NCBI GenBank assembly: GCA_048882485.1 | Contig: JBHLRP010000001.1 | Location: 64,001 to 128,000, forward strand | Direction: 5' to 3' | Length of the DNA: 64,000 nucleotides | Origin: Candidatus Thorarchaeota archaeon | GTDB lineage: Archaea > Asgardarchaeota > Thorarchaeia > Thorarchaeales > Thorarchaeaceae | Shown: in pieces, positions 1-64,000 of the stretch | How positions within the stretch are numbered: the first letter of the stretch is position 1 | Layout: each line of letters opens with the position of its first letter | Program-made: the position numbers and the translations under genes | The notes under the pieces: generated by a model | What the model was told of the DNA's origin: nothing | Database searches by the model: none | The model's input: the letters and a program-made list of their open reading frames with translations, nothing else

Positions 1-930
1 TACATTGATCAAAGTCAAAAAGTATGCCAATGTTAACATATAGCCATGTATTCTGGTAAATCTTTCCTCGTCATAGTACTCAAGCGCGGTACCCAGATAC
101 GCTAGGATCAATGCAGGAGCTCCCAAGTAGAATCCATAGTGCATTTGAATGGGCGGAATAGCCTGCACAGTGTATTGTAATGGTGGATCTGTGACAACCT
201 CGAAGCCATCTCCGTCTCTAGCGACGATTCGATATTCAATTGTTGTGCCAGGAGGGAAATTGGGAATTGTTGCTTGGTAGAATCCTCCAACTAGCTCCAT
301 GGTGACATTTGTCCATTCTATTGTCCAGTTGTCTCTGTATTGGAGTATCGCTGAAACAATTCCCGCCTCTGAACTCACATTAGCAGAAACCAAGACGCTC
401 TGATTGCTTAAGGGTGATGCTGGGGTCTGACTAAAACTAGAGATAGCTGGTCCCTCGCCCACATGAATGACATTGATGGTGATTGACGTAACATCGCCAT
501 GTCCATTATTGCCCGCGGCCCATATCTCAAGAGTATAGGAGCCTGCCAGACCAGGTGCAGTCAAAGTGTAATTTACTTCGAGTTCAAGAGGATCTGGGTC
601 CAAGTCTGGTGTTTCTCCATCGCGGACCAATCCATCATTTGGGATATTGAAGAGCGCATTTTGCTCCTCATTTCTTGGAAACTTCAGAACCAGTGTTGTT
701 GGTCCTGTTGTGGCTGTCGCTCGCACTATGAATGAGAACTCAGCTCCCTCTTCAACATCTACCGATGCATCTGTGCTCACAGTTATTGCAGTTGCTGTAG
801 TATGACATCCTGCTAATGAATCACAAGCTCTCTGTTCACTAACGAATGCAGTGGTGTACTGAGACGCTATGATGATGGCAAAAGCAACAGCTAACACAAC
901 TATAATAGCATATCTTGATTTTCGTTTCAA
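1..930 (-). CDS. Secreted/membrane protein (C-terminus truncated by window): signal peptide, atypical CX5CH heme-c-like domain, Ig-like domain, then His-containing transmembrane region
   Basis: Not in ORF track (no stop in window). Manual translation from TTG at 930 (GGTGA SD just upstream): MKRKSRYAIIVVLAVAFAIIIASQYTTAFVSEQRACDSLAGCHTT...YTLEIWAAGNNGHG...QMHYGFYLGAPALILAYLGTALEYYDEERFTRIHGYMLTLAYFLTLINV; open to position 1; N-domain is paralogous to that of 4256..7930. Confidence 0.85.
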   Translation of the reverse strand, partial: MKRKSRYAIIVVLAVAFAIIIASQYTTAFVSEQRACDSLAGCHTTATAITVSTDASVDVEEGAEFSFIVRATATTGPTTLVLKFPRNEEQNALFNIPNDGLVRDGETPDLDPDPLELEVNYTLTAPGLAGSYTLEIWAAGNNGHGDVTSITINVIHVGEGPAISSFSQTPASPLSNQSVLVSANVSSEAGIVSAILQYRDNWTIEWTNVTMELVGGFYQATIPNFPPGTTIEYRIVARDGDGFEVVTDPPLQYTVQAIPPIQMHYGFYLGAPALILAYLGTALEYYDEERFTRIHGYMLTLAYFLTLINV

Positions 931-1085
931 TGCTGTCACCAGAGGCTGTGCAGTAATTGCAGTGCGGCATTGGCCCCATTAAAAATCTTACCTGATGTGA
1001 CGCACTGGACAAACGAGCGATCGAGAATCTTAACGAAATGCAACCTCTTCCATTCATCTAGTTTCCTATCGTAACCTTAGGAGCT

Positions 1086-1571
1086 TCAGAATTCTGGATT
1101 TGTCCACTTGTAGAATTCGGGTCCTTTCCAGAATGAAAGTGTTTTGGGGATGACTTTTATTCCAATCCGGTTTCCAATAGGATAGCCAGTGCCTAGAAAT
1201 CTCGCATACTTGGAAAGATAATTCAAAGAAACCTTTTCGTCTACAAGCTCCATTTCAACTAGCATTGCACGACCACGGATCATCACGCCTTGGTTGTATG
1301 CTGGTGAAAGCGCACTCCGCATATCTACTGTTACACAGACCTTAGTGTTTCTTCTGATATTGCTTATCTTTTGACTGCGCTTTGTGGTTATCAGGAATAT
1401 TGTATTCGTAGCTTGATCCCACATATAGAACATCGCTGTCAAGTGGGGCAAGCATCCTGGCTCAGATGTCCCGAAATATGCAAAGAACCCATTCCTGAGA
1501 ATATACAATGCGCGCTCGGGAATCCTTCCAGCATGTATTACTTGGCTTTTTTCGGGCTTGATGAGTATCAT
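1086..1571 (-). CDS. Pyridoxamine 5'-phosphate oxidase-like split-barrel protein (flavin/F420/heme-binding)
   Basis: PHLTAMFY...ITTKRSQKISNIRRNTKVCVTVD...GVMIRGRA pattern typical of the PNPOx-like fold. Confidence 0.8.
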   Translation of the reverse strand: MILIKPEKSQVIHAGRIPERALYILRNGFFAYFGTSEPGCLPHLTAMFYMWDQATNTIFLITTKRSQKISNIRRNTKVCVTVDMRSALSPAYNQGVMIRGRAMLVEMELVDEKVSLNYLSKYARFLGTGYPIGNRIGIKVIPKTLSFWKGPEFYKWTNPEF

Positions 1572-1575
1572 TGTA

Positions 1576-2838
1576 TCACACTCTCAGCGAAGTTGGCTTT
1601 GCTTCTCTCCAATATGTCATCCTCACTGGATCTACTCTTACAAGAACTCTAGAGAGGAAGGGCTTGATTTGCCAGACTATTGGCAATTCATCCGACTTTT
1701 TGTCATAGTATCTCATATATCGAGGATATTTCGTTCGGAACCTCAGCCAAACTCTGATCATCCAGAGTCCATTGACGAAGATTTTCAGAATTCCTATCGG
1801 TGTGATTTTTCCCAACACTTCAGCATGTCCCCGAATCAATACCGCACGATTGTTCACAGGGTTGCGTCTGTCTCTCATGTCTACTAATACTGCAACGTTT
1901 CTATTCTTGTGAATTATCCTATATTTCGCTGACGCTATTGAAATCGCAAAATAGAGCGCTTTTCCATCATAGTTGAAAATCACTGGAGTCACGTGAGATT
2001 GGTTCTTCAAACACAGTGCAACATACGCGAAACGTTCATTCAACAGCACGCTTTCGACATCTGGGGGAAGCCATGGCACAGTTTCCATTGCCATCAGGGA
2101 GAGAGCTGATAGCCCAAGGATTGCCCCGAGAAATCCTAGTAGCCCGTAAAAGATCAGTGTATCAGCAGCAGCAATAGGGAGTACAAGTATAGCAGTTGCC
2201 CCCCAGTAGAGATTTACCGAATCAAGGAACTTCAGAGTTCTAACCTCGGAGTATGCCGTGTATTGCAGTCTTCGTCGTCGTCGAGCCGCGAGGCTAAGCC
2301 TTATTGATCGATTTGCTGCGAGCAATGTCGCGACGAACGATAAGCCAAGTCTGTAGCAAACATCCCACGCTAAAACCCCAATCAATATGAATAGTAGCGG
2401 ATTCCCGAAACCTGCCCCCAAAAAATCTTGTAGAATATGTTGATTATAGTAGACGTATGTCACAAAGAATACAAAGAAAGATACTCCACCAATCAGCTCG
2501 TAACCTCGATTCAACAGCAAGCGGCTTCTATACGCCTCAAGCACTTTTAGCTCAGCTTTATTGGTTGGATTCCTTAAGCGGCGAAGCAATGGCGCAATAA
2601 AAAGACATCCAGCAGACCAGACCACTGTATAGAGAATGGCTAAAGAACCGAAGATGGCTGTTTCAATGGGCATCTGCCAATAGAAAAAAGCTAAAATCCC
2701 AAGTCCCTCGACAAGCACTAATTGTGCGACCACGTCGAGGGTTGGTGGGAGCCAACTGAATGGGGGCACATGTTCTACTATTTCTTCGTATATCCACTTT
2801 CTATCCCTGACACGTTTTTTCTGGTATCCCGAAGTCAT
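1576..2838 (-). CDS. Multi-pass membrane protein fused to a C-terminal PNPOx-like domain
   Basis: About 6 hydrophobic segments, then SHVTPVIFNYDG...SAKYRIIHKNRNVAVLVD...AVLIRGHAE. Confidence 0.75.
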   Translation of the reverse strand: MTSGYQKKRVRDRKWIYEEIVEHVPPFSWLPPTLDVVAQLVLVEGLGILAFFYWQMPIETAIFGSLAILYTVVWSAGCLFIAPLLRRLRNPTNKAELKVLEAYRSRLLLNRGYELIGGVSFFVFFVTYVYYNQHILQDFLGAGFGNPLLFILIGVLAWDVCYRLGLSFVATLLAANRSIRLSLAARRRRRLQYTAYSEVRTLKFLDSVNLYWGATAILVLPIAAADTLIFYGLLGFLGAILGLSALSLMAMETVPWLPPDVESVLLNERFAYVALCLKNQSHVTPVIFNYDGKALYFAISIASAKYRIIHKNRNVAVLVDMRDRRNPVNNRAVLIRGHAEVLGKITPIGILKIFVNGLWMIRVWLRFRTKYPRYMRYYDKKSDELPIVWQIKPFLSRVLVRVDPVRMTYWREAKPTSLRV

Positions 2839-2907
2839 TCGTCACCATCATGCATCAGTACTTATGTTACTATCGAATTTCCCAAAAGCAATCCATGCTA
2901 TTGGTCA

Positions 2908-4131
2908 CTATTCGTATATCTCTTCAAGCCCATCCCAGGTGAATCCTAATGCCTCTGCGACTAGAACTGCTAGGTCCTTGACAATCTTGTTGGACCCAGA
3001 CAGCGGGAGTTGATCTTGCATGAAGTCCACACATGATGGACACGAAGCGGCGACGACTGAAGCACTAGTCTGTTCAATATCCTTCGCTTTCAGTTTGCTT
3101 ATTTGATTAGCAAATTCTGCATCTACTGCTCTGAGTACACCACCTGAACCACAGCAGTAACAGTTATTCTTGTTGTGCGGTAGCTCTTCAAACGTGACGC
3201 CGGGCAGATGTTCAAGAACTTTTCTTGGCTGCTCATAGAATCCCGAATTTCTCCCTGCATCACACCCATCATGGAATGTCACAGTCAGGTCTAGTGGGTT
3301 CGTAAACTCAAGCATGTTCCTATCTATTAGATCCTCAAAATACTCAGGACCGTACATGATCTGAAAAGGCGGATCGATGTCAAGAAACGCGTGGTATTCA
3401 TGTGCCCACATCTTATAGCAGCCCGGGCAATTTGTGATAACTCGTTCCACACCGAGTTCCTTGTACTTCTCAATATTATGCTCAGCAAATTGGCGAGCGG
3501 TTTCGAAGTCGCCTGTCATGATCATAGGCGCTCCACAACAGGCCTCGTCTTCGCCAAGAAAGGTGTACGACTCGCCAGCCTTGTCCATGATTAGCGTGGT
3601 GGCGATTGTCGCCTGAATGGAAACCCCTCGGAACGATGAAGCACATCCAAAGAAGAAGGCAGTCTTGGCCTCTTGACCCATCGTATCTAGAAGAGTGTCT
3701 TCATCTGGATGCCAATATGACCATCCCTCGACTCTATCCATCTGTGATTGTCCTTGAATGTTCTGGCTGTCAAGTAGAGTCTTCTTTGCCATCTCAAGTT
3801 GCTCAGGCCATAGGCCCATCTTCTGAAAGTCTGACCTCATTAATTGGTAGACCTGAACAAAAGGAATGTCCACTTGACATATCTCTTCACATCCTCCGCA
3901 GAGAGTGCATCCAAAGACAGCATCGCGGAGACCTTCCAGACCTTCCGAAGCCCTCAGGCTTCCCTGAGCAAGCGACCGTGCAATGATCATCTTACCCTTT
4001 CCAGAGTAGCTATCTCGACGCTTCACTTTGTAAGTTGGACAAGCGCCGTTACCGACTTGGCAAAAGCTACATTGAGCACACATATACGGCATGTCTTGAA
4101 GACCATACTTCTCCAGACTTTGGAATTTCAT
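2908..4131 (-). CDS. GlcF/HdrD-like (Fe-S)-binding protein: 2x[4Fe-4S] ferredoxin domain plus two CCG domains
   Basis: CAQCSFC-x6-CP, CTLCGGCEEIC; FFFGC..ACCG..NCPGC; HDGC..YCCG..SCPSC. Confidence 0.9.
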   Translation of the reverse strand: MKFQSLEKYGLQDMPYMCAQCSFCQVGNGACPTYKVKRRDSYSGKGKMIIARSLAQGSLRASEGLEGLRDAVFGCTLCGGCEEICQVDIPFVQVYQLMRSDFQKMGLWPEQLEMAKKTLLDSQNIQGQSQMDRVEGWSYWHPDEDTLLDTMGQEAKTAFFFGCASSFRGVSIQATIATTLIMDKAGESYTFLGEDEACCGAPMIMTGDFETARQFAEHNIEKYKELGVERVITNCPGCYKMWAHEYHAFLDIDPPFQIMYGPEYFEDLIDRNMLEFTNPLDLTVTFHDGCDAGRNSGFYEQPRKVLEHLPGVTFEELPHNKNNCYCCGSGGVLRAVDAEFANQISKLKAKDIEQTSASVVAASCPSCVDFMQDQLPLSGSNKIVKDLAVLVAEALGFTWDGLEEIYE

Positions 4132-4255
4132 ACGGCAATACCTCTTCTGTGGGTTCCTTTGAACGATGAGGTCCGATGCAAACGGGCACTAATACTTTTG
4201 CTCTTGTGAGTTCTTGGAAGCTATCGATGTTTGACAATGAGATGAGGCGAATCGA

Positions 4256-7200
4256 TTATCTTCTCCTCCTCAACCAAATCTCAGATATTAGCAGAATCAC
4301 CAATACTGTTCCAGTCCATGAGAGAATTATGGTGAGGATTTGAGTTACAGGCAATGGAGGTGGTGGAACAGTGGGTTCTGTTGTAGTATCTGTGGTCGTG
4401 GAGGTCGTTGAGGTTGTGGTGGTAGCCGCCGCCAGCACGGTCACAATGACTTCATCCGAGGCAAAATTGCCTCCAATGTCCCAGACGACTATGGTGCAAT
4501 TGTAATCACCCACGGCCAGGCCATCAGCTGAAATGGAAATTGATTCTGCAGTGTCATTCCAGAGTCCCGTCTTTATCTCGATTTCATCTAGATAGATCTT
4601 GTAGCCTACTGGATGAAGATCTGAGGGGTTCCAAACAATTGCGTTTCCAGTTTCCCCCTCAGTATATGTCACATTGGGTGGTGAGTCTATTGTTGGGGGT
4701 GTTCCATCCACGACAGTGACATACACCGTGTCATTCGCCCAGTTTGCGTCGATGTCAAACACAACTATGGTGAAATTATGAACACCCAGGGCTAGTCCAT
4801 CCAAACTTTGCACAATGGTTTCAGAGGACGAGTTCCAAGTTCCGGACCTAAGAACAAGCTCGTTAAGATAGATGATGTAGCTCGCGGGATTGAGGTCTGT
4901 TGGATCCCAGCTGATTGCCAATCCCGGAGATCCTTCATCTATCAACATATCACTTGGAGCATCGATTACTGGTAGAGTCGCATCCGAAACAAAGACATCC
5001 ACTGAGTCAGAAGCTGAATTCCCGTCAAGATCATAGACCGCAAGAGTGAAGTTGTGTGTTCCTCGAGGTTGACCTGTAACTGAAATGGTGATAGTTTCCA
5101 GACTGGAATTCCACAACCCTGATTTGATAAGTACGTCGTTCAGATAGATCTCATATGATGATGGGTATGAGTCTGTAGGATTCCAGATAATGCTACCACC
5201 TGCATCGCCCTCATTGTAGTTGATATCTGGAGGAGTGTCTATTGTCGGGGGAGTGCCATCACTTACATAGACCATCACAGTGTCACTTCCTCTATTCCCT
5301 CCGATATCAAAGACCACCAATGTGAAGTTGTAGCTTCCTCTCAGCAGATTATCAACATTGATGGTCAATGTTTCCGAAGTTGAATTCCAAACTCCAGATT
5401 GGAGTAGCACTTCGTCCTTGTAGATTACAAAGTTGAACGGGTTCGTGTCGGTGGGATCCCAAGTAATGCTGCTACCGGGGTTTCCTTCATCATAATAGAC
5501 ATCTCCAGGGTTATCCACATTGGGCGGAGTGCCATCATAAACGGTGACCCATAGCATATCAGTCGCAGTATTTACGTCTTGGTCAGTCACGACTATAGTG
5601 AAATTATGTCGACCTAAGGCGAGTCCATCAATTAGTACTTGAATTAGCTCTGCACTTGAATTCCAGGCACCAGACTTGTAGAGTGTTCCGTTCCTGTAGA
5701 CAGCATAGCTCTGGGGGTTAAGGTCGAGGGGGTTCCAAATCAGATAATTGCCTATTGACTCCTGCACGACTTCTGTATCCTGCAAATCATTGATGGTGGG
5801 GACATCGGCGCTAAAGATGGTCACCCACACCTCATCAGATACAGTATTTCCTCCAATGTCAGTTACGACCAGGGTGAAGTTGTGGAGTCCAATAGCCAGA
5901 CCATCAAGGAATACAACAATAGTTTCCCCAGTCGAGTTCCAGATTCCTGACATTATCGGGGTTTCATTCTTGTAGACAACATAGCTGACTGGATGAAGGT
6001 CTGATGGAGTCCATGTGATATTGTGACCTCCTTCTCCTTCAGGGTAGAACGCATCCGCAGGTTCATCGATTGAGGGAAGCGTTCCATCTACCACTGTCAC
6101 ATCAAGCATATCAACTGCGGTGAACCCAGCTGAATCGTAAACGACTATTGTCAGATTATAAACACCAAGGCCTAGACCATCGACGGAGACTGTGATGGAT
6201 TCCGAGCTCGAGTTCCATAATCCGGACTTGAAGAGAACTTCTTCTAGGTAAATTTCATAATGCGAAGGATGCAGATCAAAGGGATTCCACGTAACATTAT
6301 TCCCGGGTGTGCCTTCGGATACCTGAGCATCGCTTGGCTGGTCAATAGTAGGTGCAGTCCCATCATACACCTCTACCCACACCGTGTCGTTCGCAGTGTT
6401 TAATCCAATATCGGCGACTAGTATTGTGAAATTATATAGCCCTAGACCCAATCCGCTTACTGAAATCGAGATTGTTTCGGAGGTATCATTCCACGTCCCT
6501 GATTTGACCTGAACGCTATTTCTGTAGATGATATAGTTCAGAGGATAGCTGTCTGTTGGATCCCAGGTAACTGACTGAAGAGGTGTGCCTTCAGCGTATG
6601 TCACATTCAGGGGACTATCAATATTCGGCGGAGTACCATCGCCTACTGTAACCCGGACCACATCATTTGCTGGGTTCCCTCCTATATCGAAAACCTCCAG
6701 CATATAATCATATACCCCCAGTGATAGCCCTTCGACTGAAACCGCGATTGTTTCCACACTCGAGTTCCAAGTTCCAGATTTGATTGGAACTCCATCTCTA
6801 TAAATGGTGTAATTCAAGGGATGAAGGTCTGTTGGATCCCAAGTTATGCCAATGCCAGTTTCTCCTTCGTTATAGCTGACATCCGTTGGACTATCGATTG
6901 TTGGTGGAGTGCCATCGGAAACAATCACCCAGACCGTGTCCGTGACCGCATTAGAGCCAACATCAGTGACTTCAATTGTATAGTTATACTCCCCAAGGCT
7001 CTCTCCTTCAACCAATATTGAAATCGTTTCAGCTGAGCTATTCCAAGCGCCTGATTTGATTGGTGCGCTCTCCCTATAGATTACGTAGCTAGAGGGATGG
7101 AGATCTGTTGGGTCCCAGACGATTGTGCTTCCGCTTGCCCCTTCATCATATGTGACATTAGCGGGGCTGTCGACCAACGGAGCGGTGCCATCATAGACTG

Positions 7201-7930
7201 TCACTCCAACCTGATCAGAAGCATTATTGCTTGCTGCATCAAAAACTGTAATAGTAAGAGTGTGAGCACCAAGATTGAGGGACCCAAGCATTGCAGTGAT
7301 TGGAGAGCCATCCCATGAACCACTCTGGAATGCGGCGCCATTATCCAGAATCTCATAACTGCTGGGATTCGCATCATTGGGGGTCCAAGTCACACTTGCA
7401 CTGCCATTCCCTTCAGCAATTATCTGGTCAGCTGGACTGTCAATCGTTGGGGGTGTTGAGTCAGACGAGGTCACCGACACTGTAACATCAAGACTAGCAG
7501 AATGCCCTCCTTTGGCTGCTGCCCAAATTCTCAATATCCAGGTTCCTACTGCTATTGGGGTGAACGCAAACGTAACAGTCATCTGGCCAATATTCGAATT
7601 TGTGTCCCCTGGGTCGTTGTCAAGAATTGACTGGTCTGTGAACGAGAACTGATTGTTGTCCGCCCATCCACTCAAAACAGCAGTTGCTGTGTCACCAGCT
7701 TTTGTGGCAGCGCTTGATGATGATACAACAAGCGAGAATGGTGAGCCTAAATCTGCGTCTACTGTACCTGTCGCATTTGATGAAATAGTCACATCGGAGG
7801 GACTAGTAGTGTGGCAGGTTCCGCATTCAGCTGTAGAGTCAGGCTTTCCTAATGCCGTATAGGCGCCGACTAGGCTAATTGCCAGAACGCAGAAAGCAAT
7901 GATTATTGCTGTTTTCTTAATGGACTTCAA
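4256..7930 (-). CDS. Cell-surface protein: signal peptide, CxxCH heme-c motif domain, 11 Ig-like repeats, Thr/Pro linker, C-terminal TM anchor with RRRR tail
   Basis: ECGTCH at 7811-7825; repeats begin DGTPPxIDxP; many N-x-S/T sequons; C-terminal ILTIILSWTGTVLVILLISEIWLRRRR. Confidence 0.88.
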   Translation of the reverse strand: MKSIKKTAIIIAFCVLAISLVGAYTALGKPDSTAECGTCHTTSPSDVTISSNATGTVDADLGSPFSLVVSSSSAATKAGDTATAVLSGWADNNQFSFTDQSILDNDPGDTNSNIGQMTVTFAFTPIAVGTWILRIWAAAKGGHSASLDVTVSVTSSDSTPPTIDSPADQIIAEGNGSASVTWTPNDANPSSYEILDNGAAFQSGSWDGSPITAMLGSLNLGAHTLTITVFDAASNNASDQVGVTVYDGTAPLVDSPANVTYDEGASGSTIVWDPTDLHPSSYVIYRESAPIKSGAWNSSAETISILVEGESLGEYNYTIEVTDVGSNAVTDTVWVIVSDGTPPTIDSPTDVSYNEGETGIGITWDPTDLHPLNYTIYRDGVPIKSGTWNSSVETIAVSVEGLSLGVYDYMLEVFDIGGNPANDVVRVTVGDGTPPNIDSPLNVTYAEGTPLQSVTWDPTDSYPLNYIIYRNSVQVKSGTWNDTSETISISVSGLGLGLYNFTILVADIGLNTANDTVWVEVYDGTAPTIDQPSDAQVSEGTPGNNVTWNPFDLHPSHYEIYLEEVLFKSGLWNSSSESITVSVDGLGLGVYNLTIVVYDSAGFTAVDMLDVTVVDGTLPSIDEPADAFYPEGEGGHNITWTPSDLHPVSYVVYKNETPIMSGIWNSTGETIVVFLDGLAIGLHNFTLVVTDIGGNTVSDEVWVTIFSADVPTINDLQDTEVVQESIGNYLIWNPLDLNPQSYAVYRNGTLYKSGAWNSSAELIQVLIDGLALGRHNFTIVVTDQDVNTATDMLWVTVYDGTPPNVDNPGDVYYDEGNPGSSITWDPTDTNPFNFVIYKDEVLLQSGVWNSTSETLTINVDNLLRGSYNFTLVVFDIGGNRGSDTVMVYVSDGTPPTIDTPPDINYNEGDAGGSIIWNPTDSYPSSYEIYLNDVLIKSGLWNSSLETITISVTGQPRGTHNFTLAVYDLDGNSASDSVDVFVSDATLPVIDAPSDMLIDEGSPGLAISWDPTDLNPASYIIYLNELVLRSGTWNSSSETIVQSLDGLALGVHNFTIVVFDIDANWANDTVYVTVVDGTPPTIDSPPNVTYTEGETGNAIVWNPSDLHPVGYKIYLDEIEIKTGLWNDTAESISISADGLAVGDYNCTIVVWDIGGNFASDEVIVTVLAAATTTTSTTSTTTDTTTEPTVPPPPLPVTQILTIILSWTGTVLVILLISEIWLRRRR
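4433..7462 (-). repeat. Intragenic array of 11 ~92-codon Ig-like repeats
   Basis: Consensus DGTPPxIDxPxDxxYxEGxxGxxIxWxPxDxxPxxYxIY...SGxWNSSxETI...GLxxGxYNFTxxVxDxxGNxAxDxVxVxV counted 11 times over 1010 aa. Confidence 0.9.
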
Positions 7931-7984
7931 TGGAATGCCGCCTGCGTGTCTTCTTTGTTGAAGCTTCTAAGCACGCTGCCCCTC

Positions 7985-8065
7985 CAATGATTCATTTATA
8001 TTACAATTGGTAATTTATATCCACCTTTTTGTTTCTTTTATTATTTTTGTGAAATTATCGAATTC
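7985..8065. promoter_or_regulatory. AT-rich divergent promoter region between the cytochrome-like cluster and the FAD-NuoB gene
   Basis: Two TTTATAT TATA-like boxes flanking the short inverted repeat ATTAC-AATTG-GTAAT; T-rich tract. Confidence 0.4.
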
Positions 8066-8200
8066 ATGGTGCTATGAGCTAGATAATTGGCAACCCGATA
8101 AAGCATGGAATTGATAGCTAAGCCTTCTCGCTAGGTTTTTATGGAGCATGATTCCACGACCGTGACCTGAGAGCAGCTTCGTCTCTTGGAGAGAGTCCAC

Positions 8201-10141
8201 ATGACACTGAAGCCAAAGCTAGTGACGGAACTCGCTGAGGTCTATGAAGACCGCGTGATCACAGAGAAGCATGAGCTCGTAATCCATGGCATGGATGTTG
8301 GTTCTTTGCCCAAACAAGTGGGCTGGTTGATGAACGTCAAGCCTGACGCGATTGTGCAACCCACAACCCCTGAAGAGATTAAGTACCTGTACGAGTTTGC
8401 AAACAAGTACAAGGTGCCTCTTGTGCCCCGGGGCGCCGGAACCTCAGGCTATGGTGGTGCTATTCCTCGTAAGGGTGGCATCATTGTCGATATGCGCATC
8501 ATGAATAAGATCGTGGAAATTGACGAGGAGAATATGACCGTCACCGTTGAACCCGGACTCTCTTGGGCGAACCTGCAATTCGAGCTAAACCGCAAGAACT
8601 TCGATTTGCGCTGCTATCCCTCCTCTGGACTCTCAGCAACCATCGGTGGATGGGTTGCACAGGGCGGCGATGGAATTGGCTCTCTCAAATATGGAAACAT
8701 CAACAAGAACGTTGTCGCTTTTGAGGTAGTCTTGCCTAATGGCAAGGTCGTCAAGAGCAAGGACTGTGACCTGTTCTGCGACACCGAGGGCATACTCGGA
8801 ATAATCACAAAGGTCACCCTGAAGATTAAGCCTCTCACACCGATTAAGGTAATTGTGTCAAGTTTCCCTGAGAATTATCTGATGGTCCATGCCATTGAGA
8901 AGATACTCGAAGATGGCCCTCTTCCATTCACGATTAAGTTTGAAGAGTCCAAATACACTGACTTGAAGAAGAAGATCTGGGACAGTGAAGAGAGGTTCCC
9001 ATTCCCTGTTCATCACGGCAGCATTATGGTTGCATACGATGGAGATGAAGAGGAGATTGCAGAAGGCTTCAGAGTTGTTGAAGAAGTCACGGAGATGTAC
9101 AAGGGAACTGTCTACGATGAGCATGTCGCTGCTCACGAGTGGCATGACCGCTTCTATCCAATGCGAGTCAAGAAGGCTGGTCCCACCCTCGTCGTTGGCC
9201 AAGCATTTGCTCCCCTCGAGAACCTCACAGCAATACTGGATGATTGGCAATTTGAACAGGGATCTGCGCAAGCTGGCATTGACGGCTATGTTAACTCACC
9301 AAATGCCGTCACTATGATGGGCTATTTCCTCGAAGATGAGCGCCGTAGGTTCTTCATGTTATCATGGGCTCAGAGCTTTGTTGTTTTCAAGATTGCACAA
9401 AGGCACGGCGGCCACGCACACTCAACGGGAATCTGGTTTGCTAACCAAGCTAGTCAATACTTTGGAAAACAGCGATTGGCAAAGATTCGTGCAGCCAAGC
9501 TCAAGTACGACAAAAAGGAGATATCAAACCCTGGGAAAGTGTTCGCCTACTGGCTACCCCTCATTCTCAAGTTTGGTAAGTATTTCCTATGGATATTCTA
9601 TGACCTATTCAGGAATGGATTTGGCAGAATCGCTCCAATACTTCTAAAGTGGCTCCAGAACCTCCCACCACTCAAGTGGATGCTGCGGTGGGGCCGAGCG
9701 CATAGTCCCTGGCCAGTGCAATATGGATTAGGATGTTGCATGGTCGATGGTGCAGCTGGAATCGCGTCACGATGGGACTTTGAACGATTCGGGATGCTCC
9801 CGCTCTTTGGGCCGAGACAGTGTGATGTGCTATGGATATCTGGGTCTCTAACAAAGAAGATGGCTCCGCGACTGCGAAGAGTCTATGAGATGATGCCAGA
9901 CCCCAAGTTCGTCATCGCCTTCGGACAGTGTGCAGCCAGTGGGGGAGTCTTTTGGGACGGATACTCCTTGCAGGTACCACCTGAGTCTGTAGTCCCTGTC
10001 GACGTTTACCTGCCCGGCTGTCCTCCGAAGCCATCTGACTTCATCAGGGCTCATCTGATACTTCAGAACAAGATTCGTGCAGGCACGACACACTGGCAGC
10101 TGAAGTATGAGAACCAGGACGCAATGGGGATGATCCAATGA
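8201..10141 (+). CDS. nuoB: Fusion: FAD-binding oxidoreductase (GlcD/D-lactate dehydrogenase fold) + complex I subunit NuoB
   Basis: N-part PRGAGTSGYGGA, YPSSGLSATIGGWVAQGGDGIGSLKYG, NPGK; C-part GLGCC, DFERFG, PRQCDVL, VYEMMPDPKFVIAFGQC, VPVDVYLPGCPP; ATG 8201 with GGAGAG SD. Confidence 0.93.
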   Translation: MTLKPKLVTELAEVYEDRVITEKHELVIHGMDVGSLPKQVGWLMNVKPDAIVQPTTPEEIKYLYEFANKYKVPLVPRGAGTSGYGGAIPRKGGIIVDMRIMNKIVEIDEENMTVTVEPGLSWANLQFELNRKNFDLRCYPSSGLSATIGGWVAQGGDGIGSLKYGNINKNVVAFEVVLPNGKVVKSKDCDLFCDTEGILGIITKVTLKIKPLTPIKVIVSSFPENYLMVHAIEKILEDGPLPFTIKFEESKYTDLKKKIWDSEERFPFPVHHGSIMVAYDGDEEEIAEGFRVVEEVTEMYKGTVYDEHVAAHEWHDRFYPMRVKKAGPTLVVGQAFAPLENLTAILDDWQFEQGSAQAGIDGYVNSPNAVTMMGYFLEDERRRFFMLSWAQSFVVFKIAQRHGGHAHSTGIWFANQASQYFGKQRLAKIRAAKLKYDKKEISNPGKVFAYWLPLILKFGKYFLWIFYDLFRNGFGRIAPILLKWLQNLPPLKWMLRWGRAHSPWPVQYGLGCCMVDGAAGIASRWDFERFGMLPLFGPRQCDVLWISGSLTKKMAPRLRRVYEMMPDPKFVIAFGQCAASGGVFWDGYSLQVPPESVVPVDVYLPGCPPKPSDFIRAHLILQNKIRAGTTHWQLKYENQDAMGMIQ

Positions 10142-10671
10142 AATTGCGTGAAGACAGTGACCAGTACTGCATGCTGCTGATTGGCACAATTATTCTGAGT
10201 GCTTATGTCTTCGACCTCCTGCTAGCTTCCATTGCAGATACTGCAATGGCGCTGCACTTCCCATTCATGGCTGGCGGTCCGCTGATAATGGTGTTCTTTC
10301 TCGTTGGATACTTCAGGCCGAAGCGAGGCAGGATAAAGGTCAACATGCTCTCGATGGCAATTGTCATTGGAGTTCTCTACACAATCTACGCCTTGGTCTA
10401 CTTTGGCAGTGACATCATCTATGCATCCTGGGGAATGGGCGGCGCAATCCTTCTCGCAGGTGGCTTCTCAATGCTGGATCCAATGGAGGTAAGCGTGACT
10501 CCAGGAATTATGGAAGTCAGCGACTACAAATACAAGCCGCTACCAGAGCCTGAGCCCGTGGGAGAAGAAGCCAGCGAAGGTGAAGCTGAGTCAGAAGCGG
10601 CACCTGAACCAGAATCTAGTGACGCAGCTGAGGAATCAACTGAATCACCCGAGGAAGCTCCAACTGAATAG
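10138..10671 (+). CDS. Hypothetical 4-TM membrane protein with acidic tail
   Basis: ATGA overlap with the upstream gene; four hydrophobic segments; Glu/Pro-rich C-terminus. Confidence 0.75.
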   Translation: MKLREDSDQYCMLLIGTIILSAYVFDLLLASIADTAMALHFPFMAGGPLIMVFFLVGYFRPKRGRIKVNMLSMAIVIGVLYTIYALVYFGSDIIYASWGMGGAILLAGGFSMLDPMEVSVTPGIMEVSDYKYKPLPEPEPVGEEASEGEAESEAAPEPESSDAAEESTESPEEAPTE

Positions 10672-10760
10672 GGGATCAACTCAGCGTCTACAATTCTCAA
10701 ATGTCTAGTTATGTCTAGTTCATTCTAAAATGGGAAGGCTTGCGATGAGAGCATGGGCTC

Positions 10761-11120
10761 TCATTCACGAAGCCAAGCAAACGCAGCAAAGGCTAGAAGC
10801 AGACCAAAGGCAACCCATGCAAAGAGGAGAATACCTGCTAGGTCCGTGTACTGAGTTATATCCAAATAGGCATGTACGCCACCGAAGATACCGGAAGCCA
10901 TCGTGGCACCTATTCGTCCATTGCGTGTTGCTGCATATGCAATACTAAGAGTCGCTACTACGAAGAACAGCCCACTCAAGAAGATGAAGTATTGGAAGTT
11001 GAGATCTATCGGTGCCACAGTCAAGATGATCCAGAAGTATGCTCCAATGAATCCCATTCCGATTAGAAGCGCGAGGTAATAGAAGAATGTACCCTCTTCT
11101 TTGTATGACAATTGTATCAC
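10761..11120 (-). CDS. Small hypothetical 4-TM membrane protein
   Basis: Strongly hydrophobic 119-aa ORF; AGGT SD-like site and TATA-like element upstream. Confidence 0.7.
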   Translation of the reverse strand: MIQLSYKEEGTFFYYLALLIGMGFIGAYFWIILTVAPIDLNFQYFIFLSGLFFVVATLSIAYAATRNGRIGATMASGIFGGVHAYLDITQYTDLAGILLFAWVAFGLLLAFAAFAWLRE

Positions 11121-11454
11121 CTGTACCTTGTCGGTAAACTGTTTCCATCTGGAATATGTGCTCTATTTAAGCCCTTTGAGGGAAACTGGTCGAAGCCTTT
11201 TTATCATGCTACTTTGTACGCCGACCTCCGCAGCACAAGGTAGTCCACACCCTAAGGCAACCAGCCTTAATGGTTTTGGACATTATCTTGGCTGTCGTGT
11301 ACACGATTGGACCTGGAATACGTCACCTAAGAAGGGTTGGAGCTTGACTGCTATGGACAAAGGATTCCGGAAGAATGTGTTTGGAATGGTTCCATTCATT
11401 CTAGGTGGCTCGAAGGTTTTTCATTCTAGAACGGACCTAGGAGGGTCTTGAGGA

Positions 11455-11913
11455 TTGCAGACAGATAGGCTGTTTCTCCAATTCATCCCAGTCTTAGTGT
11501 GGGCCATTCTTGTAATTGTCCTAATTGTGATCATGCTGTTGGCATCATGGGTTCTGCGGCCCCATATACTGCAGAACTCTGAGAAGACATCTACATATGA
11601 ATGTGGAGAGGAGCCAATAGGGCCAGCAAGAATGTCATTTCCCTATAGTTACATCATCTACACAGTTCTCTTCGTCATCATAGATGTAATGGGCGCATTT
11701 CTCTGGCTGCTTTCTGTATCCCCGCTACGGTTGAACCCAGTAGTCGCTTGGCAGACATTCATCTTTGTAGTGATTATCATGGGTGCAATTGGATACGCAA
11801 TGAGATATCTGCCTCAAGCCTCACTTGATGGTAAGGAAACTCTGGAGGCATATCGCGCTGCGAAAGCGAGACATCTTGAGAAACCACGCCACCCAGGGAG
11901 GGAGCATAACTAA
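11455..11913 (+). CDS. nuoA: Complex I subunit A
   Basis: EKTSTYECGEEPIG motif, three TMs. Confidence 0.93.
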   Translation: MQTDRLFLQFIPVLVWAILVIVLIVIMLLASWVLRPHILQNSEKTSTYECGEEPIGPARMSFPYSYIIYTVLFVIIDVMGAFLWLLSVSPLRLNPVVAWQTFIFVVIIMGAIGYAMRYLPQASLDGKETLEAYRAAKARHLEKPRHPGREHN

Positions 11914-12587
11914 TGCAAGGATTTGAGTCCACTTTCGAGTCAGTGGAGTTTCTGTTGATTGCAGGAATTGTAATTGTTCTAGCTTACCTCGCTCTGGAAC
12001 ATAGAGAGATCGTCTATGCTGCATTCTTCTTTGGATTCATGGCGTCGTTTGTAGCAGGATTCTTCCTTTTGTTGGAAGCGCCTTTTGTTGCTGGTATGCA
12101 GATTGCGGTGTATACTGGAGGCATAAGTGCGTTGATCATATTTGGTGTGCTCCTACTACCAAGAGCACAAGACTCCACACTCGAGTCAATTGAGTCGCCC
12201 CGTGCAAAGAAGGTTGGCATCCTTGTATCTAGCTCCATAATGTTTCTCTCTGCAATTCTAGCTCTGACCTTCCCATGGAGTGAAACAATTCCAGAAGGCA
12301 CAATAGACGCTTCAAACAACGTTGCTCTTCTCGCTGAGTGGCTCTGGGGTGATCACGGAATCTACGTTCAGATCATTGCACTCATCATTGTGACATCTCT
12401 CGTGGGTGTCATCGTACTCATGAAGATGGATAAGGCAGAACTGATGAAGGGTATAGTTGCTGAGTTTGGCATCGAAGCAGCACCAGAACCTAAAGAGCCT
12501 GAGCCTGAGCCAGAAGAGTCTCCGGAGCCTGAGGAGACCCCGGAAGTAACTCCTGAGGCGGAAGTCAGTGAGGAGGTGACTGACTAA
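11913..12587 (+). CDS. nuoJ: Complex I subunit J with acidic tail
   Basis: LEAPFVAGMQIAVYTGGISALIIF motif. Confidence 0.92.
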   Translation: MQGFESTFESVEFLLIAGIVIVLAYLALEHREIVYAAFFFGFMASFVAGFFLLLEAPFVAGMQIAVYTGGISALIIFGVLLLPRAQDSTLESIESPRAKKVGILVSSSIMFLSAILALTFPWSETIPEGTIDASNNVALLAEWLWGDHGIYVQIIALIIVTSLVGVIVLMKMDKAELMKGIVAEFGIEAAPEPKEPEPEPEESPEPEETPEVTPEAEVSEEVTD

Positions 12588-12907
12588 TGGTCCCGCTTTC
12601 TTGGTATCTTGCTGTTGCATTCATCCTAATTGGCCTAGGAGCCTATGGAATGATGGTGAAGAGGAACCTCATTAGAATCCTGATCGGGGCGGAAATTATG
12701 GGGAACGGAGTTAGCATCGCTATAGCTGCTTTTGCGGTCTACAGCCCTACCTTTACGCTGACAGGACAGGCTCTCATCATTCTCATGATATCAGTTGCCG
12801 CAGCTCACACTGCTTTAGCCTTGGTTTTGATGCTTGCTTACAATAGGCGGCATGGAACAGTGGACCTGGGAAGACCAATCTCACAGGAGGATAAGATCGA
12901 TGTCTGA
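12587..12907 (+). CDS. nuoK: Complex I subunit K
   Basis: KRNLIRILIGAEIM; ISVAAAH (the canonical second Glu is His here). Confidence 0.92.
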   Translation: MVPLSWYLAVAFILIGLGAYGMMVKRNLIRILIGAEIMGNGVSIAIAAFAVYSPTFTLTGQALIILMISVAAAHTALALVLMLAYNRRHGTVDLGRPISQEDKIDV

Positions 12908-13421
12908 AGGTGCTCCGATGTCTGGTGCCACATTTGGTAGGCAGATTGTCAGCAAGTTTCCTGGTGTTGAATGTACTCCAAAGGAAGATGGTATCCTTGA
13001 GTGCATGGTACCAGCGGACAAAATCAGAGATGTTGTTGGGATGATTGACGAGCAGATTGATGATGCATTTCCAGAGAGCGTTTTTGGAGTTGACCTTCAA
13101 GAAGACAAGTATGAGGTCATCTACATTTTCTGGTCGCGAGCCAATAGAACTCAATATCACCTTCGAGTTTCACTTGAGGGTACCAATCCCGAGGTGGATA
13201 CAATCTGTGATATTTTCCCAGGCATGGAGTGGCATGAGAGAGAAACCTGGGAGATGTTTGGAATCACCTTCAAAGGACATCCTGACCTCCGGCTTTTGTT
13301 GCTTCCTGAGGAGCTCGAAGGGAAATATCCTCTGAGGAAGAGCTTCGTGACAGATAGGGCACGGCTCGAGGAGGCCGACAGAACGCCTCCAAAGACGCCA
13401 GAAGGAGGTGCGACTGAATGA
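12900..13421 (+). CDS. nuoC: Complex I subunit C
   Basis: WHERETWEMFGITFKGHPDLRLLLLP..YPLRKSF; start moved to ATG 12900 (GGAGG SD). Confidence 0.93.
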   Translation: MSEGAPMSGATFGRQIVSKFPGVECTPKEDGILECMVPADKIRDVVGMIDEQIDDAFPESVFGVDLQEDKYEVIYIFWSRANRTQYHLRVSLEGTNPEVDTICDIFPGMEWHERETWEMFGITFKGHPDLRLLLLPEELEGKYPLRKSFVTDRARLEEADRTPPKTPEGGATE

Positions 13422-14554
13422 GCCCTGACATTCTAGACGAAACAACCGAGGTCTGGTTCGGACCTCAGCACGTATCCGCACACGGATGGGCAGCTAGGCT
13501 TACACTCGTTGGAGACTTTGTAGTAGAATGCGATCCTAACGCAGGATATTTCCATCGATCAGCTGAGAAGTGCTTGGAGTTCAGGAACTTTAGGCAAGGG
13601 TCTCTCATCATGGAACGGCTCTGCATGCTTGAGGCATTTCTGGCTGAGTATCCTTACATCATGGCGGTTGAGAAGATTGCAGGACTAGAGGTACCTGAAC
13701 GAGCTAAGGTCATGCGAACCATCATGATGGAGGCTAGCCGAATACATTCATTGCAGTTCTGGTGGGGTCAGTTCTCAGCTGAACTTGGGCTTTTTGCGAT
13801 GTTGCTATGGCCCTGGGTCGACCGAGAGTTCTTCCTCGATACTTTCGAGGAACTCAGCGGGTCCCGTCATGCTGTCTCCTATAGTACACCCGGCGGTGTG
13901 AAGTACGACTTCACAGACAAGGTGCTCAAGAAGCTCGACATTGCCTTGGAGCGGTTTGAAGACCGAATGCCTACAATGCGTGATATGCTCATGGGCAGTC
14001 CCACTTTCCGAGCAAGGACAGAGAGCATTGGTCAATACACCTTGAAGCAAGGTCTGAAGTTTGGTCTAAGCGGTCCGCCAATCAAGGCATGTGGTCTGCC
14101 AATGGATCTACGAAAAGATGCCCCTGACCCGAATCTTGCCTACGATATGATTGATTGGGAAGTTCCAATTACTGAGAGCGAAGAACACCCCGGAGAGAGT
14201 GATGCCTACGACAGAATGGTCCAGCGATTCAAGGAGATGGAGACCTCAGTAGAGATAATTCGGAAATTGCTACCTTTAGTTCCTGACGGCCCCATTGTTG
14301 ATCCTAAGGCTCGAGCCAAGGCCAATAGGCTTCCAGAGGGTGAAGCCTACGGCCGTGTTGAGGGGACAAGAGGAATCTCAACCCTCTGGCTTAAGACTAC
14401 TGAAAAGGCGCAGACTCCTTACAGGGCCAAGATACGTGGTCCCTGTTTCAATTCTTACTACTCACTGAAGCATTTGGTTCCGGGTGCGAAGTTTGCAGAC
14501 TTCATTGTCGTTTTCGGATCGCTTGATCCGTATCCAGGGTGGTGGGATCGCTGA
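13418..14554 (+). CDS. nuoD: Complex I subunit D (no NiFe-binding CxxC pairs)
   Basis: FGPQHVSAHG, GYFHRSAEK, ERLCML, PGGV, EGTRG, PYRAKIRGP, SLDPYPGWWDR. Confidence 0.92.
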   Translation: MSPDILDETTEVWFGPQHVSAHGWAARLTLVGDFVVECDPNAGYFHRSAEKCLEFRNFRQGSLIMERLCMLEAFLAEYPYIMAVEKIAGLEVPERAKVMRTIMMEASRIHSLQFWWGQFSAELGLFAMLLWPWVDREFFLDTFEELSGSRHAVSYSTPGGVKYDFTDKVLKKLDIALERFEDRMPTMRDMLMGSPTFRARTESIGQYTLKQGLKFGLSGPPIKACGLPMDLRKDAPDPNLAYDMIDWEVPITESEEHPGESDAYDRMVQRFKEMETSVEIIRKLLPLVPDGPIVDPKARAKANRLPEGEAYGRVEGTRGISTLWLKTTEKAQTPYRAKIRGPCFNSYYSLKHLVPGAKFADFIVVFGSLDPYPGWWDR

Positions 14555-14565
14555 TGGGAGGTGTC

Positions 14566-15699
14566 ATGTTGCAGATAGATTTCTTTGCATGGCTTCAAGG
14601 AATCCCTCAATGGCTATATGGAGTCATTCAGTGGTTGTTCGACATTGTCAGTGGAATCTTCTACTGGATATGGGGCATCTTCACATGGATTTGGGCAGCT
14701 CTATTCGATGTAGCCAACTTCTTCTTCCTAATTCGAGCAGTGCTATTCCCAGGTCTTGTCTTCATTCTCATGACAATCATCTTTGCTGTTTGGTATACGC
14801 GCAAGCTCTGGGGCAGAATTCAAGACAGGCGTGGTCCATTTCACTTGGGTAAGTACGGAGGACTTCAACTCTTCGCTGATGCGATTAAGCTCGTAGGAAA
14901 GGAAACCATAATCCCTGACAAGGCGAAACGCTGGATGTATCGGTTCCTTCCATCACTATTGCTGTTGGTTGTCTTAATCCCATTTGCGTTCATCCCATGG
15001 GATCCAATTTGGTACATTGCTGATTTATCGGTCGGTCTAGTGCTAGTCTTCGCATTTCTAACTGCAGTGCCCATAGTAGCATTGCTATCTGGTTGGATAA
15101 GTGGGTCCAAGTATACACTCATAGGTGGTTTCAGAGCAGCTAATAATCAGTTTGCTTGTGAGATTCCATTAATCATCTCATCAGTAGGCCCGGCGATGCT
15201 GGCTGGTTCTTTGAGTGTGATGGGAATCGCAATGGCTCAAACAAATGTCTGGTTCATATTCCTTCTACCAATCAATGTAGCCACATTCCTTGTGGCCGCG
15301 ATAGGCTCTGTGGGAACCTTTCCATTTGATGCTCCTGTGGCTGACTCGGAGGTTATCTTTGGCTGGAGGACAGAGTTCAGTGGCATCTACTTCACACTAA
15401 CCTATTTCGCAGAGTTTGCTGAGCAGGCTCTCTATTCAGCACTCATTGTTGCACTGTTCCTTGGTGGGTTCCATGGACCGGCTTTCTTGCCAGGAAGCGT
15501 GATATTCATCATCAAGTTCCTGATAGTATTCTTCTTCTTCGTCGTTGTGACGTCATCGTTCCATCGGCTAAGACAAGACCAGATTGTGTACTTCTGCTGG
15601 AAGTATCTACTTCCATTGTCAATACTGAATGTTGTGCTTGTGATGTTGGGAATAGCCAACATCCCCTTGCTACAAGCAGTTCTTGGAATAGGAGGGTAG
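14566..15699 (+). CDS. nuoH: Complex I subunit H
   Basis: RKLWGRIQDRRGP, GGLQLFADAIKLVGKE, PFD..DSE..GWRTEFSG; GGAGGTG SD before ATG 14566. Confidence 0.93.
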   Translation: MLQIDFFAWLQGIPQWLYGVIQWLFDIVSGIFYWIWGIFTWIWAALFDVANFFFLIRAVLFPGLVFILMTIIFAVWYTRKLWGRIQDRRGPFHLGKYGGLQLFADAIKLVGKETIIPDKAKRWMYRFLPSLLLLVVLIPFAFIPWDPIWYIADLSVGLVLVFAFLTAVPIVALLSGWISGSKYTLIGGFRAANNQFACEIPLIISSVGPAMLAGSLSVMGIAMAQTNVWFIFLLPINVATFLVAAIGSVGTFPFDAPVADSEVIFGWRTEFSGIYFTLTYFAEFAEQALYSALIVALFLGGFHGPAFLPGSVIFIIKFLIVFFFFVVVTSSFHRLRQDQIVYFCWKYLLPLSILNVVLVMLGIANIPLLQAVLGIGG

Positions 15700-15705
15700 A
15701 GCAAG

Positions 15706-16137
15706 ATGGGATTCTTCAGAAATCTAGGTGACATATTCCAGATATTGAGACACGTATTCCGTCAGGTGATGTCCCGTCCATTCACGTACTTCTATCCATT
15801 TGAGGACAGGGAATATCCAGAGAGGACTCGTGGAAGGCATATCTTTGTGCGTGAGAATTGCACATCATGCATGCAGTGTGTGCGGGCTTGTCCTGTTGTC
15901 GCTATTAGCATCGATAAGAGTGACAAGCATTTCGAGAAAGACGCCGCTCTATACTTTGACTATACGCGGTGCATATTCTGTGGACTATGCGTTCAAGCCT
16001 GCAGGTTTGATGCTTTGTTTCACACTCAGGTTGTTGATATCAGCGAAGGAGAGAGGGAGGACTTGCTCTATGGTCCTGACAAGATAGAAACTCTCGATCG
16101 AGACCCGCTTGAGTGGCGTGGAAGGAGGTTCCGTTGA
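15706..16137 (+). CDS. nuoI: Complex I subunit I (2x[4Fe-4S])
   Basis: CTSCMQCVRACP and CIFCGLCVQACR. Confidence 0.93.
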   Translation: MGFFRNLGDIFQILRHVFRQVMSRPFTYFYPFEDREYPERTRGRHIFVRENCTSCMQCVRACPVVAISIDKSDKHFEKDAALYFDYTRCIFCGLCVQACRFDALFHTQVVDISEGEREDLLYGPDKIETLDRDPLEWRGRRFR

Positions 16138-17654
16138 TGCAACTAGCCTTCGAGTTCCCATTCATGACCTTGTCCTTGCTAGTCCTCTTCATTGGAGGGC
16201 TCTTGATCTACCTCCTTCGCGGTCGACTCGAAAAGACATCAGGGAAAATTGCTGTTGGCTTCTCGGCGGTAAGCGCATTGCTAATGGTGCCTCCCTTCTA
16301 TCGTATCATGGTTGAAGGTGGTCGGGCTGCTGAGAAGGTCAGCTGGTCAGTTGTACTTGGAGAGTTTGGTCTCTACCTAGATGAGATTGCTTTTCCAATT
16401 ACATTCGCAGTTGTTGTCCTAGGATTCCTTTCGGTTATCTATGCTGTAGGCTATACTGAGCATACTGAGAATAAGCCCACTTTCTTTGCAAACACATTGT
16501 TCTTCATCATGGGCATGCAAGGCGTGACGCTTGCAACCAATTTGCTGGAATTCTTCATCTTTTGGGAGATCATGCTTGTCCCATCGTACTTCCTAATTCT
16601 GTTTTGGGGCTTGCCTGAAACCCGAAAACGAACTGCCATCAAGTTTTGGCTCTATACACAGGCTGGAGCGGTCTGTATTTTGATCGCCCTAGGTCTCTTG
16701 TACTTCTTCACAGGCACCTTTGAGCTCTACACAATTCTGGCAATGGCTCCTGCCATCTGGTCAGACCTCCGACTGCTGCAGATTATTTTCATCTTGTTCG
16801 CTGCTGGCTTCCTAGTCAAAATGGCGGCCTTCCCTCTGCATTGGTGGTTACCTCCAGTCCACGCCGAAGCTCCGACTCCTATATCGGTTCTGCTATCCGG
16901 AGCCATGATTGAAACCGGTGCTTATGCTCTCGTCCGTTTCGGAATCGTTACGCTTGGACCTGCAGCTGCCTCGCTCTCATTCTGGATTGGAGTACTTGGT
17001 GTTGCCACAATGTTCTACGGAGGAGCTATGGCGCTTGTACAGAAAGACATCAAGAGACTGCTGGCTTACTCATCAGTTTCCCAGATGGGCTATGTCCTCT
17101 TTGCCCTGGGCATGATTACCACATTCGGTGTAGCTGGCGGTCTGTTTCATCTCATCAATCATGCCTTCAGCAAGGGTGTCTTATTTATGACTGCTGGAGC
17201 CGTGATTCATCAGACTCATCTGAGGGATGTTGACAAGATGGGCGGTCTCTCAAACAAGATGCCCATCACTGCATTCGCTGCAGCTATCGGTGCAATGAGC
17301 ATTGCAGGGAGTCCTCCCCTCTCTGGATTCGCTAGTGAATGGATGATGTTTCTAGGGGGCTTTGATGCTGTTCTGATGGGACCAGGAGGTCTCGCCCGAC
17401 CTGAGTTCTTTTTCCTATCCATTTTGGCTGTATCAAGCTCCATTGTGAGTGCGGGCTACATGCTTCGGTATCTTTGGAAAGTCTTCCTTGGACCAAATCC
17501 AACAGAACTGGAGGATGTGAAAGAGAGTTCCAACTGGATGACTGCCCCAATGGTTGTCCTTGGTTTTCTCATAGTGTTGTTTGGAGTATTCCCAGGTTTG
17601 GCACTGGATGTCATTTTACCTGGTGTACAAGAAATAGCTACTCTGCTTCCATGA
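16137..17654 (+). CDS. nuoM: Extra NuoM-like antiporter subunit (M1)
   Basis: FFIFWEIMLVP, AIKFWLYT, VKMAAFPLHWWLP.HAEAPTP, KRLLAYSS, GFASEW; ATG 16137 with GGAGGT SD. Confidence 0.85.
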   Translation: MQLAFEFPFMTLSLLVLFIGGLLIYLLRGRLEKTSGKIAVGFSAVSALLMVPPFYRIMVEGGRAAEKVSWSVVLGEFGLYLDEIAFPITFAVVVLGFLSVIYAVGYTEHTENKPTFFANTLFFIMGMQGVTLATNLLEFFIFWEIMLVPSYFLILFWGLPETRKRTAIKFWLYTQAGAVCILIALGLLYFFTGTFELYTILAMAPAIWSDLRLLQIIFILFAAGFLVKMAAFPLHWWLPPVHAEAPTPISVLLSGAMIETGAYALVRFGIVTLGPAAASLSFWIGVLGVATMFYGGAMALVQKDIKRLLAYSSVSQMGYVLFALGMITTFGVAGGLFHLINHAFSKGVLFMTAGAVIHQTHLRDVDKMGGLSNKMPITAFAAAIGAMSIAGSPPLSGFASEWMMFLGGFDAVLMGPGGLARPEFFFLSILAVSSSIVSAGYMLRYLWKVFLGPNPTELEDVKESSNWMTAPMVVLGFLIVLFGVFPGLALDVILPGVQEIATLLP

Positions 17655-17665
17655 GGTGATCGACA

Positions 17666-19984
17666 ATGTTGCTTGGACTACCCTATTGGCTTATCCTCGT
17701 CATTCCGCTGCTTGGCTCTCTCCTCGTTCCACTTGTTGGAAAATTCAGTGAGCGCGCGAGAGACTGGACCCCTGCAATCCTCATGGGAGCCTCTATGGTT
17801 CTATGCTGGTCGCTTCTACCTGAGATTGGAAACCCGACCCAGACCACGCACTGGATGTGGATTGAGGTCTTAGGACTCGAGTTCGAGGTTCTCCTGGACC
17901 CGCTCTCAGTTGTTATGGGGGTTCTAGCCAGCACTCTGTGTTTTCTCATCTATGTCTACTCTACAGAGTACATGGCTCATGAGGGCGATCGTGACCGCTT
18001 CTTCTTCCTCATGCTGGCATTCGGCGGTGGTATGCTGACGCTAGTGCTCAGCAACAACCTTCTGATTGCATTTATCGGATGGGAGATCATGGGATTTTGC
18101 TCCTATGGTTTGATAGGATTCTGGAATGACAAGAGGAACCCTCCCGAAACCGACCCATCAGACATTCACTCCACAAACCCGCTTCTTCAATTCAAGACCG
18201 AGGGACAGTACAACACCCACTGCGGGACCAAGGCATTCGTCGTCACGAGAATCGGTGATGCATTCATGTTGGGCGGTATCCTGATTCTGTTCGTCTTCAC
18301 TGGCACCTTTTCCTTCACTGAGATGGCGGCTGATGCCCAATCATGGTGGAGCACTATGGCAGGTATCGGGATGCTTGTGCCGACATTCCTACTCATCTTC
18401 ATGGGTGCAATCGGCAAGTCCGGACAGGCTCCACTGCAGGTCTGGTTGCCGGAAGCAATGGCTGGCCCGACAAGCGTTTCGGCTCTCATTCACGCTGCGA
18501 CGATGGTCAAGGCGGGTGTCTATATCACCGCTCGATTCCTGGTCACAATGGTGTCAGCAGCCGGTGGTGAGGGCAATGGTGGTGAACATATCGCTGGACT
18601 TCAGGCAATTGGTTTTGAAGCAGCGTTGACCTTTTTCATCTTTGTAGCAATCATCGGCGGTATTACTGCTCTCATGACAGCGACCATGGGAATGGTCTCA
18701 AACGAGCTCAAGCAGATACTGGCATTCTCAACACTCAGCCAGCTTGGATACATGATGCTCTCACTAGGTGTGGGCGGCGTCCTTCAGGCTGAGGGACTTC
18801 ACTTCACTGATGCATACTTGAGCGGTGTGATGCATGTGATATCGCATGGTGCATTCAAGGCCCTTCTATTCCTTGCATCAGGAGGTGTTATACACGCCGT
18901 CCATACCAAGTTCATCACCAAGATGGGCGGTCTGAAGCAATACATGCGGAAGACCTTCATCGTGATGTGGATTGGTGTGCTTGCCCTCGCAGGTATCCCA
19001 CCGTTCTCAGGGTTCTGGTCAAAGGACTCTATCATCGAGTATGCCTATGAATTGGCGGTTGAATGGCCAAATCCGATAGGTTGGATGCTATTCTTCTTTG
19101 CTGTCTTAGCCGCAGCCTGCACGATATTCTATAGCATTCGACTCATGGGCATCACTTTCTATGGACCTTCCAAGGAGAGTCATGACCATCACGAGTCACA
19201 CAGCTCACACGAGAATGAGGATTCAGAAGAGCCTGAAGACCTACATTATGATGGCTTAGAGGAAAATGAAGAATCTCATGATAGTGACTCAGAGAAGCAA
19301 GAAGAACCACATGACAACCACTCCGAAGAGCAGCATCACTCAACTCCTCAAGATCCGGGTCCGGCAATGATGGTGCCATTATATCTACTAGCGGCCTTTA
19401 CTGTCATTGCATTCCTTGTCTTCCCGTTTGTTCAGAACATTGTACTTGAAGAGAGTCACTCTTGGGCTGAGAACTTAGCGCACATGATAGAGGTCAAGCT
19501 GACCTACCCAGGAATTGTGCCTTTCATGATAACGCTAGGCGCGCTCGCCCTCGGCGGAGTTCCTGGATACATGATGTACATCAGGGGTGCTGACTCTCCC
19601 AATACTTGGGTGCCGGAGAAGGGCTTCCGAAGGAGATTTCACAATTTCCTAAAGCATCGCTGGTACATCAATGAATTCTACTATTGGATATTGAACAAAT
19701 TCCTGAGTGCGGCAGAGCGTTATCGAGTGAATGTTGACAACAAAATCATTGATGGCATCGACTTCAAGTCTGCTGACGCAGGGAAAGGTCTAGCAACGAA
19801 GCTGAAATGGTTTGATGATAATGTGGTTGATGGCTTTGCTGAGGGGGTTTCTACTTACAGTGTTGCAGCTTCAGAGTCCAGTCAGTCTGCACAGACTGGT
19901 CGAGTCAATGACTATGTGGGAGTGATAATGTTCGGGATTGGAATTCTGGTCATAATCGTTCTATTATCTCTGGGGGTGCTCTAG
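17666..19984 (+). CDS. nuoL: Complex I subunit L with extended lateral helix and His/acid-rich loop
   Basis: GWEIMG, RIGD, GKSGQAPLQVWLPEAMAGPT, HAATMV, GFWSKD, QTGRVNDY plus final TM. Confidence 0.93.
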   Translation: MLLGLPYWLILVIPLLGSLLVPLVGKFSERARDWTPAILMGASMVLCWSLLPEIGNPTQTTHWMWIEVLGLEFEVLLDPLSVVMGVLASTLCFLIYVYSTEYMAHEGDRDRFFFLMLAFGGGMLTLVLSNNLLIAFIGWEIMGFCSYGLIGFWNDKRNPPETDPSDIHSTNPLLQFKTEGQYNTHCGTKAFVVTRIGDAFMLGGILILFVFTGTFSFTEMAADAQSWWSTMAGIGMLVPTFLLIFMGAIGKSGQAPLQVWLPEAMAGPTSVSALIHAATMVKAGVYITARFLVTMVSAAGGEGNGGEHIAGLQAIGFEAALTFFIFVAIIGGITALMTATMGMVSNELKQILAFSTLSQLGYMMLSLGVGGVLQAEGLHFTDAYLSGVMHVISHGAFKALLFLASGGVIHAVHTKFITKMGGLKQYMRKTFIVMWIGVLALAGIPPFSGFWSKDSIIEYAYELAVEWPNPIGWMLFFFAVLAAACTIFYSIRLMGITFYGPSKESHDHHESHSSHENEDSEEPEDLHYDGLEENEESHDSDSEKQEEPHDNHSEEQHHSTPQDPGPAMMVPLYLLAAFTVIAFLVFPFVQNIVLEESHSWAENLAHMIEVKLTYPGIVPFMITLGALALGGVPGYMMYIRGADSPNTWVPEKGFRRRFHNFLKHRWYINEFYYWILNKFLSAAERYRVNVDNKIIDGIDFKSADAGKGLATKLKWFDDNVVDGFAEGVSTYSVAASESSQSAQTGRVNDYVGVIMFGIGILVIIVLLSLGVL

Positions 19985-19985
19985 A

Positions 19986-21530
19986 GTGCAGCTCGGATTC
20001 ATCCAAGACCTCATCGCAATGTTGCCAATGGACAATATACTACCACTGATGCTATTTGCTCCATTAGTCGCAGCATTCTTTGCCTACATACTCGGTGCAA
20101 GAGGGGGTAGGGCTCTCACGCTCATTGTCACATTCGTTGAACTCCTGCTTTCGCTTGTCCTCATTGTAGCAATTCTGCCGAATCCAGGAGCTATGTGGTT
20201 TGAATGGTCGTTCACACTTAGCGATGTGCAATTCGGGAGCTGGAATGCTCTCCTCCAGATATACCTAGGTGTTGACGGAATATCCGTTGCCATGGTGTTT
20301 CTTTCAAACCTCGTGGTCTTCATTGCAGCACTCAGTTCAAACCATATCAAGAAATCACAGCATCTGTACTACATGTTCTTCCTGATGCTCCAGACAGGTC
20401 TGCTTGGCGTATTCATGTCATTTGATCTGATCAGCTTCTTCATCTTCTGGGAATTGGTCTTGATACCGATGTTCTTCATAATAGGAAGATGGGGCGAAGA
20501 GGGATGTGAACACGCAGCTGTCAAGTTCTTCATCTACACACATCTCGGCTCAGCTGTGATGTTGGTCTCATTCATGGCACTGTTCTTCCTAGGACCCGGT
20601 ACATTCAACATGATTGCGATCAAGGCTGCACCAATTGCAATCAACATTCAGATTGGCTTTGCACTGGCTGTCTTTCTGGGGGCTGGCGTCAAGCTTCCTG
20701 TCTTTCCATTGCACAACTGGCTTCCGTGGGCCCACGTCAAGGCGCCAACTCCTGGTTCAGTGATACTCGCTGGAATACTCTTGAAGATGGGTGGATACGG
20801 GTTCATTAGACTGGGTCTTTGGATGGTTCCGCAAGGATTTGCTCGACTCAGTATCCCATTCGCTGTCCTCGCGGTCTTCACATGCATCTATGCAGCCTTT
20901 GTGGCAATGGGTCAGACTGACGTTAAGTCAATGGTAGCCTATACATCAATCAACCACATGGCATGGGTGTTGCTTGGAGTTGCCATCGGAGGATTTGCCA
21001 TCGGAGGTGGAGCCACAGAGGGCCAACTCTTCTCAGCCAGCCTTGCAGTTCAAGGCGCAGTATTCATGATGGTATCCCATGGGATGATATCCTCTGTCAT
21101 GTTCATTCTTGCCGGCCAGCTGAAGTACTCGGCTGGAAGCAGACTGATTCCTGATGTCATGGGTCTTATGACGAAAGCTCCTAGAATGTCCGCTGTCTTT
21201 ATCCTCGCGGTCTTTGCAGCCTTTGGGTTGCCCGGAATGAGCGGATTCATTGCAGAGGCCCTTGTACTGTTTGGGTCAGTGAACATCTACATATGGTCTG
21301 GCTTCATTGCATTTGGAATCTTTGTCACGGTAGGATATCTCCTTTGGACCCTGAACCGAATTGTGTTTAGTGATCCAGACCCTGAGAAGGAGGTCACTGA
21401 AGCACCATGGAGTGATCTCATTGCACCAATCTTGATGATGATACCAGTAATCATCCTCGGGCTTTGGCCAGATCTTGTGCTCAATCTAGTGATACCGATA
21501 GTCAACGATATGATAGGGGTGATTCCATAA
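19986..21530 (+). CDS. nuoM: Complex I subunit M (canonical, M2)
   Basis: FFIFWELVLIPM, VKLPVFPLHNWLPWAH, LLKMGGYG, GFIAE. Confidence 0.92.
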   Translation: MQLGFIQDLIAMLPMDNILPLMLFAPLVAAFFAYILGARGGRALTLIVTFVELLLSLVLIVAILPNPGAMWFEWSFTLSDVQFGSWNALLQIYLGVDGISVAMVFLSNLVVFIAALSSNHIKKSQHLYYMFFLMLQTGLLGVFMSFDLISFFIFWELVLIPMFFIIGRWGEEGCEHAAVKFFIYTHLGSAVMLVSFMALFFLGPGTFNMIAIKAAPIAINIQIGFALAVFLGAGVKLPVFPLHNWLPWAHVKAPTPGSVILAGILLKMGGYGFIRLGLWMVPQGFARLSIPFAVLAVFTCIYAAFVAMGQTDVKSMVAYTSINHMAWVLLGVAIGGFAIGGGATEGQLFSASLAVQGAVFMMVSHGMISSVMFILAGQLKYSAGSRLIPDVMGLMTKAPRMSAVFILAVFAAFGLPGMSGFIAEALVLFGSVNIYIWSGFIAFGIFVTVGYLLWTLNRIVFSDPDPEKEVTEAPWSDLIAPILMMIPVIILGLWPDLVLNLVIPIVNDMIGVIP

Positions 21531-23005
21531 TGCTACAGGTTTCCACAATAATCGATGCTATCAGCGACATCTTGAGTCCCTTCTTTGCACTAGTCCCAGC
21601 GGATTGGCTAGTATCATTACCAGCTTTGACGCTCATCCTATTCGGAATCTTGGCACTCATTGTAGGAATGAGAAGAAGTCCTTTGGCAGTCAGTTTCATT
21701 GGCATTGCCCTTGCAGGCTTTGAGATGATTCTCATTGACCCGGGTTCTTCCTTTGGAGGACTATTTGTAAGAGACATGTTTGGTGATTTCTTCATCTGGA
21801 TCATTCTGGTTGTCGCATTCATAATACTGCTTTCGTCGACGACATACGGTGGAAATAAGGGTACATACAACTTTCTCCTCATGATGTCATTTGCTGGCGC
21901 AATTTGGGTCGTTATGGCAACCGATCTTGTGGCGCTGTTTTTGGCATGGGAACTCATGAGTACGCCGACATATGTGCTTGTTGCGCTAGGGCCCCACAGA
22001 GGAGCTATTGATGGAGCTACCAAGTACTTCGTCATGGGACTCCTATCGTCAACTCTCATCCTATTTGGAATCGCGATTGTTTATGGTACAACAGGTGCCA
22101 CAAGCTTTGCCGCTGTTGCTGCATTTGTTAGTGTCGTCTGGAGCGCCGCTTCTCCGTCTGCCTACGCAATGCTTCTGTCCATGGTGCTGTTCCTGATCGG
22201 TTTTGGATTCAAGGTCGGTGTGTTCCCAGGATGGATGTGGGTCCCCGACGCATATGCAACTGCTGACGGAAGCGTCACAGGATATCTGGCCGGTGCAACC
22301 AAGAAGACAGGTGTAAGTGCCCTCCTTCGGATACTACTCGTTGCATTTGTTGCAGCACAAATGGAATGGATGCCTGTCGTAGTCACTATCTCGATTCTTT
22401 CCATGATCATTGGGAATATTCTTGCACTCGCTCAGCGCAACATCATGAGAATGTTAGCCTTCTCATCCATCATGATGATGGGTCTACTCTTCGTGGGGAT
22501 TGCAGCCGGAACGGCCTTTGGAGCAGCAGCTGCGATGTTTACCGCGTTTGCCCATGCACTCATCAAGACGGGCGCGTTTATCCTGGTTTGGGCATTGGCT
22601 GTTTCCATTGGAAAAGAGGTCACATATGATGATTTGAAAGGACTCAGTACTCGTGCTCCGATTGTTGCTCTATTGATGGCAATAATGGTCTTTGCTCTAG
22701 CAGGCGCACCATTCACAGCAGGATTCTGGTTCAAGTGGTTTCTATTGCCTGGAGCTGCAGTCGATGCTGGGCTTTGGTGGTTGGCGATAATTGCTGTGCT
22801 GAACTCAGTATTTGCACTTGGCTATTACTTGAGAATCCTAAGGTATTGCTACTTCATGGAACCAACAGAAGGTACAACATTACGCATACCGACGATTCCT
22901 CTTGTTGCGGTGCTACTTGCAGTTGTGGGTACAATAATGATTGGCGTCTTTCCGGGTCTAATCCTGGACTATGCATCGTTGGCAGCTGGAGTCCTCGTCC
23001 CATAG
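21530..23005 (+). CDS. nuoN: Complex I subunit N
   Basis: AWELMS, KYF, GFKVG..WVPDAY, GFWFKW; TAATG overlap and GGGGTGA SD. Confidence 0.92.
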   Translation: MLQVSTIIDAISDILSPFFALVPADWLVSLPALTLILFGILALIVGMRRSPLAVSFIGIALAGFEMILIDPGSSFGGLFVRDMFGDFFIWIILVVAFIILLSSTTYGGNKGTYNFLLMMSFAGAIWVVMATDLVALFLAWELMSTPTYVLVALGPHRGAIDGATKYFVMGLLSSTLILFGIAIVYGTTGATSFAAVAAFVSVVWSAASPSAYAMLLSMVLFLIGFGFKVGVFPGWMWVPDAYATADGSVTGYLAGATKKTGVSALLRILLVAFVAAQMEWMPVVVTISILSMIIGNILALAQRNIMRMLAFSSIMMMGLLFVGIAAGTAFGAAAAMFTAFAHALIKTGAFILVWALAVSIGKEVTYDDLKGLSTRAPIVALLMAIMVFALAGAPFTAGFWFKWFLLPGAAVDAGLWWLAIIAVLNSVFALGYYLRILRYCYFMEPTEGTTLRIPTIPLVAVLLAVVGTIMIGVFPGLILDYASLAAGVLVP

Positions 23006-23129
23006 TTTGGCTAGAATCTGCATCGGTTACCGTGAGGCAAGTGACTTTCCAAGTGGAAACTTGATGAGTTAAGTACCTTGGATGACTTTGCCATACACCC
23101 TAGTGTTCGTTACTAATCCCTGACATCTC

Positions 23130-23207
23130 AGATCAATTGTTGGGCGCGAGTCGCCATTGATCTAACTGGGCGAGAGATCCGGGGCCAGCCTGCTCTTTCG
23201 CCCACCA
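23130..23207. terminator. Two adjacent hairpins between the convergent nuoN and GTPase genes (possible bidirectional terminator or small structured RNA)
   Basis: AGATCAAT(23130-37)/ATTGATCT(23156-63) with inner GGCG/CGCC; TGGGCGAGAGA(23167-77)/TCTTTCGCCCA(23194-204). Confidence 0.4.
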
Positions 23208-23211
23208 TTTC

Positions 23212-23850
23212 TCATTCAATTGGTCTGTCACTGTATTTTCTCACTGCCGAGCCAATGAGGTCAGTGAATAGGGCTTCAATATTCTCCCCTGTTTTTGCAC
23301 TGGTTTCAACATGAGTGACATCAAGCCAATCACTTAGCATTTGTCCTGCTTCAGGGGGTACCCGTCTATCCTTCAAGTCAATTTTGTTGGCCACTATTGT
23401 CACTGTAGCATTGGGATTCACTGACATGAAATTCGAATACCAATCATATACATGAAGAAACGACCTGGGATTTGTCACATCATAGACAATGAAGGCAATA
23501 CTGGCTCCAGCCATATATCGCAGCCTAAGCTCCTTGAAATCTGGTTGCCCGCCAAGGTCCCATAGAACAATCTGTACAGGCACAGTCATCTCTTCTGTCA
23601 GGGCAACTTGAAGATTCTTGACCGCTATGTTTGTCCCCATAGTTGCCTGGTACGACTCACCAAAGCTATTCTCAGTATATCGGATTATACAGCTTGTCTT
23701 ACCTGAAGCCGCGTCACCTAGGCTAACCATTTTGAACATATAACGCGGTATGCTTCTTGACAAGCTAAACTCCTTCCCGGAATATCTCTCATTGATGACT
23801 AAGTCCAACATATAATCGCATTTCAGATATACAGATTGAAGTGACAACAA
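23212..23850 (-). CDS. Ras-superfamily (Rab-like) small GTPase; true start may be downstream
   Basis: G1 GDAASGKTS, G2 T, G3 WDLGGQ, G4 NKID, G5 ETSAK. Confidence 0.92.
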   Translation of the reverse strand: MLSLQSVYLKCDYMLDLVINERYSGKEFSLSRSIPRYMFKMVSLGDAASGKTSCIIRYTENSFGESYQATMGTNIAVKNLQVALTEEMTVPVQIVLWDLGGQPDFKELRLRYMAGASIAFIVYDVTNPRSFLHVYDWYSNFMSVNPNATVTIVANKIDLKDRRVPPEAGQMLSDWLDVTHVETSAKTGENIEALFTDLIGSAVRKYSDRPIE

Positions 23851-23897
23851 ATCCGATAATCATGGTGGATCAAGAGTGCTTCTATCCCCAACAGACT

Positions 23898-25292
23898 CTA
23901 GGCACTACGAGGCAAGCTGAGAACATTGGACAATGCTTGAGCTGCTCTTTCAGGACTTGAAAAAACAGGGACACGTCCGCGTTCTAATCTGTCCTTGCCT
24001 ATAGGTGGTGTGCAGACAGGCGAATTCAGGATTGCGATGACTGTCTTTTCAGAAGTTGAGGTCTTCTTTAGAATCGAGTCAATAGGCACTCCTCCGCCAA
24101 TGTCTTCCTGATAGTTTGGTTGGAAAACTATCACCACGGCATCATATTGTGGGTCTTCCATTATCAGATTGAAAGCTCCCGCGAAAATCTCAGGGTTGGC
24201 CCAGCCCTGAGCGAGTAAGTCTACAGGATTGGTGATTCCTATTTCGACTGGCATTGCTAGCATTTGTTGAATCGTCAATGAGGTTTCTTGTGAGGGAGGA
24301 GGAAGTGATGATCCTGCGTTTTCGAGTATCTGCGCTGCTATGAGCGAGGGGCCGAGCGTATGAGTTACAATGGCCACATTTCGCCCTGTGGGACGAGTCC
24401 CGCATATTGAGAGGATTTTTGCTGTGTCTATCATTTCAGTGACAGTGTTCGCTTCAATTGCACCACTCTGTCGTGCAGCCGCGGAATATAGCTCATGCCG
24501 ACCAGCTAAACTGCCCGTGTGACTCAAAGCTGCCTTTCTTGATGTTGGAGTTTTGCCAACCTTGTACATGATGATAGGCTTGTCCATTGTCACTTGTGCC
24601 ATCTCATCGTACATTGATCTAGCGTTCTCAGTACCTTCCACAAACAAGCAGATGACCTCTGTTTCATCATCCTGCCCAAGATATCTCACCGTATCGTGGA
24701 AGTCTATGTTGACTCTATTTCCGATGCTGGCAAATTTCGATACTCCAACGCCGGTGTCAGCGGCCTCGTAGAGCATGAGGCCTGCCACGCCTCCACTTTG
24801 ACTAACAAGGGCGACACTGCCTCCCTGAACTGGTACAGGATGAGGAAAGAAAGTGGCATTCAGTGCCATACGCGGATTTCCTGCACCAAGGCAGTTCGGA
24901 CCAATGACTGCAATATGGGCTGCGTCTGCAACCTCTTTCACTTGTACCTGATGTTCTTCGCCGAGCGGACCCAGCTCCTTGAATCCAGCAGAAAAGATGA
25001 TTGCCCCTCCAACATTTGCCTCAGCACAGTCTTTGAGGGCTGGGAGCACATTCAAGGGCCCCAGAGCTATAACTGCTAAATCAATGTCCTCTCCAATATC
25101 AGTCAAACTGAAGTAGCACCTGAGCCCATTAATCTCAGAATGGCGTGGGTTTACTGGGTACTTTCTTGCGTTTGATTCTTTGAGAGCGCGAAGTGTTAGT
25201 GATCCGAGCTTGTTAGGTTGATTCGAAGCGCCGATAATTGCTATGGACTCTGGATTGAAGAGTCGGTTAAGAGAATCCACTTTCCAGCTCAA
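23898..25292 (-). CDS. ADP-forming acyl-CoA synthetase alpha subunit (CoA-binding)
   Basis: IAIIGAS, GPNCLG, SQSGG, SIGN, SHTGSLAG phospho-His loop, NPVD. Confidence 0.88.
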   Translation of the reverse strand: MSWKVDSLNRLFNPESIAIIGASNQPNKLGSLTLRALKESNARKYPVNPRHSEINGLRCYFSLTDIGEDIDLAVIALGPLNVLPALKDCAEANVGGAIIFSAGFKELGPLGEEHQVQVKEVADAAHIAVIGPNCLGAGNPRMALNATFFPHPVPVQGGSVALVSQSGGVAGLMLYEAADTGVGVSKFASIGNRVNIDFHDTVRYLGQDDETEVICLFVEGTENARSMYDEMAQVTMDKPIIMYKVGKTPTSRKAALSHTGSLAGRHELYSAAARQSGAIEANTVTEMIDTAKILSICGTRPTGRNVAIVTHTLGPSLIAAQILENAGSSLPPPSQETSLTIQQMLAMPVEIGITNPVDLLAQGWANPEIFAGAFNLIMEDPQYDAVVIVFQPNYQEDIGGGVPIDSILKKTSTSEKTVIAILNSPVCTPPIGKDRLERGRVPVFSSPERAAQALSNVLSLPRSA

Positions 25293-26197
25293 GGCGCTTT
25301 TCCTCCGCTCTGGTCCTCTACCAGTTCGCGAATCTTGTCAAGTAAAATGAACCGTATCTCCTCTGAAGCTTGCTCATAGTCTGATAGTATCACTTTCACA
25401 ATCCCGCGTTCTTTGGCAAGCCGAGCCATATATTCTTGAATTTGGCGAGTTGCAAGAAATTCATTTTCCCTTACTTCTGCATCGGATGATACAGTCTTGA
25501 GTCCAGAAGTACTATGCTTGGCAAGGAACATAGCACGATGAGACTGTTCTTCAGGATGGACTAGAATCTCCAAGACGCCAGGGCTAATGTCTTGAAGACT
25601 GCCGGGAAGAATGTGGACGCCCTCAACCAACCCCTCAGCTCCCTCCTGCACCATTCTATCCACAGAATCACGGATAGTGGGTATAATCAATTCACATTGA
25701 GCCAAATATCCTCTGATCATTGGATCGAGTTCCTCAGGCTCCACTTTCCGATATTCATGGGCTTGGTAGGTATGACAGTGCAACTCCGGGTGTTCTTCCT
25801 TGGAATAAATGCATCTGAGTACCTGCCTGACTGTATCAGAACTAATGATTCGTGTAATTGAGAGAAAGACTATGAAGTCCAATGCTAGCATAGACTTACC
25901 AGTAGCTGATGCTCCCTCTAGTACTAATACGAGCGGAGGAATATCTCTTGTAGTTCTCCTTAATGTCTCGTATTTTGAGATCAGGTCATAATCCGCTAGA
26001 TATGATTCAGGTACATATTCTCGTGCAATTGATGCCACTGTTTCCATAGAGATGCCTGATTCAGATGCCGCAATTCTACTAGCCAGCTTCAATAGAATAT
26101 CATCTGTGTCACCATATGATAGACCAGCAGTCAAGAGCTTCCCACGTAATGGAGCCAATGGAAACGGTAGAGAATCACCGTGATAGTCAATCTTCAT
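25289..26197 (-). CDS. 2-phosphoglycerate kinase-like P-loop kinase
   Basis: LPF..LTAGLS N-terminal cone-like region; GASATGKS; SSDTVRQVLR; VEGVHILP. Confidence 0.78.
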   Translation of the reverse strand: MKIDYHGDSLPFPLAPLRGKLLTAGLSYGDTDDILLKLASRIAASESGISMETVASIAREYVPESYLADYDLISKYETLRRTTRDIPPLVLVLEGASATGKSMLALDFIVFLSITRIISSDTVRQVLRCIYSKEEHPELHCHTYQAHEYRKVEPEELDPMIRGYLAQCELIIPTIRDSVDRMVQEGAEGLVEGVHILPGSLQDISPGVLEILVHPEEQSHRAMFLAKHSTSGLKTVSSDAEVRENEFLATRQIQEYMARLAKERGIVKVILSDYEQASEEIRFILLDKIRELVEDQSGGKAP

Positions 26198-26224
26198 GCA
26201 GACTTCTATGTGCAGATAACCGAC

Positions 26225-26728
26225 TCAAAAGCCCTTCCATGAGCAGTATCCCTTTTCCTCTCTTCCTGGAGTTCCCCTGAATGACCTACCCGTCCTCGTT
26301 CGAGGGCTTCTTCGTTGCGGCTTTTGTCCTGCGAAAGGCCTGCTCATATCAACTGATTCATTCACATTCTCAATGTGTCTTTCAGACTCCTTAAACTCAC
26401 CATCTCGACTCCGAAGAAGGCACATGCACTCGTCATATTCCCTCACGTACCCTTTTGTCAAAAGATAGGTCTGGCCCTCCTGTAGAGAATCGGTGTCCTC
26501 ATTCCAAAGTGTCATGTTGATTCTTGCGGTTGAATCGCCGGCAACGATGTCTTGAACTAGGAGCCTTCTACCCGTTTTGCTTGAGCTTATATGTCGAGTT
26601 TGACTCGTTGAAACTACTTTGAGAAGTATCGCCACCGATTTGGTGAATGGAGTTAGGTCAGCAACCGAGGTTAGTTCTAGGCTTGATTCTTCTCCACCTG
26701 AGGATTCTATCAGTGATACCATGTTCAT
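26225..26728 (-). CDS. Single OB-fold ssDNA-binding protein (crenarchaeal SSB/hSSB-like)
   Basis: VADLTP..KVV..VAGDSTARINMTLWNE..KGYVREY; basic C-terminal tail. Confidence 0.8.
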   Translation of the reverse strand: MNMVSLIESSGGEESSLELTSVADLTPFTKSVAILLKVVSTSQTRHISSSKTGRRLLVQDIVAGDSTARINMTLWNEDTDSLQEGQTYLLTKGYVREYDECMCLLRSRDGEFKESERHIENVNESVDMSRPFAGQKPQRRSPRTRTGRSFRGTPGREEKGYCSWKGF

Positions 26729-26876
26729 TCTCCTTCCTGTATGTTGATACTCCTAAAGAACTACTACAGGAGCGGAAAATGATTCCAGAATGTCGCTACT
26801 CAACCGCAAATCCTAACCATTCATAAGTCGGTTTCGCCAAGATTACATGTTTCATTGCGAAGAGTGCAAGGATGAG

Positions 26877-27278
26877 ATGTCAGTGACAACTACTATTCTC
26901 ATAGTTGACGATGAGCCAGGAATAGTTGACATAATGACTGAGTATCTGAGCAGATACATAGATGATTTAGAAGTCATTCCTGCACTCGATGGAGAAGCAG
27001 CTCTAAAGAAGATATCTGAACTCAAGGGCGAAGGCAGGCTTCCTCAAATGACATTGATGGATCTCAAAATGCCAGTAATGGATGGAATAAGCTGCACCAA
27101 GAAACTGACAGAACAAGGCGTTGAGAATGTGCACATCCTCACTGCTTATGTTGATCGTGAACTCATTAGCAAAGCTGTTTCCGCTGGAGCAAAGGGACTG
27201 TTGATGAAAAGCGAAGGCCTCCGCACAATTGCCATGAAAGTGGCTGAGATGATTCGAGTGATGCGCCCGTCGATATGA
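26877..27278 (+). CDS. Stand-alone CheY-like response regulator receiver
   Basis: ILIVDDE, MDLKMPVMDG, LTAY, LMKS. Confidence 0.9.
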   Translation: MSVTTTILIVDDEPGIVDIMTEYLSRYIDDLEVIPALDGEAALKKISELKGEGRLPQMTLMDLKMPVMDGISCTKKLTEQGVENVHILTAYVDRELISKAVSAGAKGLLMKSEGLRTIAMKVAEMIRVMRPSI

Positions 27279-27371
27279 GGAGCTTCTTTTTTGACGATTA
27301 AGTATCCACAATCCTTTTCTGTTCTAAATCGAGTGGAAGCAAACCGCGACAGATTATGTGAGGATATCAAT

Positions 27372-28937
27372 ATGCCCCGCTTCCGCCGAAGAAGACTTCT
27401 GATAGGCTTTCTAGCTGTATGTGGCGTAGTGATTCTCGCGAGCACAATACTTGCTTCAGCTCAAGCACCACCTGCAGGGTGGTTCGGAGACGAAGAGCAT
27501 CTGCATGCGAGAATTCTAGTCAATGATGTCAGCATTACCGCAACAGACCAAGCGCATCCAATTCCAATCGATGTCGAAGGCGATACAACAATCTACATCG
27601 AAATCGATGTAATTGGAACCCAGGCTATACATCACCTAAGGGGCGCCATTGGCTTTTGGTACCAGAGCATCAAAGTCTTTGAAATCACAGTAGCTCAAAA
27701 TGAGTCATCAGCATTGATGCAGCCGGATGACACTATACCTCCAGTGGGAGCGACCCTACCTATGGGAGATATTGTGACTACACAACTTGCTGGAATCTCA
27801 ATCGATGTTATCACAGGAATGTTCGAAGCCTCAGTTAGTCTATATTACCTTGTTGAAGGAGAGGTTGATGGTGTTGACACACCGCATGCAATTGAGCAAG
27901 TCTTCTTTCTCACACTCCCTCCCTCATCAGCGATAGACGCGATTACATCGATTGCTGGAATTGCTACCACGGTGGCCACCGGTGGTGCAATATTGGGTGT
28001 AGGCGCCAGTTTCAAGTCATTATTGGAAGGTGTTCAGACCGCCCACAAAGTACGCTCTATCCAAAAGAAGGCTGGGGAGATAAGATCTCTTCCAAATCTC
28101 ACGGTGCTGGGGGCACTACCTGCTCTATTTTCACTACTTTCAATGCAAGTGAGGATTCGAAAGAGGAAAGCCACAGATCAGGAGATTCAATCATACGAGA
28201 GAGGAGAAGGCGGAGTCAGTGAGTATCGAATTCGCCAGCGTGTGAGAGAGATTGCTCCTGAAGCATGGGCCAAAGACAAGTGTCCAAACTGCAGGACCAA
28301 GTGGCGAACCGATTCCGCGGAATGCAAGAAGTGTCATATCGATATCGAAGAAGCTCAGGAGAAATATGCTGACCTAATTGCCAGTAAAGTGCCCAAGGCA
28401 TTACAGGTGATGGGAAAGAAGAAATCACTATCAATTAGGAGACTTGCAAAGAGGACTAAGTCAAATGAGTACAATGCTGGAGTCCTTGGGGCAGCGCTTG
28501 TCGATTCAGAAGTAACAGAGATACAGAAGATCGAAACTCCAGTTCGGAGCTTTGTGATGAACATTGGTGGGCTGGCTTTTCTCGTTCTCACTTGGCAGAC
28601 ACTGCTAGGAGGCGCAGCTAGCACATTCCAAACGACTCTTACGGTTGTGGGAGGTGCTCTATCCCTTGCTGTAATCGTAGCGCTTTACTTCTCAAGGAGG
28701 TCTCAGATTCAAAAGCTGAGAGTTACCCTTGATGATCAAGAGATCTCTGTGGCTGAGGAAGTCGAAGTTGAACCTGAGGTTGAACCTCCAGGAGAGGATG
28801 CTGAGGCTGAGCCAGAGGAAGAGGATTTTGCTGCGGAGGAATCTTCTGACATTGGTGAAGAAGAATCTGAAACTCAGACTGATGAGGAATCGATGGACAT
28901 CGATGATGAGAACTATTCAGAATGGGATGAGGAGTGA
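27372..28937 (+). CDS. Hypothetical membrane protein with ectodomain, Zn ribbon and acidic tail
   Basis: Signal/TM after RRRR; CPNC..CKKC; about 4 further TMs; Asp/Glu-rich C-terminus. Confidence 0.75.
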   Translation: MPRFRRRRLLIGFLAVCGVVILASTILASAQAPPAGWFGDEEHLHARILVNDVSITATDQAHPIPIDVEGDTTIYIEIDVIGTQAIHHLRGAIGFWYQSIKVFEITVAQNESSALMQPDDTIPPVGATLPMGDIVTTQLAGISIDVITGMFEASVSLYYLVEGEVDGVDTPHAIEQVFFLTLPPSSAIDAITSIAGIATTVATGGAILGVGASFKSLLEGVQTAHKVRSIQKKAGEIRSLPNLTVLGALPALFSLLSMQVRIRKRKATDQEIQSYERGEGGVSEYRIRQRVREIAPEAWAKDKCPNCRTKWRTDSAECKKCHIDIEEAQEKYADLIASKVPKALQVMGKKKSLSIRRLAKRTKSNEYNAGVLGAALVDSEVTEIQKIETPVRSFVMNIGGLAFLVLTWQTLLGGAASTFQTTLTVVGGALSLAVIVALYFSRRSQIQKLRVTLDDQEISVAEEVEVEPEVEPPGEDAEAEPEEEDFAAEESSDIGEEESETQTDEESMDIDDENYSEWDEE

Positions 28938-28977
28938 TGGCTCTTTTGCCATCACCCTCTTGCCATTTCTCTCAGCA

Positions 28978-31900
28978 CTATTCAGTAGGTACTGAACTCC
29001 TTTTGGCGACCGCACCTGTGACCTTGCCTAGGACTTGAATTATCTTCGAAGCAATGAATGGAATTACCACTAGGAAGAGAACTGGCATCAACACTATAAT
29101 GGCGAGCTGGAAGCTCTGCAGGAATTCCATTGACATCACTGTAGTGGCGCCCACCACAACCAGGAACATCAGGAATTTGAGGCGGATTGAAGAACTGAAC
29201 CTGTTGATCATTGATATCTTCTCATCTTCAACAATTCTGCGAGGTGTTCCTGCTTCTTCCATTCTCATTACTTTCTTGATTCCCTTGCTTACTTCCCTGT
29301 ACAGATTCACAACCACAACGATGATTGATGACACATATGCCGCGAAGATCGTAGTCATTATCGTTGGGATGGTCAAATCACCGAAGGAGGTTGAGACCTC
29401 AATGATGTATGCCCTGAACCAATCTATTCCCGTGCCATATAGCAGCATCATCACAATGACCACTGGCACAAACACGAGATGCCAGAGACCCAAGACAATC
29501 CTGCCCCTGTTCAGAGCCCCTTTGATGAGGACGGCAGAAACAGCATCTCGGTAAAGCCAGAGGCCATACATGAGAACCGACATTCCGAGCAGGGCTACAG
29601 TAAGCACCAATGCAAGACCAAGTTCTGCTTGTAGGAAGTACCAATATGATGCCATCAAGCCTGCACCGCTACCAAGTGCCATCAGCAGGTATATTCTATC
29701 CATCCGCCTAACCGACCTTCGAAGACCTTCAACAGATTCGTCATCTATTCTTGTAGAAGCTGAGATTCTGAAGTATACAAACATGCCAATGAGGCTTAGT
29801 AGGAATGATAATCCAGCTCCTATACTGACTGATTGAGTTGACAATGTGAAATCCGGCGTGGCGGGGCTTATCGTTATGGTTTCTGTTGTATCGGTAGCCT
29901 GCACAAACTGGCCTTGAGCAGTAATGCTCACGGTAAATTCACCATATCCCTCGGTTGCTGGAATCTGTATTATACTGGCTTCATAGGTCCCTATCGCATA
30001 AGTTTCAGTTGCCTGAACTGGAGGCAAATCCATCAAAGATACTGTTACATCCAAGTCCGGAATTGGATTTCCGTAGATGTCTTGGATCGCTATGGCAACT
30101 AGTAATGATTGGCCTTGAGTGCCCGATTCTGGGAAGAATGTAACATCAAAGACGATTTGGCCTGTAACGACCAAGACACCTTCCAGAGCGTCACCAGTCT
30201 CAATGTCGTCATGTTGGACAGATACAGAATAGTTGTATTCGCCAGGTGACCATCCAACGGTCGTTACTTGAGCAGTATACACACCGGGAGTGCTCTCTTG
30301 CATAGGATAGGATAGCGCTTTCACAAAGAACGTCACAGTTGCACCAGAGACTGGACGGTCGAGCCAATCGACAAGAGTCAGTTCCATTGTTGTCTGGCCT
30401 CCTTGTGCAACTGTATCGCCTCCAAGGGACCTGATGGATGAATATGCACTTGCATCTGCAAATGCACGAATAGTGTATTCCTTTGACCATGGATTTGCGT
30501 AGGTTGCATTCACATAGACCATGAAGGTGTTCTCACCAACTAGAAAGTCGGCCAAGACCATGAACATAAAATCAGGCTCTCCAGTCACCCCTGTTTGGGT
30601 GTACCTTGTGCCATTGATTTCGATGATTACGGATGTACCTTGGAAGACTGGGCCAAATGTGTCTTTGACGAACACATTCACCTCAAAGGTGGCACCCGCC
30701 TCAACCCTTGGTGTGAAGAACACATTTGGTATTAGATCACCGAATACTTCAAACTCGATCTGCTGAGCAGGATTCTCCCTTATTCGGTCCTTAATGACAT
30801 GTAATTCAAATGTGTAATTTCCAATCCCCAAATCTATACTTCTATTGAACAGATAGATTCCAGGCGTTGCAGTAGGATCGAGATTGAAAATTGTGGGTCC
30901 ACTCCTAAGAAATGCATTTGCACCATTCACAGGTCGACCATAGGCATCGAAAATCTCAAACGCAGCCTCAATTCTGTCATTCTGCTGCACAATTGCAGGG
31001 AAATCTGATACTATACTGAGAGTTGATGCTAAGGTAAGAACTTCGATGTTGCGCTCTCCAAATCCTGGACCAATTCCGTAGGGATGAGTTGCCGTTGCAC
31101 CTATGGGATGAAGGCCTGCAGGCAGCTGCACCTCAGCAACCTCCAAGAAATAGGAGTCATTAATCGGAACTGCAGGGTAATCCGAACCGCCAATATGAAC
31201 CATGACCGAAGAGTCATTCACTCTCCCTTCCAAATTGTCGTGAACCAGAACCTCAATAGTCATATTGCCTCCCTGATAGACCAGTTCAGGCGCAAAGACT
31301 AGCACATGAAGATTGCTTCTTACTGTGACTGCATCAGGCCATGAAGCGTATCTGAAATGATAGAAATTATGATTGACAAGCACACTAAGGTTAACAGGTC
31401 CAATTGGCCAAGAAGCGTCTGTCCATGATTCGTAATGTGACTCATCTGGATTGTAATATGAATTGAATGAGGGCGTCTGCAAACCTTCAGGCGTTATGAA
31501 ACTGGCTTGTACATAGACCGCTGCATCATCCACAGATTCGCCGTAGATATTGAGGACGGTAACATTTGCCTTGAATTCATTTCCCTGGTCAACGATAGTT
31601 GGTGCATACTCAATACCCACAGATAACCTGTAGAACAAATCCAAATCCCGAATTGCCCCTATTACCGCCTTTCCCACATCCGTCACGATGGGATATGCGG
31701 CAATCTCCATCCCATTACCGGGATCAATATCCCCGATAGGTATTGGGACATAGACCTCTCCGACTACAGCAGTTCTGATGTCACCATCATTCGATATTAT
31801 CGTGAGAAGGCCATCCTCCTTGGTGAACAAGAGAAACTCATTGACCGGCCAACCATTGAAATCTGTTTCAATGGCACTAAGAGGCGTCGATCCTGTCACC

Positions 31901-34485
31901 TGAATGGTCCACTCAATCTCGAGAGTCGTACCGATTTTTGTCAGCATCAGCTCCCCGCTGTCATGAAGAACAACGAGTTCGTCTATGCCGTCGAGATTTG
32001 CATCAAATGGAGCAAGGAAGGTCACGTCGTTATTCGGAATAATATACATCTCCAAATCTCCAATATTCTGAGCTGTTCCATCAAATAGATACAGTCTAGT
32101 CTCAGGGATGGGTCCAGTCCAAAATGTCATTCCGATAGCAAATTCCTCTGCACCGCCGAGGTTTCTTTCTAAGGTAGTCATTGACTTAGCTTGTACCGCA
32201 GAAAAGCCCCCAGTCGGGATTGTTATTGAGCTGTAGGTGTTGATATCAGATCCATCAACAATTTCGATGAGTGAGTTTCCTCGGATGATTGTCAAGTAAC
32301 TGGCTTTACCAGGTCCAGATTCTGCTCCAATTAAGAACTGAGGTCGAAGATCTGGATTGGTAGAATCCGTTAAGTTTCTCCAGGTCCATGTACCTGCACC
32401 ATCCATGCGTGCCAGTGTGAAAAAGTCGTTCGTATTGAGATGATACAATTCATCTATCCCATCTCCATCTCCATCGAGAATCTCCAAGGTACGTAGACCC
32501 TTCTGGAAAATCGGAGATACTGATGAATGATAAAGCCCGAAACTGCTTCCGTGTAAAACATATGCTTCTATTGTAACGTCCTTGCTTACCAGAGCGACTG
32601 GATCCAGAACTGAATCGCCATCAAACATGCCGCTGGCAAGCCTGAAGTCATACCCTGATGTGAAGTCGATAGGATATGAGTTCACAAGTGCTCCTTCTGG
32701 TAAGTATTTGTTCAGATATACCGTCTTTCCACTAGGATCCAATTCCAGACTGTATATCAAAGGAGTTCCATCTGAGAGATTCCCTTGCGCGATAAGATGA
32801 TGTGAATAGCCTGCACTATAAATCTCTGATTTATCATGTTGCCAGGCAAGGTGGCCCGTGACTTCGAAGATAAGAGGGTGAGTCTCATTGCCCCAATATC
32901 CCGTGTTATGATACACATCATTTACTGCAATGTAGTATTCGTAGTTAGCAGCTTCTAGGCCAACTAGAAACGCAAAAAACGTGTTGGCATTATCTGGTGT
33001 TTGCATTCCCCCTTGTGGCTGAGTCCACTCAGGATTTCCCTCCTTTCTGAAGAAGAATTCCGCTGATTCAACAGCAGTAGTTTCATGGACCCCCACTTCT
33101 ACTGTGATGAACTCATCAATAACCGTAGGATGAAGTGGATCAAGGGGTGCCTGTGTAACTTCCGGTGGTTCAAGTTCTGATACGAGTATGTAGAGGTCAT
33201 TGCCTGATGTGATGAAGATATCCTCCAGAACATCTTCATTGAGATCAAAGATGCGAATCGAATCTACTGTTTCAATGAGTGATTCAGTATACGCAATCTC
33301 TGCATTGCTACCGTGAATGAAACTCGGGTTCTCAGGATCAGCTATGAGGGCAACATCTGTGACTGTGTCCCGATCAATCATTCCTGTTTCAAATGATTGG
33401 GCGGTGGCATATACTCCTGGGGTTTCTCTAAAGATCTCCCAATTTGTACCGTTGATGAAAAACGCCAATCGCCAATTTGGTGTGCTCACGACAATGTCTT
33501 CCTGGCTATCACCAGTAAAATTACCAGTCTTAGCATATAGCTGACCTCCGGGAGGACCTACTCCAATCTGATAGATTTGTGCTAGATCGGTGCCTTGATA
33601 CAGAGTCAAATCCCCAAGAATATCAAGTATGGCTATGTCAGAGAAACCGCCACCATAGTCGAATCGAAGTATCCCCCTTGGAGTGGTATGCGTCATATTG
33701 AGATTGCATGTTCCATCCCCATTAACGACCCATACATGTGTATCGTTAGTCAGCACAATTTGATCCGCTGAAGGATCTGAGAATCTTCCTATAGCATTAT
33801 GGACCCTAAGATAGGTGCCCACATTGAAAGTACCAATAATGCTCCCTGTGCTGAGGTCTATTGTATGCATCGAATAATCTGGCGCCCAATTCGCTATAAA
33901 TGCCAAATCGGGTGATGTATCACCGTTAAAATCGCCTATCCCGAGCAAGGTTCCTGAGACACCTTGAAGGCCGGTCCATTCTGTCAGGGTGTCGTCATTC
34001 AAGTCCGCGATATATGGCGTCAGAGTGGTAGTGTCAAGCCGCTTCAACCCAATGAACTCGTCGTGGCCATCGTCGTCCACATCCTCAACAATGAGGTTGT
34101 TGTAAAGTGCATAAGCAGGTCCAACACTCATGTTGAAGGAAATGCCACTCAGAGGGTCCAAGAATAGAAGCAATTCATCTCCTGTATCTACGTAGGCGAA
34201 TCCAGTCAGCCCCATAGTTCTCGCAGGCGCCACGCGATATACACTGGGAGGAAGTGTAACATGCATTAGATTCTGTGGACCACCTACTGAAAGAATGCTA
34301 GCCTCTTCAGGAGTGGCATTGCTATTTACGGCAGCCATGTTTGCATCTCCTGAAATCAACGGAAACATGACCACAAATGTCAGAAAGACTATGCACATTG
34401 CTTTCACCAATTCCTTTTCAAAGCCATGTGCCTCTCTTGCTCCAGGTCTAAACCTGCTTGAATCGATTTTCAACGATTTCGCCAT
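28978..34485 (-). CDS. Giant surface protein: FG-GAP-like Ca-binding repeats, Ig-like domains, C-terminal ~7-TM domain
   Basis: DVDDDGHDE, GDFNGDTSPD, GNFTGDSQED, DLNEDVLED, GMFDGDSVLD, DGDGDGIDE, DANLDGIDE, GDIDPGNGME; seven hydrophobic stretches in the last ~280 aa. Confidence 0.85.
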   Translation of the reverse strand: MAKSLKIDSSRFRPGAREAHGFEKELVKAMCIVFLTFVVMFPLISGDANMAAVNSNATPEEASILSVGGPQNLMHVTLPPSVYRVAPARTMGLTGFAYVDTGDELLLFLDPLSGISFNMSVGPAYALYNNLIVEDVDDDGHDEFIGLKRLDTTTLTPYIADLNDDTLTEWTGLQGVSGTLLGIGDFNGDTSPDLAFIANWAPDYSMHTIDLSTGSIIGTFNVGTYLRVHNAIGRFSDPSADQIVLTNDTHVWVVNGDGTCNLNMTHTTPRGILRFDYGGGFSDIAILDILGDLTLYQGTDLAQIYQIGVGPPGGQLYAKTGNFTGDSQEDIVVSTPNWRLAFFINGTNWEIFRETPGVYATAQSFETGMIDRDTVTDVALIADPENPSFIHGSNAEIAYTESLIETVDSIRIFDLNEDVLEDIFITSGNDLYILVSELEPPEVTQAPLDPLHPTVIDEFITVEVGVHETTAVESAEFFFRKEGNPEWTQPQGGMQTPDNANTFFAFLVGLEAANYEYYIAVNDVYHNTGYWGNETHPLIFEVTGHLAWQHDKSEIYSAGYSHHLIAQGNLSDGTPLIYSLELDPSGKTVYLNKYLPEGALVNSYPIDFTSGYDFRLASGMFDGDSVLDPVALVSKDVTIEAYVLHGSSFGLYHSSVSPIFQKGLRTLEILDGDGDGIDELYHLNTNDFFTLARMDGAGTWTWRNLTDSTNPDLRPQFLIGAESGPGKASYLTIIRGNSLIEIVDGSDINTYSSITIPTGGFSAVQAKSMTTLERNLGGAEEFAIGMTFWTGPIPETRLYLFDGTAQNIGDLEMYIIPNNDVTFLAPFDANLDGIDELVVLHDSGELMLTKIGTTLEIEWTIQVTGSTPLSAIETDFNGWPVNEFLLFTKEDGLLTIISNDGDIRTAVVGEVYVPIPIGDIDPGNGMEIAAYPIVTDVGKAVIGAIRDLDLFYRLSVGIEYAPTIVDQGNEFKANVTVLNIYGESVDDAAVYVQASFITPEGLQTPSFNSYYNPDESHYESWTDASWPIGPVNLSVLVNHNFYHFRYASWPDAVTVRSNLHVLVFAPELVYQGGNMTIEVLVHDNLEGRVNDSSVMVHIGGSDYPAVPINDSYFLEVAEVQLPAGLHPIGATATHPYGIGPGFGERNIEVLTLASTLSIVSDFPAIVQQNDRIEAAFEIFDAYGRPVNGANAFLRSGPTIFNLDPTATPGIYLFNRSIDLGIGNYTFELHVIKDRIRENPAQQIEFEVFGDLIPNVFFTPRVEAGATFEVNVFVKDTFGPVFQGTSVIIEINGTRYTQTGVTGEPDFMFMVLADFLVGENTFMVYVNATYANPWSKEYTIRAFADASAYSSIRSLGGDTVAQGGQTTMELTLVDWLDRPVSGATVTFFVKALSYPMQESTPGVYTAQVTTVGWSPGEYNYSVSVQHDDIETGDALEGVLVVTGQIVFDVTFFPESGTQGQSLLVAIAIQDIYGNPIPDLDVTVSLMDLPPVQATETYAIGTYEASIIQIPATEGYGEFTVSITAQGQFVQATDTTETITISPATPDFTLSTQSVSIGAGLSFLLSLIGMFVYFRISASTRIDDESVEGLRRSVRRMDRIYLLMALGSGAGLMASYWYFLQAELGLALVLTVALLGMSVLMYGLWLYRDAVSAVLIKGALNRGRIVLGLWHLVFVPVVIVMMLLYGTGIDWFRAYIIEVSTSFGDLTIPTIMTTIFAAYVSSIIVVVVNLYREVSKGIKKVMRMEEAGTPRRIVEDEKISMINRFSSSIRLKFLMFLVVVGATTVMSMEFLQSFQLAIIVLMPVLFLVVIPFIASKIIQVLGKVTGAVAKRSSVPTE

Positions 34486-34679
34486 CCTTCAAGTTGTCGC
34501 GAATCCCTGCATGATACCTAATGTCGCTAAAATCGCGTACCTCTATTTCGATGCCCATCGCCCCTTTTATTGATTCTGAGTGGTTGAGTTCCTCCCACTG
34601 AATTCCAAACATTCAAGTTGTGCTTTTCCTCGCTCGAGGCAGGGCCTAAAGCTACAATTAGGTTGAGGAGATTCAAAGA

Positions 34680-36041
34680 ATGGTTGATGACATAGCTGTG
34701 ATTGGTTGTGGTGCTGCAGGTGCCACAGCCGCGTTACAGGCCAGGAAATTCAATCGCAAAGTCGAGATTTCGGTTTTCAATGCAGAGCCTTATTCTCAAT
34801 ATTCGCGCTGTGGTTTACCCTACACCATTTCTGGCAAGGTGGGCGATTTTCTTGACCTAGTTCTCATGCCACCCGATAATTGGGGGCAGTTGAAAATTGA
34901 TTCACACCTTGGTGTAACAGTTGACAAAATCGATCATGGCGCAAGAGAACTGCATTTCAGGAATGCAGAAGGTGAGGCCAAGCGAAAGTATGATGCATTA
35001 ATCTTTGCGACAGGAGCTGAAAATGCCGATCCACCAATCAAAGGTCTGGATAAGAAGCGTGTATACGGACTCCGTACGCTTGATGATGCGAAAGCTCTTG
35101 CCTCAGAAGTTGGTAAAGCAAAGAAAGCAGTCGTAATCGGAGGTGGCCTTGTCGGGATGGAGGCAGCTGAAGCCTTTCATGAGAAAGGTCTGGATGTCAC
35201 AGTGATTGAGTTTCTCCCTCATTGTCTACTAGCCATGGTAGACCCTGATATGGCGCAAATTGTTGAGGATCACTGTAGAGAACATGGTCTCAAGATAATT
35301 ATCAACACTGCGGCGCAAGAGATTCTCGGCGATGAATCACTAACTGGCGTCGTTCTCAAAAGTCGCGAAACTAATGAGGAGTCCACAATCGATGCTGACT
35401 TCGTGGTTGTTGCTACTGGAGTTCGTCCAGTAACCAAGCTGGCTGAGAGCATAGGTGTTAAGACTGGACCTACACGCGGAATTGCGGTTGATAAAAGGAT
35501 GAAGACCAATCTTGATGATGTGTACGCCTGCGGTGACTGTGTGGAGCATCAAGAGTTCATAACAAAGACACCTATAGCTGGAGGCCTCGGAACAATTGCT
35601 GTACGTCAGGGTAGAGTTGCTGGCATAAATGCCGCAGGTGGCGATGAAAGGTTCCCTGGGATAGTTGGTGCAAAGGTGACCAAGCTCTTTGGACTGGAAG
35701 TAGCAAGCACTGGATTAACTGAGGATATGGCAAAGCGACTTGAGGTGCCAATAGTCAAGGGTTCGATAAAGGGCAGCACAAAGCCCCCCTATTTTATTGG
35801 AGGAAAAGACATCAAGGTTAAAACCTACTTCAATAAAGAAACCGGGAAATTGGTGGGAGGCCAGATGGTAGGTCTCGAGGATGCCGCAATGCGAATCAAT
35901 GTCATCACGTTGGGCATTCAACACAATATCAATTCGGTGGACCTATTTGATTTCGAAAACTGTTATGCTCCAGCGATATGCGATACATGGGATCCCATCG
36001 TCGAGTCAGCAAGTGCGGCAAGACGACGTCTCAAGGTGTGA
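34680..36041 (+). CDS. CoA-disulfide reductase/NADH oxidase family flavoprotein
   Basis: GCGAAG FAD motif, YSRCGLPY redox Cys, GGGLVG NAD motif, VYACGD, YAP. Confidence 0.9.
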   Translation: MVDDIAVIGCGAAGATAALQARKFNRKVEISVFNAEPYSQYSRCGLPYTISGKVGDFLDLVLMPPDNWGQLKIDSHLGVTVDKIDHGARELHFRNAEGEAKRKYDALIFATGAENADPPIKGLDKKRVYGLRTLDDAKALASEVGKAKKAVVIGGGLVGMEAAEAFHEKGLDVTVIEFLPHCLLAMVDPDMAQIVEDHCREHGLKIIINTAAQEILGDESLTGVVLKSRETNEESTIDADFVVVATGVRPVTKLAESIGVKTGPTRGIAVDKRMKTNLDDVYACGDCVEHQEFITKTPIAGGLGTIAVRQGRVAGINAAGGDERFPGIVGAKVTKLFGLEVASTGLTEDMAKRLEVPIVKGSIKGSTKPPYFIGGKDIKVKTYFNKETGKLVGGQMVGLEDAAMRINVITLGIQHNINSVDLFDFENCYAPAICDTWDPIVESASAARRRLKV

Positions 36042-36483
36042 TGAGATCAATATTCTCGAAGGCGTATTGAAATGAACTAACCTGAGTCGGGGAGCTAGAG
36101 ACTACCACAACTTCCCTGACCTTGCTGGCCCATTTCGAATGGGCATAGATCGCCTTCGCGATCTCTTCTGCTACCTCCCAGCTAGGCACTCTAGCAACCT
36201 CTAGACCTAGCGTATAGAAACCAACGGATGAAATTTCCTGCTTTTCAGCACTTTCAAGGGCCCTTTTGGATGACGCATAGATTGCTTGTCTCCGATTTTC
36301 GCTAGCGATAGTGAGTTCCGGCCAGAATTCTATATTATCCGAGGTTGATACTTCATGAATAGTGAAACCCAATCTGTCAGTCGATCCGATTGATTTCGAC
36401 TTAACTGTCAGTTTGATATTGTCATCATTGTACGGTCCGAGGTGCACTCCAATCTTGATTGATCCGAAAGACCAAGCTATCAT
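36031..36483 (-). CDS. Degenerate macrodomain-like protein
   Basis: C-half ALESAEKQEISSVGFYTLGLEV..SWEVAEEI resembles the macro C-half; lacks NAAN/GGGV; ATGA-coupled to the upstream macro gene. Confidence 0.55.
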   Translation of the reverse strand: MIAWSFGSIKIGVHLGPYNDDNIKLTVKSKSIGSTDRLGFTIHEVSTSDNIEFWPELTIASENRRQAIYASSKRALESAEKQEISSVGFYTLGLEVARVPSWEVAEEIAKAIYAHSKWASKVREVVVVSSSPTQVSSFQYAFENIDLITP

Positions 36484-37043
36484 TCGTCTTCCCTCAATAC
36501 ATCAACCATCACTTGGTCAATGAATGCCTCTTCAACAGCCTTGTCGAAGTGGTCGCACATTTCCTTGTTGAGTCCGACCAGAAGTATCCTGTTGACTGAG
36601 CGACTTGCTCGGGTATATTCAGCAATGGCGTCGGCTATGGCCTTGGCTGATTCCTCTTCTGATAGTCCTCCAATTCCAGCTCCAATTGCAGGCAGGGCTA
36701 TTTCTTCCAATCCGTGCTCGCTGGCAATATCCAATGCTGTTGCGACGGACGACCGAACATTCCAAAATGTTGCGCTTCCTCCAGGAGGCATTCCAGCACA
36801 ATGTATGACATACCTTGCAGGAAGTTTGCCTCCTGTGGTCATCACTGCCTCGCCAGGCTTTATCGGGCCTAGTGAGAGTGCTTCCTCCTCAATTTCACTG
36901 CCGCCTTTTGCCTTGATAGCGCCTGCGACGCCGCCGCCCATCCATAGATCCGAGTTTGCAGCATTTATGATGGCATCGACTCCCAACTCGGTAATGTCAC
37001 CATGGTGGGTTCGAATCAGAACACCGCCCACTGTCCTCTCCAT
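36480..37043 (-). CDS. Macrodomain protein (ADP-ribose binding/hydrolase, MacroD-like)
   Basis: GDIT, INAANSDLWMGGGVAGAI, VIH, PAIGAGIGG. Confidence 0.92.
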   Translation of the reverse strand: MERTVGGVLIRTHHGDITELGVDAIINAANSDLWMGGGVAGAIKAKGGSEIEEEALSLGPIKPGEAVMTTGGKLPARYVIHCAGMPPGGSATFWNVRSSVATALDIASEHGLEEIALPAIGAGIGGLSEEESAKAIADAIAEYTRASRSVNRILLVGLNKEMCDHFDKAVEEAFIDQVMVDVLREDE

Positions 37044-37104
37044 CGATGAAGCCTCCTGTCTTCACAGTCCTCCCTAATAGAACACCAATCCACAAAAGTA
37101 TGTC

Positions 37105-37734
37105 GTGTCATCACAATCCTTTTTGGTAGCAGTCATTTCTCACATCTGGGCGAGAAATCTGAAGGACATAGACCCCAAAGATGAAGCGGATATTATTGCC
37201 AGATACGGTGAGCCAAAGAAGACTCATTTCACTGCTGATTTCCAGCAATTTGAATGCGATTTGGTGAAGCAGAGTACCTCAAAAGGAAGATTCCATGACA
37301 TAACATGTTTCATTCGAACTGGGGAGAAGTATGTCGGTATACAGAAGCATGCCTATTCGGAAACTGGAATATACCGTGCACCCTCGGGCGGTGCCAATAT
37401 GGGTGAGCCTCTTGAGGCAGCTGCAAAAAGAGAGATGTACGAGGAAACAGGTTTCAAGATTCGTCTGATTCGATATGTATTGGATTCTCGTCTGGATGTT
37501 GTCTGTGAAGATGGCACAATCCCTTGGCGTTCACTAGTGTTTCTTGCAGAGATTGAAGGAGGAGAAATGAATGCCGTCGACACACATGAGATCTATGAGG
37601 TCAAGACGGTCACTCGTGAGGAGATGCTCGGCCCCATATGCAAGCTTATGGAGGACTCAGGCTGGGGCGGTTTCCTCTATCGTGCTCATCTAACAAGAAG
37701 GTTCTTTGAGCAAATCGACGTGCTAGGAATTTGA
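37105..37734 (+). CDS. Nudix hydrolase (start uncertain)
   Basis: Nudix box GGANMGEPLEAAAKREMYEETGF. Confidence 0.88.
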   Translation: MSSQSFLVAVISHIWARNLKDIDPKDEADIIARYGEPKKTHFTADFQQFECDLVKQSTSKGRFHDITCFIRTGEKYVGIQKHAYSETGIYRAPSGGANMGEPLEAAAKREMYEETGFKIRLIRYVLDSRLDVVCEDGTIPWRSLVFLAEIEGGEMNAVDTHEIYEVKTVTREEMLGPICKLMEDSGWGGFLYRAHLTRRFFEQIDVLGI

Positions 37735-37754
37735 CATGACTATCCTATTTCTAT

Positions 37755-37789
37755 AAAAAAGAAAAGGCTGGCTGCAGTCTTCTGCAGCC
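37755..37789 (-). terminator. Hairpin plus U-tract terminator downstream of the tfb pair
   Basis: GGCTGCAG-TCTT-CTGCAGCC (37770-89) followed on the minus strand by TTTTCTTTTTT. Confidence 0.65.
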
Positions 37790-37797
37790 CTGGTACT

Positions 37798-38802
37798 TCA
37801 CGGAGCCATTGATATCTTGAGTCGTGAAACCAGCTCCTTGTACCTGTTCCGAATTGTGACCTCTGTAACACTTGCTGCCAGAGCTATTTGACGCTGCGTC
37901 ACTCTATTATCAGTGAGTATTGATGCGATGTAAATCGCTGCTGCAGCTAGTCCTCTTGGGTCTCTGCCGGTGATAAGACCCCCAGCAGCTTTTGCTTCGT
38001 CTAGCAGTTCAAGTGCCTTGCTCTGAACCTCGCCTGGCAGGCCAAGATCTGAGATGAACCTAGGTATGTAGTTCGCCGGTTCTGAAACTGGCATTCTCAG
38101 GCCGAGCTTGGTCACTAAAAGCCTGTAGCTGGCGCCCATCTTCTTCTTGTGGACTCTACTGTACTCCGATATCTCTTCAAGAGATCTCGGTGACTTTCTG
38201 AGTCTACAAGCAGCATAGATGGCGGCTCCCACCATTGCATCAATTGAACGGCTCTTGACATATCGCCCTAGGATGAGTTTCCTATACAATGTCGCTGCCA
38301 GTTCCTTGATGTTCTTTGTCAGTCCCATTTGGGATGCAAGCCTATCAAGCTCTGTCATTGCCTGTGCCAAGTTGCGCTCTAATGAGCTATGAACTCGGGT
38401 TCGTCTCTGCCACTTCCTGAGCCTGTAGATTTGGGCTCTCTGTGACGCAGTAAATCGTCTTCCACTGGAGTCATGATCTCTCCAGTCAATCATCGTTGAC
38501 AGACCCTTGTCATGAATAGCAATACTCGCAGGAGCTCCGGTCCTCGATCGGGAGTCCCGTTCCTGTGAAGTAAAGGCCCTCCATTCAGGACCAGTGTCTA
38601 TTCTATGATCTGACAGTACTAGACCACACTGGGTACAGACTGTTTCTCCATTCTCCCAAATTGACTCCTTACTGCCACAGTCCGGGCAGATGGAATCGAC
38701 TATGCTTTCAACCTTTGCATCGTTTGCATTATTACTCTGTGTAGTTCTGGATGCTATCTTTTTCTCCCTCCTCAGGGAAACGGTGTTGGGAATGAATCCC
38801 AC
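37798..38802 (-). CDS. tfb: Transcription initiation factor B (paralog 2)
   Basis: CPDCG..CTQCG Zn ribbon, IDTGPEWRAF, HDKGLST, ERNL, VTEVTIRNRYKEL. Confidence 0.95.
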   Translation of the reverse strand: MGFIPNTVSLRREKKIASRTTQSNNANDAKVESIVDSICPDCGSKESIWENGETVCTQCGLVLSDHRIDTGPEWRAFTSQERDSRSRTGAPASIAIHDKGLSTMIDWRDHDSSGRRFTASQRAQIYRLRKWQRRTRVHSSLERNLAQAMTELDRLASQMGLTKNIKELAATLYRKLILGRYVKSRSIDAMVGAAIYAACRLRKSPRSLEEISEYSRVHKKKMGASYRLLVTKLGLRMPVSEPANYIPRFISDLGLPGEVQSKALELLDEAKAAGGLITGRDPRGLAAAAIYIASILTDNRVTQRQIALAASVTEVTIRNRYKELVSRLKISMAP

Positions 38803-38837
38803 ACCCCACTTGCGTGCTTATGCGCGGATTCCGTAGA

Positions 38838-39779
38838 TCACGGTGCCATTGTGATGTTAAGCTTGTTCACCAATTCCTTGTAGCGATTCCTAACGGTCAC
38901 CTCAGTGACGCCAGCGGCCATCGCAATATCCCGCTGAGTGACTCTGTGATCCATCAGTATCGACGCGATGTATATTGCAGCCGCAGCTAGCCCTCTAGGA
39001 TCGCGGCCGGTTACGAGGCTTCTCCGTTCCTTGGCCATGTCCAGTATCTCAAGCACCTTCTGCTGAACTTTGCCTGGAAGATTCAGCTGAGTGATCAGTC
39101 TTGGAACGTAGTTTGCTGGGTCGGATATCGGCATTTTGAGCTTCAATTTCTCAACCAGCAACCTGTAATGCTGTCCGATCTTCTTCTTTGAAACACGGCT
39201 GTGCCTGGAGATTTCCTCTAGGGACCTGGGTGCTTTTCTCAGTCTGCATGCGGCATATATAGACGCACCGACCATTGCATCAATCGACCTGCTCCGTGCA
39301 AGTCTCTTGACTATGAGCTTCCTATATAGAAGCGCAGCCAACTCCTTGATGCTCTTTGTGAGTCCAAGTTGTGAAGTCAGTCTGTCAAGCTCAGACATTG
39401 CCTGAGCGAGATTCCTGTCTACTGAGCTATGAACTCGAGTTCTGATCTGCCACTTTCGTAGCCTGTAGAACTTTGAGCGCTGTTGCGCTGTGAAACGCTT
39501 CCCCTGTGAGTCGTGATCTCTCCAGTCCATCATCGTTGAGAGACCCTTGTCATGAATTGCGTATGAGCTAGGTGCGCCCGCTCTTGACCGAGCATCTTTC
39601 TCATCCGCTGTGAATGCTCTCCATTCAGGACCAGTGTCAATTCGGTGGTCGCTGATTACAAGACCACAGGTGGCGCAGATTCTTTCTCCCTTTTCTAGAT
39701 CCTGCACAATCTCATGTCCCCCACAATCTGGACATGTAAAGCCTGTGCCTGTTGCTCCTGCTCCTTTTCTTGATGACAT
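38838..39779 (-). CDS. tfb: Transcription initiation factor B (paralog 1)
   Basis: CPDCG..CATCG, IDTGPEWRAF, GVTEVTVRNRYKEL; ATG 39779 with GGAGAGG SD. Confidence 0.95.
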   Translation of the reverse strand: MSSRKGAGATGTGFTCPDCGGHEIVQDLEKGERICATCGLVISDHRIDTGPEWRAFTADEKDARSRAGAPSSYAIHDKGLSTMMDWRDHDSQGKRFTAQQRSKFYRLRKWQIRTRVHSSVDRNLAQAMSELDRLTSQLGLTKSIKELAALLYRKLIVKRLARSRSIDAMVGASIYAACRLRKAPRSLEEISRHSRVSKKKIGQHYRLLVEKLKLKMPISDPANYVPRLITQLNLPGKVQQKVLEILDMAKERRSLVTGRDPRGLAAAAIYIASILMDHRVTQRDIAMAAGVTEVTVRNRYKELVNKLNITMAP

Positions 39780-40185
39780 GATGGATCGACCTCTCCTCTC
39801 ACCCTGGGATTGGATTACGAAAGGGAATGTAATCTCACCTTTCTTTGAAGTCAAAGTCGTGGTGTGGCGCTGATAAGATCAAGAAGGTGCTCAATCCCTG
39901 TAGGTGGACCCTTAGATTTATATACATAAACGCATTTAGCCTTATAAGTCTTTCGAACCTTTATATACCTAGGTTCCACTCCCCTATTTTTCCCCCGCTA
40001 CACTGCGTATAGCTTCCTTTTGATATAAGTATTTTGACAAGTCCGTCCATTCTATTTCTGTCACCAGCCATTCCTTTTTTCGTAGGAAACATGTTATCCT
40101 CACTATAAGGTATGCAACAACACATCAGTTTCACCCAATAGAACGAGAAAAACATACTATCCTCATACATACATGTGGGAATTTC

Positions 40186-40971
40186 CTACTGAGATCTGAT
40201 TTCCGATTCGATTTCTTCTGTGGCTGAATAGAGCCGCCACTCGGCAACTAGATTATCTCGTATCTCTGCTGTCCAGAGAATGGTTTCCTTATCTTCTATC
40301 CTTGGAGCTACATGTGACCCAGTAGTCCTTCCAAGAATAGCGACACCGCTACCGCTAGTTATGACATGCTTCACATGAATCTTGTATTCGGGGTTTTCTG
40401 CGAAATAGTCATGCCACCGATCTCTCCCTTGGTAGGCATCTCCCCTGTAATCGATTAGAGTGAAGTCCTCAGTCTGAAGCGCCATCAAGCCATCAGGTTC
40501 CCCAGCATTTATAGCATCGACAAATCCGAGAGCAACTGATTTGGCCTTCTCAAGTTTCTCCATGTGCTCCCTAGTCCTCTCTCCAATGTTGGCAGCCTCT
40601 CGGATTTCATGGACATCGGAATAAATCCTCCATTCAGCTATCAGATTTTCCTGGACCTGTGCAATCCAGAGGATTTTCCAAGCTTTCTCCACCTCAGGGC
40701 CAACATGGCATCCAGTCGTCCTACCGATGATTGCCACTCCTTTTCCACTATTCGCAATGTGATCTATATGAATCTTGTATTTGGGGTTCTTCTCGAAGTA
40801 GCTATACCAATCATCTCGACCCCTAGTTATATCGCCGTCGTAGTCGATGAATATGAAGTCCTCAGCTTCATGCATCATGAGGTCTTCACCGTCTCCAGCA
40901 TTGATGCATTCCACAAACTCACGAACTGTGGATCTTGATTCTTCTCTTGCCTTGCTCATACTATTTCTCAA
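40186..40971 (-). CDS. Tandem SnoaL/NTF2-like domain protein
   Basis: Two ~125-aa internal repeats (FVxxINAG..EDFxxIDYxGD..YF.xNPxYKIH..GRTTG..AEWR). Confidence 0.8.
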   Translation of the reverse strand: MRNSMSKAREESRSTVREFVECINAGDGEDLMMHEAEDFIFIDYDGDITRGRDDWYSYFEKNPKYKIHIDHIANSGKGVAIIGRTTGCHVGPEVEKAWKILWIAQVQENLIAEWRIYSDVHEIREAANIGERTREHMEKLEKAKSVALGFVDAINAGEPDGLMALQTEDFTLIDYRGDAYQGRDRWHDYFAENPEYKIHVKHVITSGSGVAILGRTTGSHVAPRIEDKETILWTAEIRDNLVAEWRLYSATEEIESEIRSQ

Positions 40972-41019
40972 TATGATGCTCGTTCTTCTTGGAGATAAAA
41001 TGACCGACTTAGGAAATTT

Positions 41020-41286
41020 CTAGGATGATGCGTACTTCTTTCCCTTCTCAGTTACATAGTAAGACTTGCCACTGGTAGTATCAGGCTGGCATCCCGCGGC
41101 GCTTGGGCAACCGGCACAATGAGGGTCAGTTGCCTCAACACAATCACCCACCCTTAGAAGACCTCTATCTAGAAGCATCCCTAGCATGTCCTCTAGGGTA
41201 TCGAGTTGCACACCAACGGTTCTAGCCAGCTCTAGTTTACTGATGACATTTTCCTGCAGCATGATCTGAAGGATCTTCTTCAACAA
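41020..41286 (-). CDS. feoC: FeoC-like winged-helix protein with Cys cluster
   Basis: ELARTVGV..LEDMLGMLLDRGLL then C..CAGCP..C; last gene of the feo operon. Confidence 0.7.
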   Translation of the reverse strand: MLKKILQIMLQENVISKLELARTVGVQLDTLEDMLGMLLDRGLLRVGDCVEATDPHCAGCPSAAGCQPDTTSGKSYYVTEKGKKYASS

Positions 41287-41287
41287 G

Positions 41288-41749
41288 TCAATGATCTCCC
41301 AGGAGATGTTGTGTGAAGTCCCCTTCAGCTTCACCTTCAATTGCCATGGCAATTCCAAAGATCAGTAGGACAATGAAAAACAACCATACTGTAGGAGTGA
41401 TATCTAGAAGAGGTGTCCAAGCAACCCAGTCTTCAAACCCGAGAATCCATCCAAGGTAGTTGGTACTCAGAATGACCAACTGCAACACAAACAATATGCC
41501 TGCTAGGAAGATGCCAACCGCAATGTAGGCAAAACCTTCTCTTTCACCTCTGTGGAGCGGCTTCACCCCAGCCAAAAAGACCATTGACACTATAATGAGC
41601 ATCAATGAGCTGATTGGATCCGAGGGAACTGGAAATGGAACCGCTATCCCGATGCTAGAGATGAACCATAGAAACCCTCCTGCCAGGTAGACCATTCCCA
41701 GCAAAAATGGGAACGGCCAAGTAGTTCTGTTAACTGTCTTCGCCATCAT
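41288..41749 (-). CDS. Hypothetical 4-TM membrane protein in the feo operon
   Basis: Hydrophobic ORF; GGAGG SD before ATG 41749. Confidence 0.7.
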   Translation of the reverse strand: MMAKTVNRTTWPFPFLLGMVYLAGGFLWFISSIGIAVPFPVPSDPISSLMLIIVSMVFLAGVKPLHRGEREGFAYIAVGIFLAGILFVLQLVILSTNYLGWILGFEDWVAWTPLLDITPTVWLFFIVLLIFGIAMAIEGEAEGDFTQHLLGDH

Positions 41750-41757
41750 ATCGCCTC

Positions 41758-43080
41758 CTAAGGAACAAAGAACCCTCCAATCAAAACTACCACTAGTGAG
41801 ACTGCATATGCCAGAATCAATTGATACCCTATAGAGAAGCCGGTCCACTTCCATGATCCCGTTTCACTTCTGATGATCCCTACAGTGGCAATACAGGGTG
41901 TATAGAGTAGAACAAAGACCATCAAAGCCAGCGCTGAAAGCGGGCTGAGCGCTGCTGCAAGTGTAGCACCAATGGCAGCTTCACCTTGCACAGAGTATAT
42001 GATTCCTAGAGCTTCAACCACTATCTCTTTTGCCAGCAAGCCAAAAATCAGAGCTGCTACTATTTGCCACGGAAATCCTTGAGGAGCGAAGATAATTGTG
42101 CCAAGATTCCCAATAATGCCTATAAATGATTCATGTGATTCAGCGCCATATCCACCTGGTCCAGTGTTAGCTAGGAGCCACAGAATAATTGCTCCGGCCA
42201 GCAAGTAGGTTCCGGCTTTTCTGAGGAACAGATAGCCTCTATCCCATGCATGTCTAATTGACCCATGGAGTGTTGGTTTCTGATATGTTGGAAGCTCCAT
42301 GATGAGCGGAGAAGATTCTTCCTTTAGAATAGTCTTCTTGAAGATAAGCGCCATAAGAACAGCCATGATAATGCCCAAAAGGTACATCGCGAAGATCATT
42401 GTGCCAGCATAGTCGGGAAAGAACACACCAGCGATGAGCACATACACTGGGAGTCTAGCTGCACACGACATCAATGGACTGATGAGAATTGTTGTCAGAC
42501 GATTACTCTTACCATCGACTGTCCTTGCTGCCATTATCGCAGGCACATTGCAACCAAAGCCGAGTAGCATTGGTATGAATGATCTACCATGAAGGCCAAT
42601 TCTCATCATAATTCGGTCCATTACAAATGCTGCACGTGCGAGATAGCCACTGTCTTCCAAGATGGATATTGCAAGGTACATGAACAGGATTGGCGGGAGG
42701 AATACTATGATGAATCCAACACCTCCAATTATCCCATCTGTCAGGAGTGAGGCTAGCCACGGAATCGGAATTTGCGCTGTGAGCATACCTAGCCAGGCAA
42801 ATGCCCCCTCAATCATTGCCATGAATACTAAGGATGCTGTAAATGTGAAATGAAACATCGCCCACATTATGACCATGAAGATGGGCAATCCGAGGTAACG
42901 GTGAACCAACACGCTATCCAACATATCACTTAGAGTCCACTTCTCCTCACCAGGTTCATACACCTCACAGAGTATCTCTCCGATGATTTCGTATCGACGG
43001 TCTGCGAGGACAATTTGTGGATCCAATTCATCATCAAAGTCCTCCTCTTCAGAGATTGTAGTTTCTGGAGTTTCGGTCAA
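41758..43080 (-). CDS. feoB: FeoB membrane (gate/C-terminal) domain, encoded separately
   Basis: LEDSGYLARAAFVMD, GFGCNVPA, MSCAARLPVY, ELPTY, AKE, LYTPC. Confidence 0.92.
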   Translation of the reverse strand: MTETPETTISEEEDFDDELDPQIVLADRRYEIIGEILCEVYEPGEEKWTLSDMLDSVLVHRYLGLPIFMVIMWAMFHFTFTASLVFMAMIEGAFAWLGMLTAQIPIPWLASLLTDGIIGGVGFIIVFLPPILFMYLAISILEDSGYLARAAFVMDRIMMRIGLHGRSFIPMLLGFGCNVPAIMAARTVDGKSNRLTTILISPLMSCAARLPVYVLIAGVFFPDYAGTMIFAMYLLGIIMAVLMALIFKKTILKEESSPLIMELPTYQKPTLHGSIRHAWDRGYLFLRKAGTYLLAGAIILWLLANTGPGGYGAESHESFIGIIGNLGTIIFAPQGFPWQIVAALIFGLLAKEIVVEALGIIYSVQGEAAIGATLAAALSPLSALALMVFVLLYTPCIATVGIIRSETGSWKWTGFSIGYQLILAYAVSLVVVLIGGFFVP

Positions 43081-43895
43081 ATGGAAACCTCCAAAACCCG
43101 CTCCCTGATGGAAGGATTCTGAATCATCAATAGAATCTCATCGTCTCTTTCTAGGATTCTGAGTGCAAGCCATCTAGGCGGAAATCTATCCAGCAGTTCT
43201 TTTTCGTCCTCTAGGATTCCAACAATCTCCTTCAATTTGATCTCAATATCTGGTCCATACTTAATGGAAGGAGGTCTAAGTCGTTCATAATCTCCATGAT
43301 GATGGTGTTTTGGATGATAGTGAAGATGGTCGTCGTTATTTGGCTCACCCAGTGAATGCGGGGCAGAGTGTAGCACATCGCCCTTGTGGTCCCCTAGAAG
43401 GCCCTCAGGCAACGCCTGCAAGATAGCATCGCGCAATTCATCCATTCCAATCTTCCTAGTGGCAGTCGTGACGACAACTGGAACACCCAATCGCTGTGAG
43501 AGCAGATTTATGTCGATGTTGTCACCCCTCGATTGAACAACATCAAACATATTGAGAACAACTACCAGATTCAGCTGCATTTCAATGAGCAGTAGTGTTA
43601 GATACAAATTCCTTTCTAGCTGAGAGGCATTCAGAATGTCGACAACCACGTCAGGTCGATGATCTATCAGGTATTCTCGAGCGACTTCCTCATCATCGGA
43701 TAAGGCGCTAAGACTGTAAACGCCAGGTAAATCAATGACTTCGAACTCATAGCCCGTGTAGTCGTAGAATCCTTCCTTGACTTCAACTGTTTTTCCGGGC
43801 CAATTGCCTGTATGTTGCTTCATGCCTGTGAGATTGTTGAAGATTACTGACTTCCCAACATTGGGATTGCCAATGAGCGCAATTCTCATCCTCAA
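43077..43895 (-). CDS. feoB: FeoB N-terminal GTPase domain, encoded separately, with His-rich insert
   Basis: GNPNVGKS, GNWPGKTVE, DLPG, NMFD; HLHYHPKHHHHG. Confidence 0.92.
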   Translation of the reverse strand: MRMRIALIGNPNVGKSVIFNNLTGMKQHTGNWPGKTVEVKEGFYDYTGYEFEVIDLPGVYSLSALSDDEEVAREYLIDHRPDVVVDILNASQLERNLYLTLLLIEMQLNLVVVLNMFDVVQSRGDNIDINLLSQRLGVPVVVTTATRKIGMDELRDAILQALPEGLLGDHKGDVLHSAPHSLGEPNNDDHLHYHPKHHHHGDYERLRPPSIKYGPDIEIKLKEIVGILEDEKELLDRFPPRWLALRILERDDEILLMIQNPSIRERVLEVSI

Positions 43896-43899
43896 CTGG

Positions 43900-44280
43900 C
43901 TAAGGCACCTCCCTAACGAGTATCCTACAAGCCATGTGATGTCCGAGTGCTATGCGCGTCCCTCTAACCTCAATCAATACTGGACCGTGCCCTCCACTTT
44001 GCACTACTGTAAAGGTGCATCCTCGTGTTATGCCAAGGTCTAGCAGTCTTCGCATAAAGCCGCGGCCCTTTTCCCTTCTCGAATGCCTGAATCTGCAATC
44101 ATCATCCGAATCTGATGCTTTGTGGAAATGCTTCCCCCGATGGTGCCTTCTTATGGGTGGGACATGTCGACTATGTTTTAGTCCTTCTATGCCAAGAAGT
44201 ACGCATTTGGTACCTGGACTGACTGATACAAGCTTCTTCGCATTGTATTCGTCTAGAACAGGTGTAGCTTCTTCTCGCAC
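43900..44280 (-). CDS. feoA: FeoA (SH3-like) with His/Arg-rich insert
   Basis: RRLLDLGI..G..GPVLIEVRGTRIALG; GTG 44280 preferred as start. Confidence 0.85.
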   Translation of the reverse strand: MREEATPVLDEYNAKKLVSVSPGTKCVLLGIEGLKHSRHVPPIRRHHRGKHFHKASDSDDDCRFRHSRREKGRGFMRRLLDLGITRGCTFTVVQSGGHGPVLIEVRGTRIALGHHMACRILVREVP

Positions 44281-44299
44281 ACAGATCGCCCCACAAAAA

Positions 44300-44315
44300 G
44301 TTAGATACATCTAAC
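44300..44315. promoter_or_regulatory. Perfect palindrome upstream of feoA, resembling a DtxR/MntR-family metal-repressor box
   Basis: GTTAGAT-AC-ATCTAAC (TTAG-N6-CTAA), ~25 nt downstream of a minus-strand TTATAT TATA box. Confidence 0.65.
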
Positions 44316-44414
44316 ATTTCTCTGATTCAATTGCCTGATATAAGCATTTTCAAATGAGCTCTGAATGCAAATGCTATCTACCGCAACTATTACATATTGA
44401 GTTAGTATCTTGAA

Positions 44415-45812
44415 ATGGGAAATCCTATGTCCTTCTACAAGACTCCATTGAAGTATGGAACCACAGTTATTGATAAGTTCATTCCAAAGACACTTAGCGA
44501 CGTAACAGTGCTACAGATTGAGGAATACAAGCCCGACTTCTCGGACTTTGAGAAGAAGCTTGAGGATGTATTGGCCAATCCGATTGGTTCCAAGCCCTTC
44601 GATGATCTAGTTAGCGAGGTCTACGCTGAAGGTAGGACCATTATGTTCATTGTAGACGATAACACTCGTCCAAACATACATACTCGAATCTTACTGCCCA
44701 TACTAACGAAGCGGCTCTTCAAACTTGGTGTAAGAAAGGAAGATATCCGAATAATAATTGCCAGTGGAACACACAAGAAGCCCACCCCAGACGCGATTGA
44801 GAAGCGAATCCTTGGAGCAATGCTCTATGGCGAGTGGATGGACAATGTGCTCATTCATGACTGCGATTCAGGAAACCGCAATCTTGGAAAGACAAAGAAA
44901 GGGGCGCCAATCCTCATAGATGAACAGGTTCTTGGTGCTTCCTTGCTAATTCCTCTAAGTGATTCGGAGTACCATTACTTTGCTGGACAGGCGGGAACAG
45001 TCAAGTTGTTCTGCCCAGGAGTTGCAGGCCGAGAAACTATTCGTGTCAATCATCCCCGTATGTTTGATGTAGAGCGAGGTTTTGTTTCGGGATGCAGATT
45101 AGGAAATACGAAAGGAAATCCAGTGATTGAAGAAATGATAGAGGTCGCAACTAGTGTCAAGGAGAATCTCCCAATGTTTTGCATTGACACGATAGTGCAT
45201 CATGGCGAAATCGTCTATGTTCAAGCCGGCGATCTCATTGAATGCCATAAGGCTGCATCAGAGCCACTTCGAAAACTGCGAGTCGTTGAAACTGATGAAC
45301 CGGGTGACATAGTTTTTGTGTCAGTTGGAGAGCTCGGACTTAACCTGTATCAAGCTGGCAAGGGGATTCACGCCGCCTGGAATGCAGTTCGTCATGACAT
45401 GAAGGGATGGATCGTCTTTCTGGCTCCTTGCCAGGAAGGTATTGGAAGTGCCGGGTACGAGGAAGCCATGCATGCAGTAAAGGGCATGATGGTAAAGGAT
45501 GCTCTCAAGTATGTAATTGAAAACTACGGTTCGGAAGAGACATTCAAAATTGGCAACCAGAAACCCCCAGATCTATTCCGCATACTTCTTGATGTTGCAG
45601 AACGCAATATCAAAGTGGTCACACAGCTTGATCCAAAAGAGCTCGGAGAGGTCTATCGGATGGATGCAAGGAATCCAAAGAGCCCTGAGGATGCTCAGCG
45701 GGTGCTTCGTGAAATTACTGAGCAATTCGTGGATGAGAACCCGGATATTCCGAATCCGAAAGTGTACGTCCTCGATGATCCTGGGCTTCTGATTGAGGTC
45801 AAGAACCGCTAG
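44415..45812 (+). CDS. larA: LarA-family nickel-pincer 2-hydroxyacid racemase/epimerase
   Basis: DDNTRP, ASGTH, HYFAGQAGTVK..PG, NH, NLYQAGK. Confidence 0.82.
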   Translation: MGNPMSFYKTPLKYGTTVIDKFIPKTLSDVTVLQIEEYKPDFSDFEKKLEDVLANPIGSKPFDDLVSEVYAEGRTIMFIVDDNTRPNIHTRILLPILTKRLFKLGVRKEDIRIIIASGTHKKPTPDAIEKRILGAMLYGEWMDNVLIHDCDSGNRNLGKTKKGAPILIDEQVLGASLLIPLSDSEYHYFAGQAGTVKLFCPGVAGRETIRVNHPRMFDVERGFVSGCRLGNTKGNPVIEEMIEVATSVKENLPMFCIDTIVHHGEIVYVQAGDLIECHKAASEPLRKLRVVETDEPGDIVFVSVGELGLNLYQAGKGIHAAWNAVRHDMKGWIVFLAPCQEGIGSAGYEEAMHAVKGMMVKDALKYVIENYGSEETFKIGNQKPPDLFRILLDVAERNIKVVTQLDPKELGEVYRMDARNPKSPEDAQRVLREITEQFVDENPDIPNPKVYVLDDPGLLIEVKNR

Positions 45813-46143
45813 TTCTGGAAAACGCATATGGGGAAAATGCATGCAAGGCGAGAAGAATCTCAATTAGAATCCACAAGCCACTCTGAAACAGCGCTAGGTA
45901 CAGGATGCTGTCTACAAGATTCGCCATCACCATGATTTCCAAGGGACCAGGATACATTGGAATCGGGAACAGTGCGCCAGGCGGTCCACCTGACCACCAT
46001 ACTCCTGATACCCAATCTCCACTCATGAATCGCGATGCCGCATACATCCACAAAATGTAAAGCATCAAGATTATCGATAGAATCCTAAGTCTGCTGCTTA
46101 GCGGATTGAGAGGCCTCCTGACCATTGAGAATCCACCTGACAT
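45799..46143 (-). CDS. Small hypothetical membrane protein
   Basis: Two or three hydrophobic segments; ATG with SD-like AGGCG. Confidence 0.55.
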   Translation of the reverse strand: MSGGFSMVRRPLNPLSSRLRILSIILMLYILWMYAASRFMSGDWVSGVWWSGGPPGALFPIPMYPGPLEIMVMANLVDSILYLALFQSGLWILIEILLALHAFSPYAFSRTSGS

Positions 46144-46209
46144 CGCCTAATCTCCAGTCAGCACTTATTCAAAATTGAGATAACCATTTGTTCCTAAGCA
46201 AAGGTTTGA

Positions 46210-46235
46210 GCCGAAGGTCGGTTGGAACCTTCGGC
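46210..46235. terminator. Hairpin downstream of cysS
   Basis: GCCGAAGGT-N8-ACCTTCGGC perfect 9-bp stem. Confidence 0.5.
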
Positions 46236-46268
46236 AGTGAAAATGATTTTTGACATGGTTGGACCTGG

Positions 46269-47705
46269 CTAGTCCATCTTCCATGTGGCGCCGTCCTTTG
46301 TATCTGCAACCGTGATTCCCAGTTCAGCTAGTCGGTCACGGATTCTGTCTGATGTGGCATAGTCCTTAGATTTTCTCGCATTCTCCCTGATCTCGAGAAG
46401 CAGCTCAACGGTACCTTTCAGGGCTTCAGCAGAAGCTCCTGAATCAGTTCCAGCTCCAGTCGCTCCAAGGTCTACACCAAGGATTCCAACTAGCTCGGTA
46501 AGAACAGCTAGCGCTTCTCTGAGTACCGCTGCTCCCCCGACATTGGGAGTATGAGTGTTGATCTCTCTCACGAAGGTGAATATCTCAGCTAGGGCACCAG
46601 GCGTGTTGAAGTCATCATCCATCTCCTTCTCAAAACTCACACGGACCTTCTTTGCAGCCTCAGCCAATTTCTTGTCCGCATCGGCTTCGCGACTTCCGGA
46701 CCGTTCGAGGATGAGAATGCGCCCTCTGAGATTGTCAGCAGCGTTCTTTATTCGCTCTAGAGACTGAATGGCTTGTTTGATAGCTGTGTCATTATAATCC
46801 AGAGGTTGTCTATACTGCCCTGAAACCAGGTATAGGCGAACAGATTGGTGATCATAGTTGTCGAGGACTTCTCTTGCAGTGAAGAAGTTGCCTTCTGATT
46901 TGGACATCTTCTCGGTATTAATGGTTAGGAATCCATTATGCAGCCAGTACTTTACTGGGGTCTCTACACCGTAAGCTGCAAAGGACTGCGCTATCTCATT
47001 CTCATGATGTGGAAATATGAGGTCCTGTCCTCCACCATGAATGTCGAATGGGAGACCTAAGTAATGCCTTCCCATGACCGAGCATTCGGCATGCCAGCCC
47101 GGCCGTCCCTTTCCCCAAGGGCTGCCCCATGAGGGCTCCCCTGGCTTCTCAGCTTTCCATAGTGCAAAGTCTCGTGGATCTCTCTTCTTCTCATCCACTT
47201 CAACTCTGGCACCTGCTGAGGAATCATCGGCGGAGATCTTGGAGAGTACGCCATACTTCTCAAGTTCGCTTACATCGAAGTAGACGTCGCCATCAACAAC
47301 GTATCCCTTTCCGTTCTTAACAATGAGGCCAACCATCTCGATGATGTCGTCGATATGCTCAGTTGCACGAGGGTTGATTGTTGCCGGCTGGAGATTCAGC
47401 TGGTTTGCAATTAGCAGATACTCAGCAATGAATTTGCTGGCCAACTCTTGAACTGAGATACCATCTTCATTCGCACGGTTGATCATCTTGTCGTCGACAT
47501 CAGTGAAATTGGTGGCATAGTAGACACGATATCCACGATACTCAAGGTAGCGACGGATTGTGTCAAACACTGCAAATGACCTGGCATTGCCTATGTGAGG
47601 ATAATCATACACTGTCGGACCACACACATACATACGTACGTTATTTCCATCAATTGGTTTGAATTCCTCTTTGGCACGTTTTAGAGTGTTGTAGACTTGT
47701 AGCAT
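46269..47705 (-). CDS. cysS: Cysteinyl-tRNA synthetase
   Basis: YVCGPTVY, HIGN, GRPGWHAEC, HGGGQDLIFPHHENE, KMSKS. Confidence 0.97.
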   Translation of the reverse strand: MLQVYNTLKRAKEEFKPIDGNNVRMYVCGPTVYDYPHIGNARSFAVFDTIRRYLEYRGYRVYYATNFTDVDDKMINRANEDGISVQELASKFIAEYLLIANQLNLQPATINPRATEHIDDIIEMVGLIVKNGKGYVVDGDVYFDVSELEKYGVLSKISADDSSAGARVEVDEKKRDPRDFALWKAEKPGEPSWGSPWGKGRPGWHAECSVMGRHYLGLPFDIHGGGQDLIFPHHENEIAQSFAAYGVETPVKYWLHNGFLTINTEKMSKSEGNFFTAREVLDNYDHQSVRLYLVSGQYRQPLDYNDTAIKQAIQSLERIKNAADNLRGRILILERSGSREADADKKLAEAAKKVRVSFEKEMDDDFNTPGALAEIFTFVREINTHTPNVGGAAVLREALAVLTELVGILGVDLGATGAGTDSGASAEALKGTVELLLEIRENARKSKDYATSDRIRDRLAELGITVADTKDGATWKMD

Positions 47706-47830
47706 TGTCACTACCCATTTTCGCAATTGCGGATTCGCATAAAAAGTCGCCTGCAAAAATTGCCTTCAATTCCCTTCACACGAATTGATAAGGGGGCTAG
47801 CATAAAATCCCAGACCGGTGCAAACGCATT

Positions 47831-48595
47831 ATGGACCCGGGTGTCAGAAACGCACTTGATCGAGCTTCTAAACTCTGTGATGAAGAGTGCGATGAAGAGG
47901 CTCAAGGAGTGATATTAGATGCTCTAGGGAGCTACCCGGAGAATCCAGACCTTCGGACGATGCTTGGAAAAATACAAGCTAGGCTACAGAGAGAGGACGA
48001 AGCAGAGGTAACATTGAGGGGCGTGCTGAAGGATGATCCTCTCCATGAAGATGCTTCATGCGCTTTGGGTCGTTTGCTAGATCAATCGCTCAGAACTGAC
48101 GAAGCTGAGAAAGTCTATCGAAGACTATTGACTGAGTCTCCTGCAAGTCATTGTGCACTTGATGACCTCTGCAGATTATTACTTGCAGAAGGCCAATGCT
48201 TTGAGGCTCTTGAAGTCGCTCGAGCACATGCGAACAGATTCCCAGATTGTCTTGAAGCATATGATGGATTGAGATACCTGCTTGCGATAGTCGAGGATGA
48301 ACTCTGTGAAGGTTATATCAGCGAATCAACGGATAATGAGACTCTGGAAAAGCTAACAGTGAATCTCCTTGAGCAATTTGATGTAATGATGAGAATTAAG
48401 AAGAATGTTGGTCCACTCTCAGGGATGGAAGAGCCCCTTGCGACAGATATGCAGGAAGAATATTTGCGAATTGTTGGTGAATTGGATCATCTCTCTCGAG
48501 TTATTGATGAACGAGTTTTCACTTTGCCTACATCCCTTAGCAGGCAATTGCTAAATGCTGTCAAAGAAGGATCCGCTCGTATAGAAGGATTCTAG
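47831..48595 (+). CDS. TPR-repeat protein
   Basis: Helical repeats PENPDLRTMLG..EAE..DPLH..ALGRLL..EAEKVYRRLL. Confidence 0.7.
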   Translation: MDPGVRNALDRASKLCDEECDEEAQGVILDALGSYPENPDLRTMLGKIQARLQREDEAEVTLRGVLKDDPLHEDASCALGRLLDQSLRTDEAEKVYRRLLTESPASHCALDDLCRLLLAEGQCFEALEVARAHANRFPDCLEAYDGLRYLLAIVEDELCEGYISESTDNETLEKLTVNLLEQFDVMMRIKKNVGPLSGMEEPLATDMQEEYLRIVGELDHLSRVIDERVFTLPTSLSRQLLNAVKEGSARIEGF

Positions 48596-48600
48596 CTTCT

Positions 48601-48897
48601 TCATCGCCATTTGTAGCCACGGAAACCATAGTCCTGTATCGTTTCACTCTCACTCAGAAAAATAAGGTCTTGTTGTGAATCCTGAAAGAGCCAGATGTGC
48701 AATTTCGAATCCTCAAGAGCTTGAAGGAGCTCGATTCGGTTTTCTGCCCTTAGTCCCATTACCTTTAGCAGGCTGTTTAGTGTAACAATTCGGTCAACAT
48801 TCTTCCTTGCAGTTGCGATGATTCTGGCTTTGGATGCGGGCTCCATTTTGAGAATCTCACTATCGCGAAGGACTGCTTTGATTCTCACTGCTATCAC
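48601..48897 (-). CDS. Small hypothetical protein
   Basis: 98-aa ORF filling the gap between genes, AGGT SD. Confidence 0.6.
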   Translation of the reverse strand: MIAVRIKAVLRDSEILKMEPASKARIIATARKNVDRIVTLNSLLKVMGLRAENRIELLQALEDSKLHIWLFQDSQQDLIFLSESETIQDYGFRGYKWR

Positions 48898-48947
48898 TAC
48901 CTAGTTTCAGTGAGGTGGAAATAAGCGTATCGGCATAGAACGGAGAC

Positions 48948-48999
48948 TTAATATATCTCTATATTGAGATAGGTTAATATATCTCAGACATGAGATAGG
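48948..48999. promoter_or_regulatory. Tandem 26-bp direct repeat, each containing a TATCTC-N6-GAGATA palindrome (double operator)
   Basis: TTAATATATCTCTATATTGAGATAGG then TTAATATATCTCAGACATGAGATAGG, ~25 nt before the protease ATG. Confidence 0.75.
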
Positions 49000-49022
49000 T
49001 ATGATGTCTAGAGGTTGCAACC

Positions 49023-49883
49023 ATGCAGATGAAAATTCAATTAGGTCCAGGGTCGGGCCATCCTCACGTACCTGTGATGATCAATGGAAAGGGGCCCTTT
49101 GTCTTTGTTCTCGATACTGGTGCAAGTATAACTACCGTGTCCAGTTCCCTTGTTGAGGAATTAGGAATACCCACCTATGTGGGAGAGAAGAAAAAGGCAA
49201 GAGGAGTCGGCGGGAATGAACTCCCTGTCATGACTGCGAAGATTGAATCGCTAGAAATAGGATCCCTACAATTTCAGGATGAAGAAGTTGGTGTAATTGA
49301 CTTCGCCAAAGTGTTGGGGACCACTGGTTGCGGTCCGACTGCAGGAGTTATTGGACACACAATCCTCAAGAATTTCAGAGTCGGTCTAAATTACGGCACT
49401 CTTCAACTGAGTCTTGAGGAGAGCAATGGATCTGACACTATGAACGCACTGGAATGGATTCCATTCAAGTATCTAATAGACTCACACCTTGTTGGTGTTC
49501 CAGTATACATCAATGGCAAAGGACCTTTTGATCACATCCTAGACACTGGCTCGAGTGGCAATGTAATGACTCCAACGGTGGCAAGTGAGATTGGTATAAT
49601 AACCCCGTCGAGCGAGCCTACCACTGCGGAAGGATGCTCAGGAGGCGAATGCATAGGAGTGGGCGGGAGAGCGACGGGTTATGGTGCAATGGTCCGAAGC
49701 ATCTCGATTGGTTCCTCAGTGCTCTCCGACACCATCATGGGAGTGATTGATCTCGGGGTGATCTCTCCAAATGGTCAAAAGCTTGACTATGGTGTAATTG
49801 GCTATCCATTCTTGAGGGATTATGAGCTAGTAATCGATTATCCGATGCAAAGAGTAGCTTTTGCTGGGCATAATAAGAACTAA
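49023..49883 (+). CDS. Two-domain retropepsin-like aspartic protease
   Basis: VPVxINGKGPF repeated; catalytic LDTGAS and LDTGSS; GVIG in each half. Confidence 0.88.
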   Translation: MQMKIQLGPGSGHPHVPVMINGKGPFVFVLDTGASITTVSSSLVEELGIPTYVGEKKKARGVGGNELPVMTAKIESLEIGSLQFQDEEVGVIDFAKVLGTTGCGPTAGVIGHTILKNFRVGLNYGTLQLSLEESNGSDTMNALEWIPFKYLIDSHLVGVPVYINGKGPFDHILDTGSSGNVMTPTVASEIGIITPSSEPTTAEGCSGGECIGVGGRATGYGAMVRSISIGSSVLSDTIMGVIDLGVISPNGQKLDYGVIGYPFLRDYELVIDYPMQRVAFAGHNKN

Positions 49884-49923
49884 CCAATCTTAGGTGGATG
49901 CTTCTGAAGATGTTATTTGAAAC

Positions 49924-52203
49924 TCAAGACTCTCTCCCATATGCAGGCAGAAGAACTTGAAATAGAGTGCCCATATCCGGCTCTTCCATTTTCTTTGAAA
50001 CCGTAATGGTTCCGCCCAACGACTCTGCAACTAGCCGTGATACAAGAAGTCCAAGAGCAGTGCCACTGTAATCTTCTTGAGATTCAGGGGGAGAAACATC
50101 ACTCCCAATATCCGTCCACCAGGATGGAACGAAGATTCGGACCATCCAATATTCAGAGCCCATCTCAACACGAGGCTGAATCTCGACTTTAATGCTTGAT
50201 GCCTCCATAGGCTGCAAAAGGACACCATGGATTATATTGATGAAGACATGCTTCAGCACGCCGCTACCAAGAACATAGGCCTGCGCACTGAATGGCAGTA
50301 ATTGCAGTTTAACACCTTTACCACCAGCGACTCGCATGACCCTATCAAGGGATTCAACGAGCGTTTCCATCAGATTGAGCGGGTTGAGTGATTCTCTCTG
50401 AAGATCTTCGCTTTCAGTTATTAGGCGTACATTGGTGATGAGCTGCTCTGCAAGAGAAATCACATGATATGCGTCACCTGAGAGACGTTCTCGCTGCTCG
50501 ATTGTTGTTTCTCCTTCTCCCAATAGTTCGACGGCGGTTAGAAGCATTTGGTGATAATTACTAATGTCATGCATAAGCAGGTCTGCATAAAGGGTTGCCT
50601 TTGAGTGAGAGTCTTCTGCGTCCCGCATTGCTCGCATGTATAAAAGGCCTAGAAATGCTGGGCCTATCATTAAAGCTAGCAATATCAGAATCTCTGAGAC
50701 CCACCAGCCTGCAGTCCATGTATTGTAATAGCTCTTGAGCACATTCGGGACTATCCACATCGACAAGAATAGGACGACATATACTCCGATTGAAGCTTGA
50801 CCGCCAGATATCTCAACTTGTGTGAATAGCAAGTATGTTATCAGGAAGATGAGCAGCAAGTTTGCAAACAGAAGCATGGAATTACTGAGGGGGCTTCCAG
50901 AAAGCAGCGGGTATTGTTGTAGAACAAGCTGATTTCCAATCTCTCCAGCCAAGACAGCTCCCAGCATAACAAACGAACCTGCAAGAAGTAGCCATGATGA
51001 AGGAGGCCTGTCTTCTTGCAGATGGTTCTTTGGAGTCCATCGTGCAGCGAGATATAAGAGCGGGATTGATAGAATGCTGCCAACTAGATATGATACGATT
51101 GGCTCTCCCCGAGGGGCGAATTCAAGTGGCAATACTGTTAGCACGGAAACTGTAGCCACTTCGGCCCAGAGCACAAATAACATGATAAGAGCGTAGAGGT
51201 TCCTTGAAGGGCGTCGCCTTGAGTACGCAAAGAGAAGGAATCCCATCATTATTGAGAGAGATGCCACTCCAATATGGATAATAGAGAATGCTAGAGTGTT
51301 CATCGGTTCGATAATCTGATGGAAACCTGCAGCCTCAATGCCAATTGTAATTGTGAATGGCAAGTAGGAGAGCAACACAAGTGCAGCAACAATGAGATAT
51401 GCCGTCATCCTATCATATCCTACCTTTCTAAGAAAGGGAACAGAAAGGGAAATTGTGATCAAAAAGTACGATGCCATCTGTATTGTTTCAGCGTATATCC
51501 AGAGGGCGGATGAAAGGAACATTTCTGCTGCTAAAACACAAATAGCAATTGCAGAGAGTATACATGCACTAGCGAAATACCCAATGTCTACGGAGAGCTC
51601 ATCGTATCCACGTTTGATCAAGAGATAAGCGGCAGCAAGAGTGATTGCAACGCCAGAGAGTGCCGTGGAGGCTCCGAAGTAGATTAGAATTTCTGTCGTC
51701 ATATGTGGAATTAGGAAGAACCATATGACGCCATAAAGTGCTCCGGGGATGAATACAGACGCGAAGCCAATAACAAGGCCCAAACGAGCAGTCAGTCTCT
51801 TCTTTTCACTTGGATCTTGGCGCGTGGTCAAAGCTACTAAGATGAAGACACCAAAAACTGCAAACTCGTATATGTCTGTCACAAGATTGGCGAGATCCTT
51901 CACTTCGGGAGCAGCTATGAGTTCGGTCAAGTAGCTTATTGCACTACCAATGTTCACCATGATGGGAAAGAGGAGCGCAGCTGAGAATGCAGCCAAGGAT
52001 TTGGAGGGACGCCGAAGAAATGCTAGAACTAGGATAGCTGCTGGGATTGATGCCCAGTATGACAGAAGGGAATGGGCTCCTACTCGGGATGTGGTTGTAA
52101 TGGAAACGATATACAGGCCTCCAATAGCTATAGTTGTGGCTATCAATGCCAATGGAACAAAGATAGCTATCTTTGCCAGTGATCGCTTCTGGTTCTTATT
52201 CAT
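49924..52203 (-). CDS. Multi-TM sensor histidine kinase-like protein with degenerate ATPase domain
   Basis: About 14 TMs; H-box LMHDISNY; HVFINII; GTALGL..LGGTI..GTLF. Confidence 0.75.
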   Translation of the reverse strand: MNKNQKRSLAKIAIFVPLALIATTIAIGGLYIVSITTTSRVGAHSLLSYWASIPAAILVLAFLRRPSKSLAAFSAALLFPIMVNIGSAISYLTELIAAPEVKDLANLVTDIYEFAVFGVFILVALTTRQDPSEKKRLTARLGLVIGFASVFIPGALYGVIWFFLIPHMTTEILIYFGASTALSGVAITLAAAYLLIKRGYDELSVDIGYFASACILSAIAICVLAAEMFLSSALWIYAETIQMASYFLITISLSVPFLRKVGYDRMTAYLIVAALVLLSYLPFTITIGIEAAGFHQIIEPMNTLAFSIIHIGVASLSIMMGFLLFAYSRRRPSRNLYALIMLFVLWAEVATVSVLTVLPLEFAPRGEPIVSYLVGSILSIPLLYLAARWTPKNHLQEDRPPSSWLLLAGSFVMLGAVLAGEIGNQLVLQQYPLLSGSPLSNSMLLFANLLLIFLITYLLFTQVEISGGQASIGVYVVLFLSMWIVPNVLKSYYNTWTAGWWVSEILILLALMIGPAFLGLLYMRAMRDAEDSHSKATLYADLLMHDISNYHQMLLTAVELLGEGETTIEQRERLSGDAYHVISLAEQLITNVRLITESEDLQRESLNPLNLMETLVESLDRVMRVAGGKGVKLQLLPFSAQAYVLGSGVLKHVFINIIHGVLLQPMEASSIKVEIQPRVEMGSEYWMVRIFVPSWWTDIGSDVSPPESQEDYSGTALGLLVSRLVAESLGGTITVSKKMEEPDMGTLFQVLLPAYGRES

Positions 52204-52353
52204 CCAGCACCACTCGAGGGATAAACCAGCCCGTTATCTTTTGAAAAGGATATCTTGGTTATCCAAACAAATGGATGATGATATGTGGATAATATCAGGA
52301 CCGAATGCTCAATCTAATAAGTGGAGAACTATAGCAAACTTTCAGTGGAGATA

Positions 52354-53280
52354 ATGCTTGCGGAGTTAGAGAAGAAACTTATCACCGTTGTTGAGAAAGT
52401 TATACCCAGCGTTGTAAGCGTCACAACCACAAGAATGGCGAGGGACCAGCTTTCAAGGGCCATTCCTGTTCAGGGGCAGGGATCTGGCGTAATACTGACA
52501 GACGATGGCTTCATAGTTACCAACGCGCATGTTGTTGAAGGAGTCCGAGATGTTGATGTCACATTGAACGACGGGCGTGCTTTCAAGGCGGTCGTCGTTG
52601 GTGAGTCAAAAGTCAGAGATCTCGCAGTCTTGAAGATCGAGGTTGAGGGTTTGACACCAATTGAGTTGGGAGAGTCGAATACATTGCAGGTAGGACAGAT
52701 AGCAGTTGCAATCGGAAATCCACTTGGACTGGGAAGCTCAGTCACTTTCGGGATGGTCAGCGCCGTTGAGAGAACGATTCAAGGCGGCGGAACCTTTCTT
52801 GAAGGCCTCATCCAAACATCAGCTCAGATTAATCCTGGCAACTCTGGCGGGGCTTTAGTTAATACCGAAGGTCAACTTATTGGAGTACCAACTGCAATGA
52901 TTCCATGGAGTCAGGGGATTGGCTTTGCCATAGCTGTTGATTGGGTCAAGCGCGCATTTGATGAGCTTGTGGAAACAGGGACTATTAGAAGTCCATGGCT
53001 GGGAGTAATGGGTGTCACTCTTAATCCGGGCGTGGCATCACATTATAGATTGCCCACGGATAAGGGAGCTTTGCTAGTTCAAGTGCCTCGTGGCCCATCT
53101 TCACAGGCTGGACTGAAAGCGGGCGATGTCATTCAGGCAATTGATGACGAAGACATCACAGGGATGGAGGATCTCAGGAAGAAGATCCTTGTGAAACGCA
53201 CAGGCGACAAGGTCCGAATCAGGTTCCAAAGACGAAATGACATCTTCGAGGTCTATGTCACCTTAGGAGCCGCACCATAG
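52354..53280 (+). CDS. htrA: HtrA/DegP-family serine protease with one PDZ domain
   Basis: TNAHVV, DLAVL, INPGNSGG, PWLGV, GLKAGDVI. Confidence 0.92.
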   Translation: MLAELEKKLITVVEKVIPSVVSVTTTRMARDQLSRAIPVQGQGSGVILTDDGFIVTNAHVVEGVRDVDVTLNDGRAFKAVVVGESKVRDLAVLKIEVEGLTPIELGESNTLQVGQIAVAIGNPLGLGSSVTFGMVSAVERTIQGGGTFLEGLIQTSAQINPGNSGGALVNTEGQLIGVPTAMIPWSQGIGFAIAVDWVKRAFDELVETGTIRSPWLGVMGVTLNPGVASHYRLPTDKGALLVQVPRGPSSQAGLKAGDVIQAIDDEDITGMEDLRKKILVKRTGDKVRIRFQRRNDIFEVYVTLGAAP

Positions 53281-53288
53281 TCGAGTCG

Positions 53289-54191
53289 TCAGATGACTCC
53301 TACTACAAGAATAACACCAAGAATAGCGATTAGGATGCCAACAAGCGCCAGTTTAGTTGGTCGCTCTTTCAGAAAGACCATTGATATTGGCACAGCGAAT
53401 AGCGGAGAGGTTGAACCTATGAGCGATCCCATAGCTGCTCCGATATATTTCACCATGACAACATAGAGCACTGAGCCTAAAGCCATTCCGAAGAATCCTG
53501 CGACTGCAACAATCTTTGTCGCCCGCATTGTCGGTCTTGGCATCCCCATATGGCTTGCGACAACATAGATGGGAACGAATTCAATAGAGCCGATGACGAT
53601 TCTCACAAAATTGGCGTCAATTGGATCAACCCCAGTCACTCCTATCTCAAGAAGTACAGTTCCAACTGCATAGCAGACCATGGTGAAGAGGGCCATTCCG
53701 ATTCCCAAGAGGTCAAATTGGGAGTTACCCTCACCATCCTGCCCTTTATTCTGTTCACGAGATATCAAAATGAGACCCAAAACTGCGACTATGGTGCCAA
53801 AGAATCGGAACACTGAAACATCATCCCCAAGAAACAGAATTGTTAGAATGTACGTAAGAACTGGAAATGACATCGCAATTGGAAATGAGTAGGAAACACC
53901 GATTCTTTCTTGGCTTATGAACAGGATTGTGTCACCGATAACTGCCCCTAGCGATGCCGAGAGGGCCAAATAGATGATTGACTCGAACGGCACCGAGAAT
54001 GAATTCGGACGCCATGGAATTATGACAAGCAGGATCATGAATCCGAGTGCTACCCACATCTTGACGGACCCAATAGCTAAAGGTCTAATCTCGTCACTCT
54101 GTGACCGATAAACAACAACAGATACCGCCCACATGGATGCCGCGAGGAAGCCAATAGCAGTTCCAAAAATGGCATCCGGTGTGAGTTGCAT
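53289..54191 (-). CDS. DMT/EamA-family transporter
   Basis: 10 TMs in two EamA repeats (..FLGD / ..FLKER). Confidence 0.9.
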   Translation of the reverse strand: MQLTPDAIFGTAIGFLAASMWAVSVVVYRSQSDEIRPLAIGSVKMWVALGFMILLVIIPWRPNSFSVPFESIIYLALSASLGAVIGDTILFISQERIGVSYSFPIAMSFPVLTYILTILFLGDDVSVFRFFGTIVAVLGLILISREQNKGQDGEGNSQFDLLGIGMALFTMVCYAVGTVLLEIGVTGVDPIDANFVRIVIGSIEFVPIYVVASHMGMPRPTMRATKIVAVAGFFGMALGSVLYVVMVKYIGAAMGSLIGSTSPLFAVPISMVFLKERPTKLALVGILIAILGVILVVGVI

Positions 54192-54314
54192 GGCTTTCGG
54201 GGCATTAAAGGGTCCTATGATACTATCGGTAGCTCCACCCAGATTTTGAGTTTCGTATCTATGAAATGCCTTTTAGTCACGAGGAACTCACTGGCCAGAG
54301 AGCTGATTTCTATT

Positions 54315-57095
54315 CTACTTCCAACGGCTAATCCTTTCAGAGCGAGGTCGAAATCCAGCTGAGAGCGAATGATTCCGAGCACGGAGTAGTACAATTCGGC
54401 CCTCCTTATTGCGAGTGTAAATCAAATCCATCTCACCGACGTACTTCTTCCATTGGGACGCAAAGGATTCAGCATATACCTTCTTGATTCCTAGGACAGT
54501 CGGAACGGCATGATAGTCCTGCCTAACAAAAGAGGTCCCTAACATTGATTTTCTTAGAAGAAGGTATCTAGGAGATCCGACTGGACCCAGTACTTCCCTG
54601 AGTGAACTAAGATATGTCGCTCTTTCTCTTCTTGTGCCACCTTCCACATGACAAAAAACTTCACCCTTCTTTCCTTCTTCCACTACAACTCTCATATCAT
54701 TAAATGAGGTTCTGACTATACCAACTTCGCAGAGGGTGGCTAGCACAGCTTTCCCGACTTGAGCAAGGCTAGATTTGATAGGGCCGTGCATGATAAACAG
54801 CCAGATCGCTTTCAGCGCTTTTGGAGCAAACCTGAGGATGAAGTAGAGAAATCCAAGAATCGGTAGAAATGATAGAAATGACAAGCCAAGGTTGCCAATC
54901 GGAAGGACCCAGGAGAATATTTGCCGAGCAGCAAAGAAGCCGAATAGGAACAGAACCTCCCAGGCTAGTGCTGAAATGGTATTCCTGAAAACAAAGCCCC
55001 GAGGGACTGGAAGTCGTGCTTTTTTAGCCTTCACTTCCTCTACAAGTCGGATTCCTTCTTCACCTCGCTTAAGGGAGGTCTCCCAGGCCAATTGTAGAGC
55101 TGTTCTATCCTTCGCCCTTGCTGTCATTGATGAGTTGATTTCCCGTACCTCGTCCTTATCAAAGGGCGGAACTCCAACCCCAAGGCGGCCGAACCCATTC
55201 TCTATAACTGATTCAACAAAGGATATTCCCAGAAACGCCTTAAAGCGTCTCTCCATAATGCGGTAGTCATTTCCTGCGCTCTCAGAGTCGAGATCCACAC
55301 AGACCAGGTGCCAGATATTGGATATCTTATCAGGCTGCTCTGGGTCAGTCCTGATAGCTCGTCCTCGCATTTGGTTGGACAACATATAGGATCCAACGAG
55401 ACTCGCTAGCACAAGTGAGTTGATTGATGGTGCATCCCATCCTTCTCCCAGGAGTGACTTTGTGCCTACAAGGACAGTTACCCCGCCCCTGGAGAAAAGC
55501 TCTGTTATGAGCTGTACTGCCTTTTGACTGTCTATGCCCTTGATAGTCACCATGGAGAATCTTGGGTCAGCAATGGGTTTGACTGAAACTGATTCGCGAA
55601 GGATTTCACAATCATCAGCACATTCAAGGAGGAGTTCAGTTGACTCAGTAGGAACAACTATCAAAGAACCACTAAGAACACCAAGTTTTATGTCACTAAG
55701 ATTCGATCGCCTAATCTCCTCAAAGATTGGCACCACACCAATCTTATCCAATTTCGGAAGGTCATGTTCACTCTTGGGGAGATAGGCTTTCCTTATGTAA
55801 TCCGTAAGGATGACCATGCGAAGGTTCTCACCAAGCGCCCTAAGTTCCATGGACACAATTGCTTGAACAGCATACAGCTTTGTGATGCTTCGTTTCAGAA
55901 CGGCATCCAGTTTCCGAGTACTACGCAGATTCACATCTCTTCGCTCAAGGGCATCAATTCGATAGAGTCTATCCCTTATTCTTTTCAGGACTGGAGACAA
56001 GTCCTTAGGGTCAACATCGGGGGGAAATAGCATCCCTTCGAGTAGAGTCTCCAGCCATTCCTTGTTGAACCAAGGAATTCCAAACTGTTCACCAGCAACG
56101 AGCTCGATTGCTTGCTTTGGTAGAATGACCTTGCGATGTTTCAGGTAGACAAGCATACTAGAAAAGAATGATGGGTCATCTAGAATTTCAATCACAAACG
56201 TTTCGGGATTGTTAAGCCAGGGGTGGTTCTTTACCTCTTTTAGGAACTCCTCATCTGACTCAAGGTCCTCAGCAAACTCATCAACTGCTTGCTTGAACTC
56301 CTTCAGCTTGTTTCCTTCAATAAGACTAGGATATGTAAAGAGAACGAGGTCTTGGTGAGGACAAAGATTCCCTTCCTGAACAAGCTCAGGCACAGAAACC
56401 TCCGCATCTATCGGGCCGCATAACTTCATGTATCGTTCCCACTCAAACATCGAAACATCATATGGCGGTGTTGCTGTCAGCGCCAGAACAGTGCTTTCCT
56501 TCAGTCCGTGCACAACTCTCGTCAGGCAACGCCACCAATTTGATCGGAGATGGTGGGCTTCGTCCAAGACAACTGTCTTGACCGATAACTCTTGTAGCAG
56601 TCTGGTTATGTTGTCCTCATTGAGTTCTTGTTCGTCATTCTCCGAGTCCTCATTATAGAATAGATCTTCATCCTCAGATTCGATTTCTTCAAGGTCGAGA
56701 TCATCGTCGTTTTCTAGGACTCCAGAGCATGCACTGTAGAGGCCTTGGTACGTTGAAACCGTCAGAAATCTCGGATGGTAGATATCAGTTGAAATCCAAT
56801 CCGGTGTTTCATTGCATTCAGGCATGAAAAAGTCCACAAGCCTTGAGACCCATTGGTCGCGGATTGCTAAGGTAGGAGCTAGGATAATCGATGGTTGGTT
56901 CAGCCTTCTCACAACTTCCAATCCGAGAAGCGTTTTTCCAGACCCTGGAGCCGCAACGACGTGTAGTCGGTTGTCGCCTAGGTATTCTTCAAGCTCACTC
57001 AAAACACGCGCTTGATATGGCCTCCAGGTATAGCGAAATTTCGTTTCTGGAGGAAATTCCTTCATTATCGGCAGGTCCTCACTCACCACGTTCAA
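54315..57095 (-). CDS. SF2 DEAD/DEAH (ResIII-like) helicase with a C-terminal TM hairpin
   Basis: WRPYQ, APGSGKT, DEAHH, LTATP, LGEGWD, QMRGRAIR; hydrophobic pair ~aa 705-760. Confidence 0.88.
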   Translation of the reverse strand: MNVVSEDLPIMKEFPPETKFRYTWRPYQARVLSELEEYLGDNRLHVVAAPGSGKTLLGLEVVRRLNQPSIILAPTLAIRDQWVSRLVDFFMPECNETPDWISTDIYHPRFLTVSTYQGLYSACSGVLENDDDLDLEEIESEDEDLFYNEDSENDEQELNEDNITRLLQELSVKTVVLDEAHHLRSNWWRCLTRVVHGLKESTVLALTATPPYDVSMFEWERYMKLCGPIDAEVSVPELVQEGNLCPHQDLVLFTYPSLIEGNKLKEFKQAVDEFAEDLESDEEFLKEVKNHPWLNNPETFVIEILDDPSFFSSMLVYLKHRKVILPKQAIELVAGEQFGIPWFNKEWLETLLEGMLFPPDVDPKDLSPVLKRIRDRLYRIDALERRDVNLRSTRKLDAVLKRSITKLYAVQAIVSMELRALGENLRMVILTDYIRKAYLPKSEHDLPKLDKIGVVPIFEEIRRSNLSDIKLGVLSGSLIVVPTESTELLLECADDCEILRESVSVKPIADPRFSMVTIKGIDSQKAVQLITELFSRGGVTVLVGTKSLLGEGWDAPSINSLVLASLVGSYMLSNQMRGRAIRTDPEQPDKISNIWHLVCVDLDSESAGNDYRIMERRFKAFLGISFVESVIENGFGRLGVGVPPFDKDEVREINSSMTARAKDRTALQLAWETSLKRGEEGIRLVEEVKAKKARLPVPRGFVFRNTISALAWEVLFLFGFFAARQIFSWVLPIGNLGLSFLSFLPILGFLYFILRFAPKALKAIWLFIMHGPIKSSLAQVGKAVLATLCEVGIVRTSFNDMRVVVEEGKKGEVFCHVEGGTRRERATYLSSLREVLGPVGSPRYLLLRKSMLGTSFVRQDYHAVPTVLGIKKVYAESFASQWKKYVGEMDLIYTRNKEGRIVLLRARNHSLSAGFRPRSERISRWK

Positions 57096-57140
57096 TTGTA
57101 GGCAATTCTCTTGCTATTAATCGATTTCGTGCGCCTATCC

Positions 57141-57671
57141 TCAGTTTGAGTTGTGTCTTTTCAAGGGATGAGGATGGGATTCCTTTCCGAGGACCATTCG
57201 TGCAAGCTTGAGGCCTGGTTCCACTATCAAATGTTGAAGAATCATCCGAATTCGGTCATTTCGCCTAGCACGTCGAGCAATTGGCGGAGATACATCGTAG
57301 TAGGCCCGAATTGCGATGCGGCCTATTAGTCGGCTAGAAAGCCATTCGTCTCGGAATTCTCTCAGAAGGTCGATTTTCGGATGAAGTGTGGTACCAATAA
57401 CAGCTGTAGCTATGAAGCACTCTGTTTCATGTTCTCTACAGTAAACCTCATCATCCTCCACTCTCTTCTTGTGCTTTTCACAGAGGAAAACAGGTGTTTG
57501 GCATACGACGCAATGCCCTACTGGATCTATCCCTTCTCTGAGGAGGATTCCACATCTGTCGCATGAAACATGTGTGATAGCATCAGATAGGTTGGCTCCA
57601 CAATTGGCACACTCCGCATCGCCTAGGTCATTTATAGCACTACAATAACGGCACTCAACTTTCTCTGGCAT
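57141..57671 (-). CDS. Zn-ribbon/Zn-finger protein with CFI-box-CTERM domain
   Basis: CRYC..CANC..CDRC..CVVC..CEKH..CREH, then CFIATA..HP..LREFRD..YY..SPPIA. Confidence 0.8.
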   Translation of the reverse strand: MPEKVECRYCSAINDLGDAECANCGANLSDAITHVSCDRCGILLREGIDPVGHCVVCQTPVFLCEKHKKRVEDDEVYCREHETECFIATAVIGTTLHPKIDLLREFRDEWLSSRLIGRIAIRAYYDVSPPIARRARRNDRIRMILQHLIVEPGLKLARMVLGKESHPHPLKRHNSN

Positions 57672-57877
57672 GCTTCGCTCCTCAGCTTGCATCCTCGTGA
57701 AGGAACCTTTCATTTGAACCTTCGAAATTGTCGATAAAAGGATTGCTTGAGGTGTTTAAATCAAGCGAAGCGAATTTATTAATGCAAATTCCCTTATATA
57801 AGACGCCACCACAGGACTTCTTCTGCCTTAGAAGACGCCAATTTTCTGTGGATTCGCGATGGTATTCGGGGATGTAG

Positions 57878-60800
57878 ATGCAGGAAAAAGGATTCGAGAG
57901 AGCGAGCCGTTGGGCAGATAGGATTCAGCTCTTCGCCCTTATTGCCGTACTTCTTATTGTGTCAGCAGCAGTCTGGCTCGCTTCCTATTTCCTGATTCAG
58001 CCCTTTGTGCAGGACAACCTTGTTCAGATGTTGATAGCTACATCAGTCAGCCTTGCACTTGCAGGATCCATTTTGGTATGGAGAAGAAGGGTGCTTTCAG
58101 GCACTATTCTTCTTTTCATGAGCGCAGGAGTCGTTGCTCTCTCGCTGGCTCTATTATGGCAATCAATGCAGGCTTCTATTCTCAGTCTTCATGGATTTCT
58201 ATTGGCATCGATTGTGATTTTGAATAGCTTGCGAAACAGGGAAGGAATCTCAAGTGAAACCTTTCGGAGAATCGGATGGGTGTTGGGTCCAGCAATCTTA
58301 CTGACCGGCCCACTTGCAATTGCGCTTTGGCTTTTGGAAATCACTTATGCTATCTACTTCATCTTAGCAGGATTCATTGGAGCTCTATCCGTCTACGCGA
58401 TTGCACTCCAATACTTGCAGAAGTATGCTCCATTGGGTGTACCTAATGTAATCATTGTTTCACTATCTCCATCTATGTTGACTGTTGACTTTCTGATCAA
58501 TTCCGCTACTCTGTCACCCATTCTATTGGTGTCCGGATTTCTAGTGACGCTGGGCGCAACACTACTCGTCACTTCCCAATGCGCCAGGCGTGTCCAATCA
58601 TGGGCAGGTAAAAGATGGGTTCGCAAATCGCAGAAGAAACGCAGAACCACTCTTCTTGAAGAGATTGGACTAGCAGCCGCCGTCGAAGAGGATGAGGAGG
58701 GTCCACCTGTTCCTGAAGAATGGATAATTGTTCCTGAGGACGCCAATACTCTGTCAGGGATTTCACTCATTCTTGTGGCCGCAGGCATTCCATCCATCTT
58801 CCTTTGGCTATCCGAGCCGAGTATATGGGGGACGGAAATTCATTTAGTTGGACCAATCGCATTCATCATTGGATTGCTGATCCTTGGACCATCTCCAGTT
58901 CTCTTCAGGTTGGGCGAGCGACTAACTAGAGATTCAGAATATATGGCTGTAAGAGCAATTGGTGTGGCAATAGTGTCTGTCGCTTCGGTTAGTGGCTTTC
59001 TTTGGACTCAGTACTATCTCTGGCCAGTGTTCATTTCATTCACCATTTCGGTTGTTTTGTTTGTCGCAGGAATGACAGGCCTATTTAGGTGGATACGAAG
59101 AATCTGGAGACGGATTTGGCTTTCAATAGTAGGTCGTCTTAGAAACCTCAAGGCATGGATTCTGCACAATATGCTCATTGCAGGGATTATTGCCGATCTA
59201 ACACTCTGCATCATTCTATTCAGCTACATCAACCCAATGCTGCAGTCATCGCCTGGATATCCGATTTCGATTCTAGGTGTACTTGCCGCTGTGTTTGCTG
59301 GAGTGGGGATTGTCGGTCTCTTAATCTTTCGAAGTCTGCCAAGCCGTCATCGCTATCTATCCATAGCGCTCCTCCTGTTTCTTGGTTCGTTGGCTTTGGT
59401 CACATTCTGGCAATTCTACTACTTTATGGCAGTTGATGTTTTGGATTCAGTATTCTATTCCTTACTCTGGTTCCTAGGTTCGATTGCTTTATTGAGGCTT
59501 GGATTCAATCGAATCCACACTGGATTAGCATATTTGCCCGGGGTACTTGCAGCATTATTCCTAACCTTGATGTTCGAAGACCCAATACAGTCGAACGAGC
59601 TCCCCATTCTGACGTTGCTGCTTGTTGCTATATTGCCTGGACCCATTCTCCATATCGAATACCGCAAAGCTGGAAGATGGATTTCAGATGCAGCAATAAG
59701 GGCTGGAAGAGCACTTGTGCTCGGAGTTCGCAGACTTGGAGCAGCCCTTCAACGTGCACTCATTTCCATAGGCCGATTCTTGCTGAAATTCATTCTCATA
59801 TCATGGGCCGTGTTTGTGCTTGCCGGACTAGCGTTCGTAGCTTGGCAATGGCTTGCGCCTTTCTACAGTTACGATCCACTACCGATAATTGGCTGGATTT
59901 CTTTGGCATTCTTCCTAGCTTATGCGCCTGCTATTGGACGGGCTGAAGAATCTCCTTCCTATCTCCTGCAAGTTTGCATATTGGGGGCCGCTCTGGGACT
60001 TGGAGTTCTTGTGTTCTTCTATACGGAAATACTGCATGCCGCAGTTCGTCTTCTTGCATCTGTATCCGCCACTTGCCTTGCGGTAACATTAGCCAAAAGC
60101 AAATTCTCTGAAACCATCAGAGTCTACTTCGTCCCAACAACCTGGCTCATGATACTTGCTCTGGTATGCTCATGGATATTCCTAGAAACCGTCATAAGTT
60201 TTGGAGAAATCCGGTCAGCTCTCCTAGCACTGGCTCTGTTTGGCTTCGGATTGCTGCCTCTAAGACTGATGGGCGGACCTCCTCGAATCGTCAATGCCCT
60301 CTATATCGCGCTCGCCGTTCCCTCCGCTACCATGTTGGCGCACTTATACTTTGCAAACTACGTTCTTAGTTTCATCCTTTTGCTTTTGGTGCCAATTCCC
60401 GTCGCCTATAGGCAATATTGGAGCGCAATTGTTTCAATTGGTACTGCTGCGCTGATGGCACTACGAGTTTTCCTAGCGTACATCGCAATCCATCTTGTAG
60501 CAGCTATTGCCCTGTTCTCAGTCATCATCGCTTCATTACTCGTTTATTACTTGGTGCCAATATTCTCCCTATATTCAGTGCCCATAGCACCGACCGCACT
60601 TACCTTCATCCTAGTCTGTATGTGCATCTGGCTTCCTGCTCTCCATCTTCGCAGATCTGAGAATCTGCGGCTCCATTCGATAGCACTCCTCATTCTTTGT
60701 GCAGTAGTCAGCCTTGACTTGATTGTGCTGCTTCAAATCACAGATCCAATTCTGAACATACTTGGCGCAGCTACTCTGTTTTCAGTTCTATTCTCAATAT

Positions 60801-63800
60801 CAACACCTCTGACCGTCCTCTTTAGGCAAAAGGCTCGATCTGCAGCATTCGCAATTAGTGCTGCATTGCTGCTAGGTCTTTATTTGGCATCATTCGACCC
60901 CATTTCCAAGGCGCTTTTAGCCGTATTTGGTCTTGGGCTCATTGCGACGCCAGTTCTCAGCAAAGCCAATAGAGTGCTTCTTGCCTATCCGGTTGTCACA
61001 GGTGCTTTGCTCGCTTTCCTGTTTTGGCACTTGTATTTGTATACACTCGACGCGACGCTTGTTATTGCTGGTTATGTGGCAGTTGAATCAATGCTTCTCT
61101 CAATACCTGAGCAGCTTCGGACCAAGGTGACATGGACTGTTTTTGCAGCCTCAACTGGAATTGCTATAGCACTAGTCTTGAGCCCATTCATGACTATCAA
61201 CTTGGTGCTTGCCGTGTTGGTGGCCCTTGAAATCCTCCGGTTCATGCCGAGTTTGATTATAGGTGAAAGGACCGGTATGCTCTTGGGCATCGCTCGTGCC
61301 GCATTGGTTGGCGTATCAGTTTATCTACTGATCATTTCATGGATACCTTTACCGAATCCAATTAGACAACCTTTGATGGAGTTAGGTCTCTCCAGTCTAG
61401 CTGCAACAATGATTCTCGCTATCTCAATGAAGAACTTCATTTCTTCGGAAAGATACGTAGGTCTTCAATCTATAGCTGTCTTCAACCTCTGCTTCGTGAT
61501 ATTCTCATCCCTCTGGGAAATCATGTCCGTCGATGTCCTATATTCTGCATACATGGCAGGAATCCCGCTTCTTGCATTCACTGGAGTTCTTTCTAAGGGA
61601 GATACATTCAAGCGAGAGAGCTGGATGACGTCCTGCCTTGTAGCAACTGCGATGGTTTCATTCAGCTGGTTTACGTACTATCGTTCAATCGAATCTCTGT
61701 GGCTATGTGTTTCAACAGCTGTCTTTCTATTGAGTGCTCTAAGGCTAACCGATCCCAAGGGACTTGAGGACCTCCCAGGAGTCACTAACATTGCGATTGC
61801 TACTATGATTATCATGCTAGAGGTAATTTGGATCTGGCATTCCATGCTGGTTTTCCTCTCTGACATGAATGTCGTTCTCGCAGGAGTAGGCTTACTTCTA
61901 ACTCCCGTGATTCTGATGCCTTTCAGAGGTGCGATATCATGGGATATGTTTCGAATTCTATGGAGTGCCGTCAGTGCTATAATAGCAATATCATTAGAGT
62001 CCCTCATAACCGGTTGGGACTTGTATAGCCTATCCCTGCCTACAGAGCCATACCTTGCCGCAGGCATCATTCTATCATCATTCTCAGCTCTATCCACACC
62101 CGCCTATCTCTTGATTGAGGGCAAATTGGGAATCACTGAAAACCATCTTAGCGCTCGATTTAGCTGGAGTCCCAGTCTTGCTGGATGGGCCGCGATTGGT
62201 GCACAAATAGGCTCAAATCTCCTTGGAGAAATGCGTTTCATGCTGACGGTGGGAGGACTTGGATTTGCACTAGCTCTGCTTATCCTCTATCTTATCACAC
62301 CTGCAAGGCCAAGGACGCTCTTCATAGCTGATATCATCATGTTGGCCTCAGCCGTCGCTGGAGGAGTATGGGTTTGGGCTGAGCCGATACTCGGGCCTGC
62401 AGAGTTGATTGCACTCTTTCTCTTCGTGTGGTATATGCTGAGTTTGCCATTGACCCTTGCAGCGACAATCACTTTCCTTGGATGGCTAGCGACAAAGGGT
62501 AAGCAACTAGCTGCTGCATTTTCTCGATTTCTATCTTGGGCAAAGGAAATCTTTAGGAATAATAAGGCTATGTTTGCGACTATTCTACCTGTCTTGATAG
62601 GGGGTTTTGTATTCTTGTGGATTTATGATCCCTTGGATACATCAGCCATTCTTGGACTGCCGCACAGGAATTTAGCTTTCTCGATCAGCATAAGTCTGGT
62701 GCTAGTAGGCCTGTTATATTGGTTTGAAGCAGCTGCGCTAGAGCCGCAAATCGGTGATGAGCTTCAGTCGCCATCTGCAATCCTCACTGGATCTGGCGTA
62801 TACAACCTCATACTTCTCATGTCCCTAACAGCAGAATCCTACGAACTTCTTGAGCTAATATTCAGTATATCTTTAGCTGCATCTCTTGGTTTGATAGCGA
62901 CTCTTGCACAAGTCAGTTCGTTTTCCCAGAAGGTATGGATGAGAAAGAATGTAGGATGTCTGGGGCTCTCGCTATTTTTAGCAGCATTGACAGGATTCAC
63001 CTCCATCACTGGCTTACTACCGATGCATGCACTAGTATATGCAATTCTTATTCTCCTTGTAGTAGAAACACCTGTGTTTTGGACACAAGTGAAGGCTTTC
63101 TTCGCTATCCTTAGTCGCTACGGTGCAGTCATTATCAGAGCCATTAAGAATCTTGGAAGCTTCCTGCTTAGAATCTTCAGAAGCTTCGGATATGTCATGT
63201 GGACTTTCTTTGCTTTGCTCTTTGTAGTTGTCATAGGAATACTGAGTAGGCCTCTCTTCAGCGAGCTTCTGAATATGCCGCCTACTGGACTATTCTATGA
63301 GGTTCCAGGTTTCTCTATACCGACTGCAATCATTGGGCTATTGATGCTTTTCATTGCAATCGTACGGCGTCGTGTCAGAACACGGTTCGGCATTCTAAGT
63401 GGACTTTATGCCGCATTCGGTGGAGGAATCACTGCAATTGTGTTTCTCTTTGATCATGGGTATCAAGTTCTATCCCTATTCTCCGCGATAATTGCAATAT
63501 GCGGAACTGGCCTCATCCTCAAGGGAGAGCTTCAGCTTGATTCAAGGCGCATAACCTTACTCTGGCTACCAATCCCACCAAGCTTATCGGCGTCACTGTT
63601 CTACTACATGCTACCAAGTTCCAGCACACTGGATTCATTTTTACTTGCGATATTACTATCATTCACTCCAGCATTCATGCTGTACCTACTCTCAACCACA
63701 GTGAATTGGATTCCGAAGGCTCAGAGAGAATTACTCTGGAGTCTATTAGCCGTCATGACCGGAATCATCGCATACCTCGGTTCATACATTTTGATCATAC

Positions 63801-64000
63801 CCCCATTTGACCAAGTCGCTGGGATTTATCTAGGAGTCTTTGTGGCTTCCGTAATCTTCTATCCAGTGACAGCGAGAAGTGCAAGGCAGCTGTTCTTATC
63901 CCCTCTCTTCTTTGCATTGACGGGATTTGCATATACGTTTGTCCTAGGTCCTGTATATAGAAGTCTGCTGCTAGCCACGGCCGCATTTCTCTTCTTTGTG
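57878..64000 (+). CDS. Giant polytopic membrane protein (>2041 aa, truncated by window)
   Basis: Not in ORF track (no stop). ATG 57878 gives MQEKGFERASRWADRIQLFALIAVLLIV...; same frame reads as hydrophobic coding at 60002, 61982 and the end (...LLLATAAFLFFV); CTTATATAAG TATA-like box at ~57793. Confidence 0.85.
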   Translation, partial: MQEKGFERASRWADRIQLFALIAVLLIVSAAVWLASYFLIQPFVQDNLVQMLIATSVSLALAGSILVWRRRVLSGTILLFMSAGVVALSLALLWQSMQASILSLHGFLLASIVILNSLRNREGISSETFRRIGWVLGPAILLTGPLAIALWLLEITYAIYFILAGFIGALSVYAIALQYLQKYAPLGVPNVIIVSLSPSMLTVDFLINSATLSPILLVSGFLVTLGATLLVTSQCARRVQSWAGKRWVRKSQKKRRTTLLEEIGLAAAVEEDEEGPPVPEEWIIVPEDANTLSGISLILVAAGIPSIFLWLSEPSIWGTEIHLVGPIAFIIGLLILGPSPVLFRLGERLTRDSEYMAVRAIGVAIVSVASVSGFLWTQYYLWPVFISFTISVVLFVAGMTGLFRWIRRIWRRIWLSIVGRLRNLKAWILHNMLIAGIIADLTLCIILFSYINPMLQSSPGYPISILGVLAAVFAGVGIVGLLIFRSLPSRHRYLSIALLLFLGSLALVTFWQFYYFMAVDVLDSVFYSLLWFLGSIALLRLGFNRIHTGLAYLPGVLAALFLTLMFEDPIQSNELPILTLLLVAILPGPILHIEYRKAGRWISDAAIRAGRALVLGVRRLGAALQRALISIGRFLLKFILISWAVFVLAGLAFVAWQWLAPFYSYDPLPIIGWISLAFFLAYAPAIGRAEESPSYLLQVCILGAALGLGVLVFFYTEILHAAVRLLASVSATCLAVTLAKSKFSETIRVYFVPTTWLMILALVCSWIFLETVISFGEIRSALLALALFGFGLLPLRLMGGPPRIVNALYIALAVPSATMLAHLYFANYVLSFILLLLVPIPVAYRQYWSAIVSIGTAALMALRVFLAYIAIHLVAAIALFSVIIASLLVYYLVPIFSLYSVPIAPTALTFILVCMCIWLPALHLRRSENLRLHSIALLILCAVVSLDLIVLLQITDPILNILGAATLFSVLFSISTPLTVLFRQKARSAAFAISAALLLGLYLASFDPISKALLAVFGLGLIATPVLSKANRVLLAYPVVTGALLAFLFWHLYLYTLDATLVIAGYVAVESMLLSIPEQLRTKVTWTVFAASTGIAIALVLSPFMTINLVLAVLVALEILRFMPSLIIGERTGMLLGIARAALVGVSVYLLIISWIPLPNPIRQPLMELGLSSLAATMILAISMKNFISSERYVGLQSIAVFNLCFVIFSSLWEIMSVDVLYSAYMAGIPLLAFTGVLSKGDTFKRESWMTSCLVATAMVSFSWFTYYRSIESLWLCVSTAVFLLSALRLTDPKGLEDLPGVTNIAIATMIIMLEVIWIWHSMLVFLSDMNVVLAGVGLLLTPVILMPFRGAISWDMFRILWSAVSAIIAISLESLITGWDLYSLSLPTEPYLAAGIILSSFSALSTPAYLLIEGKLGITENHLSARFSWSPSLAGWAAIGAQIGSNLLGEMRFMLTVGGLGFALALLILYLITPARPRTLFIADIIMLASAVAGGVWVWAEPILGPAELIALFLFVWYMLSLPLTLAATITFLGWLATKGKQLAAAFSRFLSWAKEIFRNNKAMFATILPVLIGGFVFLWIYDPLDTSAILGLPHRNLAFSISISLVLVGLLYWFEAAALEPQIGDELQSPSAILTGSGVYNLILLMSLTAESYELLELIFSISLAASLGLIATLAQVSSFSQKVWMRKNVGCLGLSLFLAALTGFTSITGLLPMHALVYAILILLVVETPVFWTQVKAFFAILSRYGAVIIRAIKNLGSFLLRIFRSFGYVMWTFFALLFVVVIGILSRPLFSELLNMPPTGLFYEVPGFSIPTAIIGLLMLFIAIVRRRVRTRFGILSGLYAAFGGGITAIVFLFDHGYQVLSLFSAIIAICGTGLILKGELQLDSRRITLLWLPIPPSLSASLFYYMLPSSSTLDSFLLAILLSFTPAFMLYLLSTTVNWIPKAQRELLWSLLAVMTGIIAYLGSYILIIPPFDQVAGIYLGVFVASVIFYPVTARSARQLFLSPLFFALTGFAYTFVLGPVYRSLLLATAAFLFFV

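Follow-up and report, generated by a model that had tools for sequence, protein, structure and literature searches.

Complex-I-like pump and probable surface cytochromes at one Thorarchaeota locus: possibly two separable systems

The locus considered here lies in a 64,000-nucleotide stretch of Candidatus Thorarchaeota DNA (the window), where all the features listed in Table 1 could be located, the genes matching the description given in an earlier, sequence-only reading. That reading counted five co-oriented leftward genes; the co-orientation stands, whereas the number five is an effect of the window edge. When the contig is read beyond the window, the leftward run extends by nine more genes, to 14 genes and ~27 kb, and the gaps of 124, 146, and 225 bp within it suggest several transcription units. 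The divergent intergenic region is present as claimed, its size being 255 bp with TTG starts rather than ~270 bp. The BRE/TATA-like element in this region is located ~50 nt 5' of g6 and is near-invariant across 18 aligned loci, regardless of the left neighbour. On the rightward side, g6 is followed by two small membrane genes, then by nuoA-J-K-C-D-H-I, and finally by four antiporter-like genes, the last of which ends at 23005. For comparison, about 36 loci from Thorarchaeota and 300 genomes from Asgard archaea were used.

Table 1. Features of the locus, in window coordinates
Feature	Position	Strand	Remarks
g1	1..939	-	head (CDSLAGCH), one Ig-like domain, 4-TM His-rich domain; runs 258 nt past window start
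g2	1086..1571	-	small PNPOx-like protein; PNPOx_N 41.5 bits vs cut-off 28.1
g3	1576..2838	-	about six TM helices (DUF7530, 65.7 bits) and PNPOx-like domain, probably cytoplasmic
g4	2908..4131	-	HdrD/GlcF-like Fe-S protein; two [4Fe-4S] motifs, two CCG domains
g5	4256..7930	-	stalked head, 1224 aa; 11 Ig-like repeats, Thr-rich linker, C-terminal TM
Divergent intergenic region	7931..8185	.	BRE/TATA-like element CTCGCTAGGTTTTTATG at 8127-8143
g6	8186..10141	+	FAD_binding_4/FAD-oxidase_C, amphipathic linker, NuoB with four N2-cluster cysteines
g7	10138..10671	+	small membrane protein, acidic tail; position between g6 and nuoA conserved
g7b	10761..11120	-	119-aa three-TM protein on opposite strand; position conserved
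nuo operon part	11455..16137	+	nuoA 11455-11913, nuoJ 11913-12587, nuoK 12587-12907, nuoC 12834-13421
nuo operon part, continued		+	nuoD 13418-14554, nuoH 14539-15699, nuoI 15706-16137
Four antiporter-like subunits	16113..23005	+	16113-17654, 17666-19984, 19986-21530, 21464-23005

All core subunits, NuoA-D and NuoH-N, are encoded in the rightward operon, with NuoB coming solely from the g6 fusion, in which the N2 pattern CC...C...C is intact; NuoEFG genes were not found within the operon (8186-23005). The quinone site of NuoD retains the His (AHGW), while the Tyr is aligned to Met (ERLCM), and the best solved relative of this subunit is the MBS subunit 6u8y_L. The flavin part of g6 is recognised by the FAD_binding_4 (138.5 bits) and FAD-oxidase_C (28.2 bits) profiles. 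However, the His-His-Glu set of LDHD, taken to be a metal site, has no counterpart in it: in the alignment with 8jdc, GHVGDGNFH aligns to GYVNSPNAV and EHGIG to AHSTG.

The divergent neighbour, g4, contains 19 Cys residues, matches the CCG profile in two stretches (109 bits) and Fer4_8 (39 bits), and has HdrB and an Fe-S-binding reductase as its relatives in the PDB. It is paired with the FAD-NuoB fusion and the nuo operon in 31 of the 32 assessable Thorarchaeota loci. When paralogues are compared, the FAD similarities (g6 > u9 > u5 > v > u1) run parallel to the CCG similarities (g4 > u8 > u4 > v > u2). Furthermore, in one relative (G017), g4 is followed by a 503-aa FAD gene that ends exactly at the NuoB junction, the two forming an unfused operon; a search for a nuoH orthologue in this genome returned none. 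The synteny, the matching paralogue similarities, and the unfused operon together identify g4 as the cognate partner of the NuoB-fused FAD domain.

The other leftward genes behave differently from g4 with respect to synteny. The linkage to the nuo cluster that the sequence-only reading expected of the whole leftward set holds for g4 but fails for the stalked protein g5, which adjoins g6 in 12 of the 36 loci, the remaining two thirds having no g5 there. On the g6 tree, the presence of g5 beside g6 requires at least 7-8 changes (gains or losses), and shuffled labels do as well; hence, rather than a stable part of the locus, g5 is an unstable insertion, although, where present, it always occupies one site, between g6 and g4. 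The g3-g2 pair, where present, always directly follows g4, and g2 comes after g3 in most loci. The PNPOx-like match of g3 (Pyridox_ox_2/PNPOx_N) is borderline, at 27.5 bits vs a cut-off of 27; the combination of DUF7530 with PNPOx recurs in an archaeal Atlas cluster of 112 members. No conserved His was found in the membrane part of g3, so that this protein, which had been suggested as a membrane carrier, is not an evident haem carrier.

The CxxCH heads belong together as a genuine family, defined by the fold of an Ig-like sandwich and by an invariant Cys/His-CH site. In g5, an N-terminal helix is followed by CGTCH (residues 36-40, nt 7811-7825) within the Ig-like head (nt 7451-7930), which is carried on eleven Ig-like repeats of 92 aa each; C36, C39, and H40 are invariant in 28 head sequences. 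The family-wide motif is C-X(2-6)-CH, with CX2, CX4, and CX5 spacings, and in relatives the first Cys is replaced by His or is missing, as in the Asgard family f9, labelled Hodarchaeota, where H-X(2-4)-CH or a lone CH is seen. The motif always lies 3' of the N-terminal hydrophobic (export) helix, with the Cys-His pair at a fixed distance. A profile search yielded 404 matches with three architectures, namely, head plus TM, head plus stalk, and head plus 4TM. The AF2 model of the head (pLDDT 88.7) predicts a helix and a beta-sandwich, for which the nearest Foldseek structures are of generic Ig/MG/CARDB type (complement MG domains, the S-layer protein SbsC, and CARDB); among the best 50 of more than 500 Foldseek matches, there was no known cytochrome fold, and the head alignments contain no conserved distal haem ligand.

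The membrane-fused variant of the head is represented by g1, which reaches 398 aa when the part outside the window is included (CDSLAGCH at residues 39-46, nt 802-825). This gene opens a module of the order g1 > FAD (508 aa) > HdrD-like (374 aa), and, since g1 overlaps the next FAD gene upstream, it belongs to that FAD module. Four His residues of its 4-TM domain (267, 298, 343, and 346) are invariant, also in a stand-alone 137-aa paralogue; no Pfam family matched this domain, NarI and HdrE types included. Orthologues of g1 were found in the same genus only, and its AF2 model is unreliable across the membrane part. On three occasions in this genome a head gene immediately precedes an FAD/CCG module, and nine relatives show this arrangement too. 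In family f9, a FAD gene follows the head-4TM gene in 11 of 12 loci, and both of the larger f9 regions examined (G088 and G203) read head-4TM > FAD > CCG and contain no nuo genes. In G088, ccmF divergently adjoins the head-4TM module, with ccmA, B, and C close by, and no more than 0.6 kb separates ccmF from the 4-TM-fused head gene in four of five f9 genomes.

The Thorarchaeota genome itself encodes ccmF, ccmC, ccmE, ccmB, and ccmA (C1:34-40 kb), in line with the expectation that cytochrome c maturation genes would be present. Heads and Ccm co-occur in all 13 head-bearing genomes, and heads are found in none of the 24 Ccm-less genomes (41 sampled). This co-occurrence and the recurrent adjacency link the CxxCH heads both to Ccm and to FAD/Fe-S modules. 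Searches of this genome, which is 90.5% complete, found neither ALAD nor PBG deaminase, and ALAD was not found either in 25 searched genomes of this family or in four searched f9 genomes; with a Ccm system present, the failure to find haem synthesis genes suggests that haem is scavenged or that Ccm does something unexpected. The parallel expectation of quinone biosynthesis genes was not borne out, as in this genome MqnA was not found and MenB had no match above the cut-off. A UbiA-family gene and two polyprenyl synthases are located 20 kb upstream, and two UbiD genes are present in the genome, but these homologues are ambiguous.

Among Thorarchaeota, Ccm, the heads, and g3 are confined to three genera (genus labels g1, g5, and g7), which amounts to few independent lineages. 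The accessory layer, made up of the genes for the stalked head, the head-4TM protein with CX5CH, and the PNPOx-like pair, occurs only in these Ccm-bearing genera. Three genomes that are 95-97% complete (G019, G023, and G024) contain g6, g4, and nuoH and have no Ccm, heads, or g3. The sequence-only reading had joined the whole divergent locus into one electron-transfer system; of this claim, the g4-FAD pairing and the link of the heads to FAD/Fe-S modules and Ccm are retained, whereas an obligatory chain that includes complex I is not supported, given the fused complex without heads, PNPOx proteins, or Ccm in these three genomes and the f9 set of heads, Ccm, FAD, and CCG without nuo genes. We therefore lean, if only somewhat, towards the view that the locus combines two related but separable systems, a core A and an accessory B, that happen to adjoin. 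The two are evolutionary relatives and neighbours, and there is no evidence of one fixed electron chain.

System A would consist of g4, g6, g7, g7b, and an 11-subunit complex-I-like pump with no NuoEFG in the locus; this core is present in all searched Thorarchaeota genomes with a nuo operon. Attached to the pump, the NuoB-fused FAD domain and the HdrD-like g4 would make up a flavin/Fe-S module, which could either pass electrons from an organic substrate into the NuoI/NuoB clusters or draw electrons from those clusters. System B can be envisaged as a set of exported Ig-fold heads in which the C-X(2-6)-CH site probably holds one covalent haem. Some heads would be anchored directly, others on stalks (g5), and others again by fusion to a His-rich 4-TM domain, which is a probable haem b binder (g1). 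With each head directly upstream of a paralogous pair of FAD dehydrogenase and HdrD-like protein, such modules probably move electrons across the membrane, in either direction, between a cytoplasmic flavoenzyme and the cell surface. Among Thorarchaeota, System B was found in Ccm-bearing genera only, and another Asgard family has it as well. At the locus in question, g5 and g3-g2 would represent System-B-type genes inserted beside g4; given the fixed position of g3-g2 after g4 and the fixed site of g5, a functional bridge between A and B may exist in these genera. What the data show directly is the architecture of the genes, their pairing, the phyletic patterns, and the conservation of the motifs; the binding of haem, electron flow across the membrane, and any traffic between A and B are inferred from these.

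Within this genus, a single chain could still be conceived, leading from a substrate via FAD (g6), Fe-S (g4), and g3 to the surface haem (g5, g1) and an external acceptor, or in reverse, with coupling to the pump. The g5-g4-g3 set together with g6 is built like the paralogous modules, which combine a head, a CCG protein, a membrane protein, and a FAD protein, g3 is restricted to genomes with heads and Ccm and yet always directly follows g4, and the insertion site of g5 is constant; in addition, no TATA-like element is clearly seen upstream of g4, so that g5 and g4 may be co-transcribed. Nevertheless, we consider such a chain quite unlikely. For g3, the membrane part is devoid of conserved His residues and the prediction places the PNPOx domain in the cytoplasm, a lone haem atop 11 non-redox Ig domains cannot be a wire, g5 is often gained or lost, the three near-complete genomes manage the fused complex without heads, g3, or Ccm, and the promoter element of g6 is independent of the left neighbour. 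It is less probable still that the heads are surface or adhesion proteins, with a Cys/His site for a metal or a disulfide, that share a genomic island with redox genes without sharing a function. Their Ig-like fold and nearest structures, the Atlas leads (Reeler-like domains, with scores below 0.9), the variable motif spacing, the loss of the first Cys in relatives, and the failure to find haem synthesis genes would all suit such proteins, but the invariant Cys-His pair at a fixed distance past the export helix, the strict co-occurrence with Ccm, and the proximity to ccmF in f9 argue against them, and the His-rich 4-TM fusion and the constant FAD/CCG neighbours would be hard to account for.

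A further alternative, which bears on System A alone and does not conflict with the two-system reading, is that the flavin/HdrD module could be an electron exit, with electrons flowing from reduced ferredoxin via NuoI and N2 to g4/FAD and on to a soluble acceptor, such as a disulfide or a 2-oxoacid, and with the surface proteins uninvolved. The failure to find MqnA or, above the cut-off, MenB, the Tyr-to-Met replacement in NuoD and its kinship to MBS, the two CCG domains of the HdrD-like g4, the lack of the D-lactate dehydrogenase triad in the FAD domain, and the resemblance to the Fpo-like/HdrD scheme of Methanomassiliicoccales (PMC7374477) are in its favour. Conversely, the UbiA-family gene, the polyprenyl synthases, and the UbiD genes leave room for an unrecognised membrane carrier. 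Since we know of no acceptor and of no mechanism that would couple pumping to such a bypass, we rate this exit as unlikely.

Asgard archaea are usually modelled as fermenters that give reducing power to their partners as H2 or formate, and their electron disposal is central to syntrophy models of the origin of eukaryotes. The two-system reading adds two pieces of previously undescribed hardware, namely, a complex-I-like pump whose NuoB bears its own flavoenzyme with an HdrD-like partner, and a family of probable surface cytochromes, which standard CXXCH screens would largely miss, that would be coupled through a membrane protein to sister flavoenzymes. Treating the two systems as separate makes clear that the pump can do without the surface proteins, and it guides the choice of genes for joint expression and purification. 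More tentatively, and with considerable doubt, one could picture a dedicated Asgard apparatus at the cell surface, shared by Thorarchaeota and the Hodarchaeota-labelled family, in which Ccm-matured one-haem cytochromes of Ig fold, some on stalks of up to 11 Ig domains, would be wired via His-rich 4-TM proteins to cytoplasmic flavoenzyme/HdrD modules, and in some Thorarchaeota plugged into the flavin module of the pump, for direct exchange of electrons with minerals or partner cells.

Several known systems resemble parts of this locus. In Methanomassiliicoccales, a head-less Fpo-like complex and HdrD have been proposed to form a ferredoxin:heterodisulfide oxidoreductase (PMC7374477). There, too, an 11-subunit pump without NuoEFG is teamed with an HdrD-type CCG protein; in Thorarchaeota, however, NuoB and a GlcD-like FAD domain are parts of a single polypeptide that has the HdrD-like gene as its conserved divergent neighbour, the antiporter-like subunits number four, and another residue takes the place of the Q-site Tyr. 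Fpo/Fqo and the cyanobacterial NDH-1 are also among the systems closest to the Thorarchaeota pump. The pairing of a FAD_binding_4/FAD-oxidase_C flavoprotein with a GlcF/HdrD-like Fe-S protein is shared with the GlcDF glycolate oxidase and with D-lactate dehydrogenases (LctD, 7qh2_C; LDHD, 8jdb), but, unlike LDHD, g6 lacks the conserved His-His-Glu and has a membrane-hugging C-terminal extension fused to NuoB.

The heads, in turn, resemble clients of the streamlined archaeal System I (CcmABCEF) in having an export helix followed by Cys...Cys-His in a genome with ccmA, B, C, E, and F; they differ from System I c-type cytochromes in the spacing (CX2/CX4/CX5), in the first Cys, and in the beta-sandwich domain. 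The plan that may be ascribed to head, 4TM, and CCG is, by analogy, that of Tmc/Hmc/DsrMKJOP and HdrED, where an extracytoplasmic cytochrome c, a membrane subunit with His-ligated haem b, and a cytoplasmic HdrD-like CCG subunit are combined (PMC10861901). Unlike in Tmc/Hmc/DsrMKJOP, the head has an Ig-like fold instead of that of cytochrome c3 or DsrJ, every module includes a FAD dehydrogenase, the search for a quinone pathway found none, and the 4-TM domain stands outside the Pfam families, NarI and HdrE included; its four invariant His residues suggest that it may, nonetheless, work like a NarI/HdrE-type cytochrome b without being a member of that family.

Two related systems appear to adjoin in this stretch, a reading towards which we lean with modest confidence. 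One would be a flavin/HdrD module tethered to a complex-I-like pump, and the other would comprise a family of Ccm-linked heads (exported Ig-like domains with a C-X(2-6)-CH or H-X(2-4)-CH motif, a putative haem site) with FAD/HdrD modules of their own. The genes from which the sequence-only reading had assembled a single electron-transfer chain are all present, as judged from the ORF listing and Pfam searches of the window (bases 64001-128000 of a 345-kb contig; Thorarchaeota assembly of 3.96 Mb, 90.5% complete). The heads, the 4-TM domains, g7 and g7b matched no Pfam family, even with the E threshold relaxed to 5. The contig sequence leftward of the window completes g1 as a 398-aa protein made of a head, one Ig domain and four TM helices, and the co-oriented leftward run extends nine genes beyond it.

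Features of the locus and its surroundings (plain coordinates are those of the window; C1, this contig; CCG, HdrD/GlcF-like Fe-S proteins; FAD and CCG paralogues are named by length in aa)
Feature	Position	Strand	Content
g1	1-939	leftward	CX5CH; continues past window edge
g2	1086-1571	leftward	PNPOx_N
g3	1576-2838	leftward	DUF7530 membrane domain, PNPOx-like domain
g4	2908-4131	leftward	Fer4_8, two CCG domains
g5	4256-7930	leftward	1224 aa: N-terminal helix, CGTCH at residues 36-40, eleven 92-aa Ig-like repeats, Thr-rich linker, C-terminal anchor
BRE/TATA-like element	8127-8143		upstream of g6
g6	8186-10141	rightward	GlcD-like FAD domain, amphipathic linker, complete NuoB
g7, g7b		g7 rightward, g7b leftward	two small membrane genes after g6
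nuoA-J-K-C-D-H-I	nuoD, 13418-14554	rightward	after the small membrane genes
Four antiporter-like genes	last ends 23005	rightward	
Ras-family small GTPase	23212-23850		directly after nuo operon
1835-aa ORF	28978-34485		no Pfam match at E ≤ 1e-5
TFIIB paralogues	37798-39854		two, in tandem
LarA-like gene	44415-45812		lactate racemase N-terminal domain
ORF of >2041 aa	57878-64000		runs past window end
FAD508 + CCG374	beyond g1	leftward	
Amine-oxidase-like flavoprotein	beyond g1	leftward	
CCG434 + FAD568	beyond g1	leftward	
Short-anchored head	beyond g1	leftward	251 aa
Membrane protein	beyond g1	leftward	165 aa
CCG395 + FAD574	beyond g1	leftward	
Third module type	farther left		137-aa 4-TM protein, then FAD518, then CCG405
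Gene cluster with a PadR regulator before it	C1:49007-52273 (L003:5007-8273)	plus	amid FAD/CCG modules; exported EB_dh/DOMON-like protein; 640-aa cupredoxin + Fer4_5 (NosR/NapH-like) membrane protein; COX2-like cupredoxin
Two polyprenyl synthases, geranylgeranyl-reductase-like gene, UbiA-family gene	C1:39.8-44.3 kb		after ccm genes
ccmA, B, C, E, F	C1:30015-40000 (L004:4015-14000)		about 24-34 kb left of window; FMN reductase also adjoins
Head module 1			g5 > g4
Head module 2			short head > 165-aa membrane protein > CCG395 > FAD574
Head module 3			g1 (head fused to 4 TM) > FAD508 > CCG374

The link between g4 and g6 is solid. The full-length FAD-NuoB fusion was found in about 33 Thorarchaeota loci and nowhere else in the species-representative collection scanned, and g4 lies within the leftward cluster in 31 of the 32 assessable loci, usually as the immediate divergent neighbour of g6. 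Within this genome, the paralogues rank by similarity to the FAD domain of g6 as FAD574 > FAD568 > FAD518 > FAD508, and the adjacent CCG partners rank identically by similarity to g4, the pattern that joint duplication of FAD/CCG pairs would leave. Genome G017 carries, next after g4 and co-oriented with it, an orthologue of the FAD half of g6 (503 aa) that ends exactly at the NuoB junction (L133:4441-5928, that is, C3:116441-117928 of that genome; terminus PPLKWLRNR-stop); this unfused gene may have arisen by fission or may preserve the ancestral arrangement. The fusion is present in every genome having a close nuoH orthologue, and no such orthologue was found in G017, G018 or G021 (94-96% complete). 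The BRE/TATA-like element is nearly invariant regardless of the left neighbour of g6.

As to the chemistry of this module, the best solved relatives of the FAD domain of g6 are LctD and mitochondrial D-lactate dehydrogenase. The residues that we take to be the metal-binding His, His and Glu of LDHD read Tyr, Val and Ala in the g6 alignment and, with this triad missing, canonical D-lactate dehydrogenase chemistry was rejected for g6. The NuoB part, alignable with Thermus Nqo6 from residue 24 onwards, retains the N2 cysteines. In NuoD, the Q-site His is kept (AHGW), the position of the quinone-ligating Tyr aligns with Met (ERLCM), and, among solved structures, the Pyrococcus MBS subunit 6u8y_L is a better match than any NuoD of complex I. 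A search for a quinone pathway did not find MqnA and gave no MenB match reaching the cut-off; the UbiA and UbiD matches are ambiguous as quinone evidence, since the genes around them would fit archaeal lipid synthesis equally well. Given these observations, an output role for the g6/g4 module, comparable to that of the proposed Methanomassiliicoccales enzyme of Fpo-like/HdrD type (PMC7374477), is no less plausible than an input role.

The heads are a genuine protein family: Cys36, Cys39, His40 and six other positions are invariant in 28 aligned heads, with a Cys-Cys spacing of 2, 4 or 5 residues, while the His after the WAA motif, formerly suggested as the distal ligand, is not conserved among them. 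The AF2 head model (pLDDT 88.7) combines a helix and a beta-sandwich with a motif loop of lower confidence; the top 50 listed of more than 500 Foldseek matches to it are generic Ig-like folds (complement MG domains, SbsC, CARDB), with no cytochrome among them. Searching 1.84 billion representatives with the head profile yielded 404 matches at E ≤ 0.001, about 70 of which span the whole head, invariably at the N-terminus, in three architectures: head plus anchor (about 200 aa), head plus Ig stalk (no longer than 1235 aa) and head plus 4 TM (285-400 aa). Only Cys-His persists in the more remote members. The 4-TM domain of g1 aligns with the stand-alone 137-aa protein, with four His invariant; in the membrane part of the AF2 model of g1, built on a six-sequence alignment, pLDDT is under 50, which makes the His geometry unreadable. 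Tandem stalked-head paralogues occur between g6 and g4 in two loci, three (CX4CH, CX4CH and CX2CH) at L049:760-9686 of one Thorarchaeota genome and two short ones at L050. No paper on the fusion of NuoB or on the family of heads was found in the literature covered, which includes few subscription journals.

Three times in this genome, a head gene lies directly upstream of a FAD/CCG module, and the short-head arrangement was found again, by coordinates, in nine relatives. With a library head-4TM protein as query, relatives were retrieved from 59 of 301 Asgard genomes, including 19 of the 68 in f9, another, Hodarchaeota-labelled family; members of the query's cluster carry the NCBI labels Hodarchaeota or Promethearchaeota archaeon and are all annotated as hypothetical. 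The gene following the f9 head-4TM gene encodes a FAD508-type flavoprotein in 11 of 12 loci, and ccmF, present in all five f9 genomes tested, lies ≤0.6 kb from the head gene in four of them. Specifically, one cluster of the Hodarchaeota-labelled genome G088 (L148, C20:8001-27000) contains a short head, ccmC, a small OB-like gene, ccmB, ccmA and an 896-aa stalked head, and then ccmF divergent to an adjoining head-4TM > FAD504 > CCG454 series, with no nuo or PNPOx genes. In these f9 heads, the first Cys is replaced by His (H-X2-4-C-H; H-X2-3-C-H in G088).

Beside the ccm genes of our genome lies a 488-aa Cytochrom_C552/NrfA-like ORF with six CxxCH, the sole ORF of the genome with at least three such motifs. 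Neither ALAD nor PBG deaminase was found in this genome, nor was ALAD found in 25 Thorarchaeota-family genomes or four Ccm-bearing f9 genomes (95-100% complete), which points to tetrapyrrole auxotrophy beside a cytochrome c maturation system. The alternatives are that haem is obtained by scavenging and that the Ccm-like genes act on something other than haem.

Among 41 related genomes, Ccm is confined to 17, belonging to genera g1, g5 and g7 (genus labels, not the genes), and the g3 gene to the same three genera; heads occur in 13 of the 17 Ccm genomes and in none of the 24 Ccm-less ones. Three genomes (G019, G023 and G024; 95-97% complete) possess g6, g4 and nuoH and lack Ccm, heads and g3; in the single-contig G004 (77% complete), ccmF and a 4TM-FAD module were found, but no g6 or nuoH orthologue. 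Since the compared genomes are close kin, these patterns represent few independent events. On a tree of g6 (34 fused sequences and the unfused G017 orthologue), the presence of g5 next door requires at least 7-8 changes, which is no improvement on shuffled labels; the deepest fused lineages lack g5.

It seems unlikely to us that, in this genus, the whole divergent locus is a single chain with the complex-I-like pump. The g3-g2 pair, although confined to genomes with heads and Ccm, always follows g4, and g5 is always inserted between g6 and g4, as such a chain would have it. However, the membrane part of g3 has no conserved His (a b-type cytochrome was rejected on this ground), the predicted location of its PNPOx domain is the cytoplasm, and a single putative haem on an 11-domain stalk would make a tethered shuttle at best. 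The electron path of the sequence-only reading fits g1-FAD508-CCG374 well, but the evidence gives it no tie to complex I.

Returning to the two adjoining systems that we favour, the Ccm-linked one is alike in plan to Tmc/Hmc/DsrMKJOP and HdrED (PMC10861901), to which it would add a flavoenzyme and a new head fold.

Follow-up and report, generated by a model that had tools for sequence, protein, structure and literature searches.

A flavoprotein fused to the NuoB subunit of a headless, four-antiporter complex I in Thorarchaeia

In the 64,000-nucleotide stretch of a Candidatus Thorarchaeota contig analyzed here (hereafter the window), NuoB forms the C-terminal part of a larger protein that consists, from N to C terminus, of a VAO/GlcD-fold FAD domain, an amphipathic tail, and NuoB itself. 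The explanation we favor, to which we give an even chance of being correct, is that a ferredoxin-fed headless 2M complex I bears at its membrane face a flavin/Fe-S thiol-disulfide:quinone oxidoreductase, the flavoprotein standing in for HdrE.

A conserved flavoprotein–NuoB fusion

As originally predicted, the fusion is encoded by a single uninterrupted frame on the plus strand (8201–10141), which gives 646 aa from the ATG at 8201, or 651 aa if started at an upstream TTG; its homologues are also 646 aa long. The expected Pfam domains FAD_binding_4, FAD-oxidase_C, and Oxidored_q6 all matched above cut-off, as did NCBIfam NuoB models for the C-terminal part. A VAO/PCMH-fold FAD oxidoreductase domain (aa 1–446; 8201–9538) is followed by an aromatic-rich helical tail that is not transmembrane (aa 447–478; 9539–9634), and then by a complete NuoB including its own N-terminal helix (9635–10141), with all four N2 ligands present (C512, C513, C577, and C607, the first two forming the tandem Cys). 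The amphipathic linker originally placed at about 9545–9700 is amphipathic and rich in aromatic residues, but roughly its second half, starting near aa 479 (nt 9635), belongs to the N-terminal helix of NuoB, because aa 479–498 align with free Asgard NuoBs and with Nqo6 as the N-terminal amphipathic helix before the first strand. Among fused homologues, mean identity over aa 448–497 was 83%. The fusion is under purifying selection, with a dN/dS of about 0.02–0.04 for the FAD domain. In an AlphaFold2 model of the whole fusion, aa 495–646 were at pLDDT <50, and this model was therefore uninformative on domain orientation.

An assembly chimera or frameshift artefact was ruled out by 45 full-length fused clusters (72–96% identity, drawn from several databases), by the presence of the fusion in a 3.16-Mb single-contig genome, and by a junction-spanning 914-bp contig of run X5, a run that carries no flag as a potential origin of the present DNA. 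Nor is the fusion unique to this contig: of 87 Thorarchaeia genomes, 52 (12 genera) carry an intact copy, and the fusion forms one cluster among 1.84 billion representatives. No second independent fusion was found among the best 150 of these representatives, and in 400 Asgard genomes the NuoB-type matches outside the family lay, at the threshold used, in frames no longer than 353 aa. The 12 fused genera yielded no free, intact NuoB orthologue. The fusion is split in one genome (G024), where nuoD is split too, and this looks like an assembly error. The present assembly contains no second NuoB; the three further PF01058 matches adjoin large subunits and are soluble hydrogenase small subunits. 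In the literature covered, which took in only a minority of subscription papers, reported NuoB fusions are with other Nuo subunits (PMC11237513; bioRxiv 10.1101/2025.03.13.643058), and no description of a flavoenzyme–NuoB fusion was found.

A headless pump with 2M features

The operon downstream of the fusion reads nuoA J K C D H I M L M N. As predicted, it holds every core subunit except nuoB, although its antiporter-like subunits number four rather than three. All on the plus strand, nuoA, nuoJ, and nuoK (11455–12907) and nuoC, nuoD, nuoH, and nuoI (12834–16137; NuoI with two [4Fe-4S] motifs) precede an extra NuoM-type antiporter subunit (16113–17654), NuoL (17666–19984), and nuoM with nuoN (19986–23005). 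The nuo cluster thus comprises A, B, C, D, H, I, J, K, L, M, and N, and no E, F, G, or FpoF was found in it. The predicted absence of nuoEFG and fpoF holds for the window but not for the genome, as other contigs carry unlinked NuoE/F/G-like and FrhB/FpoF-like genes, which score below the curated NuoF, NuoG, FrhB, and FpoF cut-offs.

Both NuoM subunits exceeded the TIGR01972 cut-off of 263.8 bits (315.8 and 412.1 bits), and the lateral helix of NuoL is 25–26 residues longer than in three related L subunits (HL motif spacing of 78 vs 52–53). 2M complex I is characterized by a second NuoM and an insertion of about 26 residues in helix HL (summarized in PMC9040806), and the pump has both features. 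It differs from 2M complex I in being archaeal, in having a NuoD without the quinone Tyr, and in that nuoB has moved from the operon into the fusion.

The loop histidines of NuoD, H18 and H22 (Nqo4 H34/H38), are present in all fused-lineage NuoDs aligned, whereas the quinone-binding Tyr (Nqo4 Y87) is Met in 10 of 10. A Tyr near the C terminus of NuoD, at the Val position of a conserved C-terminal motif, is a candidate substitute for it. Since NuoD lacks this Tyr and is closest, among solved structures, to the sulfane-reductase subunit MbsL, quinone reduction by the pump is uncertain. The likeness to MBS (PDB 6u8y; PMC7684303) extends to the first NiFe-site Cys, which is kept; the second MbsL Cys is Tyr here, and the tandem Cys of NuoB is of complex I type, the loop histidines are retained, and the membrane arm is made of NuoAJKLMN. 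An MBS identity was rejected, as neither MbsJ-type spaced cysteines with a three-Cys proximal cluster nor both MbsL cysteines are present, and so was that of a group 4 [NiFe]-hydrogenase, given one NiFe Cys of four in NuoD and a tandem CC instead of CxxC.

The flavin domain and an HdrD-like partner

The assignment of the N-terminal part to the GlcD/D-LDH fold stands for the fold and for the FAD-binding motifs, which are intact, but not for the catalytic residues. The His-His-Glu metal site and catalytic His of GlcD/D-LDH/D2HGDH are absent, with no counterparts of His398, His405, Glu442, and His443 of the mouse LDHD/LctD/GlcD type, and the TIGR00387 score is 137 against a cut-off of 568. A classical D-lactate or glycolate dehydrogenase was ruled out on these active-site residues. 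With the metal-dependent D-2-hydroxyacid dehydrogenases (mouse LDHD, A. woodii LctD, GlcD), the domain shares the fold (TM-score 0.83 by target, ~23% identity) and the FAD-binding motifs, and it may share the substrate Arg; it differs in its amphipathic tail and in a predicted Fe-S partner in place of ETF. Invariant residues include R317, K324, and D379-E380-R381. R317, which is accompanied by an invariant Lys, may be the counterpart of the carboxylate-binding Arg of D-LDH: its spacing from a Trp is that of LDHD R347, in a region where the alignment is gapped. Arg and Lys together could suit a soluble anionic substrate, a point against the explanation favored here.

The predicted partner of the flavoprotein is an HdrD/GlcF/TfrB-like protein encoded on the minus strand (2908–4131), with two [4Fe-4S] motifs, two complete five-Cys CCG motifs, and no transmembrane segment. 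It scored below cut-off with every curated model compared (TfrB, the best, 163 vs 385; HdrB 58 vs 345; GlcF 60 vs 333). Orthologues of the FAD and CCG genes show matching genus patterns and lie ≤12 kb apart in 51 of the 51 genomes that have both on one contig, and the sister clade of the FAD domain includes natural FAD-Fe4-CCG fusions. FAD/CCG pairs adjoining nuo genes in another genome (G089) were not orthologous to this pair. A complex model of the FAD domain and the partner scored 0.91, against 0.18 for the best control; of 80 solved complexes, 58 attain the mark, compared with 2 of 110 mismatched pairs. This score was obtained with custom alignments and with ligands riding along; near relatives of true partners pass as well, so that it cannot distinguish this paralogue within a set of about a dozen. 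Runs shared ≥98% of contacts, with a partner pLDDT ≥91. The ferredoxin end of the partner is modelled as docking on the exposed FAD face, with partner residues 13–88 (including cluster ligand C21) contacting FAD loops 79–81 and 142–147 and reaching the invariant patches 318–330 and 379–381.

This arrangement resembles HdrDE and mycobacterial EtfD (PDB 9ojn; PMC13083937), in which two cubanes and two CCG domains link a soluble redox site to a membrane carrier. Those enzymes have a haem-b membrane domain, while here there is none and the modelled neighbor of the cubanes is FAD; the CCG clusters of EtfD are non-catalytic, while both CCG motifs of the partner are complete, Hdr-style. Neither the HdrE haem-b anchor (PF02665) or HdrE/NarI family nor Mcr was found in this genome, which is 90.5% complete. 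TfrAB and the proposed GlcD-HdrD are analogues for a substrate:disulfide reading of the pair.

In one genus (g14; genomes 90% and 94% complete), the FAD, CCG, and MenA-like genes are kept and no orthologous NuoD or NuoB was found, such that g14 appears from its gene content to have lost the pump yet kept the pair. Its branch in the FAD tree, sister to the fused copies as a whole, led us to consider g14 as a pre-fusion relic. Two observations disfavor this: the g14 tail can be aligned gap-free as far as fusion residue 494, within the NuoB helix, and the RpoB tree, whose backbone is weakly resolved, does not set the fusion genera apart as a group. No direct match between the g14 tail and a free NuoB was detected.

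In 33 of the 37 genomes that have both genes on one contig, a MenA-like gene lies ≤5 kb from the CCG gene. The menA cut-off was passed in 41 of 87 genomes, and the protein of this genome scored 101.6 against a cut-off of 102.15; its MenG was above cut-off. For the quinone head group, no MenD or MenB over cut-off and no MqnA/D were found, and the carrier would therefore need salvage or another route. Mvh-type hydrogenase and HdrA-like genes are present. Cytochromes are encoded nearby, on the same genomic island.

Electron flow and competing explanations

In the favored explanation, a headless 2M-type complex I with four antiporters would use the fusion as its functional NuoB, and the N-terminal two thirds of the fusion would be half of a second enzyme, completed by the HdrD-like protein and held at the membrane surface beside the quinone-entry region. 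Its electron wire would run through a non-cubane Fe-S pair (the thiol/disulfide site), two cubanes, and FAD, with the flavoprotein occupying the place of HdrE or of the EtfD haem domain and trading electrons with a menaquinone-like lipid carrier. The pump would take low-potential electrons at NuoI from ferredoxin or from the unlinked FpoF-like/NuoEFG-like proteins. Both enzymes would share the carrier, with no direct path from FAD to N2; exchange through quinone rather than a direct wire is the most likely link between them. Thiol to quinone would be the likelier direction, in which reduced ferredoxin and thiols from Mvh-Hdr bifurcation would be re-oxidized at one site and the island's cytochromes would drain the quinol; the reverse, from quinol to disulfide, would amount to an Fpo-HdrD-like ferredoxin:disulfide reductase. 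Of this scheme, the fusion and its conservation, the single NuoB, the motif states, the linkage and co-occurrence, and the 2M features are observed, and the docking of the ferredoxin domain on FAD is modelled; we infer the quinone as FAD substrate, the position on the complex, the thiol chemistry, and the direction. The scheme is favored by the evidence for the partner, by the linked MenA-like genes, by MenG, by the failure to find HdrE/NarI or Mcr, by a pair kept without the pump in g14, by the missing 2-hydroxyacid metal site, and by the Mvh-type/HdrA-like genes.

Persistence of the pair in g14 also fits a self-contained substrate:disulfide oxidoreductase parked on the pump, in which FAD would act on a soluble or lipid anion and the CCG protein on a thiol/disulfide, while the fusion anchors, co-expresses, or aids assembly. 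The conserved R317 and K324, TfrB as the top NCBIfam match of the partner, and a modelled wire that is two-ended and needs no third partner point the same way, and a structure match supplies a precedent, a VAO-family protein on complex I (PDB 7a24 chain z). We nonetheless consider this rather unlikely, as it leaves unexplained the tight MenA-like linkage, the 83% conserved linker, and the retention of the fused state in 12 genera, none with an intact free NuoB orthologue. A comparable assembly role is that of GLDH on plant complex I intermediates. The original prediction instead saw a tethered substrate-input module. Its structural half holds, in that a conserved flavoprotein is covalently attached to a Q-module subunit; its functional half, a substrate dehydrogenase replacing NuoEFG with electrons running from substrate through FAD, CCG clusters, NuoI, and N2 to an acceptor while protons are pumped, is weakened and appears distinctly improbable. 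The covalent tie and an operon without a donor module favor it, an FAD+CCG unit of about 850 aa might reach NuoI, and CCG clusters can relay rather than catalyze, as in EtfD (PMC13083937). Against this, the catalytic residues for D-2-hydroxyacids are missing, the exposed FAD face is modelled as taken by the ferredoxin end of the separate HdrD-like protein, whose CCG end has full catalytic-type cysteines, the pair outlives the pump in g14, the genome holds other donor candidates, and a relative (G001) has the same type of headless pump, also with four antiporters, but its NuoB is free and it lacks an orthologue of the FAD domain. The fusion point, which we take to be the membrane-lying N-terminus of NuoB, would also be distant from the NuoI entry cluster. 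The potential step between a donor of lactate type (about −190 mV) and menaquinone (about −74 mV) is too small to move ~5 H+ per 2 electrons, and a four-antiporter pump would probably want more driving force than this.

The anatomy of the favored explanation could also serve reverse electron transport, in which the flavin module would oxidize a thiol or a substrate of intermediate potential and so form quinol at the pump's entrance, while the 2M pump, driven in reverse by the proton gradient, would reduce ferredoxin. The extended helix and the two NuoM subunits are in keeping with this, quinol-to-ferredoxin backflow being a proposed role of extra-pump complexes (PMC9040806). However, Mvh-Hdr-type genes could supply reduced ferredoxin by bifurcation, and another strong gradient-generating chain was not demonstrated in this analysis; we rate reverse transport as very unlikely. 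A quinone-free output, with N2 passing electrons directly to the HdrD-like partner or to the flavin and the flavoprotein acting as adaptor, would agree with a NuoD lacking the quinone Tyr and with the failure to find HdrE. Direct Fpo-HdrD interaction is the standing model for Methanomassiliicoccus (PMC7374477), and a role beside Fpo has been suggested for an HdrD/GlcD pair (PMC10667645). This output is nevertheless extremely doubtful, given that both quinone-loop histidines are kept and that MenA-like and MenG genes are present. Cluster N2, moreover, is buried between NuoB, D, and I.

Among known systems, the headless Fpo-like complex with HdrD of Methanomassiliicoccales (PMC7374477) likewise has an operon without NuoEFG/FpoF, an HdrD-type CCG protein without HdrE, and Mvh-Hdr genes; here, unlike there, a VAO-fold flavoprotein is fused to NuoB and modelled as holding the CCG protein, there are four antiporters and MenA-like and MenG genes, and no Mcr was found. 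The Fpo-associated HdrD/GlcD pair of Bathyarchaeia, Methanomethylicia, and Korarchaeia (PMC10667645, PMC6421429) shares the GlcD-fold flavoprotein, the HdrD-like protein, and the Fpo-like pump. Its link to the pump is a genomic conjecture with lactate as assumed donor, whereas in the present case a gene fusion provides the link and the catalytic residues of lactate-type enzymes are missing. The fusion thus turns the conjecture on headless Fpo-like pumps and HdrD/GlcD pairs in HdrE-less archaea into a testable object and an expressible pair, and it makes a separate enzyme part of a core subunit throughout an Asgard family. Together, the 2M pump, the quinone genes, and the nearby cytochromes suggest a high-stoichiometry membrane electron transport chain in Thorarchaeia, usually drawn as fermenters. 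More tentatively, and with the balance of probability somewhat against it, the assembly may be a hard-wired supercomplex of new design, in which a ferredoxin-driven four-antiporter complex I bears a flavin-based, haem-free HdrE substitute, the flavoprotein, which couples an HdrD-type thiol/disulfide site to the entrance quinone or directly to the pump. If so, it would show a thiol recycling route of Hdr-bifurcating archaea without Mcr, and quinone chemistry would replace lactate oxidation as the role assigned to the widespread "GlcD-HdrD" clade of flavoproteins.

Two small genes separate the fusion from nuoA. The first encodes a 177-aa membrane protein of no known family (10138–10671, plus strand), for which an Atlas search returned hypothetical matches only, all below 0.9; it overlaps the fusion stop codon, comes after the fusion in 19 of the 20 loci retrieved, and is possibly an accessory subunit. 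The second encodes a small hydrophobic protein (10761–11120, minus strand) without a Pfam match, whose position is conserved.

A conserved flavoprotein–NuoB fusion

The 646-aa frame running without a stop from the ATG at 8201 to 10141 (+) passed the Pfam cut-offs for FAD_binding_4 (E 1.6e-40), FAD-oxidase_C and Oxidored_q6 (E 5e-24), while its C-terminal part passed two NuoB models, matched Thermus Nqo6 (E 1.5e-41) and carries the N2 ligands as C512, C513, C577 and C607. This bears out the original prediction of an uninterrupted FAD oxidoreductase–NuoB ORF with all four N2 cysteines. The linker it placed between the domains held only in part: residues 447–498 are predicted to form amphipathic helices, none of them transmembrane, but free Asgard NuoBs align back to ~residue 479, so only ~30 residues are true linker.

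The fusion is real and conserved. One contig from sequencing run X5 bridges the junction of FAD domain and NuoB, and one fused cluster lies on a 3.16-Mb contig in the same neighbourhood as in the window, which argues against an assembly chimera. Nor is the fusion unique to this contig: there are 45 full-length fused clusters (72–96% identity; those named are almost all Thorarchaeota), and an orthologous NuoB occurs in 59 of the 87 genomes of the class, spanning 12 of 17 genera (52 in frames >600 aa, six ended by contig edges, one frameshifted). The FAD domain shows a dN/dS of ~0.02–0.04. In an exhaustive search, the complete architecture formed one 50%-identity cluster, which indicates that the fusion arose once. 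Searching the assembly of the window's genome (G000) revealed no second NuoB, leaving the fused copy as the only one. In two other genomes (loci L038 in G025, L050 in G007), the fusion lies apart from the remaining nuo operon, with an orthologous NuoD still present. Archaeal-fusion and complex I surveys, in the portions available, list only B-C, C-D and B-C-D fusions, and a literature search whose coverage left out most subscription papers found no description of a FAD–NuoB fusion. Every part of the system is from a known family; the whole is a real, family-wide variant of headless complex I that has apparently not been described before.

The four-antiporter pump

Downstream (3') of the fusion come a small membrane gene and then nuoA, J, K, C, D, H, I, M, L, M, N (operon 11455–23005). 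Two subunits passed the NuoM cut-off and the NuoL lateral helix exceeds that of three related L subunits by 25–26 residues, features shared with 2M complex I, whose signature is a second NuoM and an extended NuoL lateral helix (PMC9040806). NuoD (13418–14554) keeps both loop histidines and one NiFe-site Cys, with Met replacing the quinone-binding Tyr; its closest solved structure is MbsL, yet identification of the pump as a hydrogenase or MBS was ruled out. An invariant Tyr gained in the NuoD C-terminal motif, occupying the site of a pocket Val or the second NiFe-site Cys, is possibly a compensating swap for the lost quinone Tyr; some related archaeal NuoDs have Tyr-Trp there. Genome G001, from the sister family, lacks a FAD orthologue and has a headless operon of the same four-antiporter design, in which nuoB stands as a free gene flanked by nuoK and nuoC. 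The pump type therefore exists independently of the flavin module; relocation of nuoB from the operon into the fusion is probable.

Extra antiporter subunits like those at 16113–23005 in the window are likewise encoded in operons of other Asgard lineages that have a free NuoB (L054, L112, L113, L115, L117; two extra M-like genes 5' of nuoL in L117), and pumps of the 2M type may be common across the phylum. NuoL (17666–19984) has a ~55-aa His/Glu/Asp-rich low-complexity insertion (aa 500–560) ahead of the lateral helix region, and a Ras-family small GTPase gene (23212–23850) directly follows nuoN. Farther 3' are an 1835-aa ORF with zero Pfam matches (28978–34485), tandem TFIIB genes (37798–39854) and a LarA-family racemase gene (44415–45812).

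The noted absence of nuoEFG and fpoF holds within the window, but other G000 contigs carry a NuoE/F/G-like trio, below the NuoF and NuoG cut-offs, with nfnAB-like genes after it, and an FrhB/FpoF-like gene under the FrhB and FpoF cut-offs. The trio (HydABC- or FDH-like; L069:4193–11106, contig C7) shares its orientation with the nfnA/nfnB-like genes. In several genomes there is a second B-C-D-H-I cluster, of the group 4 hydrogenase type (L064–L067, L073); the retrieved stretches contain no antiporter genes. One 486-aa NuoB/MbhJ-like protein (P0241) bears a LAGLIDADG-type domain, probably an intein within the small subunit.

The flavin domain and its probable Fe-S partner

Residues 1–446 adopt a fold resembling mouse D-lactate dehydrogenase (LDHD) and ADPS, with invariant FAD-binding motifs. 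In LDHD, the metal ligands His398, His405 and Glu442 and the base His443 are all essential (PMC10589216); the alignment places Tyr, a small aliphatic residue, Ser and Thr at these positions, and the site is missing throughout the FAD-domain clade. Thus the predicted GlcD/D-LDH-type flavoprotein stands as to fold and FAD motifs, but a classical D-LDH identity is ruled out by the replaced metal and base residues. R317 may be equivalent to the LDHD substrate residue Arg347.

The product of the divergent HdrD-like gene at 2908–4131 (−), hereafter the CCG gene, carries a pair of [4Fe-4S] motifs along with two CCG motifs, each with all five cysteines. Orthologues of this gene and of the FAD domain share one genus distribution and lie ≤12 kb apart in all 51 genomes with both on one contig, and the FAD domain's sister clade includes many FAD-Fe4-CCG fusions (870–1030 aa). 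A complex model of fusion residues 1–500 with the CCG protein scored 0.91 against 0.18 for the best control; the mark was attained for 58 of 80 solved complexes and for 2 of 110 mismatched pairs. The model was built on our own alignments with ligands riding along, and close cousins of a true partner can pass. Runs shared ≥98% of contacts with partner pLDDT ≥91, and the model supports binding of the FAD domain to the CCG protein. A sequence search found no solved complex of such a pair. In the modelled interface, the CCG protein's ferredoxin domain, including cluster ligand C21, sits over FAD loops and the invariant 318–330 and 379–381 patches. In EtfD, with which HdrDE overlays, the cubanes lead to haem (PMC13083937), whereas here the modelled neighbour is FAD, which would thus occupy the place of the haem; G000 yielded no member of the HdrE/NarI family.

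Genus g14 has a 498-aa FAD-domain orthologue (55–57% identity) beside CCG and MenA-like genes, directly followed by an acyl-CoA ligase-like gene that in the window comes after the nuo operon; no orthologous NuoD or NuoB was found in it. Its tail aligns gap-free with the fusion up to residue 494, within NuoB's helix, and no RpoB bootstrap tree (0%) split fusion genera from fusion-less ones. Secondary loss is the simpler reading, while the FAD tree alone would allow g14 to pre-date the fusion; in either order, the FAD/CCG pair is retained there without complex I.

A PKD/Ig-repeat surface protein of 1224 aa (4256–7930), bearing a single CxxCH motif, is encoded in the interval that separates the CCG gene from the fusion; it varies from 770 to 1481 aa across relatives and is missing at that spot in many. 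After the CCG gene, a DUF7530-PNPOx fusion and a PNPOx gene (1086–2838) occur in some genera only. In another Asgard class (G089, L111), two non-orthologous FAD/CCG pairs lie 2–7 kb from nuoN/K/J/A/B; the free NuoB there shares 60% identity with the fused copy.

Electron flow and quinone context

In complex I structures, the N-terminus of NuoB rests at the membrane surface close to where quinone enters, whereas donors enter at NuoI; the flavin module would therefore be tethered on the carrier side. A lactate-type donor is too weak to drive a four-antiporter pump forwards, whereas ferredoxin could suffice, which makes direct electron input from the flavin module into the pump improbable. Reverse operation of the pump appears more improbable still, and a quinone-free output very improbable. 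A self-contained FAD/CCG enzyme merely parked on the pump is unlikely. The best fit, which we consider about evenly poised, is two enzymes with a common lipid carrier: the pump would reduce it with ferredoxin, and the FAD/CCG unit would couple it to a thiol/disulfide. Passing electrons from CoM/CoB thiols to menaquinone is energetically favourable (about −143 to −74 mV) and could recycle Mvh-Hdr products; Mcr was not found in the organism's genome. The mechanism of the fused complex is plausible but unproven. In other archaea, association of an HdrD/GlcD pair with Fpo has been proposed as a conjecture (PMC10667645, PMC6421429, PMC7374477); the kinds of element are the same, but the link that is conjectural there is a gene fusion here.

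In 33 of the 37 genomes with both genes on one contig, a MenA-like prenyltransferase gene lies ≤5 kb from the CCG gene, a count reflecting conserved synteny among non-independent kin rather than a statistical test; prenyl synthase and reductase genes adjoin the MenA-like gene in the loci examined. In G000, MenG was over its cut-off and profile searches placed no MenD, MenB or MqnA/D over theirs, so the head group would come from salvage or another route. The G000 MenA-like gene is 23 kb off, in the same island as four further FAD/CCG pairs and a six-haem cytochrome c gene. This respiratory island, directly 5' of the window (C1, 30–64 kb; L068, L119), contains the six-CxxCH cytochrome, ccm-like genes, a reductase, two prenyl synthase-like genes and the MenA-like gene, together with an EB_dh-type haem protein and a NapH-like protein; its four extra FAD/CCG pairs also lack the D-LDH site.

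Follow-up and report, generated by a model that had tools for sequence, protein, structure and literature searches.

A complex I-like operon with four antiporter-like genes and a lengthened NuoL lateral helix in a Thorarchaeota archaeon

Complex I variants with a second NuoM-type subunit (2M complex I), archaeal forms included, have already been published (Chadwick, Hemp, Fischer and Orphan 2018, ISME J 12:2668, as cited in later papers). A Thaumarchaeal 2M "clade 2" was described in heterotrophic marine Thaumarchaea (PMC7300363), an extra M in Angelarchaeales (PMC9038741), and the bacterial 2M complex I of Nitrospira constitutes "clade 3" (PMC6606698). The Chloroflexi 2M genes follow the order nuoL-M1-M2-N (PMC7117926). 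For the bacterial enzymes a higher H+/e- ratio or reverse electron transport to ferredoxin was proposed (PMC6606698, PMC7117926). Complex_I_3 of Ca. Manganitrophaceae has five pumps, MrpD-like subunits and a 26-residue helix insertion that goes with the added pump (PMC9040806). No report of a 2M complex I in Thor-type Asgard archaea was found in the literature, the primary 2M paper being known to us through citing papers, and no description of a modular helix ruler was found for archaea.

Gene content and coupling of the operon

The window analyzed here is a stretch of 64,000 nucleotides from a contig of a Candidatus Thorarchaeota archaeon (JBHLRP010000001.1). An earlier note had placed four antiporter-like genes in the order M-L-M-N at 16137-23005, and this was confirmed, since four genes in a row (16113/16137-23005) matched PF00361 with E values of 1e-56 to 1e-71. 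They belong to a translationally coupled operon in which nuoA-J-K-C-D-H-I are followed by M1, NuoL, M2 and N. The genes of the operon and the FAD-oxidase::NuoB fusion are as follows.

8186..10141, + strand, FAD-oxidase::NuoB fusion (Pfam FAD_binding_4, FAD-oxidase_C, Oxidored_q6)
11455-11913, + strand, nuoA (Pfam match)
11913-12587, + strand, nuoJ (Pfam match)
12587-12907, + strand, nuoK (Pfam match)
12834-13421, + strand, nuoC (Pfam match)
13418-14554, + strand, nuoD (Pfam match)
14539-15699, + strand, nuoH (Pfam match)
15706-16137, + strand, nuoI (Pfam match)
16137..17654, + strand, M1 (PF00361, E 1.8e-71)
17666..19984, + strand, nuoL, 772 aa (PF00361 and PF00662)
19986..21530, + strand, M2 (PF00361)
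21530..23005, + strand, nuoN (PF00361; TM12 Lys)

The junctions of the operon are made of start/stop codon overlaps and Shine-Dalgarno sites: the M1 start, ATG 16137, overlaps the TGA of nuoI and has GGAGG upstream, and the N start, ATG 21530, overlaps the TAA of M2. The order from nuoA to nuoI was identical in the other Thor loci whose fetched stretch reached those genes. The FAD-oxidase::NuoB fusion is the source of the NuoB of the complex. Pfam revealed no NuoE, NuoF or NuoG among the operon genes, and the genome's single NuoF-like gene is on a different contig from the operon. The operon would encode a complex I-like enzyme with four antiporter-like subunits, N, M1, M2 and L, the NADH module being absent from the operon.

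M1, M2 and N subunits

Both M1 and M2 display the pattern E-K-x-x-H-E with a glutamate at the TM12 position, which is the M signature, and N has a lysine at TM12. The assignment of the operon to the 2M type, with two M-type subunits both bearing Glu at this position, was thus upheld. The key residues of M2 (Glu, Lys, Lys, His, His, Glu) match those of E. coli NuoM; in M1 they are TM5 Glu, TM7 Lys, TM8 Glu in place of Lys, and TM12 Glu. The two proteins share only 30 % identity, and a protein Atlas search with M1 returned generic antiporter clusters only. The central TM8 lysine that is absent from M1 is absent too from the single M of AOA; M1-type proteins carry at this position Glu in Thor, Gly in TACK loci and Ser in the L099 locus. 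The TM8 Lys-to-Glu substitution was considered as a mark of an "extra" subunit and rejected, since the resident TACK M also goes without that lysine.

In the M trees, built without Nitrospira or Chloroflexi 2M sequences, M1 clustered both with the lone M of AOA and with the M subunits of Asgard Mbh-like complexes. The archaeal M2 proteins formed one clade, sister to bacterial-type NuoM, with support of 98-100, and N fell in the N clade together with E. coli NuoN. The earlier note had taken M1 for the extra subunit, but the M1 type is the sole M of three-pump AOA and the roles had to be exchanged: the resident M of archaea is M1, and the subunit added in comparison with three-pump archaea is M2. 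A placement of M1 as a distal add-on beyond L was rejected as well, the M1 type being the only M in the three-pump enzymes of both AOA and L099.

The grouping of M1 with the M of Mbh/Mrp-like Asgard complexes, and its lack of the TM8 lysine, would also suit a role for either M protein apart from the complex, in which it would serve as a stand-alone or Mrp-like cation/proton antiporter subunit sharing the operon. We regard such a role as highly improbable. The arrangement is not that of an Mrp antiporter, as the antiporter genes come directly after nuoA-J-K-C-D-H-I and the genome (90.5%-complete) contains only four PF00361 genes, all within the operon; because there is no other PF00361 gene, an MrpA or MrpD to pair with is missing. 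M1 lies between nuoI and nuoL and is translationally coupled, and the gene order is kept across phyla. Moreover, three-pump AOA complexes have no M other than the M1 type, which therefore must be an in-complex subunit there.

Lateral helix of NuoL and its relation to pump number

The best PDB matches of NuoL (phmmer, PDB chains) were NdhF and NuoL chains. The following features were delimited in its C-terminal part.

19178..19339, + strand, acidic, His-rich disordered loop, aa 505-558 (from the translation; pLDDT <50 over 505-558)
19661..19741, + strand, lateral helix unit 1, aa 666-692 (begins at the conserved RWY; unit register)
19742..19819, + strand, lateral helix unit 2, the extra unit, aa 693-718 (a gap in 7/7 three-pump NuoLs in alignment A3)
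19820..19900, + strand, lateral helix unit 3, aa 719-745 (ends at the invariant QTG)
19904..19969, + strand, TM16, the anchor helix closing the lateral helix, aa 747-768 (AF2 secondary structure)

Residues R665, W666 and Y667 vary little or not at all. The docking motif of the lateral helix was found in two copies, VDNKIIDG from aa 690 (nt 19733) and FDDNVVDG from aa 716 (nt 19811), spaced by exactly 78 nt or 26 residues, just as had been read before. The last five residues of unit 1, VDNKI (aa 688-692), open the first motif (aa 690-697), which straddles the start of unit 2, and the second motif (aa 716-723) straddles the start of unit 3. In phmmer alignments the first copy corresponds to VDYNVVDG of cyanobacterial NdhF (6hum_F) and the second to VDDKAVDG of Mycobacterium NuoL (8e9g_L), therefore both are copies of one canonical motif. 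In alignment A3 unit 3 aligns with P564-L565-N566 of E. coli NuoL, a kink that contacts NuoM (PMC3274701).

The repeat had been described as an exact 26-aa duplication. This holds for the recurrence of the motif at exact spacing but not for the sequence, as the two 26-aa units are identical in 3/26 residues (hand count) and in 27/78 nt (19.6 +/- 3.7 in shuffles); Tandem Repeats Finder detected no repeat in the nuoL units. With spacing and motif in common and the sequence no longer so, the unit duplication in Thor NuoL is old.

Helix length was measured as the distance from RWY to QTG in a survey of ~140 loci. Two other measures were dropped. An AF2 monomer model of NuoL (pLDDT 77.5) showed a continuous helix over 654-725, and its low confidence over 721-747, the last helix unit (pLDDT <50), precluded a helix length in angstroms. 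The total length of NuoL in four-pump clusters varied between 676 and 844 aa owing to unrelated loops, with helix length constant; in the Thor protein much of the extra length is the loop aa 505-558, outside the lateral helix.

Across the survey the lateral helix was built in units of ~26.5 residues and its lengths were quantised at 26, 52-55, 78-82 and 105-107 residues. From RWY to QTG the Thor NuoL studied here measures 79 residues, versus 50-55 in three-pump NuoLs, and in alignment A3 a block of ~26 residues was present in seven four-pump NuoLs and absent from seven three-pump ones, including that of E. coli. The lengthened NuoL helix of the earlier reading is thus borne out as a net insertion, which amounts to ~26 residues against three-pump NuoL from archaea, Asgard members and E. 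coli. All fetched Thor clusters (21/21) had the order M1-L-M2-N and a distance of 79-80 residues. The comparison with relatives that have one M fewer (L099, AOA and L161), proposed as a check in the earlier note, gave a short helix in each. L099 encodes an M1-type protein, an L with a helix of 53 residues and N, hence three pumps; complete AOA chromosomes carry three antiporter genes only and a helix of ~55, the antiporter-like genes of the complete Cenarchaeum and Nitrosopumilus chromosomes numbering three. Nitrososphaeria with four antiporter genes have a helix of 80-85 residues.

Among the clusters tabulated, the number of units usually equalled the number of pumps minus one, was sometimes higher and was never lower. 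In the raw tally of clusters clear of locus ends this equality was found in 2, 47 and 27 clusters; after hand correction of split and edge genes ~82 clusters conformed to it and none had fewer units. Independent contrasts on the L tree (n=5) agreed in 4-5 cases and disagreed in none, which with too few pairs is not significant in a sign test (median p ~0.125).

Locus L085 of the Asgard family f16 contains five antiporter-like genes and a four-unit helix.

Exceptions to the equality were encountered. Asgard family f22 has four units but only L, M, N and at most one orphan antiporter gene, family f12 has four units with four pumps, and L166, L107 and a Planctomycetota cluster (L181) have three units with three pumps. 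Because of these exceptions a long helix alone is no proof of a fourth pump. The surplus units could mean that possession of a three-unit helix depends on lineage and not on pump number, the fourth antiporter gene being coincidental and the extra length bracing something else or nothing. This is judged unlikely, as in both archaeal M-L-(M)-N groups the extra unit and M2 either occur jointly or are both missing (L099 versus the Thor group; AOA and L161 versus the 2M loci of Nitrososphaeria and Bathyarchaeia), the unit count of every tabulated cluster is at least the pump number minus one, and the extra unit repeats the motif aligned with the NuoM-contact kink.

The interpretation that we consider probable is a four-pump complex I-like enzyme of an archaeal M-L-M-N family, with a three-unit NuoL helix docking on two M subunits. 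In this enzyme the lateral helix consists of three units of ~26.5 residues, not two, and the last two each open with a D-x-x-(I/V)-(I/V)-D-G kink equivalent by alignment to the NuoM-contact kink of E. coli. With a kink at the start of each of these units, the helix could run past two M subunits and dock on both of them before reaching the TM16 anchor. M2 would be a NuoM-type paralogue inserted between L and N, and the helix would have gained one unit. The most likely effect of the added pump would be a higher ion/electron ratio, with ~5 H+ per 2 e- instead of 4, or else more drive for reverse electron flow. Some lineages exceed the helix units their pump count requires, so that the incorporation of the extra subunit is an inference, and the physical assembly, the subunit order in the arm and the stoichiometry are to be taken as predicted from sequence.

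The L142 locus carries a perfect 78-nt tandem duplication of one helix unit, which, unless it is an assembly artefact, shows a way in which helix units are gained. A broader scenario can be put forward tentatively, and we hold it to be plausible but somewhat doubtful: a NuoM-type M2 may have been recruited into a resident M-L-N arm, not produced by tandem nuoM duplication, and the helix may have grown by a 78-nt tandem duplication of the M-docking unit, caught in the act in L142. The helix would then be a modular ruler across Asgard and TACK archaea, counting one unit in two-pump complexes and up to four in five-pump ones, and f16, possibly also f12, might represent the first archaeal five-pump complexes.

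Shared ancestry and comparison with known complexes

The order M1-L-M2-N and the three-unit helix were also found in six Asgard families, in Bathyarchaeia and in non-AOA Nitrososphaeria. The earlier note had suggested an independent archaeal origin of the arrangement. An invention by the Thor lineage, independent of other archaea and bacteria, would agree with the difference between M-L-M-N and the bacterial order nuoL-M1-M2-N (PMC7117926) and with the position of the Thor-group M1, L, M2 and N in their own subclades, which are sister to TACK subclades. However, Bathyarchaeia and Nitrososphaeria have the same order and helix length, the archaeal M2 proteins form a single clade (99 SH-like, FastTree; 98 SH-aLRT, IQ-TREE), and the insertion lies at one alignment position in all four-pump archaeal NuoLs (A3). 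With the Thaumarchaeal 2M already published (PMC7300363), the suggestion was abandoned, and a separate invention by Thor now seems scarcely credible. Judging from these alignments and trees, the Thor enzyme appears to be a new member of one archaeal M-L-M-N family that comprises Asgard families, Bathyarchaeia and non-AOA Nitrososphaeria.

A four-pump complex I would thereby be predicted for further organisms, namely the Thor-type and several other Asgard families, which bears on energy conservation or the supply of low-potential reductant in archaea of low-energy sediments. The Asgard enzyme would be tied to the TACK enzyme through shared ancestry or transfer. The clusters examined also suggest a simple rule with exceptions, in which each pump spanned takes ~26.5 helix residues and a shortfall does not occur among these clusters; the rule is testable by structure work on a homologue from cultivable Nitrososphaeria or Bathyarchaeia.

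Like the published 2M complex I, as far as it is represented in the citing papers, the Thor operon combines two M-type genes in one cluster, a NuoL helix longer by ~26 residues and a cluster without NuoEFG. It differs from it in its host, a Thor-type Asgard archaeon, in the fusion of NuoB to a flavoenzyme and in the TM8 Glu of M1, which is Gly in TACK M1. The non-AOA Nitrososphaeria and Bathyarchaeia loci resemble it in the order M1-L-M2-N, in a helix of 80-85 residues and in an M2 of the same clade. With the three-pump AOA complex (nuoA-B-C-D-H-I-J-K-M-L-N) it shares the backbone, the order, an M1-type gene upstream of L, N downstream and a cluster without NuoEFG, whereas the AOA complex is devoid of M2 and has a two-unit helix (54-55 residues).

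The bacterial 2M complexes of Nitrospira and Chloroflexi likewise have four pumps and a lengthened NuoL. Their genes run L-M-M-N, an arrangement described as nuoM duplication; in contrast, the Thor operon has no tandem nuoM downstream of nuoL, and its M genes, one on either side of L, come from different old M lineages. As in Complex_I_3 of Ca. Manganitrophaceae, a 26-residue insertion accompanies an added pump, but the Thor complex has four pumps, not five.

The operon and its four pump subunits

The complex I-like genes form a single operon on the plus strand, comprising a FAD-oxidase::NuoB fusion, a small membrane ORF, nuoA-J-K-C-D-H-I and four antiporter-like (PF00361) pump genes:

8186-10141, +, FAD-oxidase::NuoB fusion
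11455-16137, +, nuoA, J, K, C, D, H and I, in that order
16137-17654, +, M1, PF00361 antiporter-like
17666-19984, +, NuoL (L), 772 aa, PF00361 antiporter-like
19986-21530, +, M2, PF00361 antiporter-like
21530-23005, +, N, PF00361 antiporter-like

Translational coupling is shown by the junctions: M1 starts at an ATG (16137) that overlaps the nuoI TGA and is preceded by GGAGG, the N ATG at 21530 overlaps the M2 TAA, and the gaps are 11 nt between M1 and L and 1 nt between L and M2. No PF00361 genes were found outside the operon in the host genome (90.5% complete), whose sole NuoF-like gene is located on a different contig. A 177-aa ORF (10138-10671) adjoins the fusion in most Thor loci; its product, which has roughly four hydrophobic helices and a tail of acidic character, may be an additional membrane subunit. 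For the 116-aa ORF at 11101-11451 a counterpart turned up in one relative only, and it is probably not a gene.

As the earlier note had reported, two M-type genes flank nuoL. The order is M1-L-M2-N, and the TM12 position is occupied by Glu, the NuoM signature, in both M1 and M2 and by Lys in N. M1 and M2 share only 30% identity.

The lateral helix of NuoL

The lateral helix was measured from the conserved RWY with which it opens to the invariant QTG that precedes the final transmembrane helix. This distance is 79 residues in the window NuoL; three-pump archaeal relatives have 52-55 and E. coli NuoL has 50. The C-termini of seven four-pump NuoLs (Thor family f1; Asgard families f18, f2 and f5; one Bathyarchaeia; two Nitrososphaeria) and seven three-pump NuoLs (locus L099, two ammonia-oxidising archaea (AOA), locus L161, two Asgard Mbh-like complexes and E. 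coli) were aligned with MAFFT. One block of ~26 residues, a net insertion, was present in 7/7 of the former and gapped in 7/7 of the latter.

The docking motif occurs twice, as VDNKIIDG from residue 690 (nt 19733) and FDDNVVDG from residue 716 (nt 19811). Since phmmer searches against PDB chains aligned the first copy with the corresponding motif in cyanobacterial NdhF and the second with that in Mycobacterium NuoL, both represent one canonical element. The "exact duplication" claimed before is exact in its spacing of 26 residues but not in sequence: the two units share 3/26 residues (counted by hand) and 27/78 nucleotides (19.6 +/- 3.7 in shuffles), and no tandem repeat was detected across them at the DNA level. 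The duplication is old.

Twenty-six residues of alpha-helix span about 39 angstroms. In the C-terminal alignment the repeated motif coincides with P564-L565-N566 of E. coli NuoL. These residues form the amphipathic-helix kink nearest NuoM, and replacement of the seven residues following P564 yields a fragile complex (PMC3274701). Two kinks 26 residues apart would fit docking on two successive M subunits. An AF2 monomer of NuoL (pLDDT 77.5) placed a continuous helix at 654-725 and TM16 at 747-768, with low confidence at 721-747.

Total NuoL length was rejected as an indicator of pump number, since the NuoLs of four-pump clusters alone span 676-844 aa, owing to a disordered loop and other inserts. 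The loop in the window NuoL (19178-19339, aa 505-558) comprises 54 acidic, His-rich, predicted-disordered residues between transmembrane helices and varies in length among Thor NuoLs; a further insert of ~30 residues (aa ~155-185) follows TM5.

Helix length and pump number among relatives

The comparison covered 60 Asgard neighbourhoods and 80 loci from named genomes. All Thor-family clusters of this type (21/21) had the order M1-L-M2-N and a helix of 79-80 residues, and the same order with equal helix length was found in Asgard f2, f5 and f18, in Bathyarchaeia (L113, L115, L129) and in non-AOA Nitrososphaeria (L143, L156, L159). The helix was short in relatives with one M fewer: 53 residues in L099 (A-B-CD-H-I-J-K, an M1-type gene, L of 623 aa, N), 54 in L161 and 54-55 in all AOA examined. 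Only three antiporter-like genes are present in the complete Cenarchaeum and Nitrosopumilus chromosomes, and four in the Nitrososphaeria genomes behind L143 and L156.

Across clusters, helix lengths fell into discrete classes of 26, 52-55, 78-82 and 105-107 residues, equivalent to one, two, three and four units of ~26.5 residues, and a motif resembling (D/E)-x-x-(I/V)-(I/V)-D-G opens every unit but the first. The relation units = pumps - 1 held in 2, 47 and 27 clusters in the raw tally (clusters touching no locus end) and in ~82 after hand correction of split or edge genes; no cluster in the tally had fewer units. When the tree was built from the L core without the helix, it contained five independent pump-number contrasts, of which 4-5 agreed with the helix units and none opposed them (median p ~0.125, too few for significance). 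What weighs in this comparison is that M2 and one unit are gained or lost together in each of the two archaeal M-L-(M)-N groups.

Several clusters carry surplus units, and therefore a long helix alone is no proof of a fourth pump. Asgard f22 (L090, L091; G130, G184, G139) keeps the canonical gene order (A-B-C-D-H-I-J-K-L-M-N), with an L that clusters with the E. coli protein. It has four units for three pumps, with at most one orphan antiporter gene besides (in G139, 96% complete, one of 633 aa elsewhere). Asgard f12 (L083, G011:C25) has M1-L-M2-N and, as measured in L083, four units, one above the need of four pumps. Judged by gene sizes, this cluster type also occurs in the f12 genomes G052, G067 and G114; an orphan 631-aa antiporter-like gene was found in G011 and none in G052. 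Three units accompany three pumps in L107, L166 and one Planctomycetota cluster. L166 (CAZQNA010000001.1, Nitrososphaerota) holds two complex I-like membrane sets in one array (L-N-M, B-C-D-H-I-J-K, M-L-N), which places six antiporter-like genes in 15 kb; of its two Ls, the second has the three-unit helix.

In an Asgard f16 locus (L085:5973-14206; G031:C151), nuoK is followed by five consecutive antiporter-like genes, M1a (interrupted by a TAA, giving parts of 149 and 347 aa), M1b, L, M2 and N. Its NuoL has a helix of 107 residues, or four units, and an L core sister to a three-pump L of f16; the locus may encode a relative of complex I with five pumps in an archaeon. Many representative proteins of 1250-1330 aa (P0006-P0016 and others) match M1 in two to four stretches and are apparently single polypeptides in which several antiporters (L+M-like) are fused.

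In nuoL of Thermoprotei archaeon B15_G2 (L142:9637-9791, QMSB01000021.1), a stretch of 78 nt is repeated perfectly in tandem (2.0 copies, 100% identity). The duplication comprises exactly one 26-residue unit and gives a helix of 105, versus 79 in L098, a near-identical metagenome copy without the duplication. It could reflect a unit gained recently or an artefact of assembly; as a gain, it would illustrate how units may be acquired by 78-nt duplication.

Origin of M2 and known 2M enzymes

Phylogenies placed M1 and M2 in different lineages. M2 of all archaeal four-pump clusters, from Asgard and TACK, formed one clade (support 99 in FastTree, 98 in IQ-TREE), sister to bacterial-type NuoM of E. 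coli, f22 and Planctomycetota (support 100). M1 belongs to a separate, older archaeal M lineage with the single M of AOA, L099 and Asgard Mbh-like three-pump complexes. Compared with three-pump archaeal M-L-N enzymes, it is M2 and not M1 that has been added. Loss of the TM8 lysine was rejected as a mark of the add-on: the resident M generally lacks it (Glu in the Thor group, Gly in TACK including AOA, Ser in L099).

The earlier note had proposed an independent archaeal origin. M2 is monophyletic across Asgard and TACK and the insertion lies at the same alignment position, therefore the Thor and TACK four-pump enzymes share an origin, by descent or transfer. Trees of L, M1 and N each resolved a Thor group (f1, f18, f2, f5; L099 nearby) and a TACK group (including f12 and f16). 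Three-pump members are nested within each group and may have lost M2 together with one unit secondarily. The observation made at the outset was confirmed, and of its interpretation the 2M type and the ~26-residue insertion stand, but the independent origin does not.

According to citing papers, Chadwick et al. 2018 described 2M complex I, in which a second NuoM accompanies a NuoL insertion of 26 residues; Nitrospira falls into their "clade 3" (PMC6606698). Archaeal 2M is already published: PMC7300363 places "clade 2" in heterotrophic marine Thaumarchaea, and Angelarchaeales have an extra M (PMC9038741). A duplicated NuoM is also stated for AOA (PMC9038741), with which the AOA loci examined here (L120-L139, L146-L160, G206 and G207; Nitrosopumilaceae and Nitrososphaeraceae) sit uneasily, having only M-L-N and a two-unit helix. 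No mention of 2M in Thorarchaeia or other Asgard archaea was found in the literature, with Chadwick et al. 2018 represented by the papers citing it; a recent Asgard complex I survey discusses shortened arms only.

It has been proposed that 2M enzymes reach a higher ratio of ions to electrons, or have more force available to drive reverse flow from quinol to ferredoxin (PMC6606698, PMC9040806), and by analogy either might apply to the window enzyme. The latter is a known kind of complex I in a new phylum-level host; the main interest lies in the clean comparative rule and in the two M subunits, shown as old paralogues flanking L. In Chloroflexi, by contrast, M1 and M2 stand in tandem after nuoL (nuoL-M1-M2-N; PMC7117926).
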